Source of the DNA: a virus
Reading direction: 5' to 3' (one strand)
Length of the DNA: 64,000 bases
IMG/VR virus record: IMGVR_UViG_3300034101_003554
Span: 1 to 64,000 of that record
Shown: positions 1-64,000 of the stretch, in pieces
Position numbering within the stretch: the first letter of the stretch is position 1
Layout of the letters: every line of letters starts with the position of its first letter
Notes under the pieces: generated by a model
What the model was told of the DNA's origin: nothing
The model's database searches: none
Seen by the model: the letters and a program-made list of their open reading frames with translations, nothing else
Made by a program: the position numbers and the translations under genes

Positions 1-347
1 ATCATAGTAGCTTCATACCACTCCTCAATTGTATTTAACACAAATGATTCTCTTACACTAAACATTTGTTGTATTGTTTTAACAACATCTTCAGATATAA
101 GTAATAATCCACCATTAAATTTACCATCATTGAACTTATAACTCATAGTTATAGTATTAACCCCATCAATACACCATTCCTCATAAAAATTACCGTAGTT
201 ACGAGATTTCTTCCCAATCTTTCTAGTACCATTTGACATATAATCATCCAAATACTTGTTAATTGCTTCTCTTAATTTGGGTGTACTTATCAAATACCTA
301 GATTCAATAATCTGTCTTAACTGTCTTTCATTTATTATTACTCTCAT
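1..347 (-). CDS. Partial hypothetical protein with IxE leader, tandem paralog of 344..949
   Basis: ATG at 347 overlaps the stop of 344..949; reads MRVIINERQLRQIIESRYLISTPKLREAINKY..., near-identical to its neighbour; runs off the window. Confidence 0.85.
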   Translation of the reverse strand, partial: MRVIINERQLRQIIESRYLISTPKLREAINKYLDDYMSNGTRKIGKKSRNYGNFYEEWCIDGVNTITMSYKFNDGKFNGGLLLISEDVVKTIQQMFSVRESFVLNTIEEWYEATM

Positions 348-949
348 ATTCCATATATTTTTTTTCTATTAACATTATCAAGAATATCCAAATAAAAATC
401 CTCCAAATCTCTCTCACCAGATTCAATCTTATCTTTAATCTGTTGTCTATTATATCCCGTGTTTTTATCAATGAAGTCAATCATCTCATCATCTGTAATA
501 CCTTCAGGTTTAACTGGTTCAGGAACACAAGGGTTACTATTAACTTTATCAATCTCAGTAATATAAAACCCTGACTCTCCCATAATTGATTCAAACTTTG
601 GTATCATTGTATCTTCATACCACTCCTCAATTGTATTTAATGCAAATGACTCTCTTACACTAAACATTTGTTGTATTGTTTTAAGAACATCTTTAGATAT
701 AAGCAAAGTCCCATTCTCAAAATTACCATCCTCAAAATAATATACCATAGTTATAACTTTAACCCCATCAACACACCAATCCTCACGAAGATTACCATAG
801 TTACGAGATTTCTTCCCAATCTTTCTAGTACCATTTGACATATAATTATCCAAATACTTGTTAATTGCTTCTCTTAATTTGGGTGTACTTCTCAAATACC
901 TAGACTCAATAATCTGTCTTAATTGTCTTTCACTTATTATTATTTTCAT
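344..949 (-). CDS. Hypothetical protein with IxE leader
   Basis: 201 aa ORF starting MKIIISERQLRQIIES. Confidence 0.85.
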   Translation of the reverse strand: MKIIISERQLRQIIESRYLRSTPKLREAINKYLDNYMSNGTRKIGKKSRNYGNLREDWCVDGVKVITMVYYFEDGNFENGTLLISKDVLKTIQQMFSVRESFALNTIEEWYEDTMIPKFESIMGESGFYITEIDKVNSNPCVPEPVKPEGITDDEMIDFIDKNTGYNRQQIKDKIESGERDLEDFYLDILDNVNRKKIYGI

Positions 950-1647
950 ATATATATATTTTTTTCATCCATTTTTAATTTATCAGCTATTTCTTCTTTT
1001 GTCATTGTTTCAGCAAGGGGAGTTCCTTTCAAACTCAGATAACCACCAACATATTCCAATTTACCTAATGATGTTAAATTTTTACAATTTATTAAACGTA
1101 ATGTACTTCCAACGTATTTTAAATTATCTAATGAAGTAATGGGGGCATTTATTAAGTTTAAATTACGACCAACTTTATTCAAATTACCCAATGATGTTAA
1201 ATTTTCACAATCAGTTAAATTCAGAAATAATTTAACTGAAGTTAACCCACTTAATGTTTCAATTGATGAACCTTCCAAATCCAAATAACCATCAACTTTT
1301 TTTAAATTATTTAATGATTTGATTTTAGTATTAAATGATAAATCCAAATAACCTTTTACATACTCAAGTTCCCCTAAATCTTCCATTGGGTTTCTATGAC
1401 CTCCAAAATTTAAATTTATCATTGCCTTTTTTACTGCACCTAATGTATTAATTGGTGTATTAATCAAATTTATATCAGCATCAATCTTTTCAACAGCACC
1501 CATCTCAATTAATTTATTTACAGGTATACCCAATTGTTCTGATGCGTTCTTTAATCCAAGTTCATCAACCATTATTTTATATGCCTTAATATTTTTTTTA
1601 GATTCAATAATCTGTCTTAATTGTCTTTCATTAATTATTATTTTCAT
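946..1647 (-). CDS. Leucine-rich repeat (L-domain-like) protein with IxE leader
   Basis: Approximately 22-aa repeats LxxVxGxLxLxxxxIxSLxx. Confidence 0.8.
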   Translation of the reverse strand: MKIIINERQLRQIIESKKNIKAYKIMVDELGLKNASEQLGIPVNKLIEMGAVEKIDADINLINTPINTLGAVKKAMINLNFGGHRNPMEDLGELEYVKGYLDLSFNTKIKSLNNLKKVDGYLDLEGSSIETLSGLTSVKLFLNLTDCENLTSLGNLNKVGRNLNLINAPITSLDNLKYVGSTLRLINCKNLTSLGKLEYVGGYLSLKGTPLAETMTKEEIADKLKMDEKNIYI

Positions 1648-2489
1648 ATATATAAATTACCTTTTACACCAAATTTATTTTTAATCTCATCTTCACTCAT
1701 TTCTGATATTAATCTTTCCCCAAGTGGGGAATCTTGTAAACTTAATGAACCACCAACATATTCAAGTTCCCCCAAACTTTCAATTTCGGAATAACTTAAA
1801 TCCAAATCACCATAAACACATTTTAATTTACCCAAACTTTTAATTACACTAAAAGCTAAACTAAAATCACGACCTACTTCTTTCAAATTACCCAAACTTT
1901 TAATTTTGGTGTTTTTATGTAAATCCAAATCACCATTAACATATTTAAGTTTACCCAAATCTTCAACTTGAGAATCATAAAAACTTAAATCCCCACCAAC
2001 TTCTTCCAAATTCCCCAAACTTTTAATTTTGGTACCTTCTAAATTCAAATCACGACCTACTTTTTTAAGATTATCCAAACTTTCAATTTTGGAATAACTT
2101 AAATTCAAATAACCCCCAACTGATGTTAAATTTCCCAATGATGTTAATACTGAATCATCTCTGCTATCACGTAAATTCAAAAAACCACCAACTTCTTCCA
2201 AAGAACCCAAGGTTTCAATATCAGTTTGACGTAAATCCAAATCACCCCCAACTTTTTTCAAAATACCCAAACTAGTAATTGGTGTATAACCAAAGTACAA
2301 ATCCTCATCATATGATTCCACAATACCCATCTCAATTAATGCCCAACGTGCTATATCAAAATAATCCGAAGCATAATCAAGACCAAAAAAATCAATGGTT
2401 TCTTTATATATCTTTAACTTCTTATCACTAATCTTCTTCTCAGATTCAATAATAGTCCTCAATTGTCTTTCATTAATTATTATTTTCAT
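1644..2489 (-). CDS. Leucine-rich repeat (L-domain-like) protein with IxE leader
   Basis: Repeats LxxVGGDLDLxxxxIxSLGx. Confidence 0.8.
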   Translation of the reverse strand: MKIIINERQLRTIIESEKKISDKKLKIYKETIDFFGLDYASDYFDIARWALIEMGIVESYDEDLYFGYTPITSLGILKKVGGDLDLRQTDIETLGSLEEVGGFLNLRDSRDDSVLTSLGNLTSVGGYLNLSYSKIESLDNLKKVGRDLNLEGTKIKSLGNLEEVGGDLSFYDSQVEDLGKLKYVNGDLDLHKNTKIKSLGNLKEVGRDFSLAFSVIKSLGKLKCVYGDLDLSYSEIESLGELEYVGGSLSLQDSPLGERLISEMSEDEIKNKFGVKGNLYI

Positions 2490-2490
2490 A

Positions 2491-3093
2491 TTATCTTATT
2501 ATATCACCTTTTATTTCTACCTGACTTCTGATTTCTTCATCACTTAATTCAGCGAGGGGAGTATCTCTCAAATATAAATAACCACCAACATATTTAAGAC
2601 TCCCCAAACTTTCAACTTTACTAAAAGGTAAAAACAAATTTTCACCAACATATATTAGACGATTACCCAAATCTTTAATTGGGGTATTAAATAAATTCAA
2701 ATAACCACCAACTTCTTCCAAAGAACCCAAACTTTCGATTTTACTATTTGCCAAATTCAAAAGACCCTCAACAAATTCTAATTTACCTAAACTTTTAACT
2801 AGTGGGTCATCCAAGTATAAATCCCCATCATATGATTTCACAAAACCCATCCCAATTAATTTATATTTAGGTATACGCAAAAACTCTGACGCATCATATA
2901 AACCCATTTGGTCAATTATTTTAATTATAATATTATGTTCAACAAGTCCCATCTCAATTAATTCATACGTAGTTACACCCAAAAACTCTGATGCTCTATG
3001 TAAACCCATTTGGTCAATTATTGCTGTTATGGCCTTCTTATTTTTGGATTCTTTCAATATCCTATACTGACTCTCACTTATTATTACTCTCAT
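2491..3093 (-). CDS. Leucine-rich repeat (L-domain-like) protein with IxE leader
   Basis: Same repeat, fewer copies. Confidence 0.8.
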   Translation of the reverse strand: MRVIISESQYRILKESKNKKAITAIIDQMGLHRASEFLGVTTYELIEMGLVEHNIIIKIIDQMGLYDASEFLRIPKYKLIGMGFVKSYDGDLYLDDPLVKSLGKLEFVEGLLNLANSKIESLGSLEEVGGYLNLFNTPIKDLGNRLIYVGENLFLPFSKVESLGSLKYVGGYLYLRDTPLAELSDEEIRSQVEIKGDIIR

Positions 3094-4274
3094 TCAATTA
3101 TTAGTTTATACATAAATACAATAATGGGGAATTAAATTACTCACTCCCCACCTCATTTTCCCCTCCACTACGTTTCTGGGAAACCGCTACACTATCGTTC
3201 CACTATTCGCCCCGTTCATAATCCAATTCCCCATTATTATCAGTAATCCATTTCATAACCCTCACATTTCCCCTACACAACACTTTCTACCTTGTCTTCG
3301 ACTCAATATATGGTAAGTGTAATTAAATCCCACATAATGGTAATTTATCACCAATATCAACGATATATTAGACTATCGTCCATTTCAATGATATTATATG
3401 GTAAATTATTACAAGGGTTACTATCAATGGATTTCATAATGTCCAATTATATGAACACTATAGTACGCATTTGTATAATCATTTAAACATTATCATATCC
3501 ATCAAAGATGGGGTTGAAGTATTCATATTATTACACTATATTAGTCCTATTTCTAAGACACTATGTGTCCCACCCACTCCCCAATAATCAATAACTTTTT
3601 TTACTGAGAAATGGGTATAGTAAAATAATCGACCCTAATGAGGTCAAAAACGACAATAAATTACGTTTTAACTATCATTAACACTATTTATTGGTGGAGA
3701 ATTGTGGGAAGAAGTGGGAAACATTACTTGTTCAACGTATAGCTGGGGATTGTCCCCACCACCTGACACAATGACATTTCCAAATTTTTTAACAATTTTA
3801 ACATAAAAATTAACGACTGACATAGTGTCAGACCCAAATATACTAAATTATGAATCAGTTTTTAACCAACATCCCCACCACCATAACTCAAATAGACGAA
3901 AGATATGTGGTGACATATTGTCAGGATGATATAAGTGGTACTTGTATATACACAACATACACATCCAGACTACAACCCCAACCAATATACTTGTTATCTT
4001 ATTGTAATATGACTGACATCATAACTGACATAAACAAAAAATCCCCACTCAATGAGGGGGACTTCTTTAATCTTCAATTCGAAATACGAGAAGACTCACT
4101 TACTAAACTGAAACACTACATCTCATCAGGATCCGTATCTGATACATAGTGTCTCCAGGACTTAGCAAACCAAGATTGGGGGTACTTGTTACTAATAAGT
4201 TCCCCAATGTAGAGGAATAATGCAACCCCTACAATAATAACCAATACCCAAGCAATAATATACAACATAATAAT

Positions 4275-4673
4275 CTATTTTAGTTCCCTACGAATATAGT
4301 TCAATACTTTCCTATTGTAAATCTTCTCATTAGCATAAGCCTCAATCTCCATTGGGTGGTTCTCATACCCAAACTTCTTATATAGTTTAGTATATGACTT
4401 ACTAATATCCTGGATAGAGTGGGTATACTCGTGGATAATAGTTCTAGTTAAATCACTAACAGTCTTAATGTTCTTCATATACACATAGATGTGGTGAGTG
4501 TCAGGGTCATACATCCCCCAATCCTCACACTCAATGTAAGATAAAGTTATACCACTGATACCCAATGTCTTTCTATACCCAAGAACATTAACACAGTACT
4601 CCATAACCAGATCCTTAATCTTATTGACCTTGTACTTGGCCGTCCCTTCAAGTCTGTCGTTAGCGTATATCAT
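4275..4673 (-). CDS. HExxH zincin-like metallopeptidase domain protein
   Basis: IIHEYTH ... HPMEIEAY motif. Confidence 0.65.
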   Translation of the reverse strand: MIYANDRLEGTAKYKVNKIKDLVMEYCVNVLGYRKTLGISGITLSYIECEDWGMYDPDTHHIYVYMKNIKTVSDLTRTIIHEYTHSIQDISKSYTKLYKKFGYENHPMEIEAYANEKIYNRKVLNYIRRELK

Positions 4674-4713
4674 ATCAGTTGTATTATAGATGGGTGAATA
4701 ATCATTACAATAC

Positions 4714-4742
4714 TATAACGATCCACCACACCATTTAGTTCC
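4714..4742 (-). promoter_or_regulatory. ECF-sigma-like promoter GGAACT-N16-CGTTATA
   Basis: Motif with exact 16-nt spacer, seen 7 times upstream of genes. Confidence 0.6.
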
Positions 4743-5362
4743 CCAATACTATAATAAAATATTATTTTGTCATTCTCCCATTATACCAAATCACCCCTAC
4801 GTATTTTTATTATACTTAACCAAACATTATTCTGTTTGATTTAACTTGTGCAAAAATTGAACAAGTTGGGTATGTCATATTGTCATGCCGGCACATACGT
4901 AATACATCCAATACCTACATTGACATTATGTCAGTTCTCATCCCCCCATCTTACCCACAATATACAACATACCTACATTGACATTATGTCAGTCCCCCAT
5001 ATACACAATACATAACATATACTAAGGGGGATGGTATGTCATATTGTCATAGGGTTTAATTTGACACAGGGGGGACTATCTATTTTATTTGATTGAACAT
5101 CATACCCCTACCTCCCATATCCCCTCATAGACCCCCCCATGCCCTATACTCCCCCTAGCTGGGGTATCCCCCCTCCCCCTAAATTGTCGTATTTGTCGTA
5201 AATAGGGGGGACAATCCCCAATATGATGTATATGGGTAAAAAAATATTTGGGTAATTTTTTTGGAAAATTGGAAATATCCCCATATATGAAAAAAAAAAT
5301 TTGGGAAATTTTCATAATATGAGATATATTTAGTTATACAAATAAATTAATCAAAAAAAAAT

Positions 5363-5737
5363 ATGAGAAGAATAGTAAGATTAACTGAAGGTGATTTAAC
5401 TAAATTAGTTAAAAGGGTAATAAATGAATCAAATGGTGAGACATATACTACATATCTTTATTTCGAAGATAGACATGATACGGCATTTGATGAACAAATA
5501 GTTTTAAAATATTTGGAAACAATTGAAGAAGAAAATACTCTCAAAATAAAATTTGATGTTGTAGCAGAACCACTATTGGATAAGAATAAACCTTGGAGTG
5601 GGTTTTCCTTTTTTGATTGTAAAACAGGTTTAGTGGTTTTGACAGAAAAAACAAATAAAAGGATAGGATCATCTGATATGAGATTCAACGAAAAAGTTGA
5701 GACAATAATAAAATCAAAATATTGTCAAGTGGCATAA
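5363..5737 (+). CDS. Hypothetical protein with LTE/INE leader
   Basis: MRRIVRLTEGDLTKLVKRVINES. Confidence 0.8.
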   Translation: MRRIVRLTEGDLTKLVKRVINESNGETYTTYLYFEDRHDTAFDEQIVLKYLETIEEENTLKIKFDVVAEPLLDKNKPWSGFSFFDCKTGLVVLTEKTNKRIGSSDMRFNEKVETIIKSKYCQVA

Positions 5738-5912
5738 CAAATATTATATAAAAAATAATTTATTCCCCTTCCCCAAAAGAGAGGTTTTTTATTTTTGGGT
5801 AAAAAAGTAAGTCACCCCATATATAAGTGAAAATGTAAAAAAAAAATTTTGGAAAAAATTTGAAAAATTGGGATAATGTATTAAATTTGTGAATCATTAA
5901 AAAAAAGTAATT

Positions 5913-6464
5913 ATGGAAACAAAAGTATGTATAACATGTAATGTTGAAAAACCTATTAATCAGTATAGTAAGAGAAATAGTTGTAATAAGTGTGAAAATA
6001 AGAAGAGGTATCAGAGAAAGTTAAAACAATTTGAAGATGACCCTGAGAGTAAGGAAAAACATAAACAAGAAAAAATTAAAATGACAAGGGAAAAAGAGGT
6101 GACATTACCTATTGAGGGTTTCAAGCAGGCGATGAGGAGTGCTATAAGGAAATCATTTAGTAGGATGGATATAAATAAGAATTATACGCCTTTGGAAATA
6201 TTGGGTGTGGATTGGGTTGAATTTTTCAGTTATTTTGAAAAGTTATTTAAGGAGGGTATGAGTTGGGATAATAGGGGTAAGTGGCAGATTGACCATATTA
6301 TTCCGATATCAATTGCAAGGAATGAGGATGATATGTTTAAGTTAAATCATTATTCAAATTTTCAACCATTATGGAGAAAAGAAAATATGGAAAAGTCTAA
6401 TAAGATATTGGAGGAACATAAGGAATTATTATATAAATTATTGGGGGATGATTTTGTGTTATAA
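5913..6464 (+). CDS. HNH endonuclease-like protein (possible homing endonuclease)
   Basis: N-terminal CxxC...CxxC; WQIDHIIP...NHYSNFQPLW...N..KSN. Confidence 0.75.
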   Translation: METKVCITCNVEKPINQYSKRNSCNKCENKKRYQRKLKQFEDDPESKEKHKQEKIKMTREKEVTLPIEGFKQAMRSAIRKSFSRMDINKNYTPLEILGVDWVEFFSYFEKLFKEGMSWDNRGKWQIDHIIPISIARNEDDMFKLNHYSNFQPLWRKENMEKSNKILEEHKELLYKLLGDDFVL

Positions 6465-6477
6465 AATTTAATTTAAT

Positions 6478-6506
6478 GGAACTAAATGGGAGGTGTGATG
6501 GTTTAT
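6478..6506 (+). promoter_or_regulatory. ECF-sigma-like promoter GGAACT-N16-GGTTTAT
   Basis: Repeated motif, 16-nt spacer. Confidence 0.6.
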
Positions 6507-6539
6507 TAATTATTAGATAACCAATAAAAAAATAAGATT

Positions 6540-7091
6540 ATGCCAAGAGCAACGAAGGTTCAAGGATCAAACGTAAAGAAGGAGAAAAAAACAAGGGTAA
6601 AGAAAGTAAAAGAACCAAAGGTAAAACCAGAGTTTAATGATAGGCAGATTTGGAAGATGAATGAATTATATGAACTTTACAAAGTTACTTTACTTAGGTA
6701 TCTAGTAATAAAAGATGATGAAGATAAACTTAACAATTTCTGTTCAATTTTTCGTTCCCCAATTTTTGATTTATCTTTTTTGAAGACAAGGTTAATATCT
6801 GAGGCTGCAAAATTAGTTCCATATAATATGAGGGCTAAGGATCATTACTACAATCGTACATTATCAAGTAAGTTTATATTTCGAGATATGGACTTAAATC
6901 GAGATATGACATTTGAAGAATTTGTTGTTATGATAAAAAAATATGGTTCAACAATTATAATAACAAAAGAAGAACATGCGAGATTTAAAAAAGATGCTCA
7001 AGGTATGTATTTAAAAACATATAGGGATTATGAGGATAGAGGTGTTGATGTTCCAGGTTTAAGGGAGTATAGTGAATCACACGGACATTAA
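6540..7091 (+). CDS. Hypothetical protein
   Basis: 183 aa ORF; C-terminal part resembles 7926..8303. Confidence 0.75.
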   Translation: MPRATKVQGSNVKKEKKTRVKKVKEPKVKPEFNDRQIWKMNELYELYKVTLLRYLVIKDDEDKLNNFCSIFRSPIFDLSFLKTRLISEAAKLVPYNMRAKDHYYNRTLSSKFIFRDMDLNRDMTFEEFVVMIKKYGSTIIITKEEHARFKKDAQGMYLKTYRDYEDRGVDVPGLREYSESHGH

Positions 7092-7221
7092 TGATGATAA
7101 GAACAATGTGTATTATTTGCACATTGTTTTTTTTTATTTTCCCATCTTTGGTATTCAAATATATTTATTATAATCATATATTTGTGGGTTTATTAATATT
7201 TATTAATAAGAATTATAAAAA

Positions 7222-7860
7222 ATGAAGCGATTAATAATAACTGAAGGGGAAAAAATTGAGATTCTTTCATTATATAACTTGAGTGAGGAAACGTCAGTTC
7301 CAGGATATACTGGGATTACAGATTACCCTGGTGATGCTTGGGAGTTTGAGAAACCATCATATTCTCCATTCATTAATTACCCCAACAATTGGCGTTTAAT
7401 GTCATCTCAAGACAAATTGGTATTTGTTGCAAAACAGATGGCGGAAAAGAAAATAGATGTATCAAGACAGGCCAAAGGAACAAAAGAGACAGTTTGGAAG
7501 AATGTAACAGGACAAGCGGAGTTTAAATCTAATACTTGCGTTAAGGGGGTTTGTGACATATATAAAAATGCTGGGTTATCATCTGGAATTCCTATGGATG
7601 TTTTGGATAATAGAACTTTTAAACAAAATCACGGACAATATGGGTATAAAATAGTTCCAAATAAAGAATTAAAACCTGGTGATTTGATTCAGTATGTTTG
7701 GTCTTCTGAAAATACGTATCCATATCATATTGGGGTTTATGTAGGAAACAATGAATATGTGAGTGATGGGTCAGCTGATAAACCAATAATGAAACAAAAT
7801 ATATATAAAACGGAAGACGGTGAAAATAAAGACCCATTTATTGTTTATAGAAAAAAATAA
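7222..7860 (+). CDS. NlpC/P60-like cysteine hydrolase with IxE leader
   Basis: NTCVKGV ... LKPGDLIQY ... YHIGVYVG. Confidence 0.65.
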   Translation: MKRLIITEGEKIEILSLYNLSEETSVPGYTGITDYPGDAWEFEKPSYSPFINYPNNWRLMSSQDKLVFVAKQMAEKKIDVSRQAKGTKETVWKNVTGQAEFKSNTCVKGVCDIYKNAGLSSGIPMDVLDNRTFKQNHGQYGYKIVPNKELKPGDLIQYVWSSENTYPYHIGVYVGNNEYVSDGSADKPIMKQNIYKTEDGENKDPFIVYRKK

Positions 7861-7925
7861 AATTATGAAAAGAATAATAAAATTAACTGAGGGTGACTTG
7901 GTGAGATTAGTTAAGAGGGTAATCA

Positions 7926-8303
7926 ATGAGGATGACTTTGAAATTAAATTCTATGACAAAAGATGAAAAGGAAAAAGTTAAGAATGACGATGCTTACAAA
8001 TTTACAGACGAGCATCCAGTTAATAGGGTAGTAATTAGTTGTTTGTTGATATATTTGATGGAGATTAAGAACATTACCACATTTGAACAATATATTGAAT
8101 TTATGCGTAAGTATAATGTTACAATTAAACTAACTAAATTGGAACACAATAGTTTGGGTAATACTACAGGTTATTACGTGAAGGGTATTGAAGATTATTT
8201 AGGTAGAAATATTTTTGTGCTTGGGGTGGAAAATGTTTTTGATGGTATGGATATTGAATTAATTCAAAAGGCGTTAGCTGAAATTCAATTAATTGAAGGA
8301 TAA
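7926..8303 (+). CDS. Hypothetical protein, possibly frameshifted from the leader ORF at 7866
   Basis: TFEQYIEFMRKYNVTIKLTKLEH resembles TFEEFVVMIKKYGSTIIITKEEH of 6540..7091. Confidence 0.55.
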   Translation: MRMTLKLNSMTKDEKEKVKNDDAYKFTDEHPVNRVVISCLLIYLMEIKNITTFEQYIEFMRKYNVTIKLTKLEHNSLGNTTGYYVKGIEDYLGRNIFVLGVENVFDGMDIELIQKALAEIQLIEG

Positions 8304-8361
8304 TTTTAATTCCCCATTTCATAAGAGTGGGGATATTTTTTTTCTCTCGTTATACTCGATA

Positions 8362-8419
8362 TCAATCCCCCAACCCCTTTTTAAATTGATATATTTATAT
8401 TAAAATTACATATGAAAAT
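8362..8419 (+). repeat. 58-bp promoter/start cassette, copy 1
   Basis: Identical to 9106..9163. Confidence 0.9.
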
Positions 8420-8972
8420 AAGAATAACTGAGAGTCAGTATAGGTTGATTAAGGAGATATTAGAAAATAAAGGTTATTATAGAGCCGTTACGGAATATTT
8501 AGGTAAAAATATTATATTTGAGCCAACAGGGTATTATGAAAGTTTTGATGATGAGGGGAATCCTAAGTTTATGACTGGGGATGTTATGGCAAGAAGTAAT
8601 ATTCCAGAGGTGGCAGCATCTAAGAATATTGGAGGAGCTTTGTTAGGAGTTTGGAGTATGTTAATGCATTATGGTGGGGATAAAAATGGTGTTAAAATAT
8701 ATATCTATTCAATTAATGAAACCCCCGATAAAGATTTGAGTCATATTAGGTATGGTGATTTTGAGTATTTAAAAGAGGTACGATATAAAAAAGCGGTAAA
8801 AGGTAATTATATTGGTTATTTTATTATAGATAAAAAATTTAATGAATATGCTGAAAATTTTTATAATAGAATTAATGGTGACCCATGGGATGAATTCACA
8901 GATGAGGAGATTGATATGTATGATGAATTTGAAAAGTTTTTGGAGGATATAAATATTAATGATTTAAAATGA
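8412..8972 (+). CDS. Hypothetical protein with IxE leader
   Basis: MKIRITESQYRLIKEILE. Confidence 0.85.
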   Translation: MKIRITESQYRLIKEILENKGYYRAVTEYLGKNIIFEPTGYYESFDDEGNPKFMTGDVMARSNIPEVAASKNIGGALLGVWSMLMHYGGDKNGVKIYIYSINETPDKDLSHIRYGDFEYLKEVRYKKAVKGNYIGYFIIDKKFNEYAENFYNRINGDPWDEFTDEEIDMYDEFEKFLEDININDLK

Positions 8973-9105
8973 GATTTTGTATATGTTTATAACTAAAAAA
9001 AATATGAAGAAGATAGTAAGATTAACAGAATTTGATAGTATAGATAAATCAAAAAAAATATAATTTATTATGGTCTTCCAGTTTAGATAGTTGGGGGATA
9101 TTTTT

Positions 9106-9163
9106 TCAATCCCCCAACCCCTTTTTAAATTGATATATTTATATTAAAATTACATATGAAAAT
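9106..9163 (+). repeat. 58-bp promoter/start cassette, copy 2
   Basis: Identical to 8362..8419. Confidence 0.9.
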
Positions 9164-10055
9164 TATAATAACGGAGAGGCAATTAAATGAATTAATGTCA
9201 TTGGACAATTACGATGCAAAGACATTTATTTCAAATAAATTAATTGAGTTTTTGAATAAATTATTGGTTGGTGATTCAACAGAAAAGGAAATAACTTATA
9301 AAGTTACCAAAGTTATTATTGATTCAATAATTGAATTTTATGAATTGGAAGATAATAAGGAGAATAGAAAAAAGATTAATTCTTTATTTTATGTTAGTAC
9401 TTATATTGATGCTAGTTCTATTGGTGGTGATGATGACAACCCTTTAACAGCTTTATGGGAGCATTTATTTCACATTTACATACACATTAACAATGAAGAA
9501 AGTAATATTTATGTTAAAGGTAGTCGTTATAAAAAGGCTCTAATTTTTGAGGGTAGGATTGTGGAAATGATTTCCAAATTAATTGGTGAATTAAAAAAGA
9601 AATATCCTAAGTGGGTTGAGGGTGGTGAATTTAAAAAGGAAATGATATTACCATATAAGAACACCCCATTTCAAAGTGATGATGAATTAAGTGTTGGGAT
9701 ATATGAGTGGAATACAACTTTTGAAACTTTGGAGAAGTTATTTTATGATTTCTTATTTGAGAATTTGGGGGATGCTGAATATGAGGAGTATAAAACTATT
9801 ATTGATAGGAATATGGATAGGTTAAAGGATTATGTGGAAAAGAATGATTATAAAAAACACATTTATTATGATAAGCCAATATCCGATAGGATGGGGAAAC
9901 GAATGATTAAGGTATTGGGACAGGATAAGATATATGATAAAAAATATTTATATGATTACATTTATTCTTTGCATGACTTTGGAATTGAGAAGAAATTATT
10001 TGATAAAGATTTTATTGATTTTTTGGTTATGTTTAGGAAGTTTGTAATGAAATAA
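9156..10055 (+). CDS. Hypothetical protein with IxE leader
   Basis: MKIIITERQLNE, 299 aa. Confidence 0.85.
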   Translation: MKIIITERQLNELMSLDNYDAKTFISNKLIEFLNKLLVGDSTEKEITYKVTKVIIDSIIEFYELEDNKENRKKINSLFYVSTYIDASSIGGDDDNPLTALWEHLFHIYIHINNEESNIYVKGSRYKKALIFEGRIVEMISKLIGELKKKYPKWVEGGEFKKEMILPYKNTPFQSDDELSVGIYEWNTTFETLEKLFYDFLFENLGDAEYEEYKTIIDRNMDRLKDYVEKNDYKKHIYYDKPISDRMGKRMIKVLGQDKIYDKKYLYDYIYSLHDFGIEKKLFDKDFIDFLVMFRKFVMK

Positions 10056-10157
10056 TATATTATCCCCATCTTTTATAGTGGGGATATTTTTTTTTCTCGT
10101 TATACTCGTAATCAATCCCCAGCCCCTTTTTTATAGTATTTATTTTAAAATTAGATT

Positions 10158-10946
10158 ATGAAAAGAATTATAAGATTAACTGAGGGTGAATTGGTTAAAT
10201 TGATTAAGAGGGTTATTAATGAGGGTGAAATAGATGAGATTGACATTGAGGGGACATATTTGGAGAAACCTAATACCGACTATTATAGGAAAAAGGATTT
10301 GGATGACGCTTTTGTAAAGGATTATGGTAATGTATTCAAGGATGAACCGATTACTCGTAGTGAACCATATGGATTGAAGTTTATAAATATAGGTAAAAAT
10401 TTATATAATGTTAAATTTCCCCCAAATTTTGGTATTAGACATTTTCCATCTAGGGTTAATTTTGAAGATGGTGGTTTGTATGGGAATGAACATTATGGTT
10501 TGGAGATTCCCGCAATGAAAAAAACAAATAGGGGGATAATAAAGAATGTTGATGAGATATTGAATGATTGGGGTGTTGAGATTGGAACTGAGGGTGAACC
10601 TAGAAATAGGATACATTTTATTGGTGGATTGCCATCAATTTTAATGGGGACTGGATTGGGTTATTTGATATATCAAGAATTCATAAAATATTTGGGATGG
10701 GGTAGTTCAACCTCCAATGTCAGTGCGGAGTCTCAAAGAATTTGGACAAAACTTATTAAAGACCCAGATTTTTATAGTTTTTATATTGATGGTGAGATAT
10801 CGTCAAGAATATTTGCGATATATAAAGGAACTGATAAAGACATTGTTAAAATTGTTGATGACAATTATAATGATGTTAATTTTATTAAATTTGATAAAGA
10901 CTTATTAAATGATTATCCTGAATTAATAAAGTATAAAAAAAATTGA
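10158..10946 (+). CDS. GNAT-like protein with LTE leader
   Basis: LMGTGLGYLIY ... SAESQRIWTKL resembles GNAT motifs A/B. Confidence 0.55.
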   Translation: MKRIIRLTEGELVKLIKRVINEGEIDEIDIEGTYLEKPNTDYYRKKDLDDAFVKDYGNVFKDEPITRSEPYGLKFINIGKNLYNVKFPPNFGIRHFPSRVNFEDGGLYGNEHYGLEIPAMKKTNRGIIKNVDEILNDWGVEIGTEGEPRNRIHFIGGLPSILMGTGLGYLIYQEFIKYLGWGSSTSNVSAESQRIWTKLIKDPDFYSFYIDGEISSRIFAIYKGTDKDIVKIVDDNYNDVNFIKFDKDLLNDYPELIKYKKN

Positions 10947-10964
10947 TGTATTTATAAATAAAAA

Positions 10965-11462
10965 ATGAAATCATATAGAATTAACGAAGACTTTAGTAAT
11001 AAACAGCTTAAAGGTATTAATATGGCTGTTAAGGCATTATCATCTGATTATGATTTTATTACTGGGTGGGAGTTAGGAGAAATGGCTAAGGGATATGCTT
11101 CGGTGATATATATCGATTTGATTGTTGATTTGGATAAAGTTAATGAGTTTTATTTAGATAACGGAACACTTACACCTGAAACAAAAATTAGAAAATATTG
11201 GTTAGATGTATGGAAGGAGGATGACAATTATTCTACTTTTTTTCTTTTAAGTCTTAGTGATAGTAAAAATAATAGGACTGATGAGACAAAACAACTAAAA
11301 GCTGAGTTAGACGAATATTACAAACAAATCCCAGAGATATTTGCAACAAACTATGTGTTTGAAAATGATGACTTAGATATAAAAATAGAATATAGATGTG
11401 AATTAAATATAAATTCGTTTATGAATAAACCTAAAGGGAATGTGTATTTTTCAAAAGTATGA
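10965..11462 (+). CDS. Hypothetical protein
   Basis: 165 aa ORF, MKSYRINE. Confidence 0.8.
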   Translation: MKSYRINEDFSNKQLKGINMAVKALSSDYDFITGWELGEMAKGYASVIYIDLIVDLDKVNEFYLDNGTLTPETKIRKYWLDVWKEDDNYSTFFLLSLSDSKNNRTDETKQLKAELDEYYKQIPEIFATNYVFENDDLDIKIEYRCELNINSFMNKPKGNVYFSKV

Positions 11463-11523
11463 AATATATCCCCATCTTTAAGGTGGGGATTTTTTTTTGA
11501 TATATTTATATTAAAATTATAAT

Positions 11524-12702
11524 ATGAAAATAAAATTAACTGAATCTCAGTTAACCAAAATGGTTAAAGTATTAAAAGAAGGACATAATTACACATTTAA
11601 TGATGTGTTAGATATGGTGGGTCGTATCAAAGAATATTTTTCATCTTTTATTTCTAATCTTGAGAAACAAAAAACAACAAAGGAACATAAACATCCTAAT
11701 TTCCCATTGGAACATATGATTAAATATGTTTTGGATTCTATTAGAGATAATGAATATGAGGCCGAAAATATGTTTGATAATAGTGATTTTGAGGATAATT
11801 TCATTTATGCGTTTTTTTATAGGGATTCAAGGTCTATTGATTCTTGGCATAATTTATATTGTCAATTTAAGTATGAATTAGAACGTAAAGAACCTGAAAT
11901 ATGTAAACACGAAGATGACATTGATTGGGATGTGGTAAAAAAGGAATCTGGGATAATAACAAATGAACCTAAAAAAGAAATCAAACAACCAAAAGTAAGT
12001 ATCAATGAACCAAAACAAATTACGTTTGAAGATACCCCAATTTATGACACATTTGAGGATGCTTATAAATTTTTATTTGAATTAAAAGAAGTGTCTTTAG
12101 ATAAAAAGTTTTGTACAAAAGAGTATTATAGGATGTTTAGAATTTTATATAGTACTGGTAGTGCTAAAGTTGACCAACTAAGAATAAAATATAAGCGTAC
12201 TAAAGATTCTCCACCAGAAAGAAGTCTTCCATCTGATAGTGATGAGGAGAAAATAAACGATTTTATTAAAAAATATCGTTATTTATCTACTAACAAATTT
12301 TACGAATTTGCAAAAATGTTTTCTGATGAAACTGGGATAAGTTTAGATAAAATTAAAAAGAAGAGGTCAGAATTCATTGATAAAAAAATTGAAAAGATAT
12401 TTACACCAAAGTATGATGAAAGTAGTGTAATAAAAGACCCTGATTATAATAAAGCGCAAGAAATTATGCGAATTGCTAGAAAATATCTTAATTGTTGTAG
12501 AAAAGGATATTGGGATTGTGATGACGATGACCCTCCTTTTGATTTTTCAGGACCTAAGATTTATACAGAACCGAATGTTGAATATGAACCAACAATAAAG
12601 GGTGGGAATAATACACCATCAAAACCTAGTTCTGGTGATGGTGGTGTTGGTAAACCATCAAGTTTAAGTGAAACAATTAGAAAGATACTTAGAAAATTAT
12701 GA
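11524..12702 (+). CDS. Hypothetical protein with LTE leader
   Basis: MKIKLTESQL, 392 aa. Confidence 0.85.
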   Translation: MKIKLTESQLTKMVKVLKEGHNYTFNDVLDMVGRIKEYFSSFISNLEKQKTTKEHKHPNFPLEHMIKYVLDSIRDNEYEAENMFDNSDFEDNFIYAFFYRDSRSIDSWHNLYCQFKYELERKEPEICKHEDDIDWDVVKKESGIITNEPKKEIKQPKVSINEPKQITFEDTPIYDTFEDAYKFLFELKEVSLDKKFCTKEYYRMFRILYSTGSAKVDQLRIKYKRTKDSPPERSLPSDSDEEKINDFIKKYRYLSTNKFYEFAKMFSDETGISLDKIKKKRSEFIDKKIEKIFTPKYDESSVIKDPDYNKAQEIMRIARKYLNCCRKGYWDCDDDDPPFDFSGPKIYTEPNVEYEPTIKGGNNTPSKPSSGDGGVGKPSSLSETIRKILRKL

Positions 12703-13301
12703 AAATAATAATAACTGAGAGTCAGTATAGATTGATATTGGAGGATAAGTCATCTAAGGATAAGATGATAGAATTAATTCAAACATTTGGATTGAAACAC
12801 ATATTTGAAAATATTGGTGAGGACATTGTCCTCAAAAAATTGGGTTCATCATTTGATGATGTATTTACAAATGAGGTTAAGAAAATTTGTGATGAGTTAT
12901 TGGATGGGTCGTATAAAGATGTTGAGATTAAGGGTGGAACAATTTATATCTTAATGGAGGGTGAAAAAACTTATTTTTATGATGATTATCTTTCAAAGAT
13001 AAGAGAACAACTACCTTGGCGATATAATAATGCTCAATTCAAATTTGAAAAAGAATTTTCCGCTAAAGTTGAATATGACGAGGATGGTGATGAGTATGAT
13101 GTTACATTAATGAAATCATTGGCTGATGGGAGGTTTTTTGAATTAACTGGAAGACTATCTCAATATTCTTCTGGTAGGGATGATGAATGGGAATTTGAAC
13201 CTGATTACATATCTGATGATGATTATTATACTGAAATGTGGGAAGTTATAGATGAATATATTTTGGATGGGTTAACTGACAAGTTGTATAACAAAAAATA
13301 A
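12699..13301 (+). CDS. Hypothetical protein with IxE leader
   Basis: MKIIITESQYRLILE. Confidence 0.85.
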   Translation: MKIIITESQYRLILEDKSSKDKMIELIQTFGLKHIFENIGEDIVLKKLGSSFDDVFTNEVKKICDELLDGSYKDVEIKGGTIYILMEGEKTYFYDDYLSKIREQLPWRYNNAQFKFEKEFSAKVEYDEDGDEYDVTLMKSLADGRFFELTGRLSQYSSGRDDEWEFEPDYISDDDYYTEMWEVIDEYILDGLTDKLYNKK

Positions 13302-13308
13302 AAAATAA

Positions 13309-13755
13309 ATGAGAATAATAATTAGTGAGTCACAATATAAGTTTTTGATTTCTGAGTCTAAATTTGATAAGGACCGTCCAGAAATTATGAACAAGATAGA
13401 AAAGTATGGAATTGGGGCTGTCGCTCAATCTATGGGTATTACATCTAATAAACTCATTGATATGTTCAATATACCTTTTAATGATGATAAGGCTAAAGAA
13501 CTCATCAAACATTATATAGATAACTTTGATTATTTCTATGATTTTTCAAAGGTAAAAAATTATCTTTGTACCAAATATATAAAGGAGAGTTTTCTCGATG
13601 GAGTTAAAGAAACTATTTTAGAATATCTATATTTTAATTATTATGAGTATCGTGCTGTTGAATTTGATAATGTTGTTAATTTGGCTCCAAATTATATTGA
13701 TAAAAAATATGGAAAATTAATTAAGGATAAATTTATTGAAAATTGTGAAAAATAA
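13309..13755 (+). CDS. Hypothetical protein with IxE leader
   Basis: MRIIISESQYKFLISES. Confidence 0.85.
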   Translation: MRIIISESQYKFLISESKFDKDRPEIMNKIEKYGIGAVAQSMGITSNKLIDMFNIPFNDDKAKELIKHYIDNFDYFYDFSKVKNYLCTKYIKESFLDGVKETILEYLYFNYYEYRAVEFDNVVNLAPNYIDKKYGKLIKDKFIENCEK

Positions 13756-13963
13756 ATGAGAATAGAAAATAAATCAATTTGGGATTGGGATTTATATCAC
13801 CAATTAAAAGGTACAAAAAGTATTATAACCAATAAACTAAATATGTCAGGTGAAACTGATTTTAAGAAAATAATAAAACGTATTATTGATGATAAGAAAT
13901 CCCCAAGATGAATGGGGATTTTTAATTTATTATAATATTTATTTAATAAGATAATACATAATA

Positions 13964-15067
13964 ATGAATTATACAAAAAAAAGACACATATTTGAGGCTA
14001 ATCTTTTATTAGAAAAAAGATTCTTGAATGAACAAGGACCACCTGACGAGATTATGGATAAAAGAGGTATTGCAATTACATCAACAATACGAGGTGATTC
14101 AGATGAGGAATATGTTCGTAAATTGAAAGAATATGATGAGTTTAGTAAAATACCATTTTCTGCAACATTATCTGAAATATTTGGTCTTTTAACAATAGAT
14201 AACATTGTTGATATTATTGCAGCGGTATTAGATGGAATACCAGGAGTTGGGAATGCGGTATCATTTGGAGTTGATATTATTCATGCCATAAGTTATTTTA
14301 TTAGAGCTTTTATTTATTCCGATGATTTGGATAAACTTGAAAATGTCTTGAATGGGGTTATTACTTGTATGTTGGCATATGTACCATTAGCGGGAAATAT
14401 TGCAAGTATTGGAATCAGAGGAACGATTAGAAACCTTCTAAGACAAACAGATTCTGAAGTAATAGAATTTTTAAAACGTTTTGGTATTATTATAAGCCAA
14501 TCAGTACGTTTTAACCTAAAAAAAGATTCAAAATTTGTTTATAGATGGTTGGCGGCATTAATATCATTTATTATAGATAAAGCAACGGAAGTTCAAGACT
14601 CAAAACCTAAAATTCAATCTTACATTGAAAATTTATCAAAACAATTAAAAGAAATTATAAAAAAACTTAAATCAGTAACACGTTACATACCTTTTTTTGA
14701 TAAAATAATTGAGGCGATTGAAGATGTATCAGGTACTGTAGAAGATGCTAAAAAATTACTTGGAACATCAATTGAACCAATTTCAACAATACCAACATTA
14801 ACATCATCATTAACACCATCAGTAATACCATTTAAGAATCAAGAAGAAGGAGATAAGTTTAGAGCTTGGTTTAGAAAAAACTATTTAAATATTGCAAGGG
14901 ATTTGGATTTAACTTCATTTGGACCTTATAATAACGAAAATATTATAAATGCTTGGAATTATGTTTTACCATCTCCTATGCAAATTGATGGTGAAACAGC
15001 TGGCGATGTGTATAAAAAAACTGTTTTAATAAAAAGACTTCCAAAAAATACTTTAAACATACGATGA
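13964..15067 (+). CDS. Putative virion protein with pre-toxin-TG-like hydrophobic hairpin
   Basis: LDGIPGVGNAVSFGVDIIHAISY ... LAYVPLAGN. Confidence 0.6.
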   Translation: MNYTKKRHIFEANLLLEKRFLNEQGPPDEIMDKRGIAITSTIRGDSDEEYVRKLKEYDEFSKIPFSATLSEIFGLLTIDNIVDIIAAVLDGIPGVGNAVSFGVDIIHAISYFIRAFIYSDDLDKLENVLNGVITCMLAYVPLAGNIASIGIRGTIRNLLRQTDSEVIEFLKRFGIIISQSVRFNLKKDSKFVYRWLAALISFIIDKATEVQDSKPKIQSYIENLSKQLKEIIKKLKSVTRYIPFFDKIIEAIEDVSGTVEDAKKLLGTSIEPISTIPTLTSSLTPSVIPFKNQEEGDKFRAWFRKNYLNIARDLDLTSFGPYNNENIINAWNYVLPSPMQIDGETAGDVYKKTVLIKRLPKNTLNIR

Positions 15068-15215
15068 TATTCGTCTATTAAATGATGTAAAATATTTTAT
15101 TGATGATTAGAAATCCCCCAAGATGATTGGGGATTTTTAATTTGGTAAAGATATTTATTTTTGTAAGACATCAAATCAAGATAATAAACTTAATATAGTT
15201 AAAACAATATAAAAA

Positions 15216-16457
15216 GTGATAAGATTATTAATAACTGAAGAAGAAAAAAAAGAAATCCTAAAATTACATGGGAGTAGAGAAATTTTGAAAGAACAAATTA
15301 AAAATAGTGAAGATATAAATGAAGCCTATTTGTTTAATTTAGTAAAAGATGATTTTTCAACAACGCTTTCAAAGCTTAAGACTAGTAACCCTAGTTGTTT
15401 AGAACGCATTATAAATTGTTTAAAATTATTATATTACCTTCGTAAAACGACAGACGATAAAGAAAATGAACAAAAAAAACTAAAAAATCTATATAACAAT
15501 CAATGTTTTGAAAATAATACTGATAATACCGAAATGTTAAAATTTATTGTTCAAAAATTTGAAGAGACTGAACTTTCAAAAATAACACCAGGTGAAATAG
15601 GTGTTATACCTAATTTAGGTATAGAATATAAAAAGAGTGATGGAACAATTACAAATAAAAAAGAAATTTTTGGTTATGATGCTGAAATTGTAAGTGCTAA
15701 AGTATATAGTAATGATATATTCTTAGACTTTAATACAAACTCTAGAATTAAAGGTTTTTATATATTTAACTATGATGAAATAACTGATGAAAAAATAAAG
15801 AATTTAATTAAAGATTTAATAACTAAATCGGTAACAAATGGTTTATTAGATTTGTATGAACAAAAACAACCTAATTTTGATAAAATATTTGACGCTTTTC
15901 AAAAAGATAAATTAAAAGGATTTGAGGGTCATATTTTTACTTTTGGTAATAAAGATTTACCTGAGATACTATTAATTGGTGATATCAACGATAAAAATTT
16001 AACCCAAAAGGTTGACCCTCCCATAGGTGAAAAAAAAATTGAAATTCTTAATACCAGAGAATATATTAAATTTAAAGAGGGTAATAAATATATTGGAGAT
16101 ATTGTAAATGATGAGCTAATGTTGACTCCATATACAGGTGGTGATGACGAAGAAGAAAATGAAGAGGTAGTGAACAACAATGCCGAAAGTGGAATTAATT
16201 TTTATTTGGATTTAGCTGAAAGAAAACTATATAAAACAATATATGAAGACCCAATTGCTACACTAGATTATGAAACATATGATATGCCTTATGTAGAGAT
16301 AACCTTTAATACCTCGGAGGATATTTTTGAATATTTTTGTCATCAAAAATATTTTAATGAACCAAATAAAGATATACCTAAATATTATAATTTAGGGTAT
16401 TCAAATTATTTAGACAAAGAGATTTGTAAAGGTAGTACAAAACCTAAATGGGACTAA
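15216..16457 (+). CDS. Hypothetical protein with ITEEEK leader
   Basis: 413 aa; C-terminal GINFYLDLA domain shared with 16475..17149. Confidence 0.8.
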   Translation: MIRLLITEEEKKEILKLHGSREILKEQIKNSEDINEAYLFNLVKDDFSTTLSKLKTSNPSCLERIINCLKLLYYLRKTTDDKENEQKKLKNLYNNQCFENNTDNTEMLKFIVQKFEETELSKITPGEIGVIPNLGIEYKKSDGTITNKKEIFGYDAEIVSAKVYSNDIFLDFNTNSRIKGFYIFNYDEITDEKIKNLIKDLITKSVTNGLLDLYEQKQPNFDKIFDAFQKDKLKGFEGHIFTFGNKDLPEILLIGDINDKNLTQKVDPPIGEKKIEILNTREYIKFKEGNKYIGDIVNDELMLTPYTGGDDEEENEEVVNNNAESGINFYLDLAERKLYKTIYEDPIATLDYETYDMPYVEITFNTSEDIFEYFCHQKYFNEPNKDIPKYYNLGYSNYLDKEICKGSTKPKWD

Positions 16458-16474
16458 CAATAAATTAATTATAA

Positions 16475-17149
16475 ATGATTACAATGAAAAGAATTATAAA
16501 TTTAACTGAACATGATTTATATAAATTGGTTAAAAGAATTATTATTAAGGAAGGCAAACCCAAAAATATTACTCTAGAAGAGTTACGTGCATTAGCTAAG
16601 GATAACCCAAAATTATTAGAATTAATACAAAAATATATTAATGATGTAAGTATAAGTGACCAATTCTATTCAATAATGAAAGAAATTCAAGGAATTGGTA
16701 ATGAAAAAGAAAAAGTGGATGAATATATTGCAAGCAATCCAGATACTAAATATATGTATGATGAGATTAAAAAACTATCATTCCCATCAAATATATACAC
16801 TAACAATAAAGACAAAACTATAGTTAAGAATAAAGAAGAAGAATCAACAATCGTTGGTGATGGAATTGTGTTCTACTTAGATTTAGCCCAAAGAAAACAA
16901 TATATAGTATATGAAGAAAATCCAATAGCAAAAATTAATCAAGAGGATAAATCTTTGGTTGATATTTCGTTTGAAACCTATGATAATACATACATATATT
17001 ATTGTAATAAAAATAGATTTATAGAAGAAGAAAAACCTAATTATTACCTATATAATTCAAAATACGCAGATTATTTGAATAAGAATATTTGTATATCTCA
17101 AACAAAAAGTAAGGGAGGTGTTTTAGTTCCAAATGTTAGATGGCCATAA
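16475..17149 (+). CDS. Hypothetical protein with LTE leader
   Basis: Shares the GIVFYLDLA...PIA domain with the upstream gene. Confidence 0.8.
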   Translation: MITMKRIINLTEHDLYKLVKRIIIKEGKPKNITLEELRALAKDNPKLLELIQKYINDVSISDQFYSIMKEIQGIGNEKEKVDEYIASNPDTKYMYDEIKKLSFPSNIYTNNKDKTIVKNKEEESTIVGDGIVFYLDLAQRKQYIVYEENPIAKINQEDKSLVDISFETYDNTYIYYCNKNRFIEEEKPNYYLYNSKYADYLNKNICISQTKSKGGVLVPNVRWP

Positions 17150-17364
17150 GATAATTTTTATATGATTACGATATATTTATAAATAAAAAATATGAAACAT
17201 TTATTAAATGATTTATCATATTCTGAGAAGAACAGAATATTAGAACAATATGATAACTCATATATTAATTGAAACAAAAAAATTTAATAAATTAATTGGT
17301 TTAAAATTGGATAATGAATTACTAGGACATTTAAATTAATAAAATAAAACAATAAAAAGATAAT

Positions 17365-17976
17365 ATGAAAAAAATAATTAGATTAACAGAAACTGATTTA
17401 ACAAACTTGGTTAAAAGAGTATTAAAAGAACATCCAATTAGTAAACCTAATCAAGTAACAACTACAACAACAACAAAAAAAGTAGATAGATCACTACAGG
17501 CACAACAGTGGGTGGTTAATAACTTTAAAAAAAATGCCACAATAACATTGTATGATAGACCAAATAGTAATGGAGAAGGTATTGGTAGTTTTGTTATTCT
17601 AGGTCAAGTTCCAGCTAGAGATGAGAACAAATTAGTTATTAATAAACCAGCCAATTATTTAGAAGAGTTAGGAGAAATAGATGCTAACGCTATAGGATCA
17701 TTTGGTTTACTTACATTTAGAGTTGTAGGTCAAGAAGGAAATAACAAAGCTTATAATGCGGACAAAGAATTAAATCTAACATTTAAATGCAAAAATAAAC
17801 ATGCTTTAATTGCTGGTAAGATTAGACGTAATCAACTTGGTAAATTTTTTGTTAGGACTGGTGATGCTTTTAATTGGAATCAAGCTACAGTATATGCTCC
17901 AAATTTAACAAATAATTTATTGGCTGGTTATTGTAGAACTTCAGGTAAAAATGTTGTAACAAAAACAGATATTTAA
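17365..17976 (+). CDS. Hypothetical protein with LTE leader
   Basis: MKKIIRLTETDLTNLVKRVLKE. Confidence 0.85.
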   Translation: MKKIIRLTETDLTNLVKRVLKEHPISKPNQVTTTTTTKKVDRSLQAQQWVVNNFKKNATITLYDRPNSNGEGIGSFVILGQVPARDENKLVINKPANYLEELGEIDANAIGSFGLLTFRVVGQEGNNKAYNADKELNLTFKCKNKHALIAGKIRRNQLGKFFVRTGDAFNWNQATVYAPNLTNNLLAGYCRTSGKNVVTKTDI

Positions 17977-17994
17977 AAATATTAAAATTTAATT

Positions 17995-19335
17995 ATGAAA
18001 CTAACAAATAAAGAAAAAGAAAGAATATTGGCATTACATTATAGTATGCCAATGAATCCTTATTTGTTTGAACATCAAATTGATGTTCCAAAATCTGATT
18101 ATTCTTATTCTTGGAATCTTGGAAATAATCTTGTACCAACTGCTCAAATAAATCCAAATTCATATGACGAGCAAGGTATGGGTACTACTGAAGAATTGGT
18201 TTATCCTGGTTCAGTTGAATGGGATAATGAGGCTATTCACGAATTTTTATTTTGGTCTAGTTTTGTAATTGGATTAATACCCTTACCTGTGACACAAGTT
18301 ATTGCAGGTGGGTTAGATTTAGTTAATGCTGGGATATACGCAGCAGAAGGAAAATATACTGATGCTGGACTTTATGCCATTTTAGCTGTTGTACCTTTTG
18401 CTCTTGACCGCCCTTTAGTTACAGCAGGAAAATATATTGATAAATTAAAATATAGTAATAGAATTAAAGGATTGGGTGAAAAATTAACAACAAGAGAAGG
18501 ATTAAAAGAATTAACACATACAGAACAAAGGGCTTTAAGTGCCTTACTTGATAATAATTTTTTAAGTTCAAGTATTAAAGGTTATTCAGAAATGGCCAAA
18601 CAAAATTTAAAATCATATTTAATAAAGCCAAACACATTCAAAAATGGGTATACACTTGAGAAAATTCTTATAAAATATAATTTAAAAGAACAAGAAAAAA
18701 TTGTTAACAAAATTGTATTAGAAAATTTTAGGGACATCGCTACTAATACTTTTAAATATTTGGGATTTTCAGGTGTTTATTATGGAAGTGAGGAGGCTGT
18801 TAGATACATCTTCGATCAGTATCTCAAAGATATACCAAAATCATCAGAAACCACTAAACCAACAAATACAATTAAAAATACGACTAAAGACAAAATTGAA
18901 AGTTTAGGTTATAATTATGAAGAGGTAATTCGTGAGTTTGGTGGAGATATTAATAATCCAAAAGATGTTGAAAAATTAGATAAAGCTTGGAATGACTCTA
19001 GTATTACTTCAATGATTTATGAAAATGGTAAATTTGTAGAAACAAGTGGCTATAGACCACGTATAACTACCAAAGGTAAATATCATGATCAATTAGGTAT
19101 TACTGAAGAGTTACCTTGTAAATATCATGCTTCAAAAAATATACCATTAGATAATAGTAAGTGTTGGAGAATATTATCTAATTCAAAATTAAAAAGTAAA
19201 AATATTAATTTACCTTACGACTACAAAATAAAAGGAAGTGATTATTATTATTCTGAGATTGGGAAAAATAAATGGTATTTAGTAACAGGTGAAGATAACA
19301 TTAAAACTTTAGAGAATGTATTCTCAAAATTTTAA
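17995..19335 (+). CDS. Putative virion protein with pre-toxin-TG-like hairpin
   Basis: GLIPLPVTQVIAGGLDLVNAGIYAAEGKYTDAGL. Confidence 0.6.
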   Translation: MKLTNKEKERILALHYSMPMNPYLFEHQIDVPKSDYSYSWNLGNNLVPTAQINPNSYDEQGMGTTEELVYPGSVEWDNEAIHEFLFWSSFVIGLIPLPVTQVIAGGLDLVNAGIYAAEGKYTDAGLYAILAVVPFALDRPLVTAGKYIDKLKYSNRIKGLGEKLTTREGLKELTHTEQRALSALLDNNFLSSSIKGYSEMAKQNLKSYLIKPNTFKNGYTLEKILIKYNLKEQEKIVNKIVLENFRDIATNTFKYLGFSGVYYGSEEAVRYIFDQYLKDIPKSSETTKPTNTIKNTTKDKIESLGYNYEEVIREFGGDINNPKDVEKLDKAWNDSSITSMIYENGKFVETSGYRPRITTKGKYHDQLGITEELPCKYHASKNIPLDNSKCWRILSNSKLKSKNINLPYDYKIKGSDYYYSEIGKNKWYLVTGEDNIKTLENVFSKF

Positions 19336-19471
19336 TATAAATTCTTGGATTAATTCTTCCATCTTTTATTTATATGACTAATTCTATTTATTTTAATTAA
19401 AAGAAAACGTACTTTGACAAAGTAATTATAGGGGTTAATTAATTGTGGTTTAACCTTAAAACAAAAACATT

Positions 19472-20074
19472 ATGAAAAAAGTAATTGTAATTCTTTTGGG
19501 TTTATTATTTATCTCATTTGAAAATAAAGAAATCCAAAATATTTCAGTTTCTTCGGAAGATGAAAAATTTGTTCACAACAATGTTATTGCTGAAAATATA
19601 TCATATAGTGTGAACTTTAAACAAAAACATCCCTACGCTAAGTTTTGTGAGGAATATGGTGGTATTGCCATCTATCACCAACTAGAATGTGGTATACCGG
19701 CTAGTATTCAATTAGCACAGGCCATTGCGGAAAGTGGTGGTGGGGTGTCAGAGATTGCAAAGAAAAGCAATAATCTGTTTGGAATGAGATATTATAAAGA
19801 ATTGTATTCTGGTGATTATTATGAGGCTATAGGAGGGTCAAAATGGAGAAAATATAATAGTTTTGAAGACTCTTTTGAAGACCATGCACAATTCTTGAAT
19901 AAATTTTATCCTAACGCAGTTGGAAAAGATTGGACATATTGGTCTAACAATTGTGTTGGTTATGGAGGAGAAGGATATTGGAAACACATCGGAATGGTTA
20001 TTGAAAAATTTGAACTATGGAAATATGATGATTTGGTGGAAAAACACCAAGAACATCAACGATATAAATTATAG
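19472..20074 (+). CDS. GH73 glucosaminidase-domain peptidoglycan hydrolase with signal peptide
   Basis: GIPASIQLAQAIAESG...NNLFGM...WRKYNSFEDSFEDHA. Confidence 0.85.
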   Translation: MKKVIVILLGLLFISFENKEIQNISVSSEDEKFVHNNVIAENISYSVNFKQKHPYAKFCEEYGGIAIYHQLECGIPASIQLAQAIAESGGGVSEIAKKSNNLFGMRYYKELYSGDYYEAIGGSKWRKYNSFEDSFEDHAQFLNKFYPNAVGKDWTYWSNNCVGYGGEGYWKHIGMVIEKFELWKYDDLVEKHQEHQRYKL

Positions 20075-20568
20075 TTTTTTCTCAACCTATCTAAATTATG
20101 TTTATAAATAAGTATTGTTAAATGGTATGCCCCTAGTATTAAAATACAATAAATTTCAAACCACAACATACCTGATAACAAAAAAACCAAAATTGACAAT
20201 AAATAAAGAAAACTAAAAAATTTAAATCTTTTTAACGTCAACAATGGGTAAACACAAGAAATAAAAAAACATCCTGCAAAAACATTATGAATTGTAGGAT
20301 ACATTTCTAAAGAAAACGCAGTCAAAAGTAATAAAAAAATTGAAGGTATTAACCATCGGTCAGTACTGAAAAAAAAATAACTTGTGGCTGCGTTTACAAT
20401 TATAAAAATGGGCTGGAGTGGAGTCTTCCAATAACTAGAGATAGACCATAATTCTCCACATATTGACATTAGAATAAATGGTTGTATAATTGATAGTATA
20501 ATAACCATCAATTTAATTTTAAAATCATATTTTTTAATTAAATTCATATAAAAATAAATATTAACCAT
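20056..20568 (-). CDS. Multi-pass membrane protein (true start probably 20547)
   Basis: Several hydrophobic helices. Confidence 0.7.
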   Translation of the reverse strand: MVNIYFYMNLIKKYDFKIKLMVIILSIIQPFILMSICGELWSISSYWKTPLQPIFIIVNAATSYFFFSTDRWLIPSIFLLLLTAFSLEMYPTIHNVFAGCFFISCVYPLLTLKRFKFFSFLYLLSILVFLLSGMLWFEIYCILILGAYHLTILIYKHNLDRLRKNYNLYR

Positions 20569-20569
20569 T

Positions 20570-20755
20570 ATGACAACAGAACAAAAAGCACAGATTTACG
20601 GAAATTTAATGAATGAACATACAAAATGTTTCAATGAAATTAATAGAATAAAAGGTGAAAGTATTGAATTAAATCGAGAACAACGTACAAAGATTAAACA
20701 ATTGGAAGAAAGACAACAACAGATTATGACCGAAGTTAACAAATTATTGAGTTAA
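20570..20755 (+). CDS. Small coiled-coil protein
   Basis: 61 aa ORF followed by a terminator hairpin. Confidence 0.7.
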   Translation: MTTEQKAQIYGNLMNEHTKCFNEINRIKGESIELNREQRTKIKQLEERQQQIMTEVNKLLS

Positions 20756-20822
20756 TAATAAAAAATCCCATCAAAAAAGATGGGATTTCTTTTATAATAT
20801 AATATTTATTTTAAAATAAAAT

Positions 20823-21095
20823 ATGACGATAAGAAAAAAACAACTTATACAAGAAAGAAATATATTATTGGAACGTAAATATCTAATTGAACAAGATGTT
20901 GTTAATAGTGGTAACACAGGGACTACTCAAGTCACAACTACATCAACAAAAAAAATAGACCCAAAAACATTAATTGATTGCAGTACAAATGATTCAAGAA
21001 AAAATCCAATAACTCTAGGTGAAAAAATTGGTGAATTTCAAATATTTAATACAAGTCAGGGTAAACCTTTTTGTACTAAAAAAATTAAAGCATGA
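20823..21095 (+). CDS. Hypothetical protein with LxE leader
   Basis: IQERNILLERKYLIEQ. Confidence 0.75.
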   Translation: MTIRKKQLIQERNILLERKYLIEQDVVNSGNTGTTQVTTTSTKKIDPKTLIDCSTNDSRKNPITLGEKIGEFQIFNTSQGKPFCTKKIKA

Positions 21096-21490
21096 AAGTA
21101 AAATTAGTATTTAAAAAAAATTCAATACCAACTAAACATCGTGGATTAATAAAAGAATTTATTCATTTCTTATATAAAAAATTAATGTTAAAAAAAGACA
21201 TAAAGATTATTTTTTTAACTGAAAGAGAATATAATATGTCAACTGGGGCAAGACGTTTTGATGGTGTTATATTTGTTTTGTGTAAAAAGAGAATTATACG
21301 TGACATATTACGTACATTAACCCACGAATGGGTGCATGAATACCAATTCAATGTGTTGGGTAGGGAAAAAGGAGCTGATATTGGGGGTGTTAATGAAGAT
21401 GAAGCTAATGCTATTGCGGGTAAATTAATTAAATTATTTGAAAAAGAAAATCCACAAATTGAAAAAATAATGTACGAACACAAATTATAG
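21092..21490 (+). CDS. HExxH metallopeptidase-like protein
   Basis: LRTLTHEWVHE ... EDEANA. Confidence 0.7.
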   Translation: MKVKLVFKKNSIPTKHRGLIKEFIHFLYKKLMLKKDIKIIFLTEREYNMSTGARRFDGVIFVLCKKRIIRDILRTLTHEWVHEYQFNVLGREKGADIGGVNEDEANAIAGKLIKLFEKENPQIEKIMYEHKL

Positions 21491-21526
21491 TTTATATTCG
21501 TACATTAATAATCTTGTTATTTCTTT

Positions 21527-21952
21527 TTAATTAATACCAGTAACCTCAACATCAAAGATTAACTTTTGACTTGCCAATGGGTGATTAGCATCAATAGTAA
21601 CGGTTTCTTCATCAACTTCTAAAATTTTAACAATTATTGGTCCTCTTGAAGAATTTCCTTGTAGTGTCTCACCAACTTGAACATTAGGTGGGAACTGACT
21701 ACGGTCTACTTTTGTTTTAAGTTCAGGATTATATGTTCCATAAGCAAATTCTGGGTCAATTTCAATTGTTTTTGATTCTCCAATACTCATTTCAAGTAAT
21801 CCTTTTTCAAAACCTTCAATTAATTGACCTTGTCCTAATGTTGCTTTTAATGGTTCTCTTCCATCAGTTAAAGATGTATCAAAAATTGTCCCATCCTCCA
21901 ATTTTCCTGTGTAATTGACTGTAACGGTGTCACCAATTTGAACTTTTTTCAT
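21527..21952 (-). CDS. FKBP-type peptidyl-prolyl isomerase (SlyD/SlpA-like)
   Basis: VTVNYTGKLEDGTIFDTS ... IDANHPLA ... LIFDVEV. Confidence 0.92.
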   Translation of the reverse strand: MKKVQIGDTVTVNYTGKLEDGTIFDTSLTDGREPLKATLGQGQLIEGFEKGLLEMSIGESKTIEIDPEFAYGTYNPELKTKVDRSQFPPNVQVGETLQGNSSRGPIIVKILEVDEETVTIDANHPLASQKLIFDVEVTGIN

Positions 21953-21987
21953 TTTGTAATTTTTATTTAATGATAATTTTATTTTTT

Positions 21988-22266
21988 TTATAAATCAACC
22001 ATTCGCATTGAACATGCCAAAATTAATTTTGTTTTCGGTAAATCCAATAACTCCCAACTCCTTTCCAACAAAAAATCGGATCCAACATTCATTGTCTCTA
22101 ACAAATATTCTTGATTGGTGTATAATAACTTATAATTTATTATCGTTTCATTGTGTCTTGAACCTACAATTATTGAACTAATGTCAACACTACTTCCTTT
22201 ACCATATAGGTCTTCAAGATATTCAATCAAAACTTTATTCATTAATAGTGTTAAACGTCTTTTCAT
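21988..22266 (-). CDS. Hypothetical protein (start moved to MKRRL)
   Basis: Upstream part of the ORF overlaps the divergent gene. Confidence 0.6.
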   Translation of the reverse strand: MKRRLTLLMNKVLIEYLEDLYGKGSSVDISSIIVGSRHNETIINYKLLYTNQEYLLETMNVGSDFLLERSWELLDLPKTKLILACSMRMVDL

Positions 22267-22308
22267 TAACCAATAATATTTATATTTAAATAGATAATCA
22301 ATTTTATT

Positions 22309-22773
22309 ATGAAAAAAATAATAATTTCGGAGAACGAAAAAAGAAGAATACTTAACAAACATTATGGTGATGTTAACCAAGAATTGTTTGAATACCTTAA
22401 AACAATTTTTAATGTAAGTAATGACCTTATGTTCCATAATCTAACCGATGGTAGAGCAAATAAAATTGATTTTGTTGCCAAATATACTGATATGTTTGGT
22501 GTTGAGGTTAAAGAGTATTTTAGATATCTTAATAATAAAAAAGTATTAAAGGAAGAGATTGTTAATTTTCTAAAATATGACCCAAAAATATATAAGATAC
22601 TTCAAATTGGTGGATTTAAAAAATTAACTAATCTGATACAAACAGCTGAAACTGATTCTGACCGAGAATTTTATGAAAATGAAATGTCAAATCAAATGGA
22701 AATTCATATGAATGAAGTTGAACACCCTCTCAATCTAGTAGTGAAAAGATTTTTGGATTTTTATATCAAATAA
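22309..22773 (+). CDS. Hypothetical protein with IxE leader
   Basis: MKKIIISENEKRRILNKH. Confidence 0.8.
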   Translation: MKKIIISENEKRRILNKHYGDVNQELFEYLKTIFNVSNDLMFHNLTDGRANKIDFVAKYTDMFGVEVKEYFRYLNNKKVLKEEIVNFLKYDPKIYKILQIGGFKKLTNLIQTAETDSDREFYENEMSNQMEIHMNEVEHPLNLVVKRFLDFYIK

Positions 22774-22843
22774 TTTTTTACTTTGAATTTCTTTTCTTAC
22801 TTTTGTGATGATTATTAACTCACCCATTAAACTTATAGTCATT

Positions 22844-23095
22844 ATGAACAGAAAAGGACCTTACAACCAGTACACTTGGATTATGACAGTTTTGGATTCT
22901 TGTGAAAACCCAAGTCAAGTTGAAACAACTCAAAAACTTTTTGAACTATATCTCAAAAAATGGGGTAAAGATATAAGTGAAGTTAGTAAAACTACTTTAA
23001 CAAGTAACTTTGATAAGGAAACTAAATCAAAATCATATAAATTGAGAAAAAACAAATCATTTTTTTCAAAATTCTCTCAAATTTTTTTGTTCTAA
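22844..23095 (+). CDS. Hypothetical protein
   Basis: ATG start MNRKGP. Confidence 0.65.
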   Translation: MNRKGPYNQYTWIMTVLDSCENPSQVETTQKLFELYLKKWGKDISEVSKTTLTSNFDKETKSKSYKLRKNKSFFSKFSQIFLF

Positions 23096-23111
23096 ATAAA
23101 AAATATTCAAA

Positions 23112-23669
23112 ATGTCTTACTCATATACTTGGTTTGGTAGAACCAAACGGTTTCTAATGCGAGATTTACCTAATTTCTTTAGGAATATATACAAATTCAG
23201 AAAAGCTCTGTGGAATCACCATTGGTGGGATTATAGTGGTACATTAGATTTCATTGAAATAGGTGTAAATGACATCGCTAATGGTGTTGAAAATAAAGGT
23301 ATCGAAATTGAACACAGCAGAATGAAGAAAGTAGCTAAAATGAGACGTGCTACTGAGATAATTAAAAACATTAGAGAAGATAGATATTTCGATATTGTAG
23401 AAGCGGAAATGGGTAGAGGTTTGAGTGGGTTTAATTATGATTTTATACCTCTTGAAGATAAACCAGGTTTCTTGGAAATGGTAGATAAAGATTCTGAAGA
23501 AGAACAAGAGTTCAAAAATAGATATTTTGCAAGAATTAGAGAACTTGAAGAAATAGAATGGAATGAACTTTGGGAAATATTGAAAGGTCAACATCCAAGT
23601 GTTTATAAAAATGAAGGGAATTGGGATGATATTTTTGATGGCTCTGGTATGAGAGGATGGTGGGATTAA
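23112..23669 (+). CDS. Hypothetical phage protein
   Basis: 185 aa ending MRGWWD. Confidence 0.8.
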   Translation: MSYSYTWFGRTKRFLMRDLPNFFRNIYKFRKALWNHHWWDYSGTLDFIEIGVNDIANGVENKGIEIEHSRMKKVAKMRRATEIIKNIREDRYFDIVEAEMGRGLSGFNYDFIPLEDKPGFLEMVDKDSEEEQEFKNRYFARIRELEEIEWNELWEILKGQHPSVYKNEGNWDDIFDGSGMRGWWD

Positions 23670-23690
23670 TAATTTTTAAACTAATTTACA

Positions 23691-24410
23691 ATGAAAATTA
23701 CATTTGTATCAGATACACATAGTAAACATAAATTAATCGAGAAGGATTTACCTGGAGGTAATCTTTTAATTCATGCTGGGGATATGTCTTCAATGGGTTA
23801 TAATCACGAGATACAAGATTTCTGTCAATGGTTTGATGGATTGGATTACGATTTCAAAGTATTCATTGCTGGTAATCACGATTGGGGTTTCATAGATAGA
23901 GAACCATTCTTTGTTCATAAGAGTGTTCTAATACCTAGACGTACCGAAGAAATATTAAACAGCTATAAGAACTTTGAATACCTAAGAGATAGTTCAGTAG
24001 AAGTCCAAATTGGGGACGAAAAACCTGTGAAGATATATGGCAGTCCTTGGCAACCAGAATTCTTTGATTGGGCATTTAATCTACCAAGAAAAGGTGAGGA
24101 ACTAAAACGCAGATGGGATAATATTCCAACCGATACTGACATCCTTATCACTCACGGACCAGCTTATGGTTATGTTGACCAAGTTATTGGTAGAACTGAA
24201 CATCTAGGTTGTGAATTATTGGCTGATAGAATCAAAGAAATTAAACCAAAGATTCACGTTTGTGGTCACATTCACTCAGGATATGGCTATGTATTTGATG
24301 GTGATACTCATTATATTAATGCAAGTGTATTGAATGAAAGATATGAGTATAAAAACAAACCATTAACTGTGGAATGGAATCCTAAAACAAATGAATTGGA
24401 ATTCATATAA
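23691..24410 (+). CDS. Calcineurin-like metallophosphoesterase
   Basis: SDTH, HAGD, GNHD, THGP, GHIH motifs. Confidence 0.92.
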   Translation: MKITFVSDTHSKHKLIEKDLPGGNLLIHAGDMSSMGYNHEIQDFCQWFDGLDYDFKVFIAGNHDWGFIDREPFFVHKSVLIPRRTEEILNSYKNFEYLRDSSVEVQIGDEKPVKIYGSPWQPEFFDWAFNLPRKGEELKRRWDNIPTDTDILITHGPAYGYVDQVIGRTEHLGCELLADRIKEIKPKIHVCGHIHSGYGYVFDGDTHYINASVLNERYEYKNKPLTVEWNPKTNELEFI

Positions 24411-24440
24411 AAAAACCCCCAATAAAATGGGGAGTTTTTT

Positions 24441-25241
24441 TTAAGATAATAAACTATTAAATTTTTTGAATTCTTGTAAACGATGTGCTAAACCATTTGT
24501 ACCTCCATTTACTCTTCTTGTTACTTTTGTTACAACATCATCTGTTGAACCTTCATCACACATAGACCAAAGACCTACATTATTGAAAAAGAATGCTGCA
24601 GAACCAAGAGGATATTTAGTTGCAACTAAATCAGGGTTTGCTACACAATCTTCACCAATGAATTTTGAGAAGATTTCATAATTTTGTTTACCTGTAAGTT
24701 GAATGTAACCGCGACCACGGAATTTCCACCCCTCTTTAGTCGTTTCATCACCATTGCCCATTCTACTTCCATAAACACGAGAAGCAATTTTCTCAGGTTG
24801 GTGGGCATAAGATTCAGCCAAGTTACCAGCAAAATAACCACCAAAGATTCTCATTAAACCTTCTTTTGAATAATTTAAATTTTCTGTAAGGATTTTAAAA
24901 TTACCCGATTCGTGAGAACATTGAGCTAAGAAATGCGCTAAACGAAGATTTGTGATAAGGTTAAATTTTTCAGCGATTAAACCAATTTCATCAATCACAT
25001 TTTGAGGTATGTGACCTTTAAGTTTATCCAATTTTAATGGTTCTTTTTTGACTACAGGAATTTCAATTCCCATTTTACCCAAAGTAATAGGCCCTGCAAC
25101 ACCATCAGCGGTTAGTCCATTCTTAGATTGCCATTCTTTTAGTGCTGATTCGGTTTTAGGTCCGAAGTCACCATCAGCTGTAACTCCTAGTTTTTCTTGG
25201 AGGAGTTTTACCAAGTTTCCTTTTGATCCGATTTTTAACAT
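24441..25241 (-). CDS. Endolysin: peptidoglycan-binding domain plus GH19
   Basis: DGDFGPKT..WQ..NGLTADG; FLAQCSHES; FRGRGYIQLTG; VNGGTNGL. Confidence 0.92.
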   Translation of the reverse strand: MLKIGSKGNLVKLLQEKLGVTADGDFGPKTESALKEWQSKNGLTADGVAGPITLGKMGIEIPVVKKEPLKLDKLKGHIPQNVIDEIGLIAEKFNLITNLRLAHFLAQCSHESGNFKILTENLNYSKEGLMRIFGGYFAGNLAESYAHQPEKIASRVYGSRMGNGDETTKEGWKFRGRGYIQLTGKQNYEIFSKFIGEDCVANPDLVATKYPLGSAAFFFNNVGLWSMCDEGSTDDVVTKVTRRVNGGTNGLAHRLQEFKKFNSLLS

Positions 25242-25344
25242 AGTATAATAGTTTTTTATATAAATACCAACTTTTATTCGAATTTAGATATTTATAATTG
25301 TTAAATTTAATAAAAACTATTTACTTTTAAAAGAAAAAATATAT

Positions 25345-25842
25345 ATGAAGCATTTATTTGAAATTGTCAAAGAGGGGTTATTTGGATTTTGGTTATCGAT
25401 TTTGACGTTTTTTGCCCCTTCTGCTGGAATATTATTGGTTGTCCTAGGATTTGTATTACTTGATATCATTACAGCTTATTGTAGGATAATTAAACAACGT
25501 AGAGAGGGGGTTAAAATTAGATGGACTTCAAGAGCTTTTGTGAGAGGGTTTGTTCCAAAATTAATTGGGTATACCTCACTGATATTGTTGTTTTTTATGT
25601 TGGATGTTTTTTTACTAGATGAATTTGTTAAATATGTAATACCTATACAACATCTATCAACCAAGATAATAAGTTTGGGTCTAATTTATGCTGAAATGAA
25701 ATCAATTGATGAGAATTGGAAAGTAATGTTTGGGAAAGGACTTATACGTCACGTTTTAGATTTAGTTAATTTTGGTAAGAATATAAAGAATAATTTAAAA
25801 GAATTTAATGACGAAAAATATAAAGAAGGTGAACAAGAATAA
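25345..25842 (+). CDS. Putative holin (phage_holin_4-like)
   Basis: Transmembrane helices, LDIITA...EMKSIDEN, adjacent to the endolysin. Confidence 0.7.
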   Translation: MKHLFEIVKEGLFGFWLSILTFFAPSAGILLVVLGFVLLDIITAYCRIIKQRREGVKIRWTSRAFVRGFVPKLIGYTSLILLFFMLDVFLLDEFVKYVIPIQHLSTKIISLGLIYAEMKSIDENWKVMFGKGLIRHVLDLVNFGKNIKNNLKEFNDEKYKEGEQE

Positions 25843-25853
25843 AAAAAAGGGGT

Positions 25854-26039
25854 CTATTTCGACCCCTTTTTTAATTTACTAAACTTTGGTTCTCCTTTAT
25901 AGATATTTTCTATTTCATATGGTGTTTTACTGATTCTTTTGTCATATTTCCATATTTGAATGATATCATCCCCATCAACAACGACCTCGTATTTAGTAGT
26001 CCCAGTATTAATGGTTTCAGGATTTTGTTTTTTTGCCAT
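25854..26039 (-). CDS. Hypothetical protein
   Basis: 61 aa ORF coupled to the upstream gene. Confidence 0.65.
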   Translation of the reverse strand: MAKKQNPETINTGTTKYEVVVDGDDIIQIWKYDKRISKTPYEIENIYKGEPKFSKLKKGSK

Positions 26040-26041
26040 AA

Positions 26042-26875
26042 TTAAGCGATGTCTAGACTAAGTTTTTTTTGAAGATTAAGTTCATACGCTCTTGCCAGTC
26101 TGGTCATACCACAACCCCAACCAAATCTTGGGAAGAAGTCCAAAGATAAGAAATCTTCCAAATCTTTTTCTACTCTTTCCTTACCAAATAATTCAAAAAG
26201 TTTTCCAGCGTAGTTTCCACCTTCAATTGTGTAGAACATTTCTTTCATACTCTCTTTATCACAACTTCTTTCGGCTGACCCAATAGTCTCTTGGCCGAAT
26301 AATATCACGTCAACCTTTTGGAATTTATCACCCTCACCCTTTTGCATATTCCAAAATGGGTTTGTTCTTAATGGGAAGTTTTGAAGGGAGATTGAATCAC
26401 CGATTTCATCCCACATTTTTGTTTCGTGTTCAGCTTCAAGAATTTCTGTTCCATAATGTTCACATAGTTGGTTATAATCAACAACTTTTGGTGTATCAAA
26501 ACCAAGATATTCCAACATTTCAGCTTGAAGTTTAACCATATCTTCTTTTGTACCTTTAGTTTCAACTTCAAACATAGGGAAAATTAAATCATGTCTTCCA
26601 GGTATTGGTGTTTTCTCTTGTCTATATGATGTTGAGATACAATATACTCCAGGATATTCAGGATTTTTCAATAATTCGTACTCAAGCCACATCTGTCCAG
26701 TCTGCGGCAATGGCCAAACCTCATTAGAATACTCAAATGTTGTGATGCTATGTGGATTTTCACATGCGGCTAAGATTGATAATCTTGATTGTACTGGAAC
26801 TTCCAAGAAACCTTTAGCTTGGAAGAAGGTTCTCATCTTTTGAACCAATTCATTGTAAATTTTTGTGTTTTTCAT
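26042..26875 (-). CDS. Class II aminoacyl-tRNA synthetase catalytic-core paralog (AsnRS/AspRS-like; possibly asparagine synthetase type)
   Basis: Motif 1 (FFQAKGFLEVP), motif 2 (SYRQE...RH..FPMFEVE), motif 3 (GWGCGMTRL); no anticodon-binding domain. Confidence 0.75.
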   Translation of the reverse strand: MKNTKIYNELVQKMRTFFQAKGFLEVPVQSRLSILAACENPHSITTFEYSNEVWPLPQTGQMWLEYELLKNPEYPGVYCISTSYRQEKTPIPGRHDLIFPMFEVETKGTKEDMVKLQAEMLEYLGFDTPKVVDYNQLCEHYGTEILEAEHETKMWDEIGDSISLQNFPLRTNPFWNMQKGEGDKFQKVDVILFGQETIGSAERSCDKESMKEMFYTIEGGNYAGKLFELFGKERVEKDLEDFLSLDFFPRFGWGCGMTRLARAYELNLQKKLSLDIA

Positions 26876-26912
26876 TTTTTTTAAAAATTGTTTTTATGTG
26901 TTAATTTATGTA

Positions 26913-26943
26913 TAAAAAAAATCCCCCTAATAATAGGAGGATT
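26913..26943 (-). terminator. Intrinsic terminator upstream of the aaRS-like gene
   Basis: aatcctcct/agggggatt stem plus U-tract on the minus strand. Confidence 0.7.
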
Positions 26944-26986
26944 AGTAAGATAAAACGCGATTTATGTTGATTAGATTAGTACCCAT
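26942..26986 (-). CDS. Putative leader peptide MGTNLININRVLSY
   Basis: 14 aa, three Asn codons, stop overlaps the terminator, TATTTAT motif upstream. Confidence 0.5.
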   Translation of the reverse strand: MGTNLININRVLSY

Positions 26987-27057
26987 TGATTTTTATTTTA
27001 GGAATAAATACTATAAAGTTTTCAAAAAAACAATAATTTGATAAAAAAAATTTAATT

Positions 27058-27086
27058 TGTCATAAAAACTGACAAATTGTCAGTTA
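27058..27086. promoter_or_regulatory. TGACA-N3-TGTCA palindromic site upstream of dnaK
   Basis: aactgacaaattgtcagtt plus an adjacent tgtca half-site. Confidence 0.5.
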
Positions 27087-27181
27087 TTTTCATTATGGTC
27101 TAGTTTTTATATATTGAAATATGAATTTTGGATTGACTCCATAAAAAATAAAACATATAATTAAACAAAAACAGAAAAATT

Positions 27182-29041
27182 ATGAGCAAAATTTTAGGAA
27201 TTGACTTAGGTACGACAAATTCGTGCGTTGCAATTATGGAAAATGGTGAACCAGTAATTATCACCAATTCGGAAGGTAAAAGAACTACCCCATCAATTGT
27301 TGGATTTATTGATGGAGGGGAAAGAAAGATTGGAGACCCCGCTAAAAGACAATCTGTAACAAATCCAGACAAGACCGTTTATTCAATTAAACGATTTATG
27401 GGCTCAAATTATGACGAAATCAAGTCTGAGGTTAAGAGAGTACCATATAATGTCGTAAAAGGGAAAAATAACACACCTAAAGTGAAGATTGATGGTAAGG
27501 AATATTCTCCACAAGAAATTTCAGCTATGGTATTACAGAAAATGAAACAAACTGCTGAAGATTATTTGGGTCAATCAATAACTGAAGCGGTTATTACAGT
27601 ACCAGCATACTTTAATGATGCTCAAAGACAAGCAACAAAGGAAGCTGGAGAGATTGCAGGGTTGAATGTAAGACGTATTATCAATGAACCAACGGCCGCA
27701 GCATTGGCTTATGGTCTAGATAAGAAGAACAAAGACTCAAAAATCGTTGTTTTTGACTGTGGTGGTGGTACTCATGACGTTTCTATCCTTGAATTGGGTG
27801 GTGGAGTATTTGAAGTATTGTCAACTGATGGTGATACTCACCTTGGAGGTGATGATTTTGACCAAGCAATTGTTGATTGGTTGACAACAGAGTTTAAAAA
27901 TGAGAATGGAGGTTGGGTTGATGATTCAATGTCATTACAAAGACTTAGAGAAGCCGCAGAAAAGGCAAAAGTTGAACTTTCATCGGCTCTAAATACTGAA
28001 ATTAACCTACCATACTTTATGGTTATTGATAATCAACCAAAACACCTTGTAAAAACACTTACAAGAGCTAAATTTGAACAGATTATTGACAAATTGGTTG
28101 AAAGAACAATAAATCCTTGTAAATCAGCCCTTAAAAACGCTGGATTATCTGTAAATGACATTGATGAAATCATTTTGGTTGGGGGATCCACAAGAATTCC
28201 AGCAATTCAAGAGGCGGTTAAGAAATTCTTTGGAAAAGAACCATCAAAAGGTGTAAATCCTGATGAAGTTGTTGCTCTAGGTGCTGCAATTCAAGGTGGT
28301 GTATTAGCTGGAGACGTAAAAGATGTACTTTTATTGGATGTAACCCCACTTTCATTAGGAATTGAGACTATGGGGGGTATTATGACCAAATTAATTGAGG
28401 CAAATACCACAATTCCGACCAAAAAGTCTCAAATTTTCTCTACAGCCGTAGATAATCAACCATCTGTAGAAATTCACGTATTACAAGGTGAAAGGTCAAT
28501 GGCAAAAGACAACAAAACTATTGGTAAATTCCATCTGGATGGTATTCCACCATCAATGAGAGGTGTTCCTCAGATTGAAGTGACATTTGACATTGATTCA
28601 AATGGTATTATTAATGTTTCTGCTCTAGATAAGGGTACAAATAAGAAACAAACCATTAGAATTGAGTCATCATCAGGACTTTCACAAGAAGAAATTGATA
28701 GAATGAAGAAAGAAGCTGAAGAAAACGCTGAAAGTGATAGATTAGCTAAAGAAAAAGTTGAAAAAATCAATGAAGCTGATAGTACAATCTTTAATATTGA
28801 GAAAACAATGAAAGATTTGGATGAAAAAATCAGTGATGAACACAAAGAAGAAATTAAAAAAGGTTTAGAAGAATTGAGAGAAGCTAAAAATACTGGTGAA
28901 ATGGATAAAATTAATACAGCACTAGATAATGTTAACTCAACTATGCAAAAAGTTACACAAGAACTCTATAGTAATGCAGGACAAACTGAAAATACTGATG
29001 GATTTACAGGGTCAGATGTAGAATTTGAAGAAGTGAAGTAA
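27182..29041 (+). CDS. dnaK: Chaperone DnaK (Hsp70)
   Basis: [41 protein letters not shown]. Confidence 0.98.
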
Positions 29042-29055
29042 ATAAAAGCCCCCAA

Positions 29056-29352
29056 TTAAACGTTGGGGGTTTCTTCTTTTTGCTCTTCAGTTTTCTTTTC
29101 TTTTTGAATTTGGTGAATTATATAACCTGAGATTGCAAATTCAACTCCAGCCCACATAATTAAATCAGTCATAGATAATGTGGAGTGCTTTTCAAGTAGG
29201 AAGAAAATCATACCCCATTGTGCTACAATGAATGCAATACCAGATTCAATTCTTTTTTTGGAAAATATTGAGTTCTTTGAAGAATAAATTTTACCAATTT
29301 CTCTAATTAACCATTTGGTATTTTCCCATCCAAAAAATAATTTCTTTTTCAT
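29056..29352 (-). CDS. Small membrane protein
   Basis: Two hydrophobic segments. Confidence 0.7.
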   Translation of the reverse strand: MKKKLFFGWENTKWLIREIGKIYSSKNSIFSKKRIESGIAFIVAQWGMIFFLLEKHSTLSMTDLIMWAGVEFAISGYIIHQIQKEKKTEEQKEETPNV

Positions 29353-29395
29353 AATAGTTTTATTTATAAATATAATGAAAAAAAATGTTCTTCAG

Positions 29396-29424
29396 TGAAC
29401 TTTATAGTAAGTTAGTTCGTTATA
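29396..29424 (+). promoter_or_regulatory. ECF-sigma-like promoter TGAACT-N16-CGTTATA
   Basis: Variant of the repeated motif. Confidence 0.5.
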
Positions 29425-29463
29425 TCATTATAACATTTAGCCACCATTTTAAATTTTACAACT

Positions 29464-30249
29464 ATGAGAAACTTAATTCTGTTCCTATTGATTAGTGTTT
29501 CTTTGTTTGGTCAAAGAAAACCATCAGATGTTGTTGATGTTAATAACTTCGATTATGTCTATGCTGAAAAACTTTTACACGATAAGTTTGTTACTGAGTT
29601 AGGTAAAATCTTCAAAGATAGTACATATTTCATAAATGAAGGGATTAATGAAATATTTTATAATTATAATGGATCCTATACTAAAGATAGTATTGCTCAC
29701 AAGGCAATTGAGTATCAACTAAGTCATTTTAAAAATGGCGGTAAATTTGGCCATAGAAATACTGTAATGTTTCGAGGTGTTTTATTGCCTTTTCTTGATG
29801 ATAGATTTTATTTTTTTAATAATAAAAAACTTAATACCAATTACTCTTTAATCTGTCAAGAAGTCTGTGCATACATTCCTTATACTCTTAATGTTAGAGA
29901 TACCACTAAAAAACAATATTATATTTTAGATTCAGTATATCTAAGAGAAAATAATGATTATAGATTTAAAAAAACAAATAAATTAAATGACACTAAAACT
30001 TATTTCACATGGAATGAAAAAGAAAAATGTTATTCAAGTGAAATAAAAGAGGAATTAACTTATGACGATTTTACTTATGAAATTGTAATTGACAATATCT
30101 ACAAGGCATTAATGAACTCATTTAAACACAAAATATCAATATTAGATGCGTACCAAAATAATTCAAAATGTTATTGGAAAATAATATTTAAACGTACAGC
30201 TAATAATATAGAAATATGGTCTGGTGCTTTTTTTTATGAATTAAATTAA
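29464..30249 (+). CDS. Secreted hypothetical protein (weak CAP-like motifs)
   Basis: Signal peptide; FGH, QEV, NSFKHKISIL. Confidence 0.65.
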   Translation: MRNLILFLLISVSLFGQRKPSDVVDVNNFDYVYAEKLLHDKFVTELGKIFKDSTYFINEGINEIFYNYNGSYTKDSIAHKAIEYQLSHFKNGGKFGHRNTVMFRGVLLPFLDDRFYFFNNKKLNTNYSLICQEVCAYIPYTLNVRDTTKKQYYILDSVYLRENNDYRFKKTNKLNDTKTYFTWNEKEKCYSSEIKEELTYDDFTYEIVIDNIYKALMNSFKHKISILDAYQNNSKCYWKIIFKRTANNIEIWSGAFFYELN

Positions 30250-30289
30250 AATTAAAACCCTCCTATATATAGGAGGGTTTTAATTTTAA

Positions 30290-31672
30290 TTACTTTAGTT
30301 CATATTGGTGAAAAGTAACCTCATAAAACATTACAGGGTAATACTTTTTTTCTTTATACATTTGAGGTCTTCTTAAACTCCTATCAACACACAACCTACC
30401 AGTTGTTTTATATTGTTCTAGTGCGTTAGCGCTACTAGCTTTATATATTGTACCCATATCTATGTTATCAATGATTAATTCCCTACCACTGATAACTGCT
30501 GCCACTTTTGATTTTCCATTGAATTCTGTAGGTGTAATAACAGGGAGTATATTTTTATATTTAATCATTGTTTCCTCATCGACACCCCAAAATAAACCGG
30601 GTTGTCCTTCCATTTTTAATTGTACACCTGGTACTGAAAATTTTTCGTCTTGTTGACCCCTAAAAATTGGAAGTGTTAGTAGACCTATATACGTCCCATC
30701 GGCAAGGTTAATTTTTTCTTTTGGTGGGGTAGGTTCAAATGTGGTTTCAGAATCTGAACTAGTTAATTGTGGAATAAAATCCATTCTCCTAAAAGTTGGA
30801 CCAATTTCTGCTGGGTTTGCACTTCCATCTTGATTTAAATGGTTTACTACACGTAATATAGATTTACCACCATTATCATTTAGTTTAAGTATACCCATTA
30901 TTTTATCCATTAAAGATTTATCAGTAAAAACTTGAGCTAACCTTGGTGCACTATTTTTAATTGTATTTAAAAAAATATTATAAGAAACTTTAGCTCTTTG
31001 TGTTGCTAACCAATCATTTCTTTGAAATAAATTTGTTATACCGTCAAAAACAATATTAAATCCATTATTTTGGTGGTCAGCAGTAATTGTTGCGTCAACA
31101 AAACTAGGGGGACTTCCATCAGCGTGACCTTCAATGATAAAACCATTACCTAAAAATTTTAAAATAGCATTTTTATCTCTACCATTAGTTAAATATACTT
31201 TATTCATTATTTCGACTAATCTTTTTGCCTCTTCTTCCAATTGTTTAACAACAACACTAGTTGGTGTTATTAGATTATTACCAAATTGATTATTTGCATT
31301 AAATGTAAATGTTTGACCTGGAACTGAAATTGGTGGTTTTTGAGTACCCGGAATTGTAGTTTTTGATTTCCATCCTCCACCAAGTCCTGCTAAAACACTT
31401 GAAAATTTCAGGCTAAATTTTTGTTCATTATAAATAACTCCTCTAGCTTGATAAAAATTTAAGTCCCCCTTCATAGACTCAGCCCAATTTGAAAAATCCA
31501 TTTGGAAAAATCCTTCTCTACCTAATTCAACAGCATTCTTTACTGCCCACCCAAGTGGATCATGTTCATTCAAATAAGTCCTTTTTACTTGACTTTCAGT
31601 CATAAGTTGTCCAGGTTTGTATCCCAATAGGAATTTTAATCTATTTAATTCTTCGTTTAAATTATTCTTCAT
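30290..31672 (-). CDS. Leader-bearing protein with an OmpA-C-like motif
   Basis: LNEELNR leader; IIEGHADG ... NDWLATQRA. Confidence 0.6.
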   Translation of the reverse strand: MKNNLNEELNRLKFLLGYKPGQLMTESQVKRTYLNEHDPLGWAVKNAVELGREGFFQMDFSNWAESMKGDLNFYQARGVIYNEQKFSLKFSSVLAGLGGGWKSKTTIPGTQKPPISVPGQTFTFNANNQFGNNLITPTSVVVKQLEEEAKRLVEIMNKVYLTNGRDKNAILKFLGNGFIIEGHADGSPPSFVDATITADHQNNGFNIVFDGITNLFQRNDWLATQRAKVSYNIFLNTIKNSAPRLAQVFTDKSLMDKIMGILKLNDNGGKSILRVVNHLNQDGSANPAEIGPTFRRMDFIPQLTSSDSETTFEPTPPKEKINLADGTYIGLLTLPIFRGQQDEKFSVPGVQLKMEGQPGLFWGVDEETMIKYKNILPVITPTEFNGKSKVAAVISGRELIIDNIDMGTIYKASSANALEQYKTTGRLCVDRSLRRPQMYKEKKYYPVMFYEVTFHQYELK

Positions 31673-31712
31673 ATTTTTTTTTATTTATAAATATATTAAT
31701 TTTTAAAAAAAG

Positions 31713-31744
31713 AAAAGGAGAAGTAGCGAATTTCTCCTTTTTTT
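31713..31744. terminator. Bidirectional terminator whose loop matches 23S rRNA H71 sequence
   Basis: aaaaggagaa-gtagcgaat-ttctcctttt. Confidence 0.7.
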
Positions 31745-31791
31745 GTTACCATAACTAGTAACGGTCCTAAAAGTCCTCCTAAGAGGTTAGA

Positions 31792-32325
31792 TTATTCTCC
31801 CTTAACCAAGGCCAAACATCTTTTAAGATATTCTTTTGCTCTTGGTGAAGGTGTGTATTCGTCATCTTTTGTTTGGAGATTTAATACTCTTTCAATGTCT
31901 TTAACAAGTTCAGTTCCATGTTCATTTTCTTTATACAATTCAATTATCTTGTCCATAGCTTTATTACATTGATTTGATGTTTCATCGTAATAGTTTTTAT
32001 TTCTGAACTTATTTAAATGGTGCATCATATTATAAGCTAAATGAGAACCTCCATCTTTAACATCTTTGAATAATCTAATATTATTAAGAATACCCAAAGT
32101 ATCAACCATTGAGTTTACCCCAAGTTTTCTTTTGTTTACACCTGGTGCGTAGTTATCATATTCATCAGCAGTACCAACAATTTCATCCAATGGAATTACA
32201 TTTTCTGGAACACAACGAGGTGGTGTATCAGTTTTTTCTTTTGAATTTTCATTATTTGAGTTTTCCAATAATTTTTTTCTGATAACTCGTCTAATGTCGG
32301 ATTCGTTTATTATTATTCTTTTCAT
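31792..32325 (-). CDS. Hypothetical protein with IxE leader
   Basis: MKRIIINESDIRRVIRKKLLE. Confidence 0.85.
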   Translation of the reverse strand: MKRIIINESDIRRVIRKKLLENSNNENSKEKTDTPPRCVPENVIPLDEIVGTADEYDNYAPGVNKRKLGVNSMVDTLGILNNIRLFKDVKDGGSHLAYNMMHHLNKFRNKNYYDETSNQCNKAMDKIIELYKENEHGTELVKDIERVLNLQTKDDEYTPSPRAKEYLKRCLALVKGE

Positions 32326-32354
32326 AAATTTTATTTTATAAATATTACAATTAT

Positions 32355-33932
32355 TTAGATTTCAATAATATTATTTACATAACCCCAAGTTTCTCTAGGT
32401 ATTTTTCCTTCTAACTCTGAAAAATGTGCATTATCTCTTAACGCTTCGGTATAAACTTTAAGATAAGGACCACTATTATAACCAGCCAAAGCTAAATCAA
32501 CTCTACCTTTAAATCTATCTAATAAAAAGTCCATAAGTTTAACATAAGCATTTAAAGCATCAGGAACATTACAAGGGTCACCACCTCCACCATATGCACT
32601 CCATGCTGATGGTATAAATTGTGAAAGACCCATTGCACCAGCGGGTGACAATGTTTCACAACTAATAACATCGGGTCTAAAAAATATAGATTCAACAGCT
32701 AATTGTTGTACAGCAATTTCAGGGTCTAAACCAATTGACCTAACATCACTGGCAAAGTCATCATAACTTACATCATTTTTTTCTAATAATGATTTAAACT
32801 TTGATAATAAAGATGGAGTTAACTTTGAATTACCCATTAATTCTTCAAAAGTATCAACATCTTCTGGAGTATATATTTGTGTTTTTTCTAATTGTACATC
32901 AGCGAACATTTCATCAGGTATTTTTTTACTAGACAAAACATCAATTAGCTTATTTTTTGTTCTTTCATCAAAAATACCATCATCAGGTAAACCATATTTT
33001 TCTTTAAATTTTTTAACGGCCATTTCAGTTTCTTCACCAAACTTACCATCAACACCATAAACAGGTAAACTAAGTCCTAATAATTGTAGCCCTAATTGAA
33101 GGAATTTAACAATTGGGGTTTCTATTATTTCACCAGTAAATTCTAATCTAGTTTCTTCGGTTAATCGTTTTTTAAACGAACTCTCATTTAAATTTTTAAG
33201 TGAAGATATTAATTGTTTTTTTAATTTTTCTTGTGGTCCAAAAATAAACTCAGAAGGATTTTCAATAAATTTTTTCAATTTAGTAAAAAATGAATCTTCA
33301 GTTTTTGGACTTTCTTTAGATTGGTCTATATACTTCTCAACATGATTAGCCATTAATTTGTGAGCCCAAGCGTGTGGATGTGTACTATCAGATGTCCATG
33401 AATTATCACCTACAATTTTAGGAATAATAACCGCATTTGTTAGATTTTTTAAATATTTTTGAAACTCAATCATTTTTTCACGTTTCTCAACCATACATTC
33501 TGCGTCACAATATATTGTTGGTACTAATTTTTTTGGCATAACACTTTCAGCATCATAACCAATAAAAACATATGGTGTCCCATCGGATTCGTTAACCATA
33601 TTAATCATTGTTTGAATATTACTAAATGCTCTTTCTTTTGATATGTTTGAAAACATATCATTAGTACCCCCATATATAAAAACTTTATCATATGTGTTAT
33701 TTGTTAATTCATTTTCCAATTCATCTAACATCCAATCGGTTCTTGTACCACCCTTTACAATATGTTTTACATTCCAATTTGGATGATTTTTTTCAATTAA
33801 ATAATTCCAAGTCCATCCAGGACCAGCACTTAAACTATCCCCAATGAATAATACATTAATTTCATCATCTTCAGATTCAGAAATTATGGCAATTATTTTT
33901 TTTAATTGCGATTCTTTTATTATAATTTTCAT
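32355..33932 (-). CDS. IxE leader plus SGNH esterase, peptidoglycan-binding domain and SLT lytic transglycosylase
   Basis: FIGDSLS/GGTND/DSTHP; GVDGKFGEET; AVES..SPAGAMGLSQF..ALAGYNSG..ETWGYV. Confidence 0.85.
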   Translation of the reverse strand: MKIIIKESQLKKIIAIISESEDDEINVLFIGDSLSAGPGWTWNYLIEKNHPNWNVKHIVKGGTRTDWMLDELENELTNNTYDKVFIYGGTNDMFSNISKERAFSNIQTMINMVNESDGTPYVFIGYDAESVMPKKLVPTIYCDAECMVEKREKMIEFQKYLKNLTNAVIIPKIVGDNSWTSDSTHPHAWAHKLMANHVEKYIDQSKESPKTEDSFFTKLKKFIENPSEFIFGPQEKLKKQLISSLKNLNESSFKKRLTEETRLEFTGEIIETPIVKFLQLGLQLLGLSLPVYGVDGKFGEETEMAVKKFKEKYGLPDDGIFDERTKNKLIDVLSSKKIPDEMFADVQLEKTQIYTPEDVDTFEELMGNSKLTPSLLSKFKSLLEKNDVSYDDFASDVRSIGLDPEIAVQQLAVESIFFRPDVISCETLSPAGAMGLSQFIPSAWSAYGGGGDPCNVPDALNAYVKLMDFLLDRFKGRVDLALAGYNSGPYLKVYTEALRDNAHFSELEGKIPRETWGYVNNIIEI

Positions 33933-34005
33933 AATATTATTTTTATTTTATAAATATAATTGTAAATAAAAAAACCCCATATATAAATGAGGTTTTTGTC
34001 AGTCT

Positions 34006-34194
34006 TTAATCTTTATTTTTTTCATTTGGTATAATAGTATTCATCCAAATATCAAAAATTAGGAAATATATCCACCAATTTAACATTGATAGTGGGTAGG
34101 CTTCAGGATTATAAGAAGTCATAAAAAGTAAATAAGAAACTTTAATAAGAATATAGATTTGTATAATCGTGTGAAAAAACGAATAAAATTTCAT
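34006..34194 (-). CDS. Small membrane protein
   Basis: 62 aa hydrophobic ORF. Confidence 0.55.
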   Translation of the reverse strand: MKFYSFFHTIIQIYILIKVSYLLFMTSYNPEAYPLSMLNWWIYFLIFDIWMNTIIPNEKNKD

Positions 34195-34266
34195 AATAGT
34201 TATTTAATTGTTTGATGGTTAATATATGATTATAAAAGTAAGAATATTTATCTAAAAAAACAAATT

Positions 34267-34893
34267 ATGAGAAATAGTTTAGACAATCTAATAAAAAAAG
34301 TTTTGAGGGAATCTCTTAACCCCCCAATGAGATTAACAGAACCTTGTATGATATCTGAAGATTTAAAATATCACTTGGAAAACAGAATATCATTAAATGA
34401 AAATATCTTTAGAATATATTCTGACAAATATTTTAAATTAATCAATGAAGTTAGAAATTTATATTATCAAGGTAATATTAGATTAAACGAAGATGATATT
34501 TGGTTGGTTGAATCTGATTTGGGTAAAAAGGTATTATTAGAAAATGGTGATGAAGTATGGTTAGATGCCCCAATGTTTGAAGAGGAAGTTGAGGAGTTAT
34601 TATTTGAAGCGAAACATCGTGGAAAGAATGTTAAATTAAACTCCCCATTTAGAACACCAGGAAGTCCTAAAAAATTTGCTGTTTATGTAAAAACACCAAA
34701 AGGGACAATTAAAAAAGTAACATTTGGAGACCCAAATCTTAAAGTGAGAAATAGAAATCCAAAAGCAGCAAAATCATTTAGAGCAAGACATAATTGTGCC
34801 CAAAAGAAAGACAGAACAATGGCCGGGTACTGGAGTTGCAATGTTGGGAGGCATGCCAAAAAATTGGGATTAAAATCTAGTGCTAATTGGTAA
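34267..34893 (+). CDS. Phage protein with leader and basic C-terminal domain
   Basis: KKFAVYV..KKVTFGD..SFRARHNC..AGYWSC. Confidence 0.8.
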   Translation: MRNSLDNLIKKVLRESLNPPMRLTEPCMISEDLKYHLENRISLNENIFRIYSDKYFKLINEVRNLYYQGNIRLNEDDIWLVESDLGKKVLLENGDEVWLDAPMFEEEVEELLFEAKHRGKNVKLNSPFRTPGSPKKFAVYVKTPKGTIKKVTFGDPNLKVRNRNPKAAKSFRARHNCAQKKDRTMAGYWSCNVGRHAKKLGLKSSANW

Positions 34894-35162
34894 TGAAAAA
34901 TTTACCCTTTCAACAAGAAATAATTGATGACATTAGAATCAGAACATTTGATGAAAATGTTGATGATGAAGAATTAAAATGGCATAGAGATAGAGAAAAT
35001 AGACTTGTTGAAATCTTAGAAAGTGATAATTGGTATTTACAAATGGATAATGAACTTCCCATCAAATTAATTGTTGGGGAGAAATATTTTATCCCAGAGG
35101 GTGTTTATCATCGTGTTATTAAAGGAAAAAGTAATTTGAAAGTCAAAATTAATATGCACTAA
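34893..35162 (+). CDS. Small cupin-like protein
   Basis: WHRDRE ... FIPEGVYHRVIKG. Confidence 0.7.
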   Translation: MKNLPFQQEIIDDIRIRTFDENVDDEELKWHRDRENRLVEILESDNWYLQMDNELPIKLIVGEKYFIPEGVYHRVIKGKSNLKVKINMH

Positions 35163-35973
35163 TTTTACCAAAACTATGTTTTAATTCAGGTTTACTTTTT
35201 TCTTGAACTAAAAATACATCACCTTCTTCCATTTCTTTATAATTTGGATGGTCATAGTCCTCAGAAAGATAATCAGAATCTTGAATTACTAAAAACTTTT
35301 TTCTACTCATCAATCGGTTATAAAATTCTGGGGAAATAACATCATCTGGCACCATATTTTCAAATTTTTTAGTAAAATTAATATCGTAAGATAGATATCT
35401 AGTCATTTTAACTAAAGTTTCATTAACTGCTTTAATCTCTCCCTTACCATCACATATTTCACATTCTAAATCACCATCACCTCCACAATCAGAACAAGTT
35501 TCACTACCTCGTCCATAACAATTACTACATTTTACTTCCCCGCCACCTTCACAATCATAACAATCGTCCCCATCACTATCAACACCATCACCATCACAGA
35601 CATCACATTCTACTCTACCATCACCACCACATTCAGAACAATCTACTTCTCCATCGCCATGACATTTTATACAACCTACATTACCACCACCATCACATTC
35701 ATAACATTCTTTATTTGGATTAAAACTTAAAATTTCTCCAATAGTAAATCTAGAGTAGTTATTACTAATAAAGTCATATAATTTAGATAAATCGACTGAA
35801 AATCTTTGTTCATAAGTTAAAAAACAAAATAACATTACGTCTTTACCATTCATAACATCTAAAAGATTCTGATCAACATAGTCACTTAAATTTATATAAA
35901 TTTCTTGAGGGGAATCGTAATTGTCAAAATAGTCTACATCTTCAACAATTTTAATTAAGGTTTTCTTATTCAT
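35149..35973 (-). CDS. DnaJ-type CxxCxGxG zinc-finger repeat protein (no J domain seen)
   Basis: Eight CxxCxGxG repeats. Confidence 0.8.
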   Translation of the reverse strand: MNKKTLIKIVEDVDYFDNYDSPQEIYINLSDYVDQNLLDVMNGKDVMLFCFLTYEQRFSVDLSKLYDFISNNYSRFTIGEILSFNPNKECYECDGGGNVGCIKCHGDGEVDCSECGGDGRVECDVCDGDGVDSDGDDCYDCEGGGEVKCSNCYGRGSETCSDCGGDGDLECEICDGKGEIKAVNETLVKMTRYLSYDINFTKKFENMVPDDVISPEFYNRLMSRKKFLVIQDSDYLSEDYDHPNYKEMEEGDVFLVQEKSKPELKHSFGKISAY

Positions 35974-35974
35974 A

Positions 35975-37000
35975 TTATTTATAATACCTTTTTAAGGCAT
36001 TCTCCGTAATAAATATATATTCAGTATCTTTAAATTCTTCTAAATTCTTTGAGTTAGTATATGACATTGCAGATTTAAGATAATCTTGTAGATTCTCAAG
36101 CCATTTATCCAAGGTATATTCAACTTTATTATATTTTGATATACCTTCAGATGTTATTAGTTTATCTCTACCCCATTTTTTTTGTACTTCTTTTGTACTC
36201 ATACCTCTAAATTTTTTATACATATATTTTCTAAGGTATGGTAAGTTATTCCAAATATAAGTTGATGTTGAATCATTTAATTTAATCCATTTATTGAAAT
36301 AAATTGGGGAACAAGATTCAAGACATTTGTTTAATACTCCACCTAACATAATATAATCAGCACCAAGGGCTAATGCTTTAATTATATCGTCATAATTTCT
36401 AAATCCACCATCAGCAACAATATTGGTTTTATAACCTCTTTTCTTTTTAATTTGACAACATTCTGAAATTAGAGAAGCCATAGGGTAATGAACACCAGTA
36501 TTAGCAGATGTTAGACACCCTGAACCACCACCAATACCAACACGAATATAATCAACACCAAGTTCAGCAAATTTCTCGTATGTTGTTGGATTGGCAATAT
36601 TACCAATCATTAATTCTTGGTCTGTTTTGATATTTTCAATGAAGTATTTACATAAGTCATATAATTTTGACATATGACCATTTGCGATATCAACAAGAAT
36701 TTTTTGATATATTGGTACTTTCTCAAATTTTTGATGTTTCAATACCATTAGTTCAAAATCATATAATGATATTGATGTAAAAACATTATTATCACTTGAA
36801 TATTCCCCTCTTGGTAAACAAACTTCTAAATTGTTACTTAAAAACTTTTTATAATTTGAATTATCTACCACAGTATCCATTGGACTTACTATAATGGGTA
36901 GGGTGACATTTTCGGTTAAAATGTTAATTTCACTTCTTGAATCAATATTTGTAATTGTTTCTGGAACTAAGGTGATGTCTTTAAAATCAAATTTCTGCAT
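35975..37000 (-). CDS. IMP dehydrogenase / GMP reductase family protein
   Basis: SPMDTV, VDIANGH, RVGIGGGSGCLT, VADGG, FRGMS. Confidence 0.9.
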   Translation of the reverse strand: MQKFDFKDITLVPETITNIDSRSEINILTENVTLPIIVSPMDTVVDNSNYKKFLSNNLEVCLPRGEYSSDNNVFTSISLYDFELMVLKHQKFEKVPIYQKILVDIANGHMSKLYDLCKYFIENIKTDQELMIGNIANPTTYEKFAELGVDYIRVGIGGGSGCLTSANTGVHYPMASLISECCQIKKKRGYKTNIVADGGFRNYDDIIKALALGADYIMLGGVLNKCLESCSPIYFNKWIKLNDSTSTYIWNNLPYLRKYMYKKFRGMSTKEVQKKWGRDKLITSEGISKYNKVEYTLDKWLENLQDYLKSAMSYTNSKNLEEFKDTEYIFITENALKRYYK

Positions 37001-37054
37001 ATGTAATTTATATTTGTTTAGCTAAAACATAAATCAATAATTTAAGAAATTCAA

Positions 37055-37681
37055 TTATTTACCTTTAAATCTTCTAACCATTTTTGTAATTAAATCTTTG
37101 AAAAGAATACCTGATATAGTTAAACCAGTAAAAGCAATAACTCTTGTTGCCAAATTTTTTAAATCACTATTTGTTACTAATCCATCAGTTACCATTTGAT
37201 ATATCATTGGGATGATTGGTATTATAAAGGTATAACTCAACATATTTGTTATTCTATGGAATGTGACACCCAAACTTTCAACAAAATCAGAAAAAACTGA
37301 TTTTAATTCGTTTGTTTTTTTTGATGATATTTTAAATTGTTTTAAAATACCATCTTCCTTTATTTTATCTAATATTTTATTGTTAAGTTCTTTATTTTCA
37401 ATTAAATGTGTTGATATGACACCAAGAATAATAAGAAATACTTGTAAATCGGTTAATTCTGGGAATCTACCTCTTACGAAATCTTCAACAGGACCCATAA
37501 ATCCACCAATACCTGCCCCCCAAGTTAAAAGAAATTGAAGATTCATTCCAATTTGAGTTTGAACTTCTGAAATCAATTTTTTTACTCTTTCAGCATTTTG
37601 TTTGATAATACTTCCAAGGTCTTCACCTATGTTTTCAAGTAATATCATTCTTTTTTGACTTTCTGTAATTATAATTCTCAT
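37055..37681 (-). CDS. Membrane-associated protein with IxE leader
   Basis: MRIIITESQKRMILLE plus hydrophobic segments. Confidence 0.8.
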   Translation of the reverse strand: MRIIITESQKRMILLENIGEDLGSIIKQNAERVKKLISEVQTQIGMNLQFLLTWGAGIGGFMGPVEDFVRGRFPELTDLQVFLIILGVISTHLIENKELNNKILDKIKEDGILKQFKISSKKTNELKSVFSDFVESLGVTFHRITNMLSYTFIIPIIPMIYQMVTDGLVTNSDLKNLATRVIAFTGLTISGILFKDLITKMVRRFKGK

Positions 37682-37729
37682 ATCAATAAATATTTAAATA
37701 AATACATAATATTTATAAATAAAAAGAAC

Positions 37730-38230
37730 ATGAACGCATATTTTTTTAAAATGAACAAAGCGGAAAGGAATGACATTCTTGACCAACACAGACAAGTCTA
37801 TGATGGATTTGTTACAACATATGGACAACAAATAAATCAACAACCACTTTATGTCCAAGATTATGCAAATGATAAAGGTGGGATAACTGTTAATAATAAA
37901 GGTGAAGTTAAATCATATACCAATATGAGAATAAATGAAATGAGATATGATGGTAAAAGTACTGGATTATTTTCTGAGGAGGAAGATGATTATACTTATA
38001 TGACACCAACACAAAAAGATTTTACTGGTCAAGATATGATTGGAGATGGTGATGATGATGATTTGGATAAACCTTATTTTATGGAAATGGAAGAAGATGA
38101 TGACTATTTTGAAGAATATGAGGGTGACATTGATTTAAGTGATGAGGATGTTGATGATGACATAATAGAACCACTTCAAGAACAAGTTAATAAAACTTTG
38201 GATATGTTTAAACGATTTAAAAATTATTAA
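37730..38230 (+). CDS. Acidic hypothetical protein
   Basis: ATG start MNAYFF after the TATTTATA motif. Confidence 0.75.
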   Translation: MNAYFFKMNKAERNDILDQHRQVYDGFVTTYGQQINQQPLYVQDYANDKGGITVNNKGEVKSYTNMRINEMRYDGKSTGLFSEEEDDYTYMTPTQKDFTGQDMIGDGDDDDLDKPYFMEMEEDDDYFEEYEGDIDLSDEDVDDDIIEPLQEQVNKTLDMFKRFKNY

Positions 38231-38232
38231 AA

Positions 38233-38526
38233 ATGGAAATTATTGAAATTATAACATTTCATATTAATAAACTAGAAGAAGTTTTAGAAGTTACATTTAG
38301 AACTAATTCAGATAGTGAAGAAGAGTGTAGAGAAGCTGAAATCCCATTTATTGAAATCGATGATTTTGGGTATAATTTTCATACAGATATAGATGAATTT
38401 AATTCAAGTGATGATTATGAAGACATTGATGATGATTTGTTCATTGACGAAAATGAAATATTATCATTTCTTAATGAATATTATGTTTTATTTATGGATA
38501 AATTACCAAAACCAGAATTACTATAA
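38233..38526 (+). CDS. Acidic hypothetical protein
   Basis: 97 aa ORF. Confidence 0.75.
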   Translation: MEIIEIITFHINKLEEVLEVTFRTNSDSEEECREAEIPFIEIDDFGYNFHTDIDEFNSSDDYEDIDDDLFIDENEILSFLNEYYVLFMDKLPKPELL

Positions 38527-38774
38527 TGGAAAATTACGAAATTGACAAAATAATTAGTTTAATGAAAAGATACACCCCCAAAAAAGATATTGATGGTGAA
38601 CTTGATGAACAAGATGCCGCACCAGCCGCTAGTGGTGGAGGGACTAAACCTGTTTATCCTACAGTAACAAAATGGGAGTCAGGTGTAACTAGAGGACCTG
38701 CAAATCAAATTGGAAATACTAAATGGAGAGATATTGTAAAAGTAACTAGAGGTAAAGCAAATACTTTGTTATAA
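38526..38774 (+). CDS. Hypothetical protein with repeated TRGxAN motif
   Basis: KWESGVTRGPANQ / KWRDIVKVTRGKAN. Confidence 0.75.
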   Translation: MENYEIDKIISLMKRYTPKKDIDGELDEQDAAPAASGGGTKPVYPTVTKWESGVTRGPANQIGNTKWRDIVKVTRGKANTLL

Positions 38775-38803
38775 ACAATATATTTATTAAATAAAAAAAC
38801 ATT

Positions 38804-39451
38804 ATGGACAATAATTTAAAAAGTTTAATATCTGAAAAACTTAATAGAACAAAAAAAACAATACTAAGAGAAAGGACTGAAGTTAAATATAGATTCAAAA
38901 TAATTAAAGAATTGAATAAAAATAAATCAAAAGAAAAATTGATTGATGATATTATAACTGAAATGTTCTATCTAAATTCAAATGGATATAAAAAAAGTGT
39001 TATTTCTGAAAATATAATTGATTGGTTTAAAAATTTATTAGGGTTTGGTGATAACACTATGATTGAACCGGTTATTGACACATTTAAAGAATCTCTTTTA
39101 GGATATCTTATCAAAATAATTACACCTGGGTCAACAAATAGTTATTTAGCTAATATTGTTAAAACTGGTTTAGCGGATATTGATATGAGTGATTTAAGTA
39201 AATTAACAGATTGTGAGTTTTTATCTGACACAATAACTAAAGCTATAGTTGAAGGAACGGTTAATAAATTGAAAAATAATGCTGGTATGACTGGTGGTAT
39301 TTATGATGTTGTTAGAAATGGATTAGTTGACCAATTAGATAATATGGAATTTGCAAAAAATATCAAAGAAGGTATTAATAACTTTATCTGTGATGCGATT
39401 GTTGATAAAATATCTTTATTAAAAGATAAAATTGAGGACATTACTGGATAA
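38804..39451 (+). CDS. Hypothetical protein
   Basis: 215 aa, ISE motifs. Confidence 0.8.
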   Translation: MDNNLKSLISEKLNRTKKTILRERTEVKYRFKIIKELNKNKSKEKLIDDIITEMFYLNSNGYKKSVISENIIDWFKNLLGFGDNTMIEPVIDTFKESLLGYLIKIITPGSTNSYLANIVKTGLADIDMSDLSKLTDCEFLSDTITKAIVEGTVNKLKNNAGMTGGIYDVVRNGLVDQLDNMEFAKNIKEGINNFICDAIVDKISLLKDKIEDITG

Positions 39452-39525
39452 TGTAAAGAAACCTGTAAGGTAGTGCTTACATGGGATAAACTCGACTAAA
39501 AGAAAGGGAGGTATCCAACATCTAC

Positions 39526-39551
39526 CAAAAGGACGTGAAAACGTCCTTTTG
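39526..39551. terminator. Bidirectional terminator
   Basis: caaaaggacgt-gaaa-acgtccttttg between convergent genes. Confidence 0.8.
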
Positions 39552-39555
39552 TGTT

Positions 39556-40047
39556 TTAGTAGATATCGTTTTTAAATTCATTCCAAACTTGACCAACTGA
39601 TGAATTTAATATCTCTGAGAATATTGTTGGTTCGTAAGGTCTAGTATTTAATTTCATATTTGCTTCTTCAGGAGTTCTATCTCCTTTCAATCTATTACAA
39701 CTTGAACAACAAGTAATCAAATTCATCCAAGTGTTTTGTCCTCCTTTTGATTTGGGTATAATGTGATCAATTGTTAAATTTTTCTTACTACCACAATAAG
39801 TACATTCATTATTATCTCTTTTGTAAATTCTTTGTCTATTGATTCTTAATTTGTTGACTCTGAACTTAACAAAATTTAATAATCTAATTATTAATGGTCG
39901 TACAAACTGATTAACCCCAGATAAAATTGGTTTATCACTTGCTTTAATAACTTCAGCCTTACCTTTATTAACCAAGATAAATCCTTTATATACAGATGTT
40001 ACATTTATTGGGGTGAAATCCGCATTTAATACTAATACTTTTTCCAT
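39556..40047 (-). CDS. HNH endonuclease (McrA-like)
   Basis: RDNNECTYCG..LTIDHIIPKSKGG..WMNLITCCSSCNRLKG. Confidence 0.9.
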   Translation of the reverse strand: MEKVLVLNADFTPINVTSVYKGFILVNKGKAEVIKASDKPILSGVNQFVRPLIIRLLNFVKFRVNKLRINRQRIYKRDNNECTYCGSKKNLTIDHIIPKSKGGQNTWMNLITCCSSCNRLKGDRTPEEANMKLNTRPYEPTIFSEILNSSVGQVWNEFKNDIY

Positions 40048-40143
40048 ATTTGTTTTGTTGATTATACATTTCAATCAAATCTAAATACTCTTTTACATAT
40101 TATCAAATAAGAAAAAATATTTTATTCATTTTTGAATGAAAAA

Positions 40144-40175
40144 TTTGTTTGTTTGAACCTTAAAATATATCTTTG
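40144..40175 (+). promoter_or_regulatory. Bacteroidota-type primary sigma promoter
   Basis: TTTG-N20-TATCTTTG. Confidence 0.65.
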
Positions 40176-40191
40176 TGTAAAATTAATCCCA

Positions 40192-40569
40192 ATGAAACAG
40201 AAAACACTTGATGCCATAAAATCAAATATTGAAACTGATGGTTTAATCAACACATCAGAACAATTTGGACTTAGTGTCAATAAATTAATTGAACTTTGTG
40301 ATTTACATTACAAAACATTTGAGGATATTGATTTCCAGCCTAATTGGGCAGGAGGTGTTGCTGGTAAAATTATGTTTGAAAATGGGTATGGTGCTTCGGT
40401 AATTCGTAATGAACAATCATATGGTGGTCATATAGGTTTATATGAATTGGCCGTACTTGACAATTATGGTAAATTAACTTATGATACCCCAATTACTGAT
40501 GATGTTCTTGGATATCTAAAACCAGAAGAAGTAACAAATTATTTAATTCAAATACAAGATTTAAAATGA
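40192..40569 (+). CDS. Hypothetical phage protein
   Basis: FENGYGASV...GLYELAVL...DDVLGYL. Confidence 0.8.
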   Translation: MKQKTLDAIKSNIETDGLINTSEQFGLSVNKLIELCDLHYKTFEDIDFQPNWAGGVAGKIMFENGYGASVIRNEQSYGGHIGLYELAVLDNYGKLTYDTPITDDVLGYLKPEEVTNYLIQIQDLK

Positions 40570-40757
40570 AAAATTTAAAGTTAAACCAAGATGAATTTGT
40601 GTTATTAACCTCTCATTCTATGATGTTAAGAAATCATTTTATTGATGAGATGAACAAATCACAACACGAGGAGGTCAAAAATTATTATCAAAAAGAAATT
40701 GACAATATCAATAAACTTTTTGATATTTTGAATGAAAAATTTAAAACAAATATTTAA
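40566..40757 (+). CDS. Hypothetical protein
   Basis: 63 aa coupled ORF. Confidence 0.65.
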   Translation: MKNLKLNQDEFVLLTSHSMMLRNHFIDEMNKSQHEEVKNYYQKEIDNINKLFDILNEKFKTNI

Positions 40758-40822
40758 AATTTCACTTGACAAACCAAAGTATATATTTTATACTTTCAAA
40801 ACAAATTCAAAAACAGAATATT

Positions 40823-42226
40823 ATGAACTTCTTAGACGCATTACAGACAGAAGATACTTTAACTGAAAATGGTATGGTTACAAATTCATCAACTCTTAAC
40901 GAGTGTGTGAATCTATTCTTTACTATTGGAGCAATGAGAGGACAAGACAAAGAAAGATTGTTAAGTCTATTCTCAAAGGCTTTCATTGAGAGTCCTAAAA
41001 CTGCATTGCGTATATTATTTTGGGCAAGAGATGTTCGTGGTGGTGCTGGTGAAAGACAAATATTCCGTGATATAATCCAACTCTTAGCAGAGGTGGCACC
41101 AAAAGTATTGGCAAAGAATATTAAATTCATCCCTGAATTCGGTCGTTGGGACGATCTTACAGTCCTATTCAACACAAAAGTGAATGACGATGCGATTGAC
41201 ACAATAGTACAAGGTTTAGAAGCCAAAAATGGACTATGTGCAAAGTGGATGCCAAGAAAAGGAGTTATTTTTAACTCAATCAGGAAGGTTATGGGTCTTA
41301 CACCAAAATCATTACGTAAAACTTTGGTTGTTCTTTCCAAAACGGTCGAGCAAAAGATGTGTGCTAACGAGTGGACAAATATTGAATACTCAAAAGTACC
41401 ATCTTTGGCTATGGCTCGATACACCAAAGCGTTCTCTAAACACAATTTAATTGGTTTTGGAGAATACTTGGAATCATTGAAAAAAGGTGAGACCAAAGTA
41501 AATGCTGGGGCTGTATATCCATATGATGTTATTAAAACCTTGGAACAAGGTGTCAAAGATTTGGCAATAGAACAATGGAAAGCTCTCCCCAACTTTATGG
41601 AAGGAAGTACTGAAAGAATTTTACCAGTAGTTGATGTATCAGGTTCAATGATTAATTTAGCCGGTAACAATAGTAATCTAACTTGTTTGGATGTCGCAGT
41701 ATCATTGGGATTATATATTTCAGAAAGAAATGAAGGTTCTTTTAAAGACTCTTTCATTACATTCTCTGAGAGACCGCAATTACAAAAGTTGAGAGGTAAT
41801 CTATATGATAGATACACACAACTACGTGTAGCTGAATGGGGTATGAGTACAAACTTGGAGTCTGTGTTCAAATTGATTTTAAACCAATCAATTAAACACA
41901 ATGTACCTCAAAGTGAGATGCCGACTAAAATCCTTATCTTATCAGATATGGAATTTAATCAAGCAACTGGTCGTAATAATTCCGCAATTCAAATGATTCG
42001 TGAAGAATATGAGAATAGTGGATATCAACTACCTGGTATTATCTTTTGGAACATACAATCGAGAGGAGATAACTTCCCTGTTCGTTTTGATGAAAGTGGG
42101 ACAGCGTTAATATCTGGTTTTAGTCCTTCAATCTTGAAGTCAATTCTTGGTGGAAAAGAACTATCACCAGTATTAATTATGACCGAAACCATTGAGTCCG
42201 AAAGATACAAGATGATAGAAGTTTAA
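40823..42226 (+). CDS. DUF2828-type TROVE/Ro60-like helical domain plus vWA protein
   Basis: TENG, RDVRGGAGER, FGRWDDL, CAKWMPR; vWA MIDAS-like DVSGSM, STN, SDMEF, FWN. Confidence 0.85.
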   Translation: MNFLDALQTEDTLTENGMVTNSSTLNECVNLFFTIGAMRGQDKERLLSLFSKAFIESPKTALRILFWARDVRGGAGERQIFRDIIQLLAEVAPKVLAKNIKFIPEFGRWDDLTVLFNTKVNDDAIDTIVQGLEAKNGLCAKWMPRKGVIFNSIRKVMGLTPKSLRKTLVVLSKTVEQKMCANEWTNIEYSKVPSLAMARYTKAFSKHNLIGFGEYLESLKKGETKVNAGAVYPYDVIKTLEQGVKDLAIEQWKALPNFMEGSTERILPVVDVSGSMINLAGNNSNLTCLDVAVSLGLYISERNEGSFKDSFITFSERPQLQKLRGNLYDRYTQLRVAEWGMSTNLESVFKLILNQSIKHNVPQSEMPTKILILSDMEFNQATGRNNSAIQMIREEYENSGYQLPGIIFWNIQSRGDNFPVRFDESGTALISGFSPSILKSILGGKELSPVLIMTETIESERYKMIEV

Positions 42227-42233
42227 AAAAAAT

Positions 42234-42365
42234 GGAAAAATTGGTTTAAAAGGAATGATTACTGCAAAGTTAACACAACAAATCAATGAGGGGGGTTAGT
42301 CTCACTTTCCTAATCGCACGGGAATAAATTACTAACCAAAAACCCATTCTGAAACCAATTTTTCC
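42234..42365 (+). ncRNA. Putative TROVE-associated small RNA 1
   Basis: Closing stem ggaaaaattggttt/aaaccaatttttcc; inner ggaatg/cattct followed by aTTACTGCAA. Confidence 0.5.
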
Positions 42366-42419
42366 TATTTTTTCTTGACTTAATGAAACTTTTAAATTAA
42401 ATTTACGTTATATAGAACA

Positions 42420-42480
42420 AAGGATAGATTCAGCAAATTAAAATATCAAATTTAGTCAAATTGAACAAAAACTATCCTGA
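42420..42480 (+). ncRNA. Putative TROVE-associated small RNA 2
   Basis: aggatag/ctatcct stem, aTTCAGCAA, A-run before the 3' strand. Confidence 0.55.
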
Positions 42481-42487
42481 CAATTAA

Positions 42488-42551
42488 GGTTATAACGAAT
42501 GAGTTCAGCAACTTAAAAAAGACAGCATATCTTAAAAAATCATTCCGAACC
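42488..42551 (+). ncRNA. Putative TROVE-associated small RNA 3
   Basis: ggtt/aacc and gaatga/tcattc stems, gTTCAGCAA, A-run. Confidence 0.55.
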
Positions 42552-42595
42552 AAACTTTTTAATAATTTAGTAATATTTATAAACAAATAACAAAA

Positions 42596-42691
42596 ATGAG
42601 AACATCGATAAACCATATTAGTAATTCAGTACAACCGCAATTTAAAAATTGTTGGTCAGCGGATTCTTATGGTTCAGGTGGAATCTCGTGA
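42596..42691 (+). CDS. Leader peptide of tRNA cluster 1 (MRTSINHISNSVQPQFKNCWSADSYGSGGIS)
   Basis: A-rich start; codons 4-21 all match cluster-1 tRNAs; followed by a terminator. Confidence 0.8.
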   Translation: MRTSINHISNSVQPQFKNCWSADSYGSGGIS

Positions 42692-42719
42692 TGGTAAAAA
42701 AAATATTAATTTTTTATAC

Positions 42720-42752
42720 AAACCCTGGACAAAAGACGTTCAGGGTTTTTTT
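42720..42752 (+). terminator. Attenuator terminator of tRNA cluster 1
   Basis: aaccctggac/gttcagggtt stem plus T7; its 5' arm can alternatively pair with gttcagg at 42672-42678. Confidence 0.85.
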
Positions 42753-42753
42753 G

Positions 42754-42765
42754 TGTTCTTTGACA
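42754..42765 (+). promoter_or_regulatory. boxA-like antitermination element
   Basis: TGTTCTTTGACA versus rrn boxA TGCTCTTTAACA, just before the first tRNA. Confidence 0.6.
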
Positions 42766-42782
42766 TCGTTGGTAAAATATAA

Positions 42783-42855
42783 TCCCCCTTGGTATAAAGG
42801 TTGATTACATCAGATTTTGAATCTGAGGATGGTGGTTCAATTCCATCAGGGGGAA
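42783..42855 (+). tRNA. tRNA-Gln(TTG)
   Basis: Cloverleaf; tcaga-tt TTG aa-tctga. Confidence 0.9.
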
Positions 42856-42904
42856 CAATTTAAAGTGGTTAAATTTGACCACTTAAAAAAAAATATGCAA
42901 TATT

Positions 42905-42933
42905 GGAACTTTAAGGGATGTGGGATGGTTATA
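42905..42933 (+). promoter_or_regulatory. ECF-sigma-like promoter
   Basis: GGAACT-N16-GGTTATA. Confidence 0.6.
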
Positions 42934-42963
42934 ATAATGTAACACACTTAAAAAAATAATAAA

Positions 42964-43125
42964 ATGGAAATGAAAAATCTAACTGGAGCTGAAAAAGTAC
43001 TTTACAAAGCAACTTATGAATTCTTTCTTAATGTTGTAAAAGTTTCTGATGAATGTGCTCATAATGAAGCAATCAATAAGATTGACAAAACTAGAAAGTT
43101 GGCTAAAAAAGTATCTCGTTACTAA
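42964..43125 (+). CDS. Small hypothetical protein (53 aa)
   Basis: MEMKNLTGAEK..., downstream of the ECF-like promoter. Confidence 0.6.
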   Translation: MEMKNLTGAEKVLYKATYEFFLNVVKVSDECAHNEAINKIDKTRKLAKKVSRY

Positions 43126-43141
43126 AAAACTTGATAAAACA

Positions 43142-43173
43142 TTTGGAAATAAGAATAAAGGATTGTAATTTTG
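43142..43173 (+). promoter_or_regulatory. Bacteroidota-type promoter
   Basis: TTTG-N20-TAATTTTG. Confidence 0.7.
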
Positions 43174-43250
43174 TGGGAGAGTAAGGAAAGGTCGTAGGTA
43201 GCACTGTCCACAACCAGCCTTAAACGTGGTGGATACTTACTCTAAATTAT

Positions 43251-43326
43251 GGTGATGTTGCCAAGTTGGTCAAGGCGAACGACTGAAAATCGTTTTATAC
43301 CAGTTCGAATCTGGTCATCACCACCA
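43251..43326 (+). tRNA. tRNA-Phe(GAA)
   Basis: Cloverleaf, encoded CCA. Confidence 0.92.
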
Positions 43327-43337
43327 AACAATTATAT

Positions 43338-43412
43338 GTGGTATGTACCCCAACTGGTAGAGGGGCATCATTGTGGATGATGTATGTGTGGGTTCAAATC
43401 CCATCATACCAC
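43338..43412 (+). tRNA. tRNA-His(GTG)
   Basis: G-1:C73 pair; catca-tt GTG ga-tgatg. Confidence 0.92.
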
Positions 43413-43422
43413 CAAACAAATT

Positions 43423-43509
43423 GGAAAGTTAAGCTCGGCGGCCCGAGTCTACGTCTTGAAAACGATAGGTACAATTGTATTGTATGGGGATCGACACCTC
43501 AACTTTCCG
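43423..43509 (+). tRNA. tRNA-Ser(TGA)
   Basis: Long variable arm, G73; irregular D and T loops. Confidence 0.8.
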
Positions 43510-43519
43510 CAACAAATTT

Positions 43520-43592
43520 AGTCCCATAGTTCAATGGATTAGAACCGAACAATACGAATGTTCAAATACCTGTTCGAATCGGGTTGGGACTA
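43520..43592 (+). tRNA. tRNA-Arg(ACG)
   Basis: gaaca-at ACG aa-tgttc. Confidence 0.88.
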
Positions 43593-43601
43593 CAAACAAT
43601 T

Positions 43602-43688
43602 GGAGGATAAAGTAATCAGGGTCGTTACCACCGCCTGCTAAGCGAGTGGCACCAAGTATGGTGTGGGGTTCGTGTCCTCTGTCCTCCG
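43602..43688 (+). tRNA. tRNA-Ser(GCT)
   Basis: Long variable arm, G73. Confidence 0.82.
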
Positions 43689-43801
43689 CAGAAAAATATT
43701 AATAAGATTAGAGCAGTTGAGTTCATAACTCAAAGGAATGCAGACAGTGGAGATGAGCGACCCACCTAATCATATTAAATGAAGAAAAATATTCCAAAGT
43801 G

Positions 43802-43833
43802 TTTGGAAATTAGAAAATGAAATCGTAATTTTG
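43802..43833 (+). promoter_or_regulatory. Bacteroidota-type promoter
   Basis: TTTG-N20-TAATTTTG. Confidence 0.7.
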
Positions 43834-43842
43834 TGATACAAT

Positions 43843-43972
43843 AGTCCTGTGGCGAAAGTTAAGGGTAGAGTGAAGATTGAATGTTCAGACACTCCTTAAT
43901 ACTAGGATTGGAGCGAAAGGTCTAACATAAACAATATGTAGCTTAATACAAGTTCGAATCTTGTCAGGACTA
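43843..43972 (+). ncRNA. tRNA-shell RNA 1 (130 nt)
   Basis: agtcctg/caggact-A acceptor stem plus T-arm; unrelated interior. Confidence 0.75.
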
Positions 43973-43994
43973 CTAAAAATTAAAAACTAAAATT

Positions 43995-44171
43995 ATGGAC
44001 ACACATTATTGGGTAAGATTTGAGATTAGAATTGAAACTATCAACAATAGTTTAAACGCTGATGAACAAAAAGAAATCTTTGACTATATAAAATCAAGAA
44101 TTGACGGTAGAGATGACATAGATAGACCTAAAAAGTTGGATTGTTGTTTTGTCAATATGAGAAAATTTTAG
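43995..44171 (+). CDS. Small hypothetical protein (58 aa)
   Basis: MDTHYWVRFE..., A-rich start. Confidence 0.6.
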   Translation: MDTHYWVRFEIRIETINNSLNADEQKEIFDYIKSRIDGRDDIDRPKKLDCCFVNMRKF

Positions 44172-44184
44172 ATAAGTTAAATAT

Positions 44185-44295
44185 AGTCCTATGGCGGAAT
44201 TGGTAGACGCACTCCCCCTAGATAGGGAGAATATTGTTTCGACGCAATTAACCAGGTGATGGCATCTAATACAGGTTCGAATCCTGTCAGGACTA
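44185..44295 (+). ncRNA. tRNA-shell RNA 2 (111 nt)
   Basis: Leu-like D-arm, 8-nt anticodon-position loop, about 40-nt extra region. Confidence 0.75.
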
Positions 44296-44320
44296 CAAAA
44301 ATAAAAATAAAATTAGGAAT

Positions 44321-44554
44321 ATGAAAAAGTCACTTGAAGAAGTAAAGAAATTGAATACGAAAAATCTTCTACGTTTTTATAGAGCAGAACGTATAAGATT
44401 TTATGGTAGTGGATACTGGTGTAGTTGTGGGTGTGGTGAAATGATATGGGAAGCAAGAACATCACAAGCAGATATGGAACAAAAATATAATGAACATAAA
44501 GATTTTTTGAATGTAATTAAAGCAGAACTCAATACAAGAGAACATATTTCTTAA
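44321..44554 (+). CDS. Small hypothetical protein with CxCxC
   Basis: 77 aa. Confidence 0.7.
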   Translation: MKKSLEEVKKLNTKNLLRFYRAERIRFYGSGYWCSCGCGEMIWEARTSQADMEQKYNEHKDFLNVIKAELNTREHIS

Positions 44555-44575
44555 AATTGTTTGCGAAACTTTTAA

Positions 44576-44696
44576 AGTCTTGTGGCGGAAGTGATAGACG
44601 CTATTGTAAAAGGGTTCACATCCCAAAGATGAGCAAGTGTAATTGCTACATAGATAATGTCATATTATCATACAGGTTCGAATCCTGTCAGGACTA
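44576..44696 (+). ncRNA. tRNA-shell RNA 3 (121 nt)
   Basis: agtcttg...acaggttcgaatcctgtcaggacta. Confidence 0.75.
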
Positions 44697-44721
44697 TTTT
44701 TTAACTTTAAAACAAATTATT

Positions 44722-44976
44722 ATGAAATCTTTACAAGAACTTTACGCAAACACACCAATTCAAGTGATTGTTGATTTCTATATTCAAAATAACACAGAAG
44801 TATGCCTACTCGAAGGTAAAATTCATAACGGTGACTTGTCTGCAATTGAAGAATTAGAAACCCTTGTTGCCAAAATCCTAAATTATGAGATTGAGAATTT
44901 TGAAGGTAAAGAGTGTTTTGAATCAGCATACCTGAAAAGAATGAAAATGTTGGTTAGAACTAAACAAATTCTTTAA
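44722..44976 (+). CDS. Hypothetical protein (start moved to MKSLQE)
   Basis: Upstream part of the ORF is the tRNA-shell. Confidence 0.7.
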   Translation: MKSLQELYANTPIQVIVDFYIQNNTEVCLLEGKIHNGDLSAIEELETLVAKILNYEIENFEGKECFESAYLKRMKMLVRTKQIL

Positions 44977-44992
44977 AAAAAAATTAAAACTT

Positions 44993-45204
44993 AGTCCTGT
45001 GGCGGAATTGGTAGACGCACATTAGCTGAGTGATGCAATAAGCAAGTACCCCTAATTAAAAGCCTAACGGATTTTACCCACTAGAACAATAAAAATCCTC
45101 AGATTGGGTTTAGGGTCTTACCAAACTCTCCGAAAACAGAGTAGGAGCTGTTAATAACCAAGATGGTAAGTGTTTATTTACAGGTTCGAATCCTGTCAGG
45201 ACTA
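44993..45204 (+). ncRNA. tRNA-shell RNA 4 (212 nt)
   Basis: Perfect shell with about 160-nt insert. Confidence 0.75.
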
Positions 45205-45218
45205 CAAAAAATTAAAAA

Positions 45219-45368
45219 ATGTTAGTAATTATTGGTCTTTTATTTTTGATAATTGGAATCTTATTCTTAATTTTGTCTTACAAAACAAAGAACTCAGACT
45301 TGTTTATAGTTGGAATTATATTTCTAATTGTTCTTTTGTTTGGATTTATATATGGTTTAATAATATAG
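45219..45368 (+). CDS. Small two-helix membrane protein (49 aa)
   Basis: MLVIIGLLFLIIG...; read manually. Confidence 0.5.
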   Translation: MLVIIGLLFLIIGILFLILSYKTKNSDLFIVGIIFLIVLLFGFIYGLII

Positions 45369-45436
45369 GTGTAGCTCAGAGGTAGAGTGCTAGTTTTGGG
45401 AACTAGTGGTCGCTGGTTCAATCCCAGTCACCTATA
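45365..45436 (+). tRNA. tRNA-Pro(TGG)
   Basis: ctagt-tt TGG ga-actag. Confidence 0.9.
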
Positions 45437-45449
45437 CAAGATTTTTAAA

Positions 45450-45523
45450 GGTTCTATAGCTCAATTGGTTAGAGCACCCGACTCATAATCGGTAGGTTCT
45501 AGGTTCAAGTCCTAGTGGAACCA
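45450..45523 (+). tRNA. tRNA-CAT, probably Ile2 (lysidine type)
   Basis: CAT anticodon; body resembles Ile2 tRNAs; adjacent to Ile(GAT); identity inferred. Confidence 0.8.
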
Positions 45524-45538
45524 CAACAATTTTAACAA

Positions 45539-45613
45539 TGTCCTGTAACTCAGTTGGTTTAGAGTATTCGTCTGATACGCGAAAAGTCGTGAGTTCGAGC
45601 CTCACCAGGACAA
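45539..45613 (+). tRNA. tRNA-Ile(GAT)
   Basis: ttcgt-ct GAT ac-gcgaa. Confidence 0.9.
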
Positions 45614-45621
45614 CAACAAAT

Positions 45622-45694
45622 GTCTCAGTAGCTCAGTGGTAGTAGCCCTTGACTGTTAATCAAGTTGTCGTAGGTTCGAATCCTACCTGGGACG
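45622..45694 (+). tRNA. tRNA-Asn(GTT)
   Basis: cttga-ct GTT aa-tcaag. Confidence 0.92.
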
Positions 45695-45710
45695 CAAATT
45701 TTAATAAATT

Positions 45711-45938
45711 ATGGTTAATGTAAAAATTGGTGAATTTAAGGTTGGTGATAAGTTGTTTATTGATTATAGTGAAAATAATCCAAACAATAAACACATCGAA
45801 ATTAGAGCAATTGTGGATATGGAAGTGGTGATTTATTTGGATGAAAAAAATAACTACCATATGGAACCAATTCATTACTTCAATGTGTTATGTAGATGTA
45901 ACTCACTTAAAAAAATAACAAATGAAACGGACAATTAG
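45711..45938 (+). CDS. Hypothetical protein
   Basis: 75 aa. Confidence 0.65.
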   Translation: MVNVKIGEFKVGDKLFIDYSENNPNNKHIEIRAIVDMEVVIYLDEKNNYHMEPIHYFNVLCRCNSLKKITNETDN

Positions 45939-46077
45939 AAAACCAAGTTCATCCAAGTTTTATGAAATGCTTAGAAATAAGTACAACAACCACATTAAGA
46001 AACAAGAAAATGAAATGGAAGATTCTACAAATTAGATTCCAACCTAAAAAATTTAATTAACAATATATAATTTTCAT

Positions 46078-46587
46078 ATGAAAAAAGAGTTTTTATTTAA
46101 TGATAACATTATTGATTTTGAATTTGACGAAGTAATAGATAAAAAAATAAATGTTAAGGTATTTCACTATTTCAGTAATAATCTTTTATTTGAAAAAATT
46201 GAAGATAGAATAATTTGTCTTAAAGGTATTGGTAAATTATTCTTTCAAGAAGGATTCCCAATTTCATTATCTATTTCAGTATTAAAAGAACAAGGGGTTG
46301 AGGTTAGTATATTACACGTTGCTGATGAATGTTTAAAAAATGGGTGGTCACCAATAACAACATATAATAAATTAAAATCTGACTTTGAAGAAGATATTGA
46401 CAAAGAAAATCATTATGATTTACATTTATTAAAAAAATTTTGTGAATCAAATTATGAAGACCAAAGAGAAATGATATTTGAATATCTGTTTAAATGCAAA
46501 ACTGATGATGTCAGAAATAAAAAAAATGAAAATCCAATAGACTGGTTACAATTACTTGTAACTAGTGGGGCTAAAAATAAACTTTAA
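46078..46587 (+). CDS. Hypothetical protein with an AlaRS-like GFP helix motif
   Basis: KLFFQEGFPISLSISVLKEQGVEV. Confidence 0.65.
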   Translation: MKKEFLFNDNIIDFEFDEVIDKKINVKVFHYFSNNLLFEKIEDRIICLKGIGKLFFQEGFPISLSISVLKEQGVEVSILHVADECLKNGWSPITTYNKLKSDFEEDIDKENHYDLHLLKKFCESNYEDQREMIFEYLFKCKTDDVRNKKNENPIDWLQLLVTSGAKNKL

Positions 46588-46596
46588 CAAGAAAAT

Positions 46597-46671
46597 GACC
46601 CTGTAGCTTAGCTGGTTTAAAGCACAATACTTTTAATATTGGGAGCGGGAGTTCAAATCTCCCCAGGGTCA
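46597..46671 (+). tRNA. tRNA-Lys(TTT)
   Basis: caata-ct TTT aa-tattg. Confidence 0.9.
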
Positions 46672-46868
46672 CAACACAATAAGTTACGAAAGGTGTTATT
46701 AGAAAATAGTAGACATATTTTTTGACATTATGGGTCTGAAAATAAAAATTAAGGATGGTACGAAAGTTCAGGACTTTGACTGTAAACTAGGAAAGGTAAC
46801 TAAGATACGCGGTCTCGGTTCTATTGGAGTACAATTATCAGTATAGCCCAATCATTCTTTTATAAATA

Positions 46869-46953
46869 GTCCTTATGGTGTAATGGTTAAACATCCCACT
46901 CTTACAAAGTGGAGACGAGAAGTATAATCCTAGTTCGAATCTAGGTAAGGACA
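46869..46953 (+). tRNA. tRNA-Val(TAC) with expanded variable region
   Basis: ccact-ct TAC aa-agtgg; 16-nt variable region. Confidence 0.82.
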
Positions 46954-46982
46954 CATTAAATAATTTTTAAATTACAAAAACG

Positions 46983-47231
46983 ATGAAAAAAATATTATTC
47001 CTTGGATTAATTTCTGTATTATTCCTTAGTTGTCAAAGAGAAGGTATAGAAGAACTAAAAACAGATAATGCGAATTATAACGTTGAGCTTCTATTTAAAG
47101 TTGATGGATGTAAGGTCTATCGATTTTGGGATAAAGGATACAAGTATTTTACAACTTGTGATGGATCCGTGACTCATAAACTAAGTGGAAAACACCCCAA
47201 AGATTTGGGAATACAGACAATCGTGAAATAA
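46983..47231 (+). CDS. Lipoprotein (DUF4884-like)
   Basis: Lipobox FLSC; VELLFKVDGCKVYRF. Confidence 0.75.
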   Translation: MKKILFLGLISVLFLSCQREGIEELKTDNANYNVELLFKVDGCKVYRFWDKGYKYFTTCDGSVTHKLSGKHPKDLGIQTIVK

Positions 47232-47467
47232 AGATTTGAACAATTAAGGGACCGAGCCTGCCTACAATTTCGGTGTGAGGTGCTAGTAGGTAATTGTTCT
47301 TTATGTTATAATAGTACCACGAGGCATCCCATAAGAACTGCTCACTACTGTGGTCTTGTTGCTTGTAAACGAATAGCCCAAGGTATAAGTTATGAAGCTT
47401 AACTCAACCTATCCCCCACTGACGAGTGGGGTGAAGTTGGGGGATTTCATATATTTATAGTAAAAAA

Positions 47468-47926
47468 ATGATGAAAGATTTAAGAATACGTATTAAAACA
47501 ATTTTAAAAGAAGAATTTGAAAATTATACTATAGTATATCGTGGTATTGGAGATAGAATTAACGCTACCTATGGTAAAGTATCTGATGATGGAATGGGTG
47601 TATTTTGGACAGATAATTTAACTATGGCCAAATGGTTTGCTGGACTTATTGATTATTCTGTTGATACTTATAGATATGAAAATATAAAAGGTTCTAAGGG
47701 TAAGATTTTAACTAAAGAAATAAAATTTGAAAATCCATATGTTGTTAATTCAGATGATGAAGATTATGACTCATTTCAAGTTTATATGGATGAAATATAC
47801 AAATTCGGTGGGGTTGACAAATATAAAGAAATGTTAATTGAAAAAAATTATGATGGTATCATATTAAGAAATTGTTCAACAAATTACTATGAAAATGGAA
47901 CTTATGATATCTTTATTGAGTTATAG
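47468..47926 (+). CDS. ADP-ribosyltransferase-like protein with LKE leader
   Basis: VYRG ... GVFWTDN..MAKWFA ... YDGIIL. Confidence 0.55.
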   Translation: MMKDLRIRIKTILKEEFENYTIVYRGIGDRINATYGKVSDDGMGVFWTDNLTMAKWFAGLIDYSVDTYRYENIKGSKGKILTKEIKFENPYVVNSDDEDYDSFQVYMDEIYKFGGVDKYKEMLIEKNYDGIILRNCSTNYYENGTYDIFIEL

Positions 47927-47948
47927 GTAATATAAAAAGAAACAATAG

Positions 47949-48033
47949 GGTTGGGTGGCCGAGTTGGTTAAGGCACTAGTCTGCAAAACTATCGAATGAA
48001 AATTCATCGTGGGTTCGAATCCCTCCCCAACCT
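47949..48033 (+). tRNA. tRNA-Cys(GCA) with long variable arm
   Basis: U73; atgaa/ttcat extra stem. Confidence 0.85.
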
Positions 48034-48042
48034 CAAACAAAT

Positions 48043-48115
48043 GTAGATGTAGCTCAATTGGTAGAGTTGCTGATTCCAAACCAGCCGGTTGGGGGTTCGA
48101 GTCCCTCCATCTATG
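48043..48115 (+). tRNA. tRNA-Trp(CCA)
   Basis: gctga-tt CCA aa-ccagc. Confidence 0.9.
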
Positions 48116-48146
48116 CAAATTTTATCAACAATTAAAACTATTTATT

Positions 48147-48467
48147 ATGGTAAGGGATTACATAATCGAAACATTAACAAAAATCAAAGAACAAGATGAG
48201 AAGGTACACAAGCTCTATACTATGGGAGTTGATTTACTTGACTTTGACAACACCATTTCGCAACTTGAGAAGTCCATTCCGACCATCCTCAGAAAAGAAA
48301 AAGACGAACAATACGGATGGATACAGGATTTAGTTGGTTGGTGGTTGTATGAAAAAATTGAAAAAAAGATTTGGCACGATAAAATTGAATTTAATGTTGA
48401 AAGTGTGGAAAATTTTACCGACTATTTGATAAGAGAGTATGGAACAAATGACATACCAACAAATTAA
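48147..48467 (+). CDS. Hypothetical protein (start moved to MVRDY)
   Basis: Upstream part of the ORF overlaps tRNAs. Confidence 0.75.
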   Translation: MVRDYIIETLTKIKEQDEKVHKLYTMGVDLLDFDNTISQLEKSIPTILRKEKDEQYGWIQDLVGWWLYEKIEKKIWHDKIEFNVESVENFTDYLIREYGTNDIPTN

Positions 48468-48469
48468 TT

Positions 48470-49102
48470 ATGGCTTATATTGAAAGTAATTTTTTCCCTT
48501 TAAAGGTATATGTTCGAAATGAATATCTATATCAAAATAAGAAGGGATTTGGTGAATTTACTGAGGGTGTTATAATCTCAATTAGATGTTTACCAGGACA
48601 AGCTGCACTATTCCAAGTATTATTTAATAATGGTGTTATGAGAGATAAACTTCCATCTCACGCATTATTAACTGAACCCAAATCACCTAATGTTGATTTA
48701 CCATTCCATTATCTTCAAATATGGAATTGTTTTTCATACAATTTCTCGGTACATCATTTAAGTTATATCTATGATACCAAAGTTTCAGTCTTTATGAAAG
48801 ATAAGAAATGGTATGATGGAAGTTATTATGCCACAATAAATTGGGGTTCTAGTGATTTGAATAGTGATTTTACCTTGGCTGAGGATCCAATGGAACATAA
48901 ATCACATCACATAATACTACTGAATAATGGCCAAATTGCCCTACAACCAAATAATAGAATAAAATGGGCAGAACCATCCTTTGTCACAAAATCTTTCCCT
49001 GAGAAGCCAGATTATTTGGTGAATAAGGATTATTATAATTGTGAGGGGTTCGAGAAATGGCAAACTGAGGATTCTGATTATATGTTTTATGATAATAATT
49101 AA
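48470..49102 (+). CDS. Hypothetical phage protein
   Basis: 210 aa; EHKSHH..L.NGQIALQPNNRI. Confidence 0.8.
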   Translation: MAYIESNFFPLKVYVRNEYLYQNKKGFGEFTEGVIISIRCLPGQAALFQVLFNNGVMRDKLPSHALLTEPKSPNVDLPFHYLQIWNCFSYNFSVHHLSYIYDTKVSVFMKDKKWYDGSYYATINWGSSDLNSDFTLAEDPMEHKSHHIILLNNGQIALQPNNRIKWAEPSFVTKSFPEKPDYLVNKDYYNCEGFEKWQTEDSDYMFYDNN

Positions 49103-49105
49103 GAT

Positions 49106-49489
49106 ATGTTTTTATATAAAGTAGAAGTTAAAATAGCAACTAATCCTGAAATGGACTTAGGTTTATTCACAAAAGAATTTATCCCAAAAGGAACTATAGT
49201 TTGGGAATTCGTGGAAGGTGTGGATATTAAAATGGATGAAACGACATTCAATAAATTGAACGAAGCTCAAAAAGAATTTTTTGAAAAATATGGGTGGAAG
49301 GAAGATGATGGGTTTTATTATTCCTCTTGTGACTTAACTAACTTTATTAATCATAGTTACAATCCAAATTTAGATGTTGTGGGGGAAATAATAATTTCAA
49401 ATAAAGATATCCAAATTGGGGAAGAATTATTTGAAGATTATAGTCAATTTGATACTGAGTTTCATACTTATAAAAATGAATTTATTTAA
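49106..49489 (+). CDS. SET-domain protein (lysine methyltransferase-like)
   Basis: GLFTKEFIPKGT, NFINHSYNPN, GEELFEDY. Confidence 0.85.
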   Translation: MFLYKVEVKIATNPEMDLGLFTKEFIPKGTIVWEFVEGVDIKMDETTFNKLNEAQKEFFEKYGWKEDDGFYYSSCDLTNFINHSYNPNLDVVGEIIISNKDIQIGEELFEDYSQFDTEFHTYKNEFI

Positions 49490-49498
49490 CAAAAAAAT

Positions 49499-50014
49499 AT
49501 GACACCAATGGTAATTGTAAATTTCTATAAACCCTATGATACGACTTGGGAACAACTCCAACTAATGGCATTGGATAAAATTGCCGAACACGAAAAAGAA
49601 ACAAGCGAAGTTGAATTTGGGGATGTCTCCGTTCAACAACAATTTGATGATTATCGTGCAGCTTGTTTTCAAGGGTTAAAAACATTTATAATGCAAGTTC
49701 TAAATGAATGGGGGACTGAAAACATCTTGGTGTTTAATGATAAATTCTATAAGAAATTTGAACATATGGAAATGGAGGGTAGATTAAAAACTTATACAAC
49801 TCCAAATGTTTTCAAAACATCAAAGGAATTATTTAAATGTTTAAAGAAAGAAAAGTTTCAATTAGAACCAGATGATTTTGATTTTATTCACGAAACTTTT
49901 TCAAGTGCTGACGATGTTGTATGTAATATATTCGCGTTTGAATATGAATTAAAAGAAATTGATGATGACAAAGATTGGTTGGATGAGAACGGATTTGGTG
50001 ATATTTTAGAATAA
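49499..50014 (+). CDS. Hypothetical protein
   Basis: 171 aa ending DENGFGDILE. Confidence 0.75.
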   Translation: MTPMVIVNFYKPYDTTWEQLQLMALDKIAEHEKETSEVEFGDVSVQQQFDDYRAACFQGLKTFIMQVLNEWGTENILVFNDKFYKKFEHMEMEGRLKTYTTPNVFKTSKELFKCLKKEKFQLEPDDFDFIHETFSSADDVVCNIFAFEYELKEIDDDKDWLDENGFGDILE

Positions 50015-50030
50015 AAAAAAAGATAATAAT

Positions 50031-50270
50031 ATGAAAACAATAGGCGTATTAGAAGCATTGAAAGATGAAACAATTAAAAAAGGAGATAAAATAATTATTG
50101 AACTTATTGTTGATGAAATAGATATTGAAAGTATGTACCCATTATCTGCATTTTGTTTTAATCAATATGATGAAATATCAAAAACTAATTATTTTAAATT
50201 GTCATGGAGTACTAAAATAAAAATAAAAGACATAAATGATGAGAACGGATTTGGGGATATTTTAGAATAG
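50031..50270 (+). CDS. Hypothetical protein sharing its C-terminus with the upstream gene
   Basis: Ends DENGFGDILE (duplicated DNA). Confidence 0.65.
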   Translation: MKTIGVLEALKDETIKKGDKIIIELIVDEIDIESMYPLSAFCFNQYDEISKTNYFKLSWSTKIKIKDINDENGFGDILE

Positions 50271-50272
50271 TT

Positions 50273-50590
50273 ATGAAAAAGAAAAAAAATATATTTACAA
50301 AAGAAATTAAGGTAGCCGATGCTAAGACATCTGTTAGTGAATTAATAAGAGAAACATTAATTAACTTCAGTTGGGGTTTCTTTGGTAATTCAATAGTTGT
50401 ATTTATGGCCAAAGAAATTGATCTTGCCGTATTGATTAATTTTTTATTATATTATATCTTAATATCTTATATTGTTAATCGTGCGAAATATGAAAGTAAT
50501 TTTGGTAAATTCATTGTTTTACCTGGTTCAGCGGCATTAGGAGCATTCACAGGATATAAAGTAGCACAAATTATTTCACAATTTTTGTAA
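50273..50590 (+). CDS. Membrane protein
   Basis: Three hydrophobic segments. Confidence 0.75.
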   Translation: MKKKKNIFTKEIKVADAKTSVSELIRETLINFSWGFFGNSIVVFMAKEIDLAVLINFLLYYILISYIVNRAKYESNFGKFIVLPGSAALGAFTGYKVAQIISQFL

Positions 50591-50617
50591 CTAATTTAAT
50601 ATAATATATTTATTAGT

Positions 50618-51106
50618 ATGAAACTTAATGAAGAAATAAAACGAATAAAAGGTTTAATGTTGGAAAACTCCGACCCTTTCACTATTTCAACAGCGGGTAG
50701 TATTAATATAACACCTGGTCTTCACATATCTATTAATAATGGTGAAGTTAAGATGGGTCATATTAATATGATTGATTTTGATAATGGAAAACATTATGAT
50801 TACTACCTACCAAGACTTTTGTATAATGTTAATGAATATTGTAAATCAAATTGTACTGAAAATTTATTCAATAATAATAACTCAATATATCTACACGATT
50901 TAGAAATTTTTAAACCTTACAGAGGTAAAGGTCTAAGTAATCGTCTAATGGACGAATGTCATAAATTAGGAAAAAATATGGGAGTTGACTACATTATTCT
51001 AATAACTGAATGTAATAATTATGTAGCCCAAAACTTATATAAAAAATATGGGTACGAAATTTATAGTTCAGATGGTATTGAAGACTTATTTTACAAAAAA
51101 ATTTAA
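50618..51106 (+). CDS. GNAT acetyltransferase with LNEE leader
   Basis: YRGKGLSNRLM ... NYVAQNLYKKYGY. Confidence 0.85.
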   Translation: MKLNEEIKRIKGLMLENSDPFTISTAGSINITPGLHISINNGEVKMGHINMIDFDNGKHYDYYLPRLLYNVNEYCKSNCTENLFNNNNSIYLHDLEIFKPYRGKGLSNRLMDECHKLGKNMGVDYIILITECNNYVAQNLYKKYGYEIYSSDGIEDLFYKKI

Positions 51107-51201
51107 AATAAAGACTCAACAACTTGATTAATTTTTGTAACAAACTTGACCTTTTGTATTATATCGTTATATTTAATAAAAAAATAGTAAAAACTTCACA
51201 A

Positions 51202-51273
51202 ATGAAACACAATCTCTATATGGACTTAACAACTAGAGCTGAGGGTAGAAATCCTCGGATGGAGATGGTATGA
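51202..51273 (+). CDS. Leader peptide of tRNA cluster 2 (MKHNLYMDLTTRAEGRNPRMEMV)
   Basis: Codons 5-16 all match cluster-2 amino acids; followed by a terminator. Confidence 0.8.
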   Translation: MKHNLYMDLTTRAEGRNPRMEMV

Positions 51274-51300
51274 TATAAGGTTTTAATTGTTAATAAAATC

Positions 51301-51339
51301 AAATCCATCTTCCTAAAAAAAAGATGGATTTTTTTTTTT
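51301..51339 (+). terminator. Attenuator terminator of tRNA cluster 2
   Basis: aaatccatctt/aagatggattt plus long T-tract; alternative pairing with ggagatgg at 51261-51268. Confidence 0.85.
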
Positions 51340-51346
51340 GAGAGTG

Positions 51347-51378
51347 TTTGAAAATGTGAATTAGTAATTGTATCTTTG
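51347..51378 (+). promoter_or_regulatory. Bacteroidota-type promoter followed by boxA-like TGTTCATTGAAA
   Basis: TTTG-N20-TATCTTTG. Confidence 0.7.
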
Positions 51379-51410
51379 TGATGTTCATTGAAATTGAGGG
51401 AAAAATATTT

Positions 51411-51485
51411 GGTACCATAGTTTAACGGCAAGAATATAAGGTTGTCACTCTTATGGTAGGGGTTCGATTCCCCTTGGTACCGCCA
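51411..51485 (+). tRNA. tRNA-Asp(GTC)
   Basis: Cloverleaf, G73, CCA. Confidence 0.9.
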
Positions 51486-51504
51486 AAAAAAAGTTTTAAA
51501 AGTT

Positions 51505-51534
51505 GGAACTAAATGAGATGAAGGTTGGTTTATA
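51505..51534 (+). promoter_or_regulatory. ECF-sigma-like promoter
   Basis: GGAACT-N16-GGTTTATA. Confidence 0.6.
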
Positions 51535-51559
51535 ATAATGTAACTTAAAAAAATAGATT

Positions 51560-51706
51560 ATGACAAACTTTATGATAAACTTTATTATTCTTGCTATTTT
51601 TATAATGCTTTTGGGTTTTATTGGTAACTATATCATAAAAAAATATCCAGATTCTTGGGTAGCAAAATGGTGGGATGATATGACTGATATTGGTCATTGG
51701 TGGTAA
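51560..51706 (+). CDS. Small membrane protein (48 aa)
   Basis: Read manually, after the ECF-like promoter. Confidence 0.55.
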   Translation: MTNFMINFIILAIFIMLLGFIGNYIIKKYPDSWVAKWWDDMTDIGHWW

Positions 51707-51890
51707 ATTAAAATAATATCTATGTCACGAGATTAAGATGTGACTTACGTTCTAAGGAGTTTACTTATTGTCAATTAGGGCGGACGAAGGCAACATAAGT
51801 TATATTATGGTGACTTGATATTCACCATAACGAATACAAGATATCAAAAAGAGAAGTGGAGAGTTCTTATTCAAAACTTCTCTTTATTTT

Positions 51891-52173
51891 GCCTAGGTGG
51901 TGTAATGGTAGCCACGCAAGACTTAAAAATTTGAGTGCTATTGGTGAAAACCTTTAAGTAGAACTCCGTAAATTCGGTGAAGCCTTTAAAATGGTAATAC
52001 CGAGCCAAGTTCAAGAAATTGAAAAGGTGTAGAGACTAGACACGGAGAACCTAAGTCGAAAGATATGGTTAAGGTATAGTCCAGACCACAAACTGAAAAG
52101 GTGGTGAAAACCATAGTGGTAAGAAAATCTTGTGACCAGTAAGGTCGTGCGGGTTCGAGTCCCGCCCTGGGTA
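51891..52173 (+). tRNA. tRNA-Leu(TAA) interrupted by a group I intron; exons 51891-51924 and 52124-52173
   Basis: Spliced arm caaga-ct TAA aa-tcttg; long variable arm. Confidence 0.9.
51925..52123 (+). mobile_element. Group I intron (trnL-UAA type), 199 nt, no ORF
   Basis: P1 with U.G pair; P AAATTCGGTGAA, Q AATACCGAGCC, R GTGTAGAGACTAGAC, S AAGGTATAGTCC; terminal G. Confidence 0.9.
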
Positions 52174-52195
52174 CAAAAAAAAAGTTTAAAAAAGA

Positions 52196-52227
52196 TTTGG
52201 AATTAAGAAAATCAAATCGTAATTTTG
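52196..52227 (+). promoter_or_regulatory. Bacteroidota-type promoter (duplicated at 52371-52402)
   Basis: TTTG-N20-TAATTTTG inside an approximately 58-bp direct repeat. Confidence 0.7.
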
Positions 52228-52236
52228 TGAGACAAT

Positions 52237-52348
52237 AGTCAGGTGGCGAAATGGTAGACGCACATCCGCAGGTGATTTAGTTTGAGGATACAGCGGCAGT
52301 CGAGGTCACAAACATATACAAATATAGGTTCGAATCCTATCCTGACTA
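52237..52348 (+). ncRNA. tRNA-shell RNA 5 (112 nt)
   Basis: agtcagg/cctgact-A, Leu-like D-arm, T-arm. Confidence 0.75.
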
Positions 52349-52417
52349 CAAAAAAAAAGTTTAAAAAAGATTTGGAATTAAGAAAATGAAATCGTAATTT
52401 TGTGACACAATAAAAAC

Positions 52418-52490
52418 GCACCATTCGACAAGGGGTATAAGTCACCTCCCTTTCACGGAGGAGTCACGGGTTCGAATCCCGTATGGTGTA
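52418..52490 (+). tRNA. tRNA-Glu(TTC)
   Basis: cctcc-ct TTC ac-ggagg. Confidence 0.92.
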
Positions 52491-52542
52491 CAAATCTCAG
52501 AAGTAATTAATCTGGGGCTGAGAGGTTCGAAACTCACGGAAA

Positions 52543-52642
52543 TGATTATGGTGTAGGCGCACGGAAAGATAAAGTATGAGAATGGTAAGTACCCATTAAA
52601 GAAATTGACATCAGGATTAAGGTTCGAATCCTTATTAATCAA
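52543..52642 (+). ncRNA. Degenerate tRNA-shell-like element
   Basis: tgatta/taatca stem plus taagg-ttcgaat-cctta T-arm. Confidence 0.35.
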
Positions 52643-52651
52643 CAAACATTA

Positions 52652-52723
52652 TGCAAGGAAGGGCAACGGTCGTCCGCTAGGCTCATAACCTAGAAGCTGT
52701 GGGTTCGATTCCCACCCTTGCGT
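52652..52723 (+). tRNA. tRNA-Met(CAT), possibly initiator-like
   Basis: ctagg-ct CAT aa-cctag; non-Watson-Crick 1:72 pair. Confidence 0.8.
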
Positions 52724-52732
52724 CAAACAAAT

Positions 52733-52807
52733 TGCAAGATGGACTGGAGGTGGTTCCAGCTCGGTCTCATAAGCCGTACCATGTGGGTTCGACTCCCACT
52801 CTTGCAA
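52733..52807 (+). tRNA. tRNA-Met(CAT)
   Basis: cggt-ct CAT aa-gccg. Confidence 0.82.
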
Positions 52808-53079
52808 CTAAACAACTTAACTAATGGCGGTAACTGATTAGTAAAATAATCGAACTAAAGCAATCTAATGGAAGTTGAGTAGCGTCTAATATAGTAGTTT
52901 TATAATACTTGCACTACAAATGGGTATTAAATTAACAGGTTGGGAATCTGACTACATAATATTAGTGTTAGGTGGACTTAAATAAGTGAACACCTGTGTA
53001 ACGGGTTGAAAACTTTACGATTGAAATGTCGACCATTTGGGTTAAGTTCTATTTGTAGTAGAACTTGTAAGTTGTAAAA

Positions 53080-53165
53080 GGGTGTCTATCCAAATTGGTG
53101 AAGGAAGCTGTCTGTAAAACAGTTGCCACGTGCTAAACTTGGGGGTTCGAATCCCTCGGCACCCA
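53080..53165 (+). tRNA. tRNA-Tyr(GTA)
   Basis: gctgt-ct GTA aa-acagt, long variable region. Confidence 0.88.
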
Positions 53166-53377
53166 CAAAAGAAATGAAACCTTACATAGGATGGATTAGC
53201 ACCATTGAAAGAGAACTTGGCTCTCATAGGATCGCAACCTAAATCGAGAGTAATAATGACCCAAGTTGTTATGTAGGAGACCCTGCTCTACTGTGCACGG
53301 TATCAGGCTATGGGGAACAAACCATCGTAAAACTCTTGCCCATATAATACTTATGGAAGGACTTTCATTTCTAATTT

Positions 53378-53452
53378 GCAGTAATAGCTCAATGGTAGAG
53401 TTCTTGTCTTCCAAACAAGATGTTGCGAGTTCGAGTCTCGCTTACTGCTCCA
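53378..53452 (+). tRNA. tRNA-Gly(TCC)
   Basis: U73, CCA. Confidence 0.92.
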
Positions 53453-53468
53453 AATTTAAAAATTCATT

Positions 53469-53681
53469 ATGAATCAGTCTGAATTTAGAAATCTTAGAAC
53501 TGGGGATAAAATCCATATTAAGTCTCGTGATGGTTTATATACCTTCTTAACAAAAGACTTTATAACTGGTGAAATTCATATAACTTGTAAAAGATGGAAA
53601 TATGAAGATTCCCCAATCAGAGTAACAAGTTTTGATGATTTCAAATGTTTGGCTGGTGGATTATGGAGAAAAATTATGTAA
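53469..53681 (+). CDS. Hypothetical protein
   Basis: 70 aa. Confidence 0.65.
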   Translation: MNQSEFRNLRTGDKIHIKSRDGLYTFLTKDFITGEIHITCKRWKYEDSPIRVTSFDDFKCLAGGLWRKIM

Positions 53682-53754
53682 TAGGAGAAAGTAAGTCGGT
53701 TGGTGTATAGCTTCCTTACGTCTAAAATTTAAGCACAATTACATAATACAAAAA

Positions 53755-53831
53755 GGGGGATTAGCTCATTCAGCAAGAGCACTTGTTTTGCACACAAGAG
53801 GTGGTCGGAGCAAAGCCGACATCCTCCACCA
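53755..53831 (+). tRNA. tRNA-Ala(TGC)
   Basis: G3.U70 pair, CCA; atypical T-loop. Confidence 0.9.
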
Positions 53832-53860
53832 AAAAATAAACGTTGTTTTAAATTTAATTT

Positions 53861-54466
53861 ATGAAAAAATTTTTAGTATTTTTAGTATTATTTGTATTAT
53901 TGACATCTTGGTCATATACACCCCCACGTAGGGTATTATATATCGGTGATAGTTTAACCTGTGCTCCTGGTGGGTGGCAGGATCAAGTTTCAAAACATTT
54001 TGGATATCAAAGTCTCAATCTAGCAAAAGGTGGTGTTAGAACGGATTATATGAGAACGACAATGAATGCTTGTTTTAAAAAAGATTCAGCTTTCTCTCAG
54101 GTATTCATTTATGGTGGATGTAACGATGCTTTTTCTATGGTAGATTTACAAGGGGCGGTGAATAACATTCAGATGATGGTTGATAGTTGTAATAGAAGAG
54201 GAATTGAACCTATTGTAATTGTGGGTTTTAATCCAGCTCAAGTAACAACAAAGACTGTGTATGACGCAGAAACAACCAAGAGATGTGTTGGAAGATACAT
54301 TGAGTTTCAAAAACTAATGGTTAAAGAAAAAACTGGATTAAAGAATTGTAAAATAATTCCTATGGACACTACAATGTTTTATAGTGATACTTGGGATGGA
54401 ATTCACTTCGCACCTTCTGGACATAAGAAATTTTCTACTTGGGTTATAAATAATATGGAAAAATGA
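53861..54466 (+). CDS. Secreted SGNH/GDSL hydrolase
   Basis: Signal peptide; IGDSLT, GGCND, DGIH; resembles the SGNH domain of 32355..33932. Confidence 0.88.
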   Translation: MKKFLVFLVLFVLLTSWSYTPPRRVLYIGDSLTCAPGGWQDQVSKHFGYQSLNLAKGGVRTDYMRTTMNACFKKDSAFSQVFIYGGCNDAFSMVDLQGAVNNIQMMVDSCNRRGIEPIVIVGFNPAQVTTKTVYDAETTKRCVGRYIEFQKLMVKEKTGLKNCKIIPMDTTMFYSDTWDGIHFAPSGHKKFSTWVINNMEK

Positions 54467-54714
54467 AAAAAATATTTTGGTTTTCAACTTTAATCACTAT
54501 CTTTGTATCCTGTTACAAACACCCCACAATAGAACCTGGTGATATTGTTAAGAAGTGTGTGATTGATACGATGTATATTACAGAATCTCCATCTACAATT
54601 GAATTTGGTAAAAGATATAATTATAAAACCGATTGTGATGAATTGATAATGACAAGAAGAAGTGATGTATATAAAATAGGGGATACAATAACCTATGTTT
54701 ATAAAAGAAGATAA
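54463..54714 (+). CDS. Putative lipoprotein
   Basis: Lipobox FVSC. Confidence 0.7.
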   Translation: MKKIFWFSTLITIFVSCYKHPTIEPGDIVKKCVIDTMYITESPSTIEFGKRYNYKTDCDELIMTRRSDVYKIGDTITYVYKRR

Positions 54715-54720
54715 TTATTT

Positions 54721-54806
54721 GCCGTTTTCGCATAGTGGTTGATTGCACTGGATTTGTAACCCAGTTCCGTTAGGACACGTCAGTTCGAATCTGACAAACG
54801 GCTCCA
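54721..54806 (+). tRNA. tRNA-Thr(TGT) with long variable arm
   Basis: TGT anticodon; tcc-gtta-gga extra stem; CCA. Confidence 0.88.
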
Positions 54807-55142
54807 AAAATCCCAATTGATGTAGATAGATTGGGTGGTCTGCAAGCCTCAATTGCCGTATTTGGTTAATATGTTAACCTAACCACGTATTATGGTTAAT
54901 ATGTCACTATAACTAGGGGTCGCCAAGACCAGATTGTTGGCAGTTTACACGAGATAGTCACTCGCATTTTCTACAAAAGGCAAAAAACACTAGTCCGTTT
55001 CTACTGGATGAGGGGGTATTGAAAAAGTGTAGCTAACTTGGAAGATACCCCAAAATTTTTTAAAAAAAAACATAGGAAAAAGTGAATAATTCAGGAAGAA
55101 CAACTATCTTTGTCTTATTAATCACTGAAACACATAATCACA

Positions 55143-55373
55143 ATGGCTAAAGAGAAAAAAACAATCCAAGTTGAGTTATTAAAAGAATTCGCAAACAACT
55201 ATTTGGCTATTCCAATGGTTTCTATCCAAGAAAAAATGGGCATTATCACAATGATTGAAAAGGTTCTACATGAATCCAATGCTTATAAAGGCTATATGTA
55301 TTTGAAACTTGAAGAAAACAATACCCCACCAGCATTTGAAACTGAGGGGTGGGTAACAAGAAAATATTTTTAG
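55143..55373 (+). CDS. Hypothetical protein
   Basis: 76 aa after a TATCTTTG box. Confidence 0.7.
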   Translation: MAKEKKTIQVELLKEFANNYLAIPMVSIQEKMGIITMIEKVLHESNAYKGYMYLKLEENNTPPAFETEGWVTRKYF

Positions 55374-55488
55374 TGGTTGTGACACCTAATAATTCACAAG
55401 TAGTGGTTGACACTTAGAATGTTACCTGACTTTAAGGTTTGGAATAGAAAAACCGAAAACTTTTAAAACTTTTAAAACTTTGAATATT

Positions 55489-55752
55489 ATGGCACTTATT
55501 TATGTAATCTTGGATAGCAACGATAGAATTCCTATTCTAACTGCAAGTAGTATTGAAAAAGCTGAATTACTTTTGAATCAATATATGGGTGTTGAAGGTC
55601 CTATATTTGATGAAAGTGTTGAGTATATAGGTTTTGAACCATTTGATGACAGAGGTTATTACACAATTTATGAAGGCGAATACAAATATAAGACAGAAGA
55701 TGGTGAACAAAGATTCATGAGATATTGTATGGGATTAGATAGTTTAGATTAA
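55489..55752 (+). CDS. Hypothetical protein
   Basis: ATG start MALIY. Confidence 0.7.
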   Translation: MALIYVILDSNDRIPILTASSIEKAELLLNQYMGVEGPIFDESVEYIGFEPFDDRGYYTIYEGEYKYKTEDGEQRFMRYCMGLDSLD

Positions 55753-55822
55753 AAATTATGGTAAAGATTGTAATTTTGTGAACTATTTTTTATTCTAAAT
55801 ATTTATTATTAAAAATAAAACT

Positions 55823-56272
55823 ATGAGTAAAGAAATGAGGAAATTTATAGACGCATTCAAAAAATTCAATTTGAATGAAAGTGTTACTAATGTATATAAA
55901 CGAGATGATGATGATGATGATTCACCTATTATAATTGAAGGTGAAATAGAATATGATGATGATGTATTTTATTACAAAGTCGAGTATCACGATGATTTCG
56001 GATATAAAGTATTTGAAGTAACATCAGAAGAAAATGAAGATGTTGAAGATTTTTTTGATGATGATGAATATGAAGAATTATTAGGTTTAATAATTGATGA
56101 TGTAAAATCAGAAAGATATAAAGAAAAAGAAATATCCACTAAGTGGGTTGCTATTGATACCAGAAATGGTAGAGTAATACACAGAAGTAAAAATCATATT
56201 GATAGAAAATTTGTTGCTGAATTGTATGATATACCAAAATCTTTTATAGAAATTAAAATAGAGACAAGGTAA
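55823..56272 (+). CDS. Acidic protein with LNE leader
   Basis: MSKEMRKFIDAFKKFNLNES. Confidence 0.8.
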   Translation: MSKEMRKFIDAFKKFNLNESVTNVYKRDDDDDDSPIIIEGEIEYDDDVFYYKVEYHDDFGYKVFEVTSEENEDVEDFFDDDEYEELLGLIIDDVKSERYKEKEISTKWVAIDTRNGRVIHRSKNHIDRKFVAELYDIPKSFIEIKIETR

Positions 56273-56310
56273 AAATTATTACACATAACATAAATATATA
56301 TGTAACTTTT

Positions 56311-56452
56311 AGTCCTATGGCGGAAGTAGACGCTGTGGTGCAAATCCACTTAGCCCAAAGGGGGTTACAATATAGAGGTTCAATTCCTCTACTGGCACGG
56401 ATGTGTCAGATTGGCGTTGTTGTAAATACAGGTTCGAATCCTGTCAGGACTA
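56311..56452 (+). ncRNA. tRNA-shell RNA 6 (142 nt)
   Basis: Shell with two extra T-loop-like hairpins inside. Confidence 0.75.
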
Positions 56453-56487
56453 CAAAATAAATTTTTTAACAAACTTAAATTTTAATT

Positions 56488-56655
56488 ATGAGTGATTTAG
56501 AAACAAAACTTCAAATTTTACAAGAGCAATTAAAACTCAACAATGAAAAACTTGAACATATGAGAGATGAAATAAAGTTTAGTAAAACTTTTATTTATTT
56601 TGATTTAGCATTGTTGGGATTAATTTTGTTATACGTAATTTTGTTTGTAATTTAA
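56488..56655 (+). CDS. Small coiled-coil plus transmembrane protein (55 aa)
   Basis: Read manually. Confidence 0.6.
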   Translation: MSDLETKLQILQEQLKLNNEKLEHMRDEIKFSKTFIYFDLALLGLILLYVILFVI

Positions 56656-56665
56656 AGTGGAATTT

Positions 56666-56737
56666 AGTCCTGTAGCCAAATTGGTAAAGGCCTCATGTAT
56701 GGATGAGAGAGTATGGGTTCGAATCCTGTCGGGACTA
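56666..56737 (+). ncRNA. tRNA-shell RNA 7 (72 nt, 6-nt anticodon-position loop)
   Basis: agtcctg/cgggact-A; ctcat-gtatgg-atgag. Confidence 0.7.
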
Positions 56738-56759
56738 TTAAAAAATAATTCTAACCTTT

Positions 56760-56789
56760 GGAACTAAATGATAGGTAAAAAGGTTTATA
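56760..56789 (+). promoter_or_regulatory. ECF-sigma-like promoter
   Basis: GGAACT-N16-GGTTTATA. Confidence 0.6.
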
Positions 56790-56831
56790 GTTATGTAAGT
56801 TGAATATTAACACACAAAAAAATTAAAAATT

Positions 56832-57002
56832 ATGAATATAGAAGATGTAAAAAAATTAATTAAGGAAAACCTTAAAATTAGTGTAGAAACTCTCACTAGA
56901 GGTAGTGAATGTTCGTATAATGAAAAAACATATGTTAAATTAATTTTTCTTGATGAAGTTATTTCAGAAACAGAAATTGAAAAACTTAGTGAAGATAGAT
57001 AA
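56832..57002 (+). CDS. Small hypothetical protein (56 aa)
   Basis: Read manually. Confidence 0.6.
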   Translation: MNIEDVKKLIKENLKISVETLTRGSECSYNEKTYVKLIFLDEVISETEIEKLSEDR

Positions 57003-57042
57003 TAATTTTATGTTTTATAACATAAATATATATGTAACTTTT

Positions 57043-57187
57043 AGTCCTATGGCGGAAGTAGACGCTGTGAGAGTATGTGTATGGCTCTGTTAGGTTCGTG
57101 TAACGCTATTAACGGGAATTAGTAGATGATTTCAAAGATAAAAGCACATACAAAATCTACGTATAGGTTCAAATCCTATTAGGACTA
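57043..57187 (+). ncRNA. tRNA-shell RNA 8 (145 nt)
   Basis: agtccta/taggact-A; upstream and 5' end identical to shell 6. Confidence 0.75.
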
Positions 57188-57289
57188 CAACATTTAAAAC
57201 ATCAACTCGTAAAGAAAATGATGGCAAAGAGGTTCAGATTAAAGGTAACGGGCTCCTACCTACCCTGAACAAGATGTTTTAATTAATAT

Positions 57290-57403
57290 GGTCAAGTGGC
57301 GGAATGGAAGACGCTAAGTAAGATGGTGTACGTTTGTCCCATAAGAAAGACCGATGCAACAGAAATGTGAAGGGTCGTATAGGTTCAAATCCTATCTTGA
57401 CTA
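57290..57403 (+). ncRNA. tRNA-shell RNA 9 (114 nt)
   Basis: ggtcaag/cttgact-A, Leu-like D-arm, T-arm. Confidence 0.75.
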
Positions 57404-57415
57404 CAATATATATTA

Positions 57416-57488
57416 GCACCCATAGCTCAACTGGAAGAGCAATTGCCTTCTAAGCAATAGGTTACAGGTTCGAATCCTGTTGGGTGTA
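57416..57488 (+). tRNA. tRNA-Arg(TCT)
   Basis: attgc-ct TCT aa-gcaat. Confidence 0.92.
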
Positions 57489-57595
57489 CTAAATTTTAAA
57501 GAAGTACAAGAGTTCTATTTCTATGTAAATTGATAACTTAAAATCTAACGGCTTTCAAAAACGCAGAATATAGTTTATTAAAATTCCGACCTTCA

Positions 57596-57931
57596 GTGGT
57601 ATTGGATGAACAAGTAAATGTTGGTATTTTAATCTTTCTTAAAGAAGATTCAAAACTACAATTCATCTATCCAAATTCATTGACACGATTAACATATCTT
57701 TTTCCAAATATTGATTTAAATTGTATTAAAGAAAAATTGGAGAATTTTAAAAGTCGTGTTAATCAATTCAACACAGATGGATTAACAAATTTTGAGTCCA
57801 TTAGAGACGAACATTTGCTTATATTGGATGATAATAGTTTTTTCTTCAGTAATACAATTAATACCAAATACACCAATAGTGATGGTATTCTAAAACATTA
57901 CACTGAAAAATATTTTTTATCTTACAAATAA
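57596..57931 (+). CDS. DUF3037-like protein, start uncertain
   Basis: In-frame YSLLKFRPSVVLDEQVNVGIL begins upstream of the GTG with no ATG. Confidence 0.5.
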   Translation: MVLDEQVNVGILIFLKEDSKLQFIYPNSLTRLTYLFPNIDLNCIKEKLENFKSRVNQFNTDGLTNFESIRDEHLLILDDNSFFFSNTINTKYTNSDGILKHYTEKYFLSYK

Positions 57932-57957
57932 ATCATTATATTATTTAAAAAAAAATT

Positions 57958-58143
57958 ATGAAATTTAAAGTAGGAGACAAAGTTTACAAACCAAAAGGTT
58001 ACAAATTCCCAGGTATAGTTGTTGCGGTATTCCAAACCACATCTGGTGAAACAAGAATTGTTGCAGAATTAATTGACAATGGTATGTTGCACATATTTAG
58101 TGAGAGTCAGCTAGAACTTGATAATGATGAAAAAAATGATTAA
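57958..58143 (+). CDS. Small SH3-like barrel protein
   Basis: FKVGDKVYKPKGYKFPGIVV...LHIFSESQL. Confidence 0.7.
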   Translation: MKFKVGDKVYKPKGYKFPGIVVAVFQTTSGETRIVAELIDNGMLHIFSESQLELDNDEKND

Positions 58144-58144
58144 T

Positions 58145-58384
58145 ATGAAAAACACACCTCTCCAAAATGTTATAGACAGAGTTGAAAAACTTGCTAGAGA
58201 AGCTAAAGAAAATACAGAGGAAAAAAGAAAATTAAACATAGTTATTTCTTATCTTTGGGATGAGTTACAAAATGAAAGATATGTAATGTCTGAAATTTAT
58301 GAAAAAAGTAAAAAAGAAGATAATGAAGTAACTGGAAAAATGTGGATTGAAAAAAATTTTATAGACTATCAAAAATTTTTATAA
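58145..58384 (+). CDS. Hypothetical protein
   Basis: ATG start MKNTP. Confidence 0.65.
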   Translation: MKNTPLQNVIDRVEKLAREAKENTEEKRKLNIVISYLWDELQNERYVMSEIYEKSKKEDNEVTGKMWIEKNFIDYQKFL

Positions 58385-58621
58385 TGAAAAACAAAAATCA
58401 AGGTAAAACAAATGACCAAAGAGAATTTGCAATGTATATGTTTTCAACAGCAATGCTTGGACTTATTGTATTGGGATTGGTTTATCTAATCAAATTTGGA
58501 TTTAACCTTTAAAAAAAACATACATAGAGAAAACTGGTATGTATGTTGTAAAGTAAAATCTTACTTACCTCCGACTATTTTGATAGTCATACGGAAGTTC
58601 CCAGATAAAAGATTTATTTAT

Positions 58622-58704
58622 GCCTGAGTGGCGGAATTGGCAAACGCAATTGATTTAGGATCAATCGTTATAATGACTTGTGGGTTCGAGTCCCACCTTG
58701 GGTA
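58622..58704 (+). tRNA. tRNA-Leu(TAG)
   Basis: attga-tt TAG ga-tcaat, long variable arm. Confidence 0.9.
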
Positions 58705-58727
58705 CTAACATTTTAAAAAAAGAAATT

Positions 58728-58976
58728 ATGGATTTATTATTTGGTTCACTTTTTATGGTTGTTGGATTGTTTGCCTTTTTTGGTTCTTTCTCTTTTATAG
58801 ACAATCGAGGCATTTATTTATTTATTCTTGGGTTTATTTTATTTATTACTGGTTTTATGATTATCCCAAAAACACCCCCAAAACCAATTGAGATTAAATC
58901 AAACAAGGTAATTAATGTTGATTCAATTTATTTGCAAGGTTATAAAGATGGAATAAAAGATTGTAATAAAAATTGA
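58728..58976 (+). CDS. Membrane protein
   Basis: ATG start MDLLF; two transmembrane segments. Confidence 0.7.
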   Translation: MDLLFGSLFMVVGLFAFFGSFSFIDNRGIYLFILGFILFITGFMIIPKTPPKPIEIKSNKVINVDSIYLQGYKDGIKDCNKN

Positions 58977-58983
58977 ATTGTTG

Positions 58984-59012
58984 GGAACATTTGATTGAGT
59001 TATTTGGTTATA
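58984..59012 (+). promoter_or_regulatory. ECF-sigma-like promoter
   Basis: GGAACA-N16-GGTTATA. Confidence 0.55.
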
Positions 59013-59038
59013 ATAAAAACAACTTAAAACTTAATATT

Positions 59039-59215
59039 ATGAAAACCAAGAATAAACTTAAAGTTACAATTGATGCCATTGGTAATGGTGCTAGATTGGT
59101 GTATTTGGAGAATAACCCACATGGGTTTGTATCAGTAACTAAGGTACACAAAAGTTCAAAACAATATTCACGTAAAAACAAGAGTAAAAATGAAATACAA
59201 AATATATTTGGATGA
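59039..59215 (+). CDS. Small basic protein
   Basis: KVHKSSKQYSRKNK basic tail. Confidence 0.65.
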   Translation: MKTKNKLKVTIDAIGNGARLVYLENNPHGFVSVTKVHKSSKQYSRKNKSKNEIQNIFG

Positions 59216-59612
59216 TGAAAGAACTCCTAATGACAAAGATTGGATTGTTGTTAGAAATTATGGTCAATTCATCAAAAAGATTTCTGAGTTAGGATTAGAG
59301 AATATCGATGTTATTTCATTTGACCACGATTTGGGTGACACTGCGGTTGAAGAGTATTACACAAATGTAATGAATAAAGGTATATTAGATTATGATAACA
59401 TTGAAGAAAAAACTGGATATGATGCAGTTAAATGGTTGGTTGGACAATATATGGACAACTTTACAAGTCCTTTCCCTCAAGTATATGTTCACTCAGCCAA
59501 TCCTATTGGAGCTGCTAATATTGTTAATTATGTTAATCGTTTCCTAAGATATATGGATAAGGAACAAACCGCAAAATTAAGAGTAGAACCCTTCACCATT
59601 CAACATAAATAA
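59190..59612 (+). CDS. Cyclic-phosphate-processing receiver-like domain protein
   Basis: IYLDDER, ISFDHDLG, TGYD, VHSANP. Confidence 0.8.
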   Translation: MKYKIYLDDERTPNDKDWIVVRNYGQFIKKISELGLENIDVISFDHDLGDTAVEEYYTNVMNKGILDYDNIEEKTGYDAVKWLVGQYMDNFTSPFPQVYVHSANPIGAANIVNYVNRFLRYMDKEQTAKLRVEPFTIQHK

Positions 59613-59614
59613 AA

Positions 59615-60208
59615 ATGATATTAACAGAACAACAAGAAAAATTTCTTGAGTTTGTCAAAGAACAACATGGCACTCAAGTGAGAAAATATACGGGAGAACC
59701 TTACTGGACTCATCCATTGGCTGTCGCAGAATTAGTGAATAAATATAAATCAGATTCTTTTAGTAATGGTGAAGTATTTGCTATAGAAATATCGTTAGGT
59801 CATGATTTATTGGAAGATACTCCTTGTACTGTTGAAACTTTAAGAAAAAAATTAAGTGAGATTGGTTATCCCTATTTAAGTACTGAGATGATTGTTTCAG
59901 GTATTGGTCATTTAACCGACACCTATACCAAAGAAGCTTATCCTAAACTCAATAGAGCCAAAAGAAAAGCTATGGAAGTTGAAAGACTTGGTAGAATCCC
60001 TGCTTATTGTCAAACAGTTAAATATGCTGACTTGATTGAGAATATTGCATCTATTGTTGAGCATGATAAATCTTTCGCTGTTACTTATCTTAAAGAGAAA
60101 AAAGAGTTACTTAAGAATATGAGGGGTGGAAATTTTAATCTTTACTTGAAAGCGATAGAAGTTTATTTGGAAGCTTTAAAAACTCTTGAGAGGGGTAAAG
60201 GATTTTGA
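59615..60208 (+). CDS. SpoT/Mesh1-like HD hydrolase (small alarmone hydrolase-like)
   Basis: HGTQVRKYTGEPYWTHP, HDLLEDT, VKYADLIEN. Confidence 0.85.
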   Translation: MILTEQQEKFLEFVKEQHGTQVRKYTGEPYWTHPLAVAELVNKYKSDSFSNGEVFAIEISLGHDLLEDTPCTVETLRKKLSEIGYPYLSTEMIVSGIGHLTDTYTKEAYPKLNRAKRKAMEVERLGRIPAYCQTVKYADLIENIASIVEHDKSFAVTYLKEKKELLKNMRGGNFNLYLKAIEVYLEALKTLERGKGF

Positions 60209-60261
60209 TGAAATTCCTTATTACCCAAAGTAGAACCTTTCACCATTCAACATAAATAAAA

Positions 60262-60753
60262 ATGAACATTTTCTTTTTGGATTATGATGTTGTCAAATGT
60301 GCTAAATACCATTGTGACAAACACGTTGTTAAAATGATTTTGGAAACGGCACAATTGTTATGTTCAGCCCACCACGTAACTAATTCCAAACTAGATATCC
60401 CTTATAAATTATCACACAAAAATCACCCTTGTTCAATATGGGTTAGAGAATCATTATCTAACTATTTATACCTATGTGAACTTGGATTGGAATTGTGTAA
60501 GGAGTATACTTATAGATATGGAAAACGTCATAAATCCCAAGATGTTATTGAGTGGTGTGTCACAAATTTTGTCAATATTTGTGACAAAAGTTTCACTGAA
60601 CCACCCAAAGCAATGCCTGATGAATATAAGGTTAAAGACGTTATTCAATCTTATAGGAACTATTACATTGGGGCAAAAAAAGATTTTGTTTCTTGGAAAA
60701 ATCGTGATGTTCCCTATTGGTTTTGTGATGAAAATCACTTAGAATTGGTATAA
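60262..60753 (+). CDS. Pyrimidine dimer DNA glycosylase / endonuclease V family protein
   Basis: MNIFFLD..HCDKHVVKMILETAQLL, HKNHPC. Confidence 0.8.
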   Translation: MNIFFLDYDVVKCAKYHCDKHVVKMILETAQLLCSAHHVTNSKLDIPYKLSHKNHPCSIWVRESLSNYLYLCELGLELCKEYTYRYGKRHKSQDVIEWCVTNFVNICDKSFTEPPKAMPDEYKVKDVIQSYRNYYIGAKKDFVSWKNRDVPYWFCDENHLELV

Positions 60754-60759
60754 AAAATT

Positions 60760-61020
60760 ATGACAGAAGAAAAATTTTTTGAGTTAAAATCCTTTATGGA
60801 TAAAATTGAAAATATGGAAATGAGACTCCATATTATTGATTCTCTACTGAAATATAATAATTTAGATATGAAAATTACGGGGATGTCTGATTGTAAGTTT
60901 AAAATATCAAGATTTTTATATATAGGTGGAGATGATTTAATTAAATCAGTTTTAGAAACTGAAAGAAAAAATGTACAAGATGAATTATCTGTTTTAAAGG
61001 AAGAATTTGAAAAAAAATAA
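60760..61020 (+). CDS. Hypothetical protein
   Basis: 86 aa. Confidence 0.7.
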   Translation: MTEEKFFELKSFMDKIENMEMRLHIIDSLLKYNNLDMKITGMSDCKFKISRFLYIGGDDLIKSVLETERKNVQDELSVLKEEFEKK

Positions 61021-61110
61021 AACTATGAATATATTCAATAAAATAATGACAGGAATTTGGTTTATACTATTTCTTCTATTTTTATTTACAATTAGAAAAA
61101 GGAGGAAGGC

Positions 61111-61350
61111 ATGAAAGAAAAATTAACAAAGTTTCAAACTAAGGTTTGGCAAACAATTGAACCCATAATTAAAAAAGAATCTTATCAAGTTAATTTGACA
61201 TTTGATGACGAATTTGTAATAACCAGAGATTCTAAATTTATAATTAAAATTTTTCCCAAAAAAGAAGTTTCAATAACACAAGATAATACAATAATTTTTG
61301 AGGAAAAAAATATAACTGAATTCGTAAAATTCTTGGAAAACTTAAATTAA
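61111..61350 (+). CDS. Hypothetical protein
   Basis: 79 aa. Confidence 0.65.
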   Translation: MKEKLTKFQTKVWQTIEPIIKKESYQVNLTFDDEFVITRDSKFIIKIFPKKEVSITQDNTIIFEEKNITEFVKFLENLN

Positions 61351-61354
61351 AAAA

Positions 61355-61660
61355 ATGAACATTAATGAAGCGTATGAGTTTGTTATGAACAAACTTGAAA
61401 GATTGAAAAATGAGGGGATTGATTACACAATGAATGAATCAATTAAAACTCCAGTATTGATTGAGAAATATGATAAACCAAACAGATTACCAGTTGATAA
61501 GTGGATTAATATCGCATTCAACTTGGAAAATGAAAGTGATGTAAAGAAAATTCACGATATGGAAAATCTGTGTAAAATGGTTGGGATTTATTTTGATACT
61601 AGGTTTGGTAAAGTCCAACGAGACTGGGAAATAGATTGGTCATTTAGATTAAATTCTTAA
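61355..61660 (+). CDS. Hypothetical protein
   Basis: 101 aa, GIYFDT...RDWEIDWS. Confidence 0.75.
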   Translation: MNINEAYEFVMNKLERLKNEGIDYTMNESIKTPVLIEKYDKPNRLPVDKWINIAFNLENESDVKKIHDMENLCKMVGIYFDTRFGKVQRDWEIDWSFRLNS

Positions 61661-61733
61661 AAAAATCCCCATTTAATTTTGATATTAGGTGGGGATTTCT
61701 TAATTTTGTAAAACAATTAAAACGAATAAAACA

Positions 61734-62219
61734 ATGGGAACAAACTACTACAGAATTCCAAGTGTGGAAGAAATGGAAAAAAGAAAACAAGAGTTGATTG
61801 ATAATATTAATTCTTTGGATATTTCTCCATCTTCAATAGAAAGAAAATTTGCAACAATCCAAAAGGAAAATGATTGGGGTAACTATTCAATTTGGGATTT
61901 GTTTACTGATGGAACAAACATTCACTTAGGTAAACGTAGTAGTGGTTGGAAGTTTTTGTGGAATTTTAATGACAAAAAATTTTATTCAAATAAAGAAGAA
62001 TTATTGAACTTTATAAGAATAGGTAGGGTTATAGATGAGTATGGTAATGAAATGGATGTGGAAGATTTTATCACAATGGCGTTAGAATGGGGACAACCTG
62101 ATGGATATGATTTAAAACGTTATAGACAAGAACATCCAAGACAATACCATTACGATTTTGAAGTAAAAGAAGAATATATAGATGAATTAAGAATTTCACC
62201 AAATAATGAATTTAGTTAA
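61734..62219 (+). CDS. Hypothetical phage protein
   Basis: MGTNYY...IHLGKRSSGWKF...IDEYG. Confidence 0.8.
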   Translation: MGTNYYRIPSVEEMEKRKQELIDNINSLDISPSSIERKFATIQKENDWGNYSIWDLFTDGTNIHLGKRSSGWKFLWNFNDKKFYSNKEELLNFIRIGRVIDEYGNEMDVEDFITMALEWGQPDGYDLKRYRQEHPRQYHYDFEVKEEYIDELRISPNNEFS

Positions 62220-62220
62220 T

Positions 62221-63231
62221 ATGGAAAGAAAATTAGCGAGCATACAAATAGTAAAAGAAGTTAGACCAATCGTTGGGGCTGACGCTATAGAAGTTGTTAG
62301 AATAAACAACTGGGATGTTGTGTCCAAAAAAGGAGAATACAAAGCTGGAGACTTTTGTATCTATTGTGAAATTGACTCCTTCTTACCCATTAAAGAAGAA
62401 TTTGAATTCTTAAGAAAAACATCATACAAAAAAATGTCTGATGGTAGTGAAGGATTTAGATTGAAAACAATAAGATTAAGAGGACAATTAAGTCAAGGTC
62501 TATTGTTACCAATAAGTGTTCTTCCAATTGATATGGAAATAACTGAAGGAGAAGATGTAACTGAAATGTTGGGTATATTTAAATACGAACCCCCAATTCC
62601 AGCAGAACTTCAAGGTAAAGTTAAAGGTATGTTTCCATCTTTTATAAGAAAAACAGATGAAGAACGTATCCAAAACTTATCAAGTGAATACGAAAATATC
62701 AGATTGTCTGGTAAGGCATTTTATGTCACTGAGAAGTTGGATGGATCGAGTGCTACATTCTATTACAAGGATGGTGTATTTGGGGTATGTTCAAGAAATC
62801 TTGAGCTATTGGAGACTGAGGGTAATTCCTTTTGGAAAATTGCAAGAGAATTGAATTTAGAGGATTCTTTATCTAAATTGGGTTATAATATATGTGTTCA
62901 AGGTGAAATCATTGGAGAAGGAATCCAGGGTAACCCATACAAGATAAAAGGTCAAACAGTTAAATTCTTTAACGCATTTAATATTGATGAACAAAAAAAT
63001 ATCCCATTTACTAAATTCCTAATGTTAATGGAAGATTTGGGTTTAAAAACAGTTCCAATATTGGATTACGAATTTGTACTTCCAAAATCAATTGATGAAT
63101 TATTGTTATTTGCTGAAGATAAATCTCAACTTAATGGGAACTTTGATAGGGAAGGTGTTGTTATAAGAGGATATGATAGAAAAATATCATTCAAAGTTAT
63201 ATCAAACAAATTTTTGTTAAACGAAAAATAA
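62221..63231 (+). CDS. ATP-dependent RNA ligase, DRB0094/Rnl5-like (N-terminal OB fold)
   Basis: RKLASIQ, LRGQLSQGL, KTDEERIQN, TEKLDGSS, QGE, EGVV, SFKVIS. Confidence 0.9.
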   Translation: MERKLASIQIVKEVRPIVGADAIEVVRINNWDVVSKKGEYKAGDFCIYCEIDSFLPIKEEFEFLRKTSYKKMSDGSEGFRLKTIRLRGQLSQGLLLPISVLPIDMEITEGEDVTEMLGIFKYEPPIPAELQGKVKGMFPSFIRKTDEERIQNLSSEYENIRLSGKAFYVTEKLDGSSATFYYKDGVFGVCSRNLELLETEGNSFWKIARELNLEDSLSKLGYNICVQGEIIGEGIQGNPYKIKGQTVKFFNAFNIDEQKNIPFTKFLMLMEDLGLKTVPILDYEFVLPKSIDELLLFAEDKSQLNGNFDREGVVIRGYDRKISFKVISNKFLLNEK

Positions 63232-63239
63232 ATAAAACT

Positions 63240-63518
63240 ATGGCTAAGAGACTTTCATATCAAGAAAAAAGAGACAACCTAGTAATTGAAATATTGAATA
63301 AAATGTTTGAATTTGCTGGACATAAGGTTACATTTGAAGACATCAAAGATAGACAAGATGCTTGGTATAATGATTGGACAATTACTGAAGACCAATATGA
63401 CAAATGGAAAGAATGGGGTACTAAACAAATCAAGAAAAAACTTAAGTATACTGATACTTATGCCGACAGACAAATGTCAATGATTGGGGCAAGATGGGGT
63501 TTGAAATTTGAGAAATAA
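63240..63518 (+). CDS. Hypothetical protein
   Basis: 92 aa. Confidence 0.75.
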   Translation: MAKRLSYQEKRDNLVIEILNKMFEFAGHKVTFEDIKDRQDAWYNDWTITEDQYDKWKEWGTKQIKKKLKYTDTYADRQMSMIGARWGLKFEK

Positions 63519-63541
63519 GATATTTATACTAAAAAAGAAGT

Positions 63542-63616
63542 ATGAAAAAATTTATTTGTAAATTTGTCCAAAAAATAACTTTTGGTAAAGTTTGTCTTGG
63601 GTGGTGTAAATTATAA
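63542..63616 (+). CDS. 24-aa cationic Cys-containing peptide
   Basis: TATTTATA motif upstream, terminator downstream. Confidence 0.5.
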   Translation: MKKFICKFVQKITFGKVCLGWCKL

Positions 63617-63684
63617 AGTGTGAGAATAGTCTCACACTTTTTTGTTTATATAAAGTATTTATATATTATAGCAAAAAATAGAAT

Positions 63685-64000
63685 ATGAAATTATCTGATT
63701 TTAAATCACAAATTAAAACCTTAAAAAAAGAAAATACTATTACTAATATAAAAGGTGATGATAATATTGATTATGGTAATCTTTTAGATGGGATTCTTAC
63801 TTGGTTAAAAACATATGGTGATGTACAATTACAAAACCTATCTACCGATAATAAAAATGTTTCAATTACAATACTTGGTACAAATAAGAATTCTTTAAAA
63901 GATTATTTAGTTAAGGGTTACACTAATCATAATGCAACTTGGGATAATAATAATTCTATACTTAAAATGTCATTAAACCCTATTAGTAAAGATAATGCTA
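63685..64000 (+). CDS. Partial hypothetical protein
   Basis: MKLSDFKSQIK..., open to the window end. Confidence 0.7.
   Translation, partial: MKLSDFKSQIKTLKKENTITNIKGDDNIDYGNLLDGILTWLKTYGDVQLQNLSTDNKNVSITILGTNKNSLKDYLVKGYTNHNATWDNNNSILKMSLNPISKDNA

Follow-up and report, generated by a model that had tools for sequence, protein, structure and literature searches.

The window analysed here is the first 64 kb (64,000 nt) of a 141-kb IMG/VR virus record from a giant lake phage, a record estimated by CheckV to be 48% complete and whose relatives reach 290-320 kb. The window has ~29% G+C and contains 24 tRNA genes and one group I intron. The region of interest is a 119-nt spacer between two ORFs, 31792-32325 (177 aa) and 30290-31672 (460 aa), both of which are on the minus strand, as an earlier sequence-only reading of the locus had held. 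No family was found for either ORF in Pfam or PHROG, and the 177-aa product, a phage protein of unassigned function, belongs only to viral hypothetical clusters in the Atlas. The gene upstream of the 177-aa gene encodes an SGNH-esterase / peptidoglycan-binding / lytic transglycosylase protein, and a DnaK homologue is encoded nearby. Conservation of the downstream 460-aa gene was looked for in relatives and not found, and a BLAST search of the locus against cultured phages returned no match.

A promoter-like motif, TATTTATA (the core of ATATTTATAAAATAAAA), lies on the minus strand at 32337-32344, 12 nt 5' of the ATG of the 177-aa gene. The same type of motif is present at 31686-31693, ahead of the 460-aa gene (ATG at 31672), where it marks the end of the unit, and a motif search located another at 33949-33956 for a third consecutive minus-strand gene; in all three genes ATATTTATAAA(A)TAAAA stands 12-20 nt ahead of the ATG. 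There are 34 copies of TATTTATA in the window, compared with 19.5 +/- 4.4 in shuffles, and relatives have a similar promoter-like motif 3' of the terminator described below. The motif contains TATAAATA, which we take to be T4-late-like, and we infer a promoter role for it. Since each of the three consecutive genes is preceded by its own promoter-like motif, the 177-aa gene looks monocistronic, with motif, ORF, element and terminator as its parts. Transcription would begin at the gene's own motif and end at the terminator at ~31705, and the last ~85 nt of the transcript would form a small structured RNA, either as the 3' UTR or after processing.

The element occupies 31705-31791 of the minus strand, in the 3' UTR of the 177-aa gene, and consists, in order, of a small hairpin, an 8-nt single-stranded box, a second hairpin (hairpin b), an A-rich spacer and an intrinsic terminator. 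Hairpin 1 (31775-31786; CCUC, loop UUAG, GAGG) is present in only part of the family, with 79% of its cells paired in the alignment, and other lineages have a different GC-rich hairpin at the same position. Box 1, UUAGGACC (31770-31763, within a segment spanning 31760-31770), is single-stranded and corresponds to the invariant alignment columns UUAGGAYC; its mean unpaired probability in predicted ensembles was 0.65 in the window (0.49 across the family). Hairpin b (31745-31762) has a 7-bp stem and the apex GUUA (31755-31752), which is retained in nearly all variants, and the stem is supported by covariation, with changes from G-C to A-U and from A-U to G-C via G.U. This covarying helix (GUUAC.../...GUAAC), which was missed in the sequence-only reading, is not a mirror image of helix 69 (H69) of 23S rRNA, and it partly masks the antisense segment described below. 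The spacer (31738-31744) consists of seven A residues and is purine-rich in every family member.

The terminator stem-loop (31717-31737) has the stem GGAGAA/UUCUCC and a 9-nt loop (31731-31723) that includes the invariant UCGCUAC. Compensatory changes have occurred at seven of its nine pairs while the loop has stayed invariant, and the loop's unpaired probability in predicted ensembles was 0.96. In 86 of 100 unique elements the loop contains a UUCG that fits YUNR, the other 14 having AUCG, and the loop's site is single both in the window and in the 141-kb record. The U-run that follows (UUUUCUUUUUUU; 31705-31716) corresponds to conserved T columns and is the likely 3' end of the RNA. A simple terminator scanner misses this terminator because the 9-nt loop is longer than its 8-nt limit. 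A pseudoknot between box 1 and the terminator loop was considered and rejected by inspection, as there are only three complementary bases.

Searching with the 177-aa protein identified 140 viral relatives, of which 80 loci with 69-88% identity were kept. Conservation in relatives had been set beforehand as a test of the element, and the element was found directly 3' of the stop codon in 75 of these 80 loci. An alignment of the 39 distinct element sequences (A1) has invariant columns in three places only, UUAGGA.C, UCGCUAC and the U-run. The three-helix structure is paired in 88.7% of cells, versus 38-63% with slid partners, and its covariation score was 0.374 versus 0.185 in shuffles, none of 500 of which scored as high. 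A covariance model of the element (R1) identified one strong copy per genome (107, 88 and 73 bits, next best <=34), two of these genomes being complete, and a search of the 141-kb record revealed neither a second copy nor an internal partner. We regard it as all but certain that the element is a conserved functional RNA. In a sister lineage (L075-L078) there was no element 3' of the 177-aa gene, and in another relative (L030) a natural deletion takes out the element together with the start of the next gene; R1 found no copy in the L075-L078 and L030 fragments, which represent genomes that are 4-48% complete.

The sequence-only reading had proposed that a transcript of this region would be antisense to 23S rRNA, and we compared the element with E. 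coli rrlH (L081), positions 1906-1937. The 23S segment quoted in that reading matches the real gene, and it contains what is presumably the I-CeuI site. The two plus-strand strings that had been singled out, a 22-mer and a 10-mer, are indeed found at 31749-31770 and 31721-31730, respectively. Compared with 23S 1907-1928, the 22-mer has one extra base and a single transition (G1910 to A), so that its minus-strand counterpart (31770-31749) forms a computed 21-22 pairs with the rRNA, with one bulged C and one G.U, close to the ~21 bp originally estimated. Its RNAduplex energy was -29.9 kcal/mol, versus -19.6 +/- 2.1 kcal/mol for shuffled controls, none of 200 of which did as well. The match of the second string stood for 8 nt, 31723-31730 being identical to 23S 1930-1937 (and bases 31730-31723 its perfect complement), but it did not hold for the full 10-mer, which lacks one G of the rRNA. 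The phage copy of the 23S segment is interrupted and its order is permuted; comparison with rrlH confirmed the antisense relationship to helix 69 and the adjacent segment in this permuted order, and folding agreed that the second segment is displayed in the terminator hairpin loop.

The three invariant unpaired motifs of the element are complementary to adjacent 23S stretches (E. coli 1921-28, 1911-14 and 1930-36). Box 1 plus the next GUU is a perfect complement of 23S 1918-1928, the apex and 3' strand of hairpin b complement 1908-1914, and box 1 and hairpin b together could form ~22 bp with 1907-1928. The 8-nt and 7-nt invariant boxes have one perfect site each in the whole rrn operon, at 1921 and 1930, side by side. 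As single boxes they are energetically unexceptional (12 of 200 and 97 of 200 shuffles, respectively, do as well), and the evidential weight lies in the adjacency of the boxes, their conservation and their recurrence rather than in the energy of either box. Single-sequence statistics are, moreover, inflated because the finding was chosen for its match. Duplexes were tested by segment, as RNAduplex over-extends through large loops when given the whole element, and in 12 of 14 distinct variants the best duplex across 16S, 23S and 5S rRNA fell at 23S 1906-1929, with 18-22 bp. The variable hairpin region, which was left free in the search pattern described below, is enriched for complements of 23S 1906-1917 (mean longest run 4.59 versus 3.32 +/- 0.38 in control windows).

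A comparison with Bacteroidota 23S rRNA had also been suggested, and the target region in Pedobacter kyungheensis proved identical to that of E. coli, as did that in an alphaproteobacterial MAG and in rRNA contigs of Listeria, Staphylococcus, Paenibacillus and Acinetobacter. Departures from complementarity do occur: C1920 faces an A in one clade, and A1919 faces a C in one sequence. Over the whole class ~6 transitions are of the wobble-tolerated kind versus 2 that are not, numbers that include too few independent events for statistics. Overall, we think it likely that complementarity to 23S rRNA is what selection maintains in these sequences. An origin as an rRNA gene fragment or pseudogene was rejected on the basis of the absence of a match to LSU rRNA models, the permuted order, the restriction of the match to ~30 nt and the structured conservation.

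The same 23S complementarity was found on unrelated RNA scaffolds, always on the gene-sense or tRNA strand. In the Vibrio phages PWH3a-P1, qdvp001, R16F and 10AMN there is a 24-nt antisense to 23S 1907-1930, whose two departures from perfect antisense are both G.U-compatible. In this form two hairpins come after the antisense, the second of which has a covarying stem and a loop that keeps the complement of 1929-1936, and the whole lies on the strand of the flanking genes, just upstream of same-strand tRNA genes. R1 assigned only 23.5 bits to a Vibrio-type genome, and at a place other than the element, and the class is therefore united by complementarity and not by one covariance model. Two further forms emerged from a scan of viral contigs for H69 antisense. 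One has the layout of the lake phage element with a perfect 21-nt antisense, 3' of the gene for the ribonucleotide reductase large subunit (nrdA). In the other, which is collinear, a 28-nt antisense (1907-1934, one wobble) is succeeded by a terminator that works in one direction only, and the form precedes tRNA genes by 35-70 nt.

With a strict search pattern built on the permuted layout, at least 120 viral contigs matched. A stricter pattern had four matches among 185,579 bacterial and archaeal species (one genome each), three of which look like chance. The fourth is genuine and is on a 3.7-kb, 32%-GC contig (L132; CAYYOB010000102.1), probably of phage origin, whose binning with a Polynucleobacter MAG is a weak hint as to the host. 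Among the matches listed, 62 of 121 viral loci follow a homologue of the 177-aa gene, 10 follow nrdA (in two lineages that are 39% identical) and the remainder follow assorted or unknown genes, and there was no neighbouring gene or protein partner shared across lineages. In their distribution, the 23S-antisense elements are phage-specific.

Several features of these other loci deserve mention in their own right. The element is directly 3' of nrdA in at least two diverged lineages (L109:1518-3404, L148, L174, L177, L183, L209 and L221), a position that may link it to nucleotide supply. The collinear and Vibrio-type antisense sequences are immediately upstream of same-strand tRNAs (L129:7441-7569, L119:1978-2103, L099:795-958 and L093:329-640), and these antisense RNAs may be made and processed together with the adjoining tRNAs. 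In L093 (OP793884.1 93201-93373) the two tRNAs annotated in GenBank are on the opposite strand to those predicted by ARAGORN and have their names swapped. In L172 (6697-7095) a gene for a cyclic-phosphate-processing receiver domain (PF20274, an RNA-repair context) is directly upstream of the element. A degenerate, collinear-looking 23S antisense within a predicted ORF on the opposite strand is a candidate element in L098, L100, L116 and L128. Lastly, in the window itself, 39500-39517 resembles the complement of the 3' end of 16S rRNA ahead of a terminator, and the lake phage may carry more than one rRNA-complementary RNA.

Given that the complementarity was found in many unrelated phages and in essentially no bacterial genome, phages probably use the element to pair with host 23S rRNA. 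Our preferred reading, toward which we lean somewhat more than we doubt it, is that the phage antisense RNA would pair with the host 23S at helix 69-70 and act as a blocker. More tentative, and in our judgement a little short of an even prospect, is the broader proposal that many large phages make a dedicated anti-ribosomal RNA, by which they would control ribosome assembly, subunit joining or rRNA fate during infection through pairing with helix 69-70 in large subunits that are nascent or free.

As a blocker, the RNA would have been selected to base-pair with host 23S over H69 and the strand 3' of it (E. coli 1907-1937) through three points of contact. Box 1 would meet 23S 1921-28, the hairpin b apex would meet the loop and 5' strand of H69, and the terminator loop would meet 23S 1930-36. 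The motifs are displayed in a way that would suit nucleation, box 1 being single-stranded, GUUA lying at a hairpin apex opposite the H69 loop and the last motif occupying a large terminator loop, and we infer that pairing would spread from the contact points to ~20 bp by the opening of hairpin b and H69. The main boxes are permuted in the lake phage and collinear in another lineage; it therefore seems that complementarity alone matters and not the exact geometry. The likely targets would be 23S molecules in which this region is still free, that is nascent or assembling pre-50S particles or the exposed H69 of free 50S subunits, which we favour because the region is engaged in 70S ribosomes. The expected effect would be interference with the folding of domain IV or with the H69 subunit bridge.

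There are, however, points that count against this proposal. Most of 1919-1937 is paired or buried in the mature 50S subunit, so invasion is not obviously feasible. In addition, a 9-nt loop cannot make 8 bp unstrained, box 1 is only about half accessible in the predicted ensembles, and, since phages need ribosomes, their gain from attacking them is not evident. Lysates of PWH3a-P1 release abundant rRNA (bioRxiv 10.1101/2021.07.02.450638), which makes wholesale destruction of ribosomes unlikely for that phage. A point in favour of the proposal is the synthetic precedent of a PNA directed at H69, which halts translation and prevents E. coli from growing (Kulik 2017, as cited in PMC12828698).

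We consider it unlikely, though the most serious of the alternatives, that the invariant motifs bind a phage or host protein or another RNA. The element would then be an ordinary sRNA, a regulator or a stabiliser of the 3' end, and its match to 23S coincidental or a by-product. A conserved loop and a single-stranded box would suit a protein as well, box 1 includes a GGA motif, the A-rich spacer, terminator and U-tail resemble sRNA chaperone-binding modules, and in the lake phage family the element is tightly linked to one gene. That linkage does not extend to the other lineages, which have no neighbouring gene in common, and the unrelated scaffolds have in common only the rRNA-complementary bases, up to 28 contiguous nt. 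Furthermore, there is no other complementary site in the 141-kb record, and by a rough estimate two conserved boxes would fall on adjacent rRNA sites by chance about once in 10,000.

Somewhat less probable again, in our view, is that the RNA pairs with 23S rRNA as an enzyme guide or splint rather than as a steric blocker. As a guide, a 20-28 bp duplex would mark new 23S rRNA for RNase III cleavage and decay and supply nucleotides to phage DNA synthesis; as a splint, the RNA would hold together 23S broken by a host ribotoxin so that an RNA ligase could act on it, although we know of no ribotoxin that cuts at 1907-1937. Duplexes of 19-28 bp fit the requirements of double-strand-specific enzymes, but in many family members the long duplex is interrupted by internal loops. 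That the element stands 3' of nrdA in at least two lineages would accord with a nucleotide-supply role, but there is no such context in 111 of the 121 loci among the matches listed, and no ribonucleotide reductase was found in the 141-kb record. Also on the side of this reading are the PF20274 receiver domain gene upstream of the element in one lineage and, in the lake phage, an Rnl2-type RNA ligase domain (PF09414; window 62719-63201, in a 346-aa open frame) and a Ro60-like gene with candidate Y RNAs; against it, an RNA ligase family was identified in only two of four carrier genomes (the lake phage and its relative G001, not G002 or the Vibrio phage) and RtcB in none of the four. The release of bulk rRNA upon lysis by PWH3a-P1 (bioRxiv 10.1101/2021.07.02.450638) also counts against this reading. 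A role as a guide for RNase III or a splint for RNA ligase is possible, but a consistent co-occurrence of genes was not found for it.

The sequence-only reading had also allowed for a decoy made from the plus strand, and this did not fare well. In such a case the plus-strand RNA would mimic H69-H71 against an H69-binding enzyme or toxin, or the DNA itself would be a decoy for an I-CeuI-like endonuclease. Both strands fold with similar energies, and a terminator hairpin between an A-run and a T-run could work in both directions, but the collinear form has a one-directional terminator, and the minus-strand stems include G.U pairs. In every clear case the flanking genes or tRNAs are on the strand that is antisense to the rRNA. 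Read on the rRNA-like strand, the changes G1910 to A and U1926 to C would disrupt an H69 copy, and the plus strand as such a copy would have an A.C mismatch in its stem; in the antisense RNA, and only there, these changes are G.U wobbles. The permuted order means that the plus strand is no copy of the rRNA. Given the strand of the genes and tRNAs and the wobble-compatible substitutions, we therefore judge a plus-strand decoy to be very improbable. Slighter still is the prospect that an ordinary terminator region resembles antisense rRNA by chance: very many windows were scanned and short matches to 4.5 kb of rRNA are common, but it is exactly the matching bases that are conserved, they recur in unrelated scaffolds and phages contrast with bacteria in having them.

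Helix 69 is the central bridge between the ribosomal subunits, touches tRNAs as well as release and recycling factors, and is among the most conserved RNA sequences known. If pairing of the phage RNA with this helix is borne out, viruses would be acting on the host ribosome by RNA-RNA pairing, a mode undescribed for bacteria, and this could explain part of the host takeover by large phages rich in translation genes. The element would then be the first known case of a natural RNA that uses Watson-Crick pairing to target the catalytic-era core of bacterial rRNA, and its site would be a naturally validated antisense target for antibacterials. The question can be put to a direct test, since some Vibrio phages with a member of this class can be cultivated on a host that grows fast in the laboratory (Vibrio natriegens for PWH3a-P1).

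With regard to known systems, no Rfam 15 family reached its gathering threshold in the region (an unrelated plastid 3' UTR model scored highest, at 26.7 bits against a cut-off of 56.8), and full-text literature searches found no natural phage RNA complementary to 23S rRNA. The closest likeness is to 3'-UTR-derived sRNAs such as CpxQ and SroC and to the ncRNAs of phage PhiKZ (PMC8545117), with which the element has in common its location at an mRNA 3' end, a Rho-independent terminator, a conserved single-stranded seed upstream of hairpins and, putatively, pairing in trans. As in such sRNAs, there is a Rho-independent 3' terminator and there are conserved accessible seeds, UUAGGAYC and UCGCUAC, which have perfect sites in 23S rRNA. 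Unlike those sRNAs, its complementary partner is the functional core of 23S rRNA and not an mRNA, and the complementarity is tripartite and up to 21-28 nt, one part being in the terminator loop.

The placement of target-complementary bases in hairpin loops is also a feature of CopA/CopT of plasmid R1 and RNA I/RNA II of ColE1, and most terminator loops of the element contain a UUCG of the YUNR type. By analogy, since H69 is a hairpin too, the RNA could conceivably make a loop-loop kissing contact with it that then extends into a longer helix. In contrast to these antisense RNAs, the element is encoded in trans, far from the gene of its target, which would be host rRNA, and there is no rRNA gene in the phage record with which it could be a cis-antisense pair. 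Antisense to H69 has a man-made parallel in the PNAs of Kulik et al. 2017, which, as that work is cited in PMC12828698, show that the site is reachable and that blocking it stops translation and growth. Those PNAs, in the same account, are short and uncharged, whereas the phage RNA is natural, folded, ~85 nt long and covers H69 plus 1930-37.

Recognition of adjacent target segments by separate parts of one RNA is likewise known from H/ACA and C/D guides and from EBS1/EBS2 of group II introns, and the order of segments in the element, with the 5' box against the 5' target segment, is that of EBS2/EBS1. It is the opposite of the order in H/ACA guides, however, and the element lacks H, ACA, C and D boxes as well as a pseudouridylation pocket; an Rfam scan of the element found no match to a guide RNA and neither an intron nor a ribozyme core. 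A viral 3' UTR structure has been proposed to contact the large subunit in the case of the tRNA-shaped structure of turnip crinkle virus, but such plant virus elements act by mimicry of shape, in eukaryotes, and enhance translation, while the contact here would be by Watson-Crick pairing with bacterial rRNA. The element is a small RNA of the base-pairing kind that ends in a terminator, and what is new is its target, its tripartite display and its spread among phages.

Follow-up and report, generated by a model that had tools for sequence, protein, structure and literature searches.

Organization of the region ahead of the first tRNA cluster

The window, i.e., the whole stretch of 64,000 nucleotides analysed here, belongs to a giant uncultured lake phage with a genome of 141 kb. 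Ahead of its tRNA cluster 1, a small ORF is followed by an intrinsic terminator and tRNA-Gln, and a second unit of this kind precedes cluster 2. The features are as follows:

42375..42410, plus strand: predicted promoter-like site (TTGAC, 18 nt, TAAATTTA) with a Bacteroidota-type TAnnTTTG-like -7 element
42412..42595, plus strand: 5' untranslated region, ~180 nt, conserved and structured (alignment)
42596..42691, plus strand: leader ORF with ATG start, 31 codons and TGA stop
42596..42617, plus strand: region 1, 5' strand of a long leader hairpin, including AACCATA at 42611-42617
42605..42658, plus strand: putative sensing run, codons 4-21, 18/18 decodable by cluster-1 tRNAs
42668..42688, plus strand: region 2, G-rich segment in the last codons of the ORF (TATGGTT, GTTCAGG)
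42720..42752, plus strand: intrinsic terminator (regions 3 and 4) with an 11-bp stem at 42720-42748, a 7-nt loop and seven U (42746-52)
42755..42766, plus strand: motif GTTCTTTGACAT between terminator and tRNA-Gln, conserved in relatives
42783..48116, plus strand: tRNA cluster 1, 14 tRNAs with small ORFs and odd tRNA-like elements interspersed
43423..43510, plus strand: tRNA-Ser(TGA), scoring below default thresholds, position kept in relatives G001, G003, G004 and G007
51202..51341, plus strand: sister unit with leader ORF 51202-51273 and terminator 51301-51331 plus U-tract, then tRNA-Asp at 51411

A preliminary description of this DNA had reported an ORF of 31 codons, a terminator and tRNA-Gln in this order. 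All three were recovered: the ATG-started frame at 42596-42691, the stem at 42720-42748 with its U-tract, and tRNA-Gln starting at 42783. The terminator sits between the leader ORF and tRNA-Gln, ~31 nt separating the end of the U-tract from the tRNA gene, and its stem is 100% pairable across 10 homologues. The promoter-like site, ~185-220 nt upstream of the ORF, is conserved in relatives, and TTGAC-N17/18-TAnnTTTG equivalents were also found upstream of the leaders in distant relatives. Hairpins with TTCAGCAA loops occupy the 5' untranslated region, and the leader region as a whole is strongly structured (z = -4.1). The gene upstream of the unit encodes a DUF2828 vWA/TROVE-like putative RNA-binding protein.

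The tRNAs of cluster 1 are ordered Gln, Phe, His, Ser-TGA, Arg-ACG, Ser-GCT, Pro, CAT (Ile2-like), Ile-GAT, Asn, Lys, Val, Cys, Trp. Default ARAGORN and Rfam searches gave 13 tRNAs in 42783-48116. A slightly relaxed ARAGORN threshold was needed for the disputed 14th one, Ser(TGA), at 43423-43510, which fills the gap between His and Arg. The tRNA with CAT anticodon at 45450, which had been presumed to be Ile2, best matches tRNAs annotated as tRNA-Ile in E. coli genomes, in line with a putative ATA-reading Ile2. We dropped the 'Ile-TAT' tRNA of L120 as a candidate orthologue, because it is not alignable with the CAT tRNA of the window.

Exact matches to GTTCWTTGAMAT occur only twice in the window, ahead of the first tRNA of each cluster, the second copy lying at 51383 ahead of tRNA-Asp. 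The segment 42753-66 resembles the E. coli boxA, and the 'boxA-like' site of the preliminary description denotes this sequence resemblance only. The boxA consensus binds NusB-NusE and is located after the promoters of stable-RNA operons. The post-terminator motif was not found in several distant units. If 42755-66 were a promoter for a phage polymerase, it could yield tRNAs independently of the terminator. A scan of IMG/VR with the motif gave 118 matches, mostly chance occurrences in unrelated genes and few relatives. A scan for sigma-70-type promoters found no more matches than in shuffled sequences and is therefore uninformative on internal promoters. In metatranscriptome data, one contig (42540-42752) stops at the last U of the terminator, a weak signal from which strand and regulation are not readable. 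Contigs from RNA libraries span 42459-42612; the contigs represent small shares, the cover gaps and the starts at 42459/42461 carry no weight, and carry-over of DNA is possible.

Codon run and predicted alternative pairings of the leader

The preliminary description had claimed that all 18 codons from position 4 to 21 correspond to tRNAs of cluster 1, and all of them are indeed decodable with the 14 tRNAs of 42783-48116. The run contains both Ser boxes, ATA as well as ATT for Ile, and single codons for Cys, Trp, His, Phe, Pro, Val and Lys. The count of 13 out of 14 tRNAs was equally borne out, only Arg-ACG having no codon in the run, and not a single cluster-2 amino acid occurs within it. Counting against the match, the leader has no CGN codon that Arg-ACG could read, and AGA and ACA, its second and third codons, both belong to cluster 2. 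Most cluster-1 tRNAs are represented by one codon each, whereas classical attenuators have tandem codons, and therefore the gain per tRNA may be low.

A permutation test, as proposed in the preliminary description, gave a significant result with the ORF set of the genome and with own-composition shuffles (P=2.5e-4). A run this long is attained by 2.5e-4 of the stop-free shuffles of the leader's own bases. The 141-kb genome has 551 ATG-started ORFs with a length of 20-45 codons; three of these, leader 1 included, have cluster-1 runs of at least 18 codons. Cluster-1 amino acids account for 53-60% of random codons in this genome. According to the shuffle analysis, the matched codons are found in one frame only. 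The number of distinct amino acids encoded by the whole leader ORF (18 of 20, P about 0.06) is too weak a criterion on its own. The run lies ahead of region 2 and fills exactly the zone of the ORF where a stalled ribosome would free region 2, and the codons inside region 2 are not restricted to the cluster-1 class.

The leader ORF is putatively translated in vivo; the signs of this are comparative, namely the retained frame and the substitution pattern. ATG and frame are retained in 11 distinct homologues. Between close pairs, codons 2-21 accumulated 13 synonymous versus 6 non-synonymous changes, compared to 7 versus 15 in the leader tail. Between deep lineages, residues replaced in codons 2-21 differ radically in their chemistry, yet they stay within the cluster-1 class. 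The start context is A-rich and has no Shine-Dalgarno site, matching the other genes of the phage (A-rich upstream sequence, Shine-Dalgarno site missing in 124 of 126 genes).

As described before, GTTCAGG (42672-78) repeats the 3' arm of the terminator and can pair with the CCTGGAC of its 5' arm, and the AACCATA/TATGGTT helix is paired in the minimum-energy fold. Alternative folding, another of the proposed checks, predicted 1:2, 2:3 and 3:4 pairings in all five leader-1 lineages and in leader 2. In every lineage, region 2 is predicted to pair either with codons 3-7 or, once a ribosome masks these, with the 5' arm of the terminator. L009 and L010 differ at four positions of the ORF, two of which constitute a compensatory exchange of a G-C for an A-U pair in the 1:2 helix (codon 4/codon 27). 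For the 7-bp antiterminator helix, 97% of the cells are pairable in 10 homologues, compared to 61-67% if the alignment is slid by one column. Moreover, nucleotides of region 2 are retained while the encoded residue varies (Ser, Leu, Trp). In the close family, no double compensatory changes were seen in the antiterminator/terminator, only one-sided (wobble) changes. In the control with shuffled upstream RNA, the energies of 5'-arm pairing were consistently below those of the shuffles; paired-base counts did not discriminate, since C-rich arms also pair with shuffled G. The terminators of three units were read by hand and not by the automatic picker. Region 2 ends at 42688 and the stop codon occupies 42689-91, which would place a finishing ribosome over region 2.

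Leaders and tRNA blocks in related phages

The sister unit ahead of cluster 2 has a leader that is unrelated in sequence to leader 1 and contains a run of 12 cluster-2 codons (codons 5-16), the longest such run among the 551 small ORFs of this genome (P=5e-4 in own-composition shuffles). In G001 and G003, an insertion of ~500 nt separates the leader-2 terminator from tRNA-Asp, which counts against the proposed attenuator.

We compared 15 leader/cluster units, drawing on eight related phages from IMG/VR with differently partitioned tRNA blocks. The leaders of the relatives are located on the minus strand in L231 (5967-6077), L230 (15785-15886 and 9126-9194), L234 (18726-18803, 12655-12735, 3197-3283 and 1120-1218), L235 (8394-8501), L238 (3880-3981), L240 (5530-5613 and 2432-2521) and L237 (4837-4977), and on the plus strand in L229 (927-1034). 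Whether leader codons co-vary with tRNA content had been raised in the preliminary description, and each of the 15 leaders does contain a run of codons for its own block. All 12 leaders of multi-block genomes match their cognate block best (chance 1.3e-6); in a ranking of all 15, the cognate block comes first for 14 of the 15 leaders. A block of Phe, Glu, Asp and Ala tRNAs is preceded by a leader with an 11-codon run exclusively for those four; a run of the same length comprises only the five amino acids of a Lys/Val/Ile/Ser/His block. Likewise, ten codons are restricted to Arg, Leu and Gln ahead of an Arg-ACG/Leu/Gln block, and a run of 17 is confined to the six amino acids of a Pro/Gln/Lys/Gly/Tyr/Thr block. 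The rewriting of the leaders extends to the codon box, distinguishing AGY from TCN for Ser, TTR from CTN for Leu and CGN from AGR for Arg, and leaders of different blocks are unrelated in sequence. One relative's leader showed apparent mismatches at Ser and Ala codons; a relaxed search then gave tRNA-Ser(GCT) and tRNA-Ala in its block.

The spacing is also maintained. In 12 units of distant phages, stop codon and terminator are 23-29 nt apart, and the first tRNA of most units follows the U-tract after just 8-31 nt, a distance too short to accommodate a promoter of its own.

One relative counts against a strict match: cluster 1 of G002 lacks eight tRNAs (Phe, His, Ser, Arg, Asn, Lys, Ile-GAT and Val), and despite this loss its leader is nearly identical to that of L009. 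Hence, the codon match decays or lags behind. For cluster G013b, no leader was found in the stretch examined, and an HNH-like ORF is located directly upstream. A DNA search of the phages in GenBank retrieved only fragments matching tRNAs and DUF2828; no relative of the region was among them. The cultured T4-like vibriophages KVP40 and nt-1 have a conserved small ORF (L241, 8967-9080) and a terminator ahead of their tRNA arrays; with 18-19 of 20 distinct amino acids (P about 0.05), the small ORFs of the KVP40 type are too weak an indication alone.

Proposed mechanism, alternatives and known systems

The preliminary description had interpreted the unit as an attenuator, and the permutation tests, the alternative folds and the co-variation between leaders and tRNA content support this view. 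We conclude that the unit is very probably a ribosome-mediated (leader-peptide) transcription attenuator that gates the first tRNA operon of the phage. Transcription would start near 42412, and the leader ORF would be translated while RNA polymerase advances. During smooth translation to the stop codon, the ribosome would cover region 2 (42668-88), so that the terminator (42720-52) forms and the tRNA genes stay off. If an aminoacyl-tRNA is scarce, the ribosome would stall within codons 4-21, keeping region 1 open and region 2 free. The free region 2 would then act as an antiterminator by pairing with the 5' arm of the terminator, allowing read-through into tRNA-Gln and the rest of the cluster. 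Without a loaded ribosome, regions 1 and 2 would pair and the terminator would form. Since the run has about one codon per tRNA of the operon, shortage of any of them would raise the output of the whole block and sufficiency would shut it off; the net effect would be a negative feedback of the phage on its own tRNA supply. That the leader is written in the codons of its own tRNAs most likely means that the set is made only when those codons are read slowly. A sensor based on stalling does not distinguish tRNA shortage from amino-acid starvation.

The same anatomy would serve a translated leader that is wired to the terminator and instead reads amino-acid starvation or, as a timer, the late-infection fall in host translation capacity. 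A stall-based sensor is unable to separate these causes, and a single codon per tRNA suits a summed, global read-out. We still consider this alternative improbable: a global sensor needs no block-specific codon sets, and the strict codon partition between the leaders of one genome speaks for blocks that respond individually, each to its own tRNAs. More improbable, in our view, is that the ORF simply encodes an ordinary small protein and has a terminator of its own, the tRNAs being transcribed independently and the codon match having no regulatory meaning. The Gln-Pro-Gln-Phe-x-Asn-Cys-Trp stretch of the peptide is strongly conserved in the close family, the conserved motif between terminator and tRNA is a possible independent start, and KVP40-like phages have a promoter-like stretch after the terminator. 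However, a small protein explains neither why 14 of 15 leaders match their own block better than any other, nor why radical replacements are confined to the amino-acid class of the block, nor why the codon match ends where region 2 starts; the short distance to the first tRNA in most units and the unrelated sequences of leaders of different blocks also speak against it.

That the leader acts as RNA only, with an incidental frame, has a slighter probability still. Such an element could sense tRNAs directly by T-box-like codon-anticodon contacts or bind a protein, and the strong leader structure as well as the putative RNA-binding protein encoded upstream would suit it. Yet no T-box or other Rfam family was detected at threshold, ATG, frame and the distance between stop codon and terminator are constant across unrelated leaders, substitutions in the run are mostly synonymous in close pairs, and the codon match is confined to one frame. 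Finally, the match could be a coincidence picked post hoc in AT-rich sequence, given that the idea was formed from the data and that more than half of the random codons in this genome encode cluster-1 amino acids. With shuffle probabilities of 2.5e-4 and 5e-4, and an independent replication of the pattern in thirteen further units of other genomes, this explanation is refuted for practical purposes.

It has long been asked what purpose tRNA genes serve in phages and how they are put to use, and to our knowledge their regulation has hardly been addressed. In the literature, we found no published account of tRNA genes under such leader attenuation. If the attenuator reading is true, these would be the first tRNA genes under ribosome-mediated attenuation and the first attenuator sensing a dozen decoding species simultaneously, and the speed of decoding would feed back directly on the supply of tRNAs. 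A broader reading, about which we are slightly more doubtful than confident, sees a modular, self-describing tRNA regulon, in which the leaders are codon 'barcodes' for block-by-block feedback. The phage would then make good the loss of particular tRNAs, be they depleted or cleaved by anticodon nucleases of the host, the system would reach beyond the lake-phage clade to KVP40 and nt-1, and leader codons would reveal hidden or atypical tRNA genes and assign ambiguous CAT tRNAs reading ATA. Leaders that act as proposed would also matter for the arms race in which defence nucleases cleave tRNAs. In practical terms, tRNA operon boundaries may be definable from sequence alone and tRNAs missed by gene finders predictable, as was the case with Ser-TGA of the window and, in a relative, with Ser-GCT and Ala. 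Leader codons also back identities such as that of the ATA-reading CAT tRNA, and tRNA-availability sensors could be designed.

Among the known systems, drug-inducible leader peptides of the ermC/cat type sense a general slowdown of translation (PMC2965389). As proposed here, a ribosome stalled on a short leader remodels the downstream RNA, but those leaders answer to antibiotic-bound ribosomes and mostly act by translational control, while the codons described here are block-specific and the target is an intrinsic terminator. With T-box riboswitches, the unit would share that tRNA status controls the choice between terminator and antiterminator ahead of translation-related genes. In contrast, T-box riboswitches bind uncharged tRNA without translation, via a specifier codon and the T-box sequence, and the unit has a conserved ORF. 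In 42200-44500, no Rfam match to a T-box was obtained at the gathering threshold, nor when E-values as high as 10 were allowed. At permissive E-values, Rfam gave sub-threshold noise only (rnk leader, His leader, and YrlA over tRNA-Phe/His), and the match to His_leader was on the opposite strand. The likeness to trpL and hisL lies in the layout, in a ribosome position that chooses between terminator and antiterminator, and in a stop codon near region 2; it does not extend to sequence or covariance-model similarity. Moreover, trpL and hisL sense one amino acid and the leader described here would sense many, and its operon product is the sensed molecule itself (tRNA), which would give direct feedback.

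Multivalent attenuators are known from enterobacteria, the ilvGMEDA leader containing Ile, Val and Leu codons and the thr leader Thr and Ile codons. They have in common with our unit a short leader ORF, an intrinsic terminator and mutually exclusive 1:2, 2:3 and 3:4 pairings, and the read-through after stalling at codons of several amino acids that we propose here. They differ in that they control biosynthetic enzymes instead of tRNAs and use tandem runs, whereas the leaders described here comprise up to 12 or more amino acids, mainly as single codons. The units of the phages are phage-encoded, with several of them per genome; the codons of each leader correspond to the tRNAs of its operon and are rewritten where the operon content differs.

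Anatomy and codon content of the two leaders

The window covers the initial 64 kb of a viral contig of 141 kb from IMG/VR (G+C ~29%), which CheckV rates as about half complete and which occurs repeatedly in lake-water metagenomes. All tRNA genes of this phage are located within 42783-58705. The preliminary description had placed a 31-codon ORF (leader 1) and a terminator ahead of tRNA-Gln, and all three elements were found. A sister ORF (leader 2) precedes the second tRNA cluster.

Features of the two units (window positions)
40766-42226: DUF2828/DUF7788 gene, upstream of leader 1
directly after this gene: conserved non-coding stretch, ~370 nt
42375-42410: promoter-like site within this stretch (TTGAC, 18 nt, then a TAnnTTTG-like element)
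42596-42691, + strand: leader 1 ORF, ATG start, 31 codons
42720-42748: terminator, stem 11 bp, loop 7 nt, with seven U at 42746-52
42783: start of tRNA-Gln, first tRNA of cluster 1
51202-51273: leader 2 ORF, 23 codons, unrelated to leader 1, ahead of tRNA-Asp (51411)
51301-51331: leader 2 terminator and U-tract
51891-51928 and 52124-52174: exons of tRNA-Leu(TAA)

By default ARAGORN and Rfam, cluster 1 (42783-48116) contains 13 tRNAs. The claimed fourteenth, tRNA-Ser(TGA), was detected at 43423-43510 once the ARAGORN threshold was lowered to 85%, and was accepted because it fills the gap between tRNA-His and tRNA-Arg(ACG) and has an equivalent position in four relatives. The CAT tRNA at 45450 is closest to E. 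coli genome genes annotated as tRNA-Ile, which fits its presumed identity as an ATA-reading Ile2.

With this set of 14, each of the 18 codons from 4 to 21 of leader 1 is readable by some cluster-1 tRNA, as had been claimed. The run covers both Ser boxes and both Ile types, and Arg-ACG is the sole tRNA without a codon (CGC is present in the leader homologue L009). In the long ORFs of the phage, 53% of codons are for cluster-1 amino acids; of random codons with the same base composition, ~60% are. The genome has 551 ATG ORFs of 20-45 codons in its six frames, and a cluster-1 run of at least 18 codons is present in three of them, leader 1 included. No such run occurs in the two other reading frames of leader 1. 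The preliminary description had asked for a permutation test of run length against genome codon usage. Here, 2.5e-4 of shuffles of the leader's own bases (stop-free results kept) reached that of leader 1; therefore, its G-poor composition does not explain the run. Codons 5-16 of leader 2 specify cluster-2 amino acids exclusively, with all nine represented, and form the longest cluster-2 run among the 551 small ORFs (shuffle P=5e-4). Its TTA codon is served by tRNA-Leu(TAA) (51891-52174), whose anticodon loop is split by a 195-nt group I intron (Rfam RF00028, 62 bits); this tRNA is intron-free in the relative G004. The codon match is real and far beyond chance. Most cluster-1 tRNAs have one codon each in the leader, and sensitivity per tRNA may be low for this reason.

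Some further elements of the region are unusual. Five odd tRNA-like elements of 107-213 nt (44185-44295, 44576-44696, 44993-45205, 52237-52348, and 57290-57403) score weakly against the Rfam tRNA model (33-41 bits), are called by ARAGORN only with the intron option, and combine a D arm of the tRNA-Leu type with a long insert behind the anticodon arm; the anticodon loop of the first has 8 nt. The 86-nt genes for tRNA-Val(TAC) (46869-46954), tRNA-Cys(GCA) (47949-48034), and tRNA-Thr(TGT) (54721-54806) have long variable arms, unusual for these isotypes. Hairpins with TTCAGCAA loops occur in the conserved region behind the DUF2828 (vWA/TROVE-like) gene (42234-42551). After the stop codon of this gene, at 42287/42288, close relatives (L002-L008) and three RNA-library contigs carry 52-54 additional nt that are absent from the window. 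The insertion looks like the T-arm of a tRNA together with a closed acceptor-like hairpin, a combination suggestive of a permuted tRNA mimic as in YrlA/Y-RNAs.

Within the window, exact matches to the motif GTTCWTTGAMAT occur just twice (42755-42766 and 51383-51394), both times between terminator and first tRNA and 17 nt ahead of the latter. In two relatives (G001, G003), an insertion of ~500 nt follows the leader-2 terminator, and the motif remains with tRNA-Asp. It may act in processing, as a Nus-type site, or as a promoter.

Co-variation of leaders and tRNA blocks

Relatives, some with tRNAs partitioned into other blocks, were located via the DUF2828 gene, giving a set of 15 leader/block units from 8 genomes. 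The first block of the relative G009 contains Tyr, while Lys and Val are found in another; its first leader has gained a Tyr codon, and the run is devoid of Lys and Val. Further units of G009 and of two complete genomes, G010 and G013, are listed here.

tRNA blocks and leader runs in relatives
G009, second block (Ser-TGA, Asp, Val, Thr, Lys, Ala, Gly, Leu-TAG): 13-codon run of those; Ser as TCA, Leu as CTT
G009, third block (Leu-TAA, Glu, Arg-TCT, Met): exclusively TTA, GAA/GAG, AGA
G010/G013, Lys/Val/Ile/Ser/His: 11 codons, these five only
G010/G013, Arg-ACG/Leu/Gln: 10 codons, these three only
G010/G013, Phe/Glu/Asp/Ala: 11 codons, these four only
G010/G013, Pro/Gln/Lys/Gly/Tyr/Thr: 17 codons, these six only
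G010/G013, Cys/Val/Leu: run dominated by these three

Leader codons thus co-vary with tRNA content, a relation that the preliminary description had proposed to check in related phages and that served as the decisive test. When all blocks of a genome were compared, the leader fitted its cognate block best in 12/12 cases (chance 1.3e-6), with non-cognate scores near zero; scored against all 15 blocks, 14 leaders ranked the cognate first. The probability of the longest run ranged from ~1e-10 to 5e-3 per unit, except for G014 (L237:4837-4977:-), whose block is non-discriminating. In this genome, a single block holds nearly all tRNAs, and all 20 amino acids are represented in the first 33 codons of the leader (P ~0.003). 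The Ser and Ala codons of one leader at first seemed mismatched and led to a tRNA-Ser(GCT) and a tRNA-Ala, found in the same block by relaxed search. The geometry is uniform: the terminator begins 23-29 nt downstream of the stop codon, and in most units the U-tract is followed by the first tRNA after 8-31 nt, leaving no room for a separate promoter.

Tracking is slow or incomplete, as indicated by G002 (L097, 2000-7300). Its cluster 1 is reduced to Gln, Pro, CAT, Cys, and Trp, with eight tRNAs lost and several kb of other sequence where relatives have cluster-1 tRNAs, but its leader differs at only four positions from that of L009, which retains at least Phe, His, Asn, Lys, and Arg-ACG.

Predicted RNA structures and signs of expression

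The minimum-energy fold of 42590-42765 is far stabler than shuffles (z = -4.1); besides the terminator, it comprises one long hairpin that spans the ORF and a small A/U hairpin. Region 2, a G-rich segment at codons 25-29 with GGTT-nn-GGG, is predicted to pair with codons 3-7 in the free RNA. To mimic ribosome stalling at codon 8, 14, or 20, we masked the 5' part and left out the terminator 3' arm; region 2 was then predicted to pair with the terminator 5' arm. The alternative pairings claimed earlier were thus recovered by folding, both for the window and for four diverged homologues.

The pairing of region 2 is preserved, although the partners vary by lineage. The ORFs of L009 and L010 differ at four positions, two of which constitute a G-C to A-U exchange between codons 4 and 27, and the nucleotides of region 2 are conserved while the encoded residue varies (Ser, Leu, Trp). 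In an alignment of ten homologues, 97% of cells allow pairing of the 7-bp antiterminator (61-67% if slid by one column) and 100% that of the terminator; both helices vary by one-sided changes only. Leader 2 follows the same structural plan. The codon run stops right where region 2 starts, occupying the part of the ORF where a stalled ribosome would uncover the predicted antiterminator.

Several features bear on whether the leader ORF is likely to be translated. Shine-Dalgarno sites precede only 2 of 126 genes of this phage (G000), and upstream regions are A-rich, as in Bacteroidota; both leaders have the same start context. Together with the TTGAC-N17/18-TAnnTTTG pattern of the leader promoters, this points to a Bacteroidota host. 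Start codon and frame are preserved in 11 distinct homologues despite indels. Close pairs show 13 synonymous versus 6 non-synonymous changes in codons 2-21, compared to 7 versus 15 in the tail. Between deep lineages, replacements affect 7-10 of the 20 codons from 2 to 21, many of them chemically radical, and nearly all remain in the cluster-1 class, the exceptions being the window's own codons 2-3. A single RNA-library contig (42540-42752) terminates at the last U of the terminator, which is only a weak hint.

Proposed attenuation and its relation to known systems

The anatomy and the co-variation across phages, both read from sequence, strongly support a three-way attenuator of the classical type. 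A ribosome reaching the stop codon would mask region 2 and allow the terminator to form. Stalling within codons 4-21 would leave region 2 free to form the antiterminator, and polymerase would enter the tRNA block. If no ribosome is present, region 2 would pair with region 1, the 5' strand of the long hairpin, leading to termination. Since the run contains codons for the tRNAs of its own block, a lack of any one of these would raise block output, and sufficiency would shut it down. The trigger could be host codon-usage mismatch, host tRNA decay during infection, anticodon nucleases, or amino-acid starvation.

The unit is not a T-box, as it contains a conserved ORF and has no Rfam T-box match at E-values up to 10 (42200-44500). 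Full-text searches yielded no account of tRNA genes, phage or cellular, under the control of a leader peptide, and an attenuator survey does not mention tRNA genes (PMC2965389).

Among GenBank phages, the closest DUF2828 genes (~49% identity) belong to KVP40-like vibriophages, a cultured system with hosts in which the attenuator idea can be tested. Vibrio phage nt-1 (L241:8967-9137:+), KVP40, phi-Grn1, D482, and F86 (others among L242-L245) have a conserved ORF of 37-38 codons with 18-19 different amino acids, a diversity that is statistically weak alone (P ~0.05). A conserved terminator follows 28 nt after the stop codon, and ~85-125 nt beyond lies a tRNA array (~27 tRNAs in nt-1). These phages have a promoter-like stretch after the terminator, and the ORF annotated at this place in KVP40 is on the opposite strand.

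The unit in the window would share its working principle with the leaders of the trp, his, thr, and ilv operons, of which the multivalent ones, ilv and thr, come nearest. It differs from these leaders in that the regulated genes are tRNAs, that the amino acids sensed would number up to a dozen or more, mostly by single codons, and that the codon set is rewritten along with the operon content.

Follow-up and report, generated by a model that had tools for sequence, protein, structure and literature searches.

What is encoded by a series of phage genes that are shaped like tRNAs and yet offer no usable anticodon loop? Within the window (the whole stretch of DNA analysed, 64,000 nt in length and part of a 141-kb contig with a completeness rating of 48%), we confirmed nine such elements of 72-212 nt each, all on the + strand. 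Their common frame joins an acceptor stem of the form AGUC..GACU-A to the D-arm of a tRNA-Leu and a standard T-arm; different inserts are set into it, and the elements are referred to here as shells. As judged from sequence, the nine shells probably encode small RNAs that do not decode, all of them on a single tRNA-Leu frame and with the insert as the working part.

Shell 1 (43843-43972, 130 nt) has an AGTCCTG/CAGGACT-A acceptor, a degenerate D-arm (GGCGAAAG..) and the T-arm AAGTTCGAATCTT; it scores 50.5 bits with R1, a covariance model built from shell family members, and has a near-identical copy in sister strain L063. Shell 2 (44185-44295, 111 nt; R1 60.7 bits, Rfam tRNA 37.8 bits) possesses the complete tRNA-Leu D-arm and, at the anticodon position, an 8-nt loop on a 5-bp stem. 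It is followed by shell 3 (44576-44696, 121 nt; R1 61.8 bits) with a three-hairpin insert and by shell 4 (44993-45204, 212 nt), which has the longest insert of the nine and is matched by R1 over its full length (43.6 bits). Shell 5 (52237-52348, 112 nt; R1 66.9 bits) has an AGTCAGG/CCTGACT-A acceptor, a long helix resembling a variable arm and, in the anticodon position, a 4-bp stem capped by a tetraloop. The insert of shell 6 (56311-56452, 142 nt) includes a hairpin with the 7-nt loop UGCAAAU and a second, T-arm-like hairpin. Shell 7 (56666-56737), tRNA-sized at 72 nt and with a 6-nt 'anticodon' loop, scores 41.5 bits with Rfam tRNA and 53.1 bits with R1, and is the sole element called by ARAGORN, as tRNA-???. 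Shell 8 (57043-57187, 145 nt; R1 42.4 bits) resembles shell 6 in having a shortened D-arm, and shell 9 (57290-57403, 114 nt; R1 61.3 bits), with a GGTCAAG/CTTGACT-A acceptor, has an identical copy in sister strain L015. The three acceptor variants are present as described in the initial annotation, and so is A73, found in all nine shells.

The acceptor and T stems of the frame are 99.5% paired, with 11 double changes at pair 5-68 and 14 at pair 6-67, and the covariation values observed for these stems were reached by none of 500 shuffles. Between phages that are otherwise unrelated, the sequences of the acceptor stem, D-arm and T-arm hardly change. A14-A15 is found in 87 and U48 in 89 of 101 elements, together forming the A15-U48 pair, and family elements have the D-loop GG in addition to A73. 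It is these features (A14-A15, A15-U48, D-loop GG and A73) that E. coli LeuRS relies on, and the enzyme still charges tRNA-Leu deprived of its anticodon and variable arms (PMC9976931). By these E. coli rules, nothing that LeuRS needs is missing from the shells. The borders of shell genes look like the borders of tRNA genes in this phage. Of 101 elements, 91 have T at position -1 and the other 10 have C; C occupies position 74 in 98 of the 101, and CAA or CTA comes next, as in the window's own tRNAs. The element tally, taken together with PMC9976931, agrees with the earlier suggestion that the frame provides for the known needs of LeuRS, RNase P and the CCA enzyme.

The 3′ half pattern AGGTTCRAATCCTRTYNKGACTA gives 10 matches (0.00 expected from shuffles), nine of which are the shells and one a tRNA-Arg, and the 5′ half pattern RGTCNNRTGGCGRAA is found in all nine shells. 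Over the whole 141-kb contig R1 retrieved the nine shells only, ordinary tRNAs having the next-best scores; thus, of the 'nine or more' elements announced in the initial annotation, the nine are real and there are no further ones in this contig. Beyond it, the 3′ half alone matched at least 119 IMG/VR contigs, resulting in 144 distinct elements of 67-345 nt, and the search of phage sequences with a covariance model, which had been recommended in the same annotation, returned 207 R1 matches in 100 sources. Membership of a known Rfam family had been named there as one outcome that would undo the proposal; the shells matched no Rfam family except for weak matches to tRNA. The shells are members of a very large, uncatalogued family of putative phage RNAs, and both the reality of this family and its predicted tRNA-Leu frame are supported.

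The interiors of the shells are indeed mutually unrelated, with no BLAST similarity between any of the nine, and a usable anticodon loop is found in none. Their earlier description as replacements of the anticodon arm is no more than approximately correct, because a short hairpin remains at that position in shells 2, 5, 6 and 7 (loops of 8, 4, 7 and 6 nt, respectively, that of shell 6 lacking U33), and because in shell 5, at least, the extra sequence is mostly an enlarged variable-arm helix. Comparative support is available for three of the nine inserts. In shell 3, two hairpins are kept in the relatives from L079 and L228 through four compensatory pairs. The insert type of shell 5 is represented by eight distinct sequences from different contigs with unrelated flanks, in which pair 46-77 is UA, AU or GC and pair 53-71 is GC or AU. 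The copy of shell 6 in L015 is 89-90% identical, with two compensatory pairs in the first hairpin. Helices in other insert groups are likewise kept through compensatory changes, and the sample held no diverged relatives of shells 1, 2, 4, 7, 8 and 9. Each tested insert type was shown to keep its predicted helices by compensatory changes, though the middles differ from copy to copy. Folding of single insert sequences was barely better than that of shuffles (z from -0.5 to -1.9; +0.09 for shell 5). A search for antisense targets of the inserts in the 141-kb contig gave no match beyond chance, and in 301 Bacteroidia genomes almost all matches fell on shell halves and A/T-rich spacers, not on inserts.

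Under the proposed explanation, each shell RNA would be transcribed from the tRNA cluster, cut by RNase P, trimmed at its 3′ end and supplied with CCA. It would fold into the tRNA L-shape with the elbow and acceptor end of tRNA-Leu, the frame conferring stability, and, since the frame has every E. coli LeuRS element, might be charged with leucine. The insert would project from the position of the anticodon and variable arms and act as the working part, most likely as a binding module for a host or phage factor. In the phage DNA, the conserved halves (~25 nt) could offer homology for the swapping of cassettes.

Comparison of three sister strains, which differ in their shell sets and whose matched flanking blocks are mostly 90-100% identical, bears on this last step. 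L063 has, in place of window positions 44212-45177, a single chimeric shell made of the shell 2 5′ half, a 40-nt insert and the shell 4 3′ half, so that the left and right breakpoints of the indel coincide with these two halves; the same 40-nt insert occurs between unrelated flanks in L036. In L015, a single shell stands in the place that shell 6, an ORF, shell 7, an ORF and shell 8 occupy in the window. The site of shell 5 is taken up in L039 by four other shells; the shell 5 insert also resides within an AGTCCTG frame in L256. Shells are the points at which inserts and small ORFs have been gained, lost or exchanged among the sister strains. The breakpoints lie exactly at conserved shell halves, which indicates that shells also act as apparent recombination anchors with fast turnover. 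Turnover this fast in strains that are nearly identical suggests that shells have a part in the conflict between phage and host. Recombination at shells could, however, be a by-product of repeated sequence rather than a selected role. The position of shells at sister-strain breakpoints was absent from the initial annotation.

Four of the nine shells have a promoter-like leader of their own. Cassettes of the form TTTG-N20-TAATTTTG on the + strand end 9 nt upstream of shell 1 (43802-43833, one of four repeated cassettes) and shell 5 (52196-52227), a further copy lies upstream of tRNA-Glu (52371-52402), and the window has more matches to the pattern than expected (14 versus 4.4). An exact 53-nt repeat (56285-56337, + strand) comprises the leader ATAACATAAATATATATGTAACTTTT and the 5′ half of shell 6; its second copy (57017-57069) makes the first 27 nt of shell 8 and the 26 nt upstream identical to those of shell 6. 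The stretch between the two copies is missing from L015.

Small ORFs lie between shells 1-4 on the + strand (43995-44171, 44321-44554, 44722-44976 and 45219-45368), with a second set at 56488-56655 and 56832-57002; searches gave no informative family matches for them, only two weak PHROG matches with function unassigned there. Their strict alternation with shells at 43843-45368 and 56311-57002, the tRNA-gene-like shell borders and the same mixture of tRNAs, small ORFs and tRNA-like RNAs in T5 could be explained if shells were mainly tRNA punctuation, that is, RNase P and 3′-end processing signals splitting a long transcript into single small-ORF mRNAs while the insert is free to drift. This explanation is unlikely, however, because inserts conserved with compensatory changes in unrelated phages are not drifting, shell 9 adjoins tRNA-Arg, shell 5 is located between promoter cassettes without an ORF, and the cutting could be done by ordinary tRNAs of the same array. 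A punctuation role may also coexist with one in which the insert is the working part.

Alternatively, the frame itself might be the working part, a tRNA look-alike, leucine-chargeable or uncharged, that would sequester or divert a host enzyme acting on the acceptor end or elbow. This is a doubtful alternative. A73 and the first four acceptor pairs are nearly invariant (the near-invariance of AGUC/GACU being in part inherent in the search pattern and model used to collect members), while the phage's decoding tRNA-Leu genes begin with GCCU, and both the full set of E. coli LeuRS elements and the fast strain-to-strain turnover would fit. Nevertheless, the many different inserts per genome and their covariation are left unexplained, and the contig has no partner enzyme gene, PF01743 and PF03588 being absent from this 48% fragment. 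Enzymes proposed as targets of such a decoy are a tRNA-targeting defence toxin, LeuRS and an aminoacyl-transferase.

A DUF2828 (TROVE/Ro60-like) gene is located just upstream of the tRNA array (40766-42226; assigned by Pfam, and 'RNA-binding protein' in PHROG). Shells had been suggested as ligands of its product, which would make them Y-RNA analogues. YrlA and other bacterial and phage Y RNAs are non-decoding, have tRNA-like D, T and acceptor parts, are substrates of tRNA enzymes and occur in tRNA-rich phages near a TROVE-type protein gene (Chen et al. 2014, PMC4201824). The DUF2828 gene is also present in three of five large shell-bearing contigs. Yet in YrlA the order is permuted, with the T-arm before the D-arm, and the RNA ends at the Ro60-binding stem (PMC4201824), whereas a shell ends at its acceptor stem and has no Rfam YrlA match at E <=1. 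Nor are gene and shells tightly linked: they are neighbours in only one of 119 loci, that of a sister strain, are 26-105 kb apart in three large contigs, and the gene is absent from a shell-bearing contig rated 100% complete. Other repeats directly behind the gene look like better candidates. The suggestion does not hold up well and is quite improbable.

That shells are ordinary tRNA genes with introns to be spliced out is hardly credible, even though a tRNA-Leu(UAA) of the same array truly has an intron (Rfam group I, 62.3 bits) and ARAGORN with introns allowed forces a call on most shells. The forced anticodons are scattered and odd (aga, att, gag, aca, cgg), with weak anticodon stems and unpaired variable regions, in line with the original view of the inserts. 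At 20-118 nt, the inserts are far below group I size and matched no intron family, and a standard loop is likewise lacking in those family members that are as long as a normal tRNA-Leu (85-90 nt). Of the tRNA-Leu(UAA) gene with the real intron, L039 has an allele without it, whereas the differences among shells involve entire inserts. Equally remote is the notion of decaying tRNA-Leu pseudogenes or recombination debris without RNA function, for, despite unremarkable single-sequence fold energies and frequent recombination, the near-complete pairing of a frame present in hundreds of copies, the covarying helices of inserts 3, 5 and 6 in contigs with unrelated flanks, and the promoter-like leaders on some copies argue against it, as covariation had been taken to do from the start.

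Among known RNAs, the nearest counterparts are tRNA-like stable RNAs of phages T4 (rnaC and rnaD) and T5 (RNA1-3). T4 rnaC (species 1, 139 nt) and rnaD (species 2, 119 nt) are late stable RNAs, their expression validated by Northern blot (PMC9697503). Like shells, they are encoded inside a phage tRNA cluster, and rnaC has a T-arm and an acceptor-like strand at its end; unlike shells, they are single-copy instead of forming a multi-copy family with interchangeable inserts, and they lack the tRNA-Leu D-arm and AGUC/GACUA acceptor. The R1 score of rnaC, 15.6 bits, does not exceed those of ordinary tRNAs. T5 RNA1, RNA2 and RNA3 (73-144 nt), annotated as 'tRNA-like stable RNA with unknown functions', are interleaved with tRNA genes, small ORFs and promoters in a layout like that of shells. 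However, R1 reached only 22.7 bits on T5, over part of RNA2, so that the T5 sequences are unrelated to the shell frame, and a shared frame with varied inserts is not reported for them. The design of shells is that of the tRNA scaffolds of Ponchon and Dardel, in which cargo RNA reportedly replaces the anticodon arm and is processed and stabilised by the cell; those scaffolds are man-made, on tRNA-Lys or tRNA-Met frames, and the literature searched describes nothing comparable that occurs naturally in phages. The pseudo-tRNA tRNA-Other of Bacillus cereus has a cellular role outside translation (PMC3399842). It comes from one chromosomal gene, has the usual size of a tRNA and belongs neither to a family with varied inserts nor to a phage setting. 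Finally, tmRNA shares with shells a tRNA-like acceptor/T-arm frame and a large insert at the anticodon-arm site. It is charged without an anticodon. Its G3-U70 alanine identity, tag reading frame and pseudoknots have no equivalent in shells, and Rfam tmRNA matches the window only once, over 17 nt of a T-arm; a true tmRNA adjoins shells in L085.

The tRNA array of the window (42783-58705, with 24 ARAGORN calls) contains nine elements, here called shells 1-9, which start at 43843, 44185, 44576, 44993, 52237, 56311, 56666, 57043 and 57290. The initial annotation had described them as tRNA-shaped, and matching 5' and 3' halves were indeed found at all nine places, against 0.00 matches of the 3' half in shuffled sequence. 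Each of the nine lies on the plus strand and combines a 7-bp acceptor stem of the type RGUC..GACU and A73 with the T-arm ACAGGUUCGAAUCCUGU and a tRNA-Leu D-arm, the latter being shortened or altered in shells 1, 6, 7 and 8. Their sizes range from 72 to 212 nt, and the nine interiors show no mutual similarity. A covariance model of the family (R1), built from 34 members (alignment A1) with the acceptor and T stems as its structure, recovered exactly the nine shells when run over the whole contig; they scored 42-67 bits, whereas the next-ranked matches were ordinary tRNAs, with scores of at most 37 bits. The absence of a normal anticodon loop was also borne out, as the folded elements either lack an anticodon stem altogether or have loops of 4, 6 or 8 nt. 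The cloverleaf of canonical tRNAs (RF00005), with a 5-bp anticodon stem, a 7-nt loop, U33 and a purine at 37, is not seen in the shells: ARAGORN accepts only the element at 56666, with a loop of 6 nt. At its threshold of 29, the Rfam tRNA model is passed by four of the nine, with 33.6-41.5 bits and by means of large insertions, and five fall below. Searches of the window and eight shell-rich loci at permissive thresholds returned no Rfam family on the shells other than weak matches to tRNA.

The shell 3' half was matched in at least 119 IMG/VR contigs. These yielded 144 different elements, 67-345 nt long, whose consensus is AGTCAGG-T-GGCGGAAT(T)GGTAGACGC ... ACAGGTTCGAATCCTGT-CCTGACT-A. ARAGORN called only 38 of the 144 as tRNAs, with scattered anticodons. 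The covariance-model search initially suggested yielded 207 R1 matches in 100 sources, some of them without the exact search pattern. Among the best 150 of the 207, the acceptor and T stems are 99.5% paired, and two-sided changes are seen at pair 5-68 in 11 sequences and at pair 6-67 in 14; the near fixation of pairs 1-4 (A-U, G-C, U-A, C-G) partly reflects the way in which members were gathered. Other phages also house shells in their tRNA arrays. Within bacterial genome bins, the shell occurs on contigs assigned to many phyla, which are probably binned phage DNA. The shell loci have few proteins in common with the window phage, and comparison of the contig ORFs with the 119 loci by tblastn found no protein travelling with the shells: the best one was common to only seven loci, so the shell is conserved better than its surroundings. 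No cultured-phage relative was matched by blastn with 43800-45300, the conserved halves being too short for BLAST, and no description of the family was found in the literature searched. The shells form a genuine family of non-decoding RNAs, widespread and so far uncatalogued, with a tRNA-Leu frame and exchangeable structured inserts.

Among cellular genes, Bacteroidota tRNA-Arg(UCU) and cyanobacterial tRNA-Val(UAC) resemble the shell only in the T-arm and the 3' acceptor strand. The tRNA-Val(UAC) of Microcoleus loci (L143, L155, L171 and others) has the AGTCCTG/CAGGACT-A acceptor stem and T-arm exactly as in the shells of the window, and the tRNA-Arg(UCU) of Bacteroidota loci (L130, L134 and others) has a shell-type T-arm and a ..GGACTA end. 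Both genes are possible sources of the shell 3' half.

The D-arm of the shell is that of bacterial tRNA-Leu. Of 101 elements, 87 have AA at positions 14-15 and 89 have U just before the T stem, which gives an A15-U48 pair. Leucyl-tRNA synthetase (LeuRS) of E. coli requires A73, A15-U48, G18G19 and the D/T elbow, the anticodon and the variable arm being dispensable, and charging persists on tRNA-Leu deprived of both the anticodon and variable arms (reviewed in PMC9976931). Judging from their sequences, the shells retain exactly this set of elements. Their borders are likewise of the tRNA type: the base at -1 is a T in 91 elements and a C in the other 10 of the 101, and 98 of them have C at position 74, after which comes AA or TA; the resulting CAA/CTA trailer is found equally on the window's own tRNAs. 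From these borders we infer that shell RNAs would be cut by RNase P, trimmed at the 3' end and supplied with CCA. Leucylation of the shells and an effector role of their inserts are inferred as well. Neither a CCA-adding enzyme (PF01743) nor an L/F-transferase (PF03588) was found in the 141-kb IMG/VR viral contig, of which the window makes up the first 64 kb and whose completeness of 48% (CheckV) makes their absence uninformative.

Covariation, taken in the initial annotation as an argument against decay, extends to the interiors, since the inserts of shells 3, 5 and 6 keep their helices through compensatory changes. The insert type of shell 5 is represented by eight distinct sequences on contigs with unrelated flanks; a pattern scan returned 30 loci, 12 of which are real shell members, while the rest look like chance matches of the 16-base pattern. 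Its fold, on which our structure and an independent RNAalifold run agree, has a tetraloop closed by a 4-bp stem in the anticodon position and, in that of the variable arm, a long helix. Within this helix, pair 46-77 is U-A, A-U or G-C and pair 53-71 is G-C or A-U, with no broken pair. The same insert is also carried by an AGTCCTG/CAGGACT frame (L256) and by a G1-C72 frame (L247). In relatives of shell 3 (L079 and L228), with a column identity of 72%, two hairpins are preserved by four compensatory pairs, the copy of shell 6 in L015 has two compensatory pairs in the first hairpin, and further insert groups in the sample are likewise conserved. Insert types are conserved between phages and exchangeable between frames in the case of shells 3, 5 and 6 and of an insert common to L063 and L036, and wherever they can be tested the inserts are under selection. 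For six of the nine, the sample contains no diverged relatives. Evidence on the other side is that folding each of the nine inserts as a single sequence gives energies near those of shuffles (weak z-scores). No antisense targets beyond chance were found in the 141-kb contig, and a comparison of 43843-45204 with 301 Bacteroidia genomes, made with host mimicry in mind, gave no match to any insert module. Nearly all matches in these genomes involve the D-arm, the T-arm/acceptor or the spacers rich in A/T; the host phylum itself is deduced solely from promoter-like motifs.

Besides the architecture and conservation of the shells, the exchange of their cassettes is shown, by three loci (L063, L015 and L039) of close relatives of the window phage, in which matched flanking blocks are mostly 90-100% identical. 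L063 has only one shell in place of window positions 44212-45177: its 5' half is that of shell 2 and its 3' half that of shell 4, with a 40-nt insert in between. The positions replaced hold the remainder of shell 2, shell 3 with an ORF on either side, and most of shell 4. The 40-nt insert is found again in L036 between unrelated flanks. L015 has a single shell, of the shell 6 type, that continues without interruption into the shell 8 3' half and trailer. This strain lacks two ORFs, shell 7 and the insert of shell 8, and in the window the missing stretch lies between the copies of an exact 53-nt repeat (56285-56337 and 57017-57069). L039 has four other shells, complete with promoter cassettes and trailers, between tRNA-Leu(UAA) and tRNA-Glu, where the window has only shell 5. 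These comparisons locate the breakpoints at the conserved shell halves and indicate that shell content turns over faster than the neighbouring genes. We read the breakpoints as probable products of homologous recombination between shell halves, which may be a selected role or a by-product. The lineage of the window phage provides natural 'knock-in and knock-out' strains differing only in shell content.

As a tentative explanation, in which we place limited confidence, the shells may constitute a natural 'tRNA-scaffold display library'. The leucine-tRNA frame would serve processing, stability and perhaps leucylation, and the conserved DNA halves would let hundreds of aptamer-like modules be swapped by homologous recombination. 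Directed at host factors or defence systems, these modules would be RNA effectors, the equivalent of anti-defence gene cassettes that encode proteins. Since shells alternate with small ORFs, in which the array is rich and which gave no informative family match where they lie between shells, they could instead punctuate small-ORF mRNAs by marking their processing; conserved inserts do not fit this explanation, which we regard as unlikely, although punctuation may be an added role. It is similarly improbable that the frame itself acts as a decoy or leucine carrier, because the variety of inserts would be left unexplained, even though the acceptor end is fixed, unlike that of the phage's own decoding tRNA-Leu genes.

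The proposal that the shells are ligands of the Ro60-like protein is very unlikely to be right. Their topology is that of a tRNA, with the D-arm followed by the T-arm and an open acceptor stem, and there is no match to Rfam YrlA, a Y RNA in which the module is permuted (T-arm, closed acceptor hairpin, D-arm) and the RNA ends form the Ro60-binding stem. The corresponding DUF2828/DUF7788 gene (40766-42226; 'RNA-binding protein' in PHROGs) lies upstream of the tRNA array in the window, 1.6 kb before the shells, and is unlinked in other phages. Among the 119 loci it is near shells only in a sister strain, in large shell-bearing contigs it is, where present, 26-105 kb away from them, and a shell-bearing contig rated 100% complete lacks it. 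Homologues of this gene are present in 711 cultured phage records. The remaining candidates can be dismissed: forced ARAGORN splicing of the shells as intron-split tRNAs gives odd anticodons and poor stems, none of them matches the group I intron model RF00028 as 51914-52105 does, and pseudogenes are ruled out by conservation.

Ever since the work on T4 and T5, stable tRNA-like RNAs have been known from the tRNA clusters of phages, and to our knowledge no function has been assigned to them. Like the shells, T4 rnaC/rnaD and T5 RNA1-3, annotated as such RNAs, lie in a phage tRNA cluster and have a tRNA-like acceptor and T-arm. However, they score only 15.6 and 22.7 bits with R1, no better than ordinary tRNAs, and are thus analogues rather than members of the family. 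RNAC and RNAD of T4 are confirmed late RNAs (PMC9697503). The best R1 match in T5 (37.2 bits) is the 'tRNA-Met(CAU)' at 39-114 of the T5 locus L227 (28038-28113 of the T5 record), which has an AGUUAGU/ACUAACU-A acceptor and for which the record states that an anticodon change yields no suppressor. The shells also differ from tmRNA, which has G3-U70, a tag ORF and pseudoknots: pair 3-70 is U-A in 145 of 145 sequences, and the Rfam tmRNA model found nothing on the shells beyond a T-arm fragment. A phage tmRNA (L085 553-939; Rfam, 68.8 bits) adjoins three shell-type elements. Being abundant, with a single fixed frame and many comparable insert types, the shell family offers a handle on the question of the T4/T5 stable RNAs. 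Should the inserts be binding modules, phages would have a novel class of RNA effectors, and engineered tRNA scaffolds would have a precedent in nature. Leucine charging of the non-decoding frame would make it a novel type of non-translational aminoacyl-RNA. Current annotation labels shell genes wrongly as pseudo or undetermined tRNAs, or overlooks them.

Some shells share leader sequences with other genes of the array. The cassette TTTG-N20-TAATTTTG occurs in four repeats: two lie upstream of shells 1 and 5, with their ends 9 nt away, and the others upstream of tRNA-Phe and tRNA-Glu. Pattern matching detected 14 TTTG-N18-21-TANNTTTG sites in the window against 4.4 expected (43142-43173, 43802-43833, 51347-51378, 52196-52227, 52371-52402 and others), located before tRNAs, shells and ORFs. 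The pattern fits the Bacteroidota -33/-7 promoter consensus, and the promoter-like sites suggest a Bacteroidota host. Shells 6 and 8 have a separate common leader, ...ATATATGTAACTTTT. Two conserved hairpin leaders, TTGACAGCTCGGAAAGACGAGCAACAT and CTACAACACAGAGGAYTTCTCATCCTCAAAT, directly precede shells in different phages (just upstream of shells in L041, L112, L069, L081, L050, L031 and L019; also L039, L081 and L101) and may be phage-specific promoters or processing sites.

The contig has a G+C content of ~29%. Its tRNA-Leu(UAA) gene, within 51894-52170, is split by the group I intron matching RF00028 (62.3 bits). In the intron-less allele of the sister strain L039 (3020-3114), window positions 51888-51928 are joined directly to 52124-52181, which places the intron at ~51929-52123. 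Downstream of the array, an RNA ligase (PF09414 with a PHA02142 OB-fold) is encoded at 62206-63231, which together with the numerous tRNAs hints at a capacity for tRNA repair. In bacteria, long variable arms are normally confined to Leu, Ser, Tyr and Sec tRNAs. In the window, tRNA-Val(UAC) (46869-46954), tRNA-Cys(GCA) (47949-48034) and tRNA-Thr(UGU) (54721-54806), each of 86 nt, have such an extra arm of 4-5 bp, and the tRNA-Cys also has a Ser-type D-arm and U73; shuffling between frames and anticodon arms or unusual charging is a possibility. Finally, look-alikes of freshwater-1 RNA (RF02979, threshold 72) are present in two unrelated phages, at 53272-53332 of the window (58.9 bits) and at 4124-4186 of L026 (70.1 bits), each between tRNA genes of a shell-bearing array.

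Follow-up and report, generated by a model that had tools for sequence, protein, structure and literature searches.

The second of two tRNA gene clusters on a phage-like genome was found to be preceded by a short open reading frame (ORF) in which codons 5-16 specify precisely those nine amino acids for which the cluster has tRNAs, and this match between leader and cluster is far beyond chance. From its layout, we consider it likely that this unit, leader 2, is a ribosome-mediated (leader-peptide) transcription attenuator that reports the decoding of codons served by the cluster-2 tRNAs. The source is a single contig of 141,041 bp with a G+C content of 29%, which carries genes for Hsp70, a DUF2828/DUF7788 protein, and an RNA ligase, among others, and of which the first 64 kb constitute the window analyzed here. 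The tRNA genes of the whole genome are confined to two co-oriented blocks, clusters 1 and 2 (Table 1), and the leaders that stand before them, leaders 1 and 2, are the only free-standing units of a short ORF plus terminator in the genome.

Table 1. Leaders, promoter-like sites, RNA elements, and tRNA genes (positions in the window unless a locus is given)
Feature	Position	Strand	Description
Leader 1 unit	42596-42755	+	ORF 42596-42691, 31 codons; run 42605-42658; region 2 at 42671-42681; terminator 42720-42748 plus T run
tRNA cluster 1	42783-48116	+	Gln, Phe, His, Arg-ACG, Ser-GCT, Pro, one CAT, Ile-GAT, Asn, Lys, Val, Cys, Trp
tRNA-Ser-TGA, probable	43423-43510		Between His and Arg; ARAGORN at relaxed threshold only; missed by Rfam
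Promoter-like site P1	51146-51175	+	TTG-N19-TATATTTA, also readable as TTGACC-N16-TATATT
Untranslated stretch	51176-51201	+	A-rich, no Shine-Dalgarno motif; before the leader 2 ATG
Leader ORF 2	51202-51273	+	ATG 51202, TGA 51271-51273; 23 codons plus TGA
Region 1	51212-51219	+	Paired with 51259-51266 when the full leader is folded to minimum energy (no ribosome)
Regulatory run, codons 5-16	51214-51249	+	Nine cluster-2 amino acids, no others
Hairpin H	51239-51258	+	Internal, conserved; between run and region 2
Region 2	51257-51268	+	Pairs with region 1 or terminator 5' arm (predicted antiterminator)
Intrinsic terminator	51301-51339	+	Stem 51301-51311/51321-51331, 11 pairs, 9-nt loop; 11-T run 51329-51339
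Promoter-like site P2	51348-51378	+	TTG-N20-TATCTTTG, between terminator and tRNA-Asp
tRNA cluster 2	51411-58705	+	Asp-GTC, Leu-TAA, Glu-TTC, two CAT, Tyr-GTA, Gly-TCC, Ala-TGC, Thr-TGT, Arg-TCT, Leu-TAG
tRNA-Leu-TAA	51891-52174	+	Interrupted by group I intron (RF00028, 62 bits)
G003 leader A	L081:1728-1838		Short ORF plus terminator before block A
G003 block A			Ile, Asn, Tyr, Trp, Phe, Pro, Gln, Ser-GCT, Ile-TAT, Arg-ACG, Cys
G003 leader B	L081:11919-12020		Short ORF plus terminator before block B
G003 block B			Ser-TGA, Asp, Val, Thr, Lys, Ala, Gly, Leu-TAG
G003 leader C	L081:18611-18679		Short ORF plus terminator before block C
G003 block C			Leu-TAA, Glu, Arg-TCT, Met

The run of leader 2 reads Leu, Tyr, Met, Asp, Leu, Thr, Thr, Arg, Ala, Glu, Gly, Arg, such that each amino acid is given one or two codons only. 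For a genome-wide scan, amino-acid sets were fixed from the ARAGORN output, and all six frames of the 141,041 bp were searched for runs that contained only residues of one set and covered that set completely. Over 282,000 codon positions, a single complete set-2 run was detected, which is that of leader 2 and lies 161 nt upstream of tRNA-Asp on the correct strand. The eleven amino acids of set 1 were likewise found in exactly one complete run, that of leader 1, also on the correct strand and 124 nt upstream of tRNA-Gln. When 60 second-order Markov genomes of the same size were scanned, complete set-2 runs had a mean of 0 and a maximum of 0 (mean of 0.32 for set 1); with the position within ~250 nt upstream added, the joint expectation by chance is below about 1e-8 according to our own arithmetic from these counts. 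The two sets are disjoint and jointly comprise all 20 amino acids. An earlier note on this DNA, prepared from its letters alone, had proposed that codons 5-16 encode exactly the nine cluster-2 amino acids and none of cluster 1, that the two leader cores are complementary and span all 20 amino acids, and that coincidence is unlikely; the ARAGORN and Rfam tRNA calls, the translation, and the scan of real and simulated genomes bear out each of these points. That leader 2 is nothing but a chance ORF beside the terminator of the upstream GNAT gene (50618-51106) is scarcely credible. The ORF is indeed short, free of a Shine-Dalgarno motif, and situated in AT-rich DNA, and its codons 5-16 were picked after the fact; however, the run remained unique once the sets were fixed independently by ARAGORN and was absent from every simulated genome, the ORF is conserved, and the same rule was found in five other leader families.

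The agreement extends to the level of codons. All 12 run codons are readable by cluster-2 tRNAs, eight by standard pairing and four (CTC, ACT, GCT, and GGT) by four-box wobble in which U34 must read U or C, the latter a caveat of the earlier note that stands for 4 of the 12 codons. Apart from the ambiguous CAT anticodon, cluster-1 tRNAs read none of the 12. Both Leu boxes and the AGA-type Arg are served, as the note had claimed, by Leu-TAA, Leu-TAG, and Arg-TCT of cluster 2, with the AGA codon of the leader fitting Arg-TCT. For leader 1, 15 of the 18 run codons are readable by cluster-1 tRNAs, and all 18 are readable if the probable tRNA-Ser-TGA is accepted; the Arg codon in L008-type versions of leader 1 is CGC, which fits Arg-ACG of cluster 1.

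The cluster-2 tRNAs were called by both ARAGORN and Rfam and are interspersed with small ORFs and tRNA-like elements. The CAT tRNA of cluster 1 is probably a tRNA-Ile2; on its reverse strand it scored 52 bits with the Rfam Plastid-ycf2 model, compared with 29 and 27 bits for two other tRNAs, and we take this model to mirror plastid trnI-CAU. The tRNA-Ser-GCT gene (43602-43689) was, like the probable tRNA-Ser-TGA, missed by Rfam, and the tRNA-Val, tRNA-Cys, and tRNA-Thr genes are 86 nt each with long variable arms. ARAGORN also called Leu-CAA (43702) and Leu-CAG (45267) at a low threshold, but on their drawn structures these two were considered unreliable. DNA resembling the intron-bearing tRNA-Leu-TAA was found in several very large uncultured phage genomes and in other phages. 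The tRNA-like elements form a family of 107-112 nt (44185-44295, 52237-52348, and 57290-57403; in addition 56665-56738) with a common acceptor stem and T arm, an aberrant central part, and Rfam tRNA scores of 34-41 bits; one tRNA with a 6-nt anticodon loop was noticed alongside them. Between tRNA-Tyr and tRNA-Gly, a match to the freshwater-1 RNA motif (RF02979) was detected at 53272-53332 (58.9 bits, E-value 1.6e-11, below the gathering score of 72), so this orphan motif occurs within a tRNA cluster of a phage.

Relatives were identified through the DUF2828 protein encoded beside leader 1, which yielded 80 viral loci. Leader 2 was nearly unchanged in seven of these (L002-L007 and L018, with the stop codon TGA replaced by TAA at the same position in L005) and had diverged in L010/L012. 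Between the window and L010, nucleotide identity was 64%, the ORF retained its length of 23 codons and its stop, and all six non-synonymous changes within the run (6/6) remained in the set. These in-set replacements are chemically radical (Asp to Gly, Leu to Glu, and Arg to Leu), which argues that selection acted on the tRNAs needed and not on peptide chemistry. The earlier note had named a lack of conservation in relatives as grounds for refutation; instead, the ORF was found to be kept, in length and stop, at this identity. Leader 1 precedes tRNA-Gln in L001-L018 in three diverged versions; compared with L008, it was 62.5% identical, and 10 of the 10 changed residues (positions 2-21) remained in set 1. 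A scan with a conserved 15-mer from the end of the ORF returned 117 stretches, which were mostly chance matches and included seven true leaders (L093, L107, L154, L155, L161, L166, and like), among them one new variant; the leader 2 loci were extended by L155. The correspondence was found to be looser in some relatives: G005 has kept a full leader 1 with few cluster-1 tRNAs by ARAGORN, and G001 and L154 have kept an Ala codon in the leader with no Ala tRNA detected. In four more distant loci (L030, L034, L050, and L062), no obvious leader was found within 600 nt of the tRNA clusters, so the design is not universal. The GNAT protein encoded upstream (50618-51103) had no relatives among the viral contigs. 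When GenBank phages were searched with the DNA of 50900-52500, matches were confined to the tRNAs and the group I intron, with none over the leader, and a protein search of cultured phages with the DUF2828 protein gave relatives of <52% identity only, mainly in Vibrio phages, such that no cultured model phage emerged.

Phages in which the tRNAs are sorted otherwise provide a natural swap, in that leader composition follows the phage's own tRNA partition. The first is G003, the 226-kb contig of L023 (examined as loci L081 and L082), in which three tRNA blocks are each preceded by a leader. The longest runs drawn from the leader's own block were 15, 13, and 7 residues for leaders A, B, and C, respectively, compared with 5 or fewer for any foreign block. 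For the six-fold amino acids Arg, Leu, and Ser, the G003 leaders divide the codon boxes exactly as the tRNAs do: (i) Arg is CGT in leader A, with the ACG tRNA, and AGA in leader C, with TCT; (ii) Leu is CTT in leader B, with TAG, and TTA in leader C, with TAA; and (iii) Ser is AGC in leader A, with GCT, and TCA in leader B, with TGA. Leader C of G003 is homologous to leader 2 of the window, with promoter blocks, last codons, region 2, and terminator in common. Its run consists of Leu, Glu, and Arg only and is followed, after a gap of two residues, by more Leu, Met, and Glu codons; Leu, Glu, Arg, and Met are the four amino acids of block C. Asp, Thr, Ala, Gly, and Tyr are absent from the entire leader C ORF, and their tRNAs are located elsewhere in G003. 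In the second phage, L019, which adds a fourth partition, the block comprises tRNAs for Gln, Met, Thr, Phe, Pro, Val, and Leu, and a leader run of 11 residues covers all seven.

These comparisons bear on whether leader 2 is a small-protein gene in its own right, with a separate promoter and terminator and a peptide that has its own function, for which the resemblance to the tRNA set would be incidental or a matter of codon supply only. A promoter-like site and a terminator are indeed present, most leaders begin with Met-Lys, and leader 2 shares conserved C-terminal residues with leader C of G003. We nonetheless regard such a gene as very unlikely, as the replacements within the run are radical yet always in-set, such that conservation by chemical similarity failed as a description of the run, while composition tracks the tRNA partition of other phages down to the codon box, and region 2 of the RNA falls on the conserved C-terminal codons.

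As an attenuator, leader 2 would operate as follows. Transcription would begin at P1 (at about 51180), and the 23-codon ORF would be translated. When the run is read fast, the ribosome at the TGA would cover region 2 while the terminator is made, and RNA polymerase would stop at the T run. When any of the nine amino-acid/tRNA species is short, the ribosome would instead stall within the run and cover region 1, which would leave region 2 free to pair with the emerging 5' arm of the terminator. RNA polymerase would then continue into tRNA-Asp and the rest of cluster 2, beyond which the first plus-strand terminator is predicted at 61663, and the new phage tRNAs would restore quick reading of the leader, by which the loop would close.

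The elements needed for these steps were examined in the sequence and in predicted folds. In P1, the blocks TTGAC and TATATTTA are invariant across five diverged leader-2-type loci. A leader ORF without a Shine-Dalgarno motif is normal in this genome, because such a motif was detected in only 7 of 139 long ORFs, and all long ORFs have A-rich upstream regions in the style of Bacteroidota; together with the TTG-N19-21-TAnnTTTG promoter-like motif, the missing Shine-Dalgarno motif presumably points to a Bacteroidota-type host. The stop codon lies 3 nt past the end of region 2, which would therefore be masked by a ribosome terminating there but left exposed by one stalled in most of the run. In the fold without a ribosome, the pairing of region 1 with 51259-51266, hairpin H, and the terminator all form. 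When the 3' arm of the terminator was omitted, 51261-51268 paired with 51305-51312, with -12.6 kcal/mol for the antiterminator domain compared with -11.1 for the terminator alone. Hence both partners that the earlier note had assigned to ggagatgg (51261-51268), namely the 5' arm of the terminator and 51212-51219, were recovered in the folds. The duplex of region 2 with the terminator arm was estimated at -9.7 kcal/mol (shuffle p = 0.047). This predicted antiterminator is short (8 pairs, one G-U), and when the full terminator is present, minimum-energy folds favor the terminator over it. Across four diverged leaders, the antiterminator pairing was kept in 87.5% of cells versus 41-67% in slid registers; the changes were one-sided, with 0 double compensatory changes. 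The terminator stem (about -11 kcal/mol) displayed one compensatory U-A to C-G pair in two of four relatives. Hairpin H was predicted by RNAalifold with 8 pairs from four diverged leader-2-type sequences and shows one double change from G-C to A-U in L010; more double changes were counted in the L081 row, where the alignment register is uncertain. It is possible that hairpin H serves as a pause or timing hairpin, and its occupation of this stretch accounts for the out-of-set Asn and Pro at codons 17-18.

Several of these properties were found to recur across the leaders. The gap between stop codon and terminator was 24-30 nt in all 13 leader rows compared, and the segment that pairs best with the terminator 5' arm was located 6-33 nt before the stop in 7 of 8 leaders (individual shuffle p-values of 0.005-0.3; about 5e-4 by Fisher combination over five unrelated leader families, calculated by hand). 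When several leaders were folded without the 3' arm, the terminator 5' arm was paired with an upstream segment in, or just past, the end of the ORF. Compared with the features expected of an attenuator, leader 2 was found to have (i) a short ORF maintained in the leader (23 codons, conserved); (ii) codons that match the downstream supply (nine amino acids, 12/12 codons); (iii) an intrinsic terminator between the ORF and the target genes; and (iv) an upstream 1:2 pairing or pause hairpin (51212-51219/51259-51266; hairpin 51239-51258). A promoter-free interval between terminator and target genes was absent, as leader 2 has P2 at this place.

The earlier note had cautioned that a primary-sigma promoter sits just downstream of the terminator, and the promoter-like P2 conforms to this; a P2-like sequence is found at the same place in relatives, as judged by reading of the sequences. 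P2 after the terminator means that the attenuator is not the sole route into cluster 2. In addition, near-identical 31-nt promoter-like repeats (TTGGAA..GTAATTTTG) were detected in both clusters, at 43143, 43803, 52197, 52372, and 56614, so parts of the clusters probably have promoters of their own, and given P2 and the repeats inside cluster 2 (52197, 52372, and 56614), much of the cluster-2 expression may bypass the leader. Promoter-like repeats were also observed before some of the tRNA-like elements, e.g., those at 52237 and 56665. With P2 following the terminator, leader 2 probably contributes an inducible share of cluster-2 transcription atop a basal one, as the earlier note had suspected.

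The same observations lend some weight to an arrangement in which the ORF senses decoding and the output is other than read-through into the tRNAs, for example a change in how the leader RNA is processed or how stable it is, a small RNA that acts in trans, or altered firing of P2, with the tRNAs transcribed from P2 and the internal promoters. The recurrence of a P2-like site right after the terminator, the repeats inside cluster 2, and an ORF of about 600 nt that separates the terminator from tRNA-Asp in L002, L004, and L018 are all in keeping with it. Against this, region 2 is placed at the stop, is complementary to the 5' arm of the terminator, and has kept this potential in diverged leaders, and it would have no role if read-through were not the output. 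Moreover, in four sister families (leader 1, leaders A and B of G003, and L019), the first tRNA follows 15-75 nt after the terminator with no promoter seen, tRNA-Gln starting 27 nt after the leader 1 unit. Read-through is therefore the sole visible route in these families, which supports the attenuation mechanism for the design as a whole, and we consider a different output for leader 2 rather unlikely. Between 42000 and 59500, the only convincing plus-strand terminators were the two that follow the leaders.

If leader 2 is an attenuator, its signal may be the amount of tRNA rather than its charging. An attenuator of classical architecture could equally be read as a sensor of amino-acid starvation, i.e., of uncharged tRNA and not of tRNA amount or integrity, and the mechanism alone cannot distinguish a missing tRNA from an uncharged one. 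Still, an amino-acid shortage is not relieved by more tRNA, and bacteria reduce tRNA synthesis in starvation. Furthermore, Arg, Leu, and Ser match at the level of the codon box, which points to tRNA species rather than amino acids, and one or two codons per amino acid suit the detection of the loss of any one species. We therefore regard a starvation sensor as unlikely.

A broader proposal, which we put forward only tentatively, is that the leaders constitute an any-of-N alarm for tRNA loss within a phage-encoded, self-regulating tRNA maintenance island. Each leader would then sample every tRNA species of its own block once or twice, and the loss of any single host tRNA, e.g., to an anticodon nuclease, another tRNA-targeting defense, or host shut-off, would halt the ribosome in the leader and thereby induce the replacement tRNAs. 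With the first plus-strand terminator after 51339 at 61663, read-through from leader 2 could reach the genes for a cREC_REC protein (59190) and an HD protein (59615), and the RNA ligase gene at 62206 is located beyond this candidate terminator. Under the same proposal, the island would include the Ro60-like gene and the adjacent structured RNAs upstream of leader 1.

Ribosome-mediated attenuation is best known from enterobacterial amino-acid operons (trpL, hisL, leuL, and pheL), where multivalent leaders also occur, such as thrL for Thr and Ile and ilvL for Ile, Leu, and Val. Leader 2 resembles these in its short leader ORF (translated in the enterobacterial cases), its codons matched to the downstream supply, its predicted alternation among 1:2, 2:3, and 3:4 pairings, where region 2 lies at the stop, and its intrinsic terminator before the target. 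It differs from them in that (i) the target is tRNA genes and not biosynthetic enzymes; (ii) the run samples nine (or, in leader 1, eleven) amino acids once or twice in place of tandem repeats for one to three, and tandem codon runs of the hisL or pheL kind are absent; and (iii) the carrier is a phage without Shine-Dalgarno usage and with a promoter-like site after the terminator. The pheST attenuator, with its pheM leader, controls phenylalanyl-tRNA synthetase in Escherichia coli and is similar in that a leader peptide governs a gene of the translation apparatus that acts on a tRNA needed by the leader codons; in contrast to leader 2, it is cellular, involves one amino acid, and targets a protein enzyme and not tRNA genes. 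As in T-box riboswitches, a choice between terminator and antiterminator would report the state of specific tRNAs to translation-related targets; however, a T-box binds uncharged tRNA directly through its specifier loop, without ribosome or ORF. No Rfam family was detected over leader 2 (51176-51345, E-value up to 0.1), and identity as a T-box riboswitch (RF00230) was rejected on the same search. A long tRNA gene array in Anabaena is described as cryptic, stress-induced, and an aid to survival under translational stress (PMC8421152), and it shares with this phage a block of accessory tRNA genes. Unlike the phage clusters, that array is cellular or plasmid-borne, with no codon-matched ORF described, and the words leader, attenuat-, and terminator are absent from the main text (PMC8421152). 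A full-text literature search returned no account of leader peptides before tRNA genes.

The arrangement speaks to the question of why phages carry tRNA genes and how the expression of these genes is timed. Among other roles, phage tRNAs have been proposed to compensate for codon usage, to make up for a host pool that has been degraded, and to evade tRNA-cleaving defenses. If the attenuation mechanism holds, a leader that reads the codons of its own block would let phages regulate translational capacity by closed-loop feedback, and textbook attenuation would be extended to tRNA genes, to a multi-amino-acid logic of one codon each, and to hosts without Shine-Dalgarno usage. For annotation, a simple rule follows: which tRNAs a block contains can be predicted from the composition of the leader in front of it.

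Several further observations were made in the surroundings of the two clusters. Behind cluster 2 and in the same orientation, the interval 59190-63228 encodes a cREC_REC cyclic-phosphate-processing receiver, an HD-domain protein, and an RNA ligase (PHA02142 OB fold plus RNA_ligase), a gene set that looks like an RNA or tRNA repair module. The phage also encodes a full-length Hsp70/DnaK (27182-29038, 855 bits) and a SET-domain protein (49106-49486). Between the leader 1 terminator and tRNA-Gln, a conserved stretch of 27 nt (42756-42782) contains GTTCTTTGACA, which is kept in all variants of leader 1 and in our view resembles the boxA antitermination element of rRNA operons. Upstream of leader 1, the region between it and the DUF2828/DUF7788 (Ro60-like) gene (42405-42590) was found to contain conserved, repeated stem-loops with no match in Rfam, in which a GGATAG stem strand pairs with CTATCC and the loop begins with TTCAGCAA. 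This stem-loop motif is also present in L050 and L062 and directly before tRNA-Gln in L019, and the stem-loops may represent Y-RNA-like partners of the Ro-like protein.
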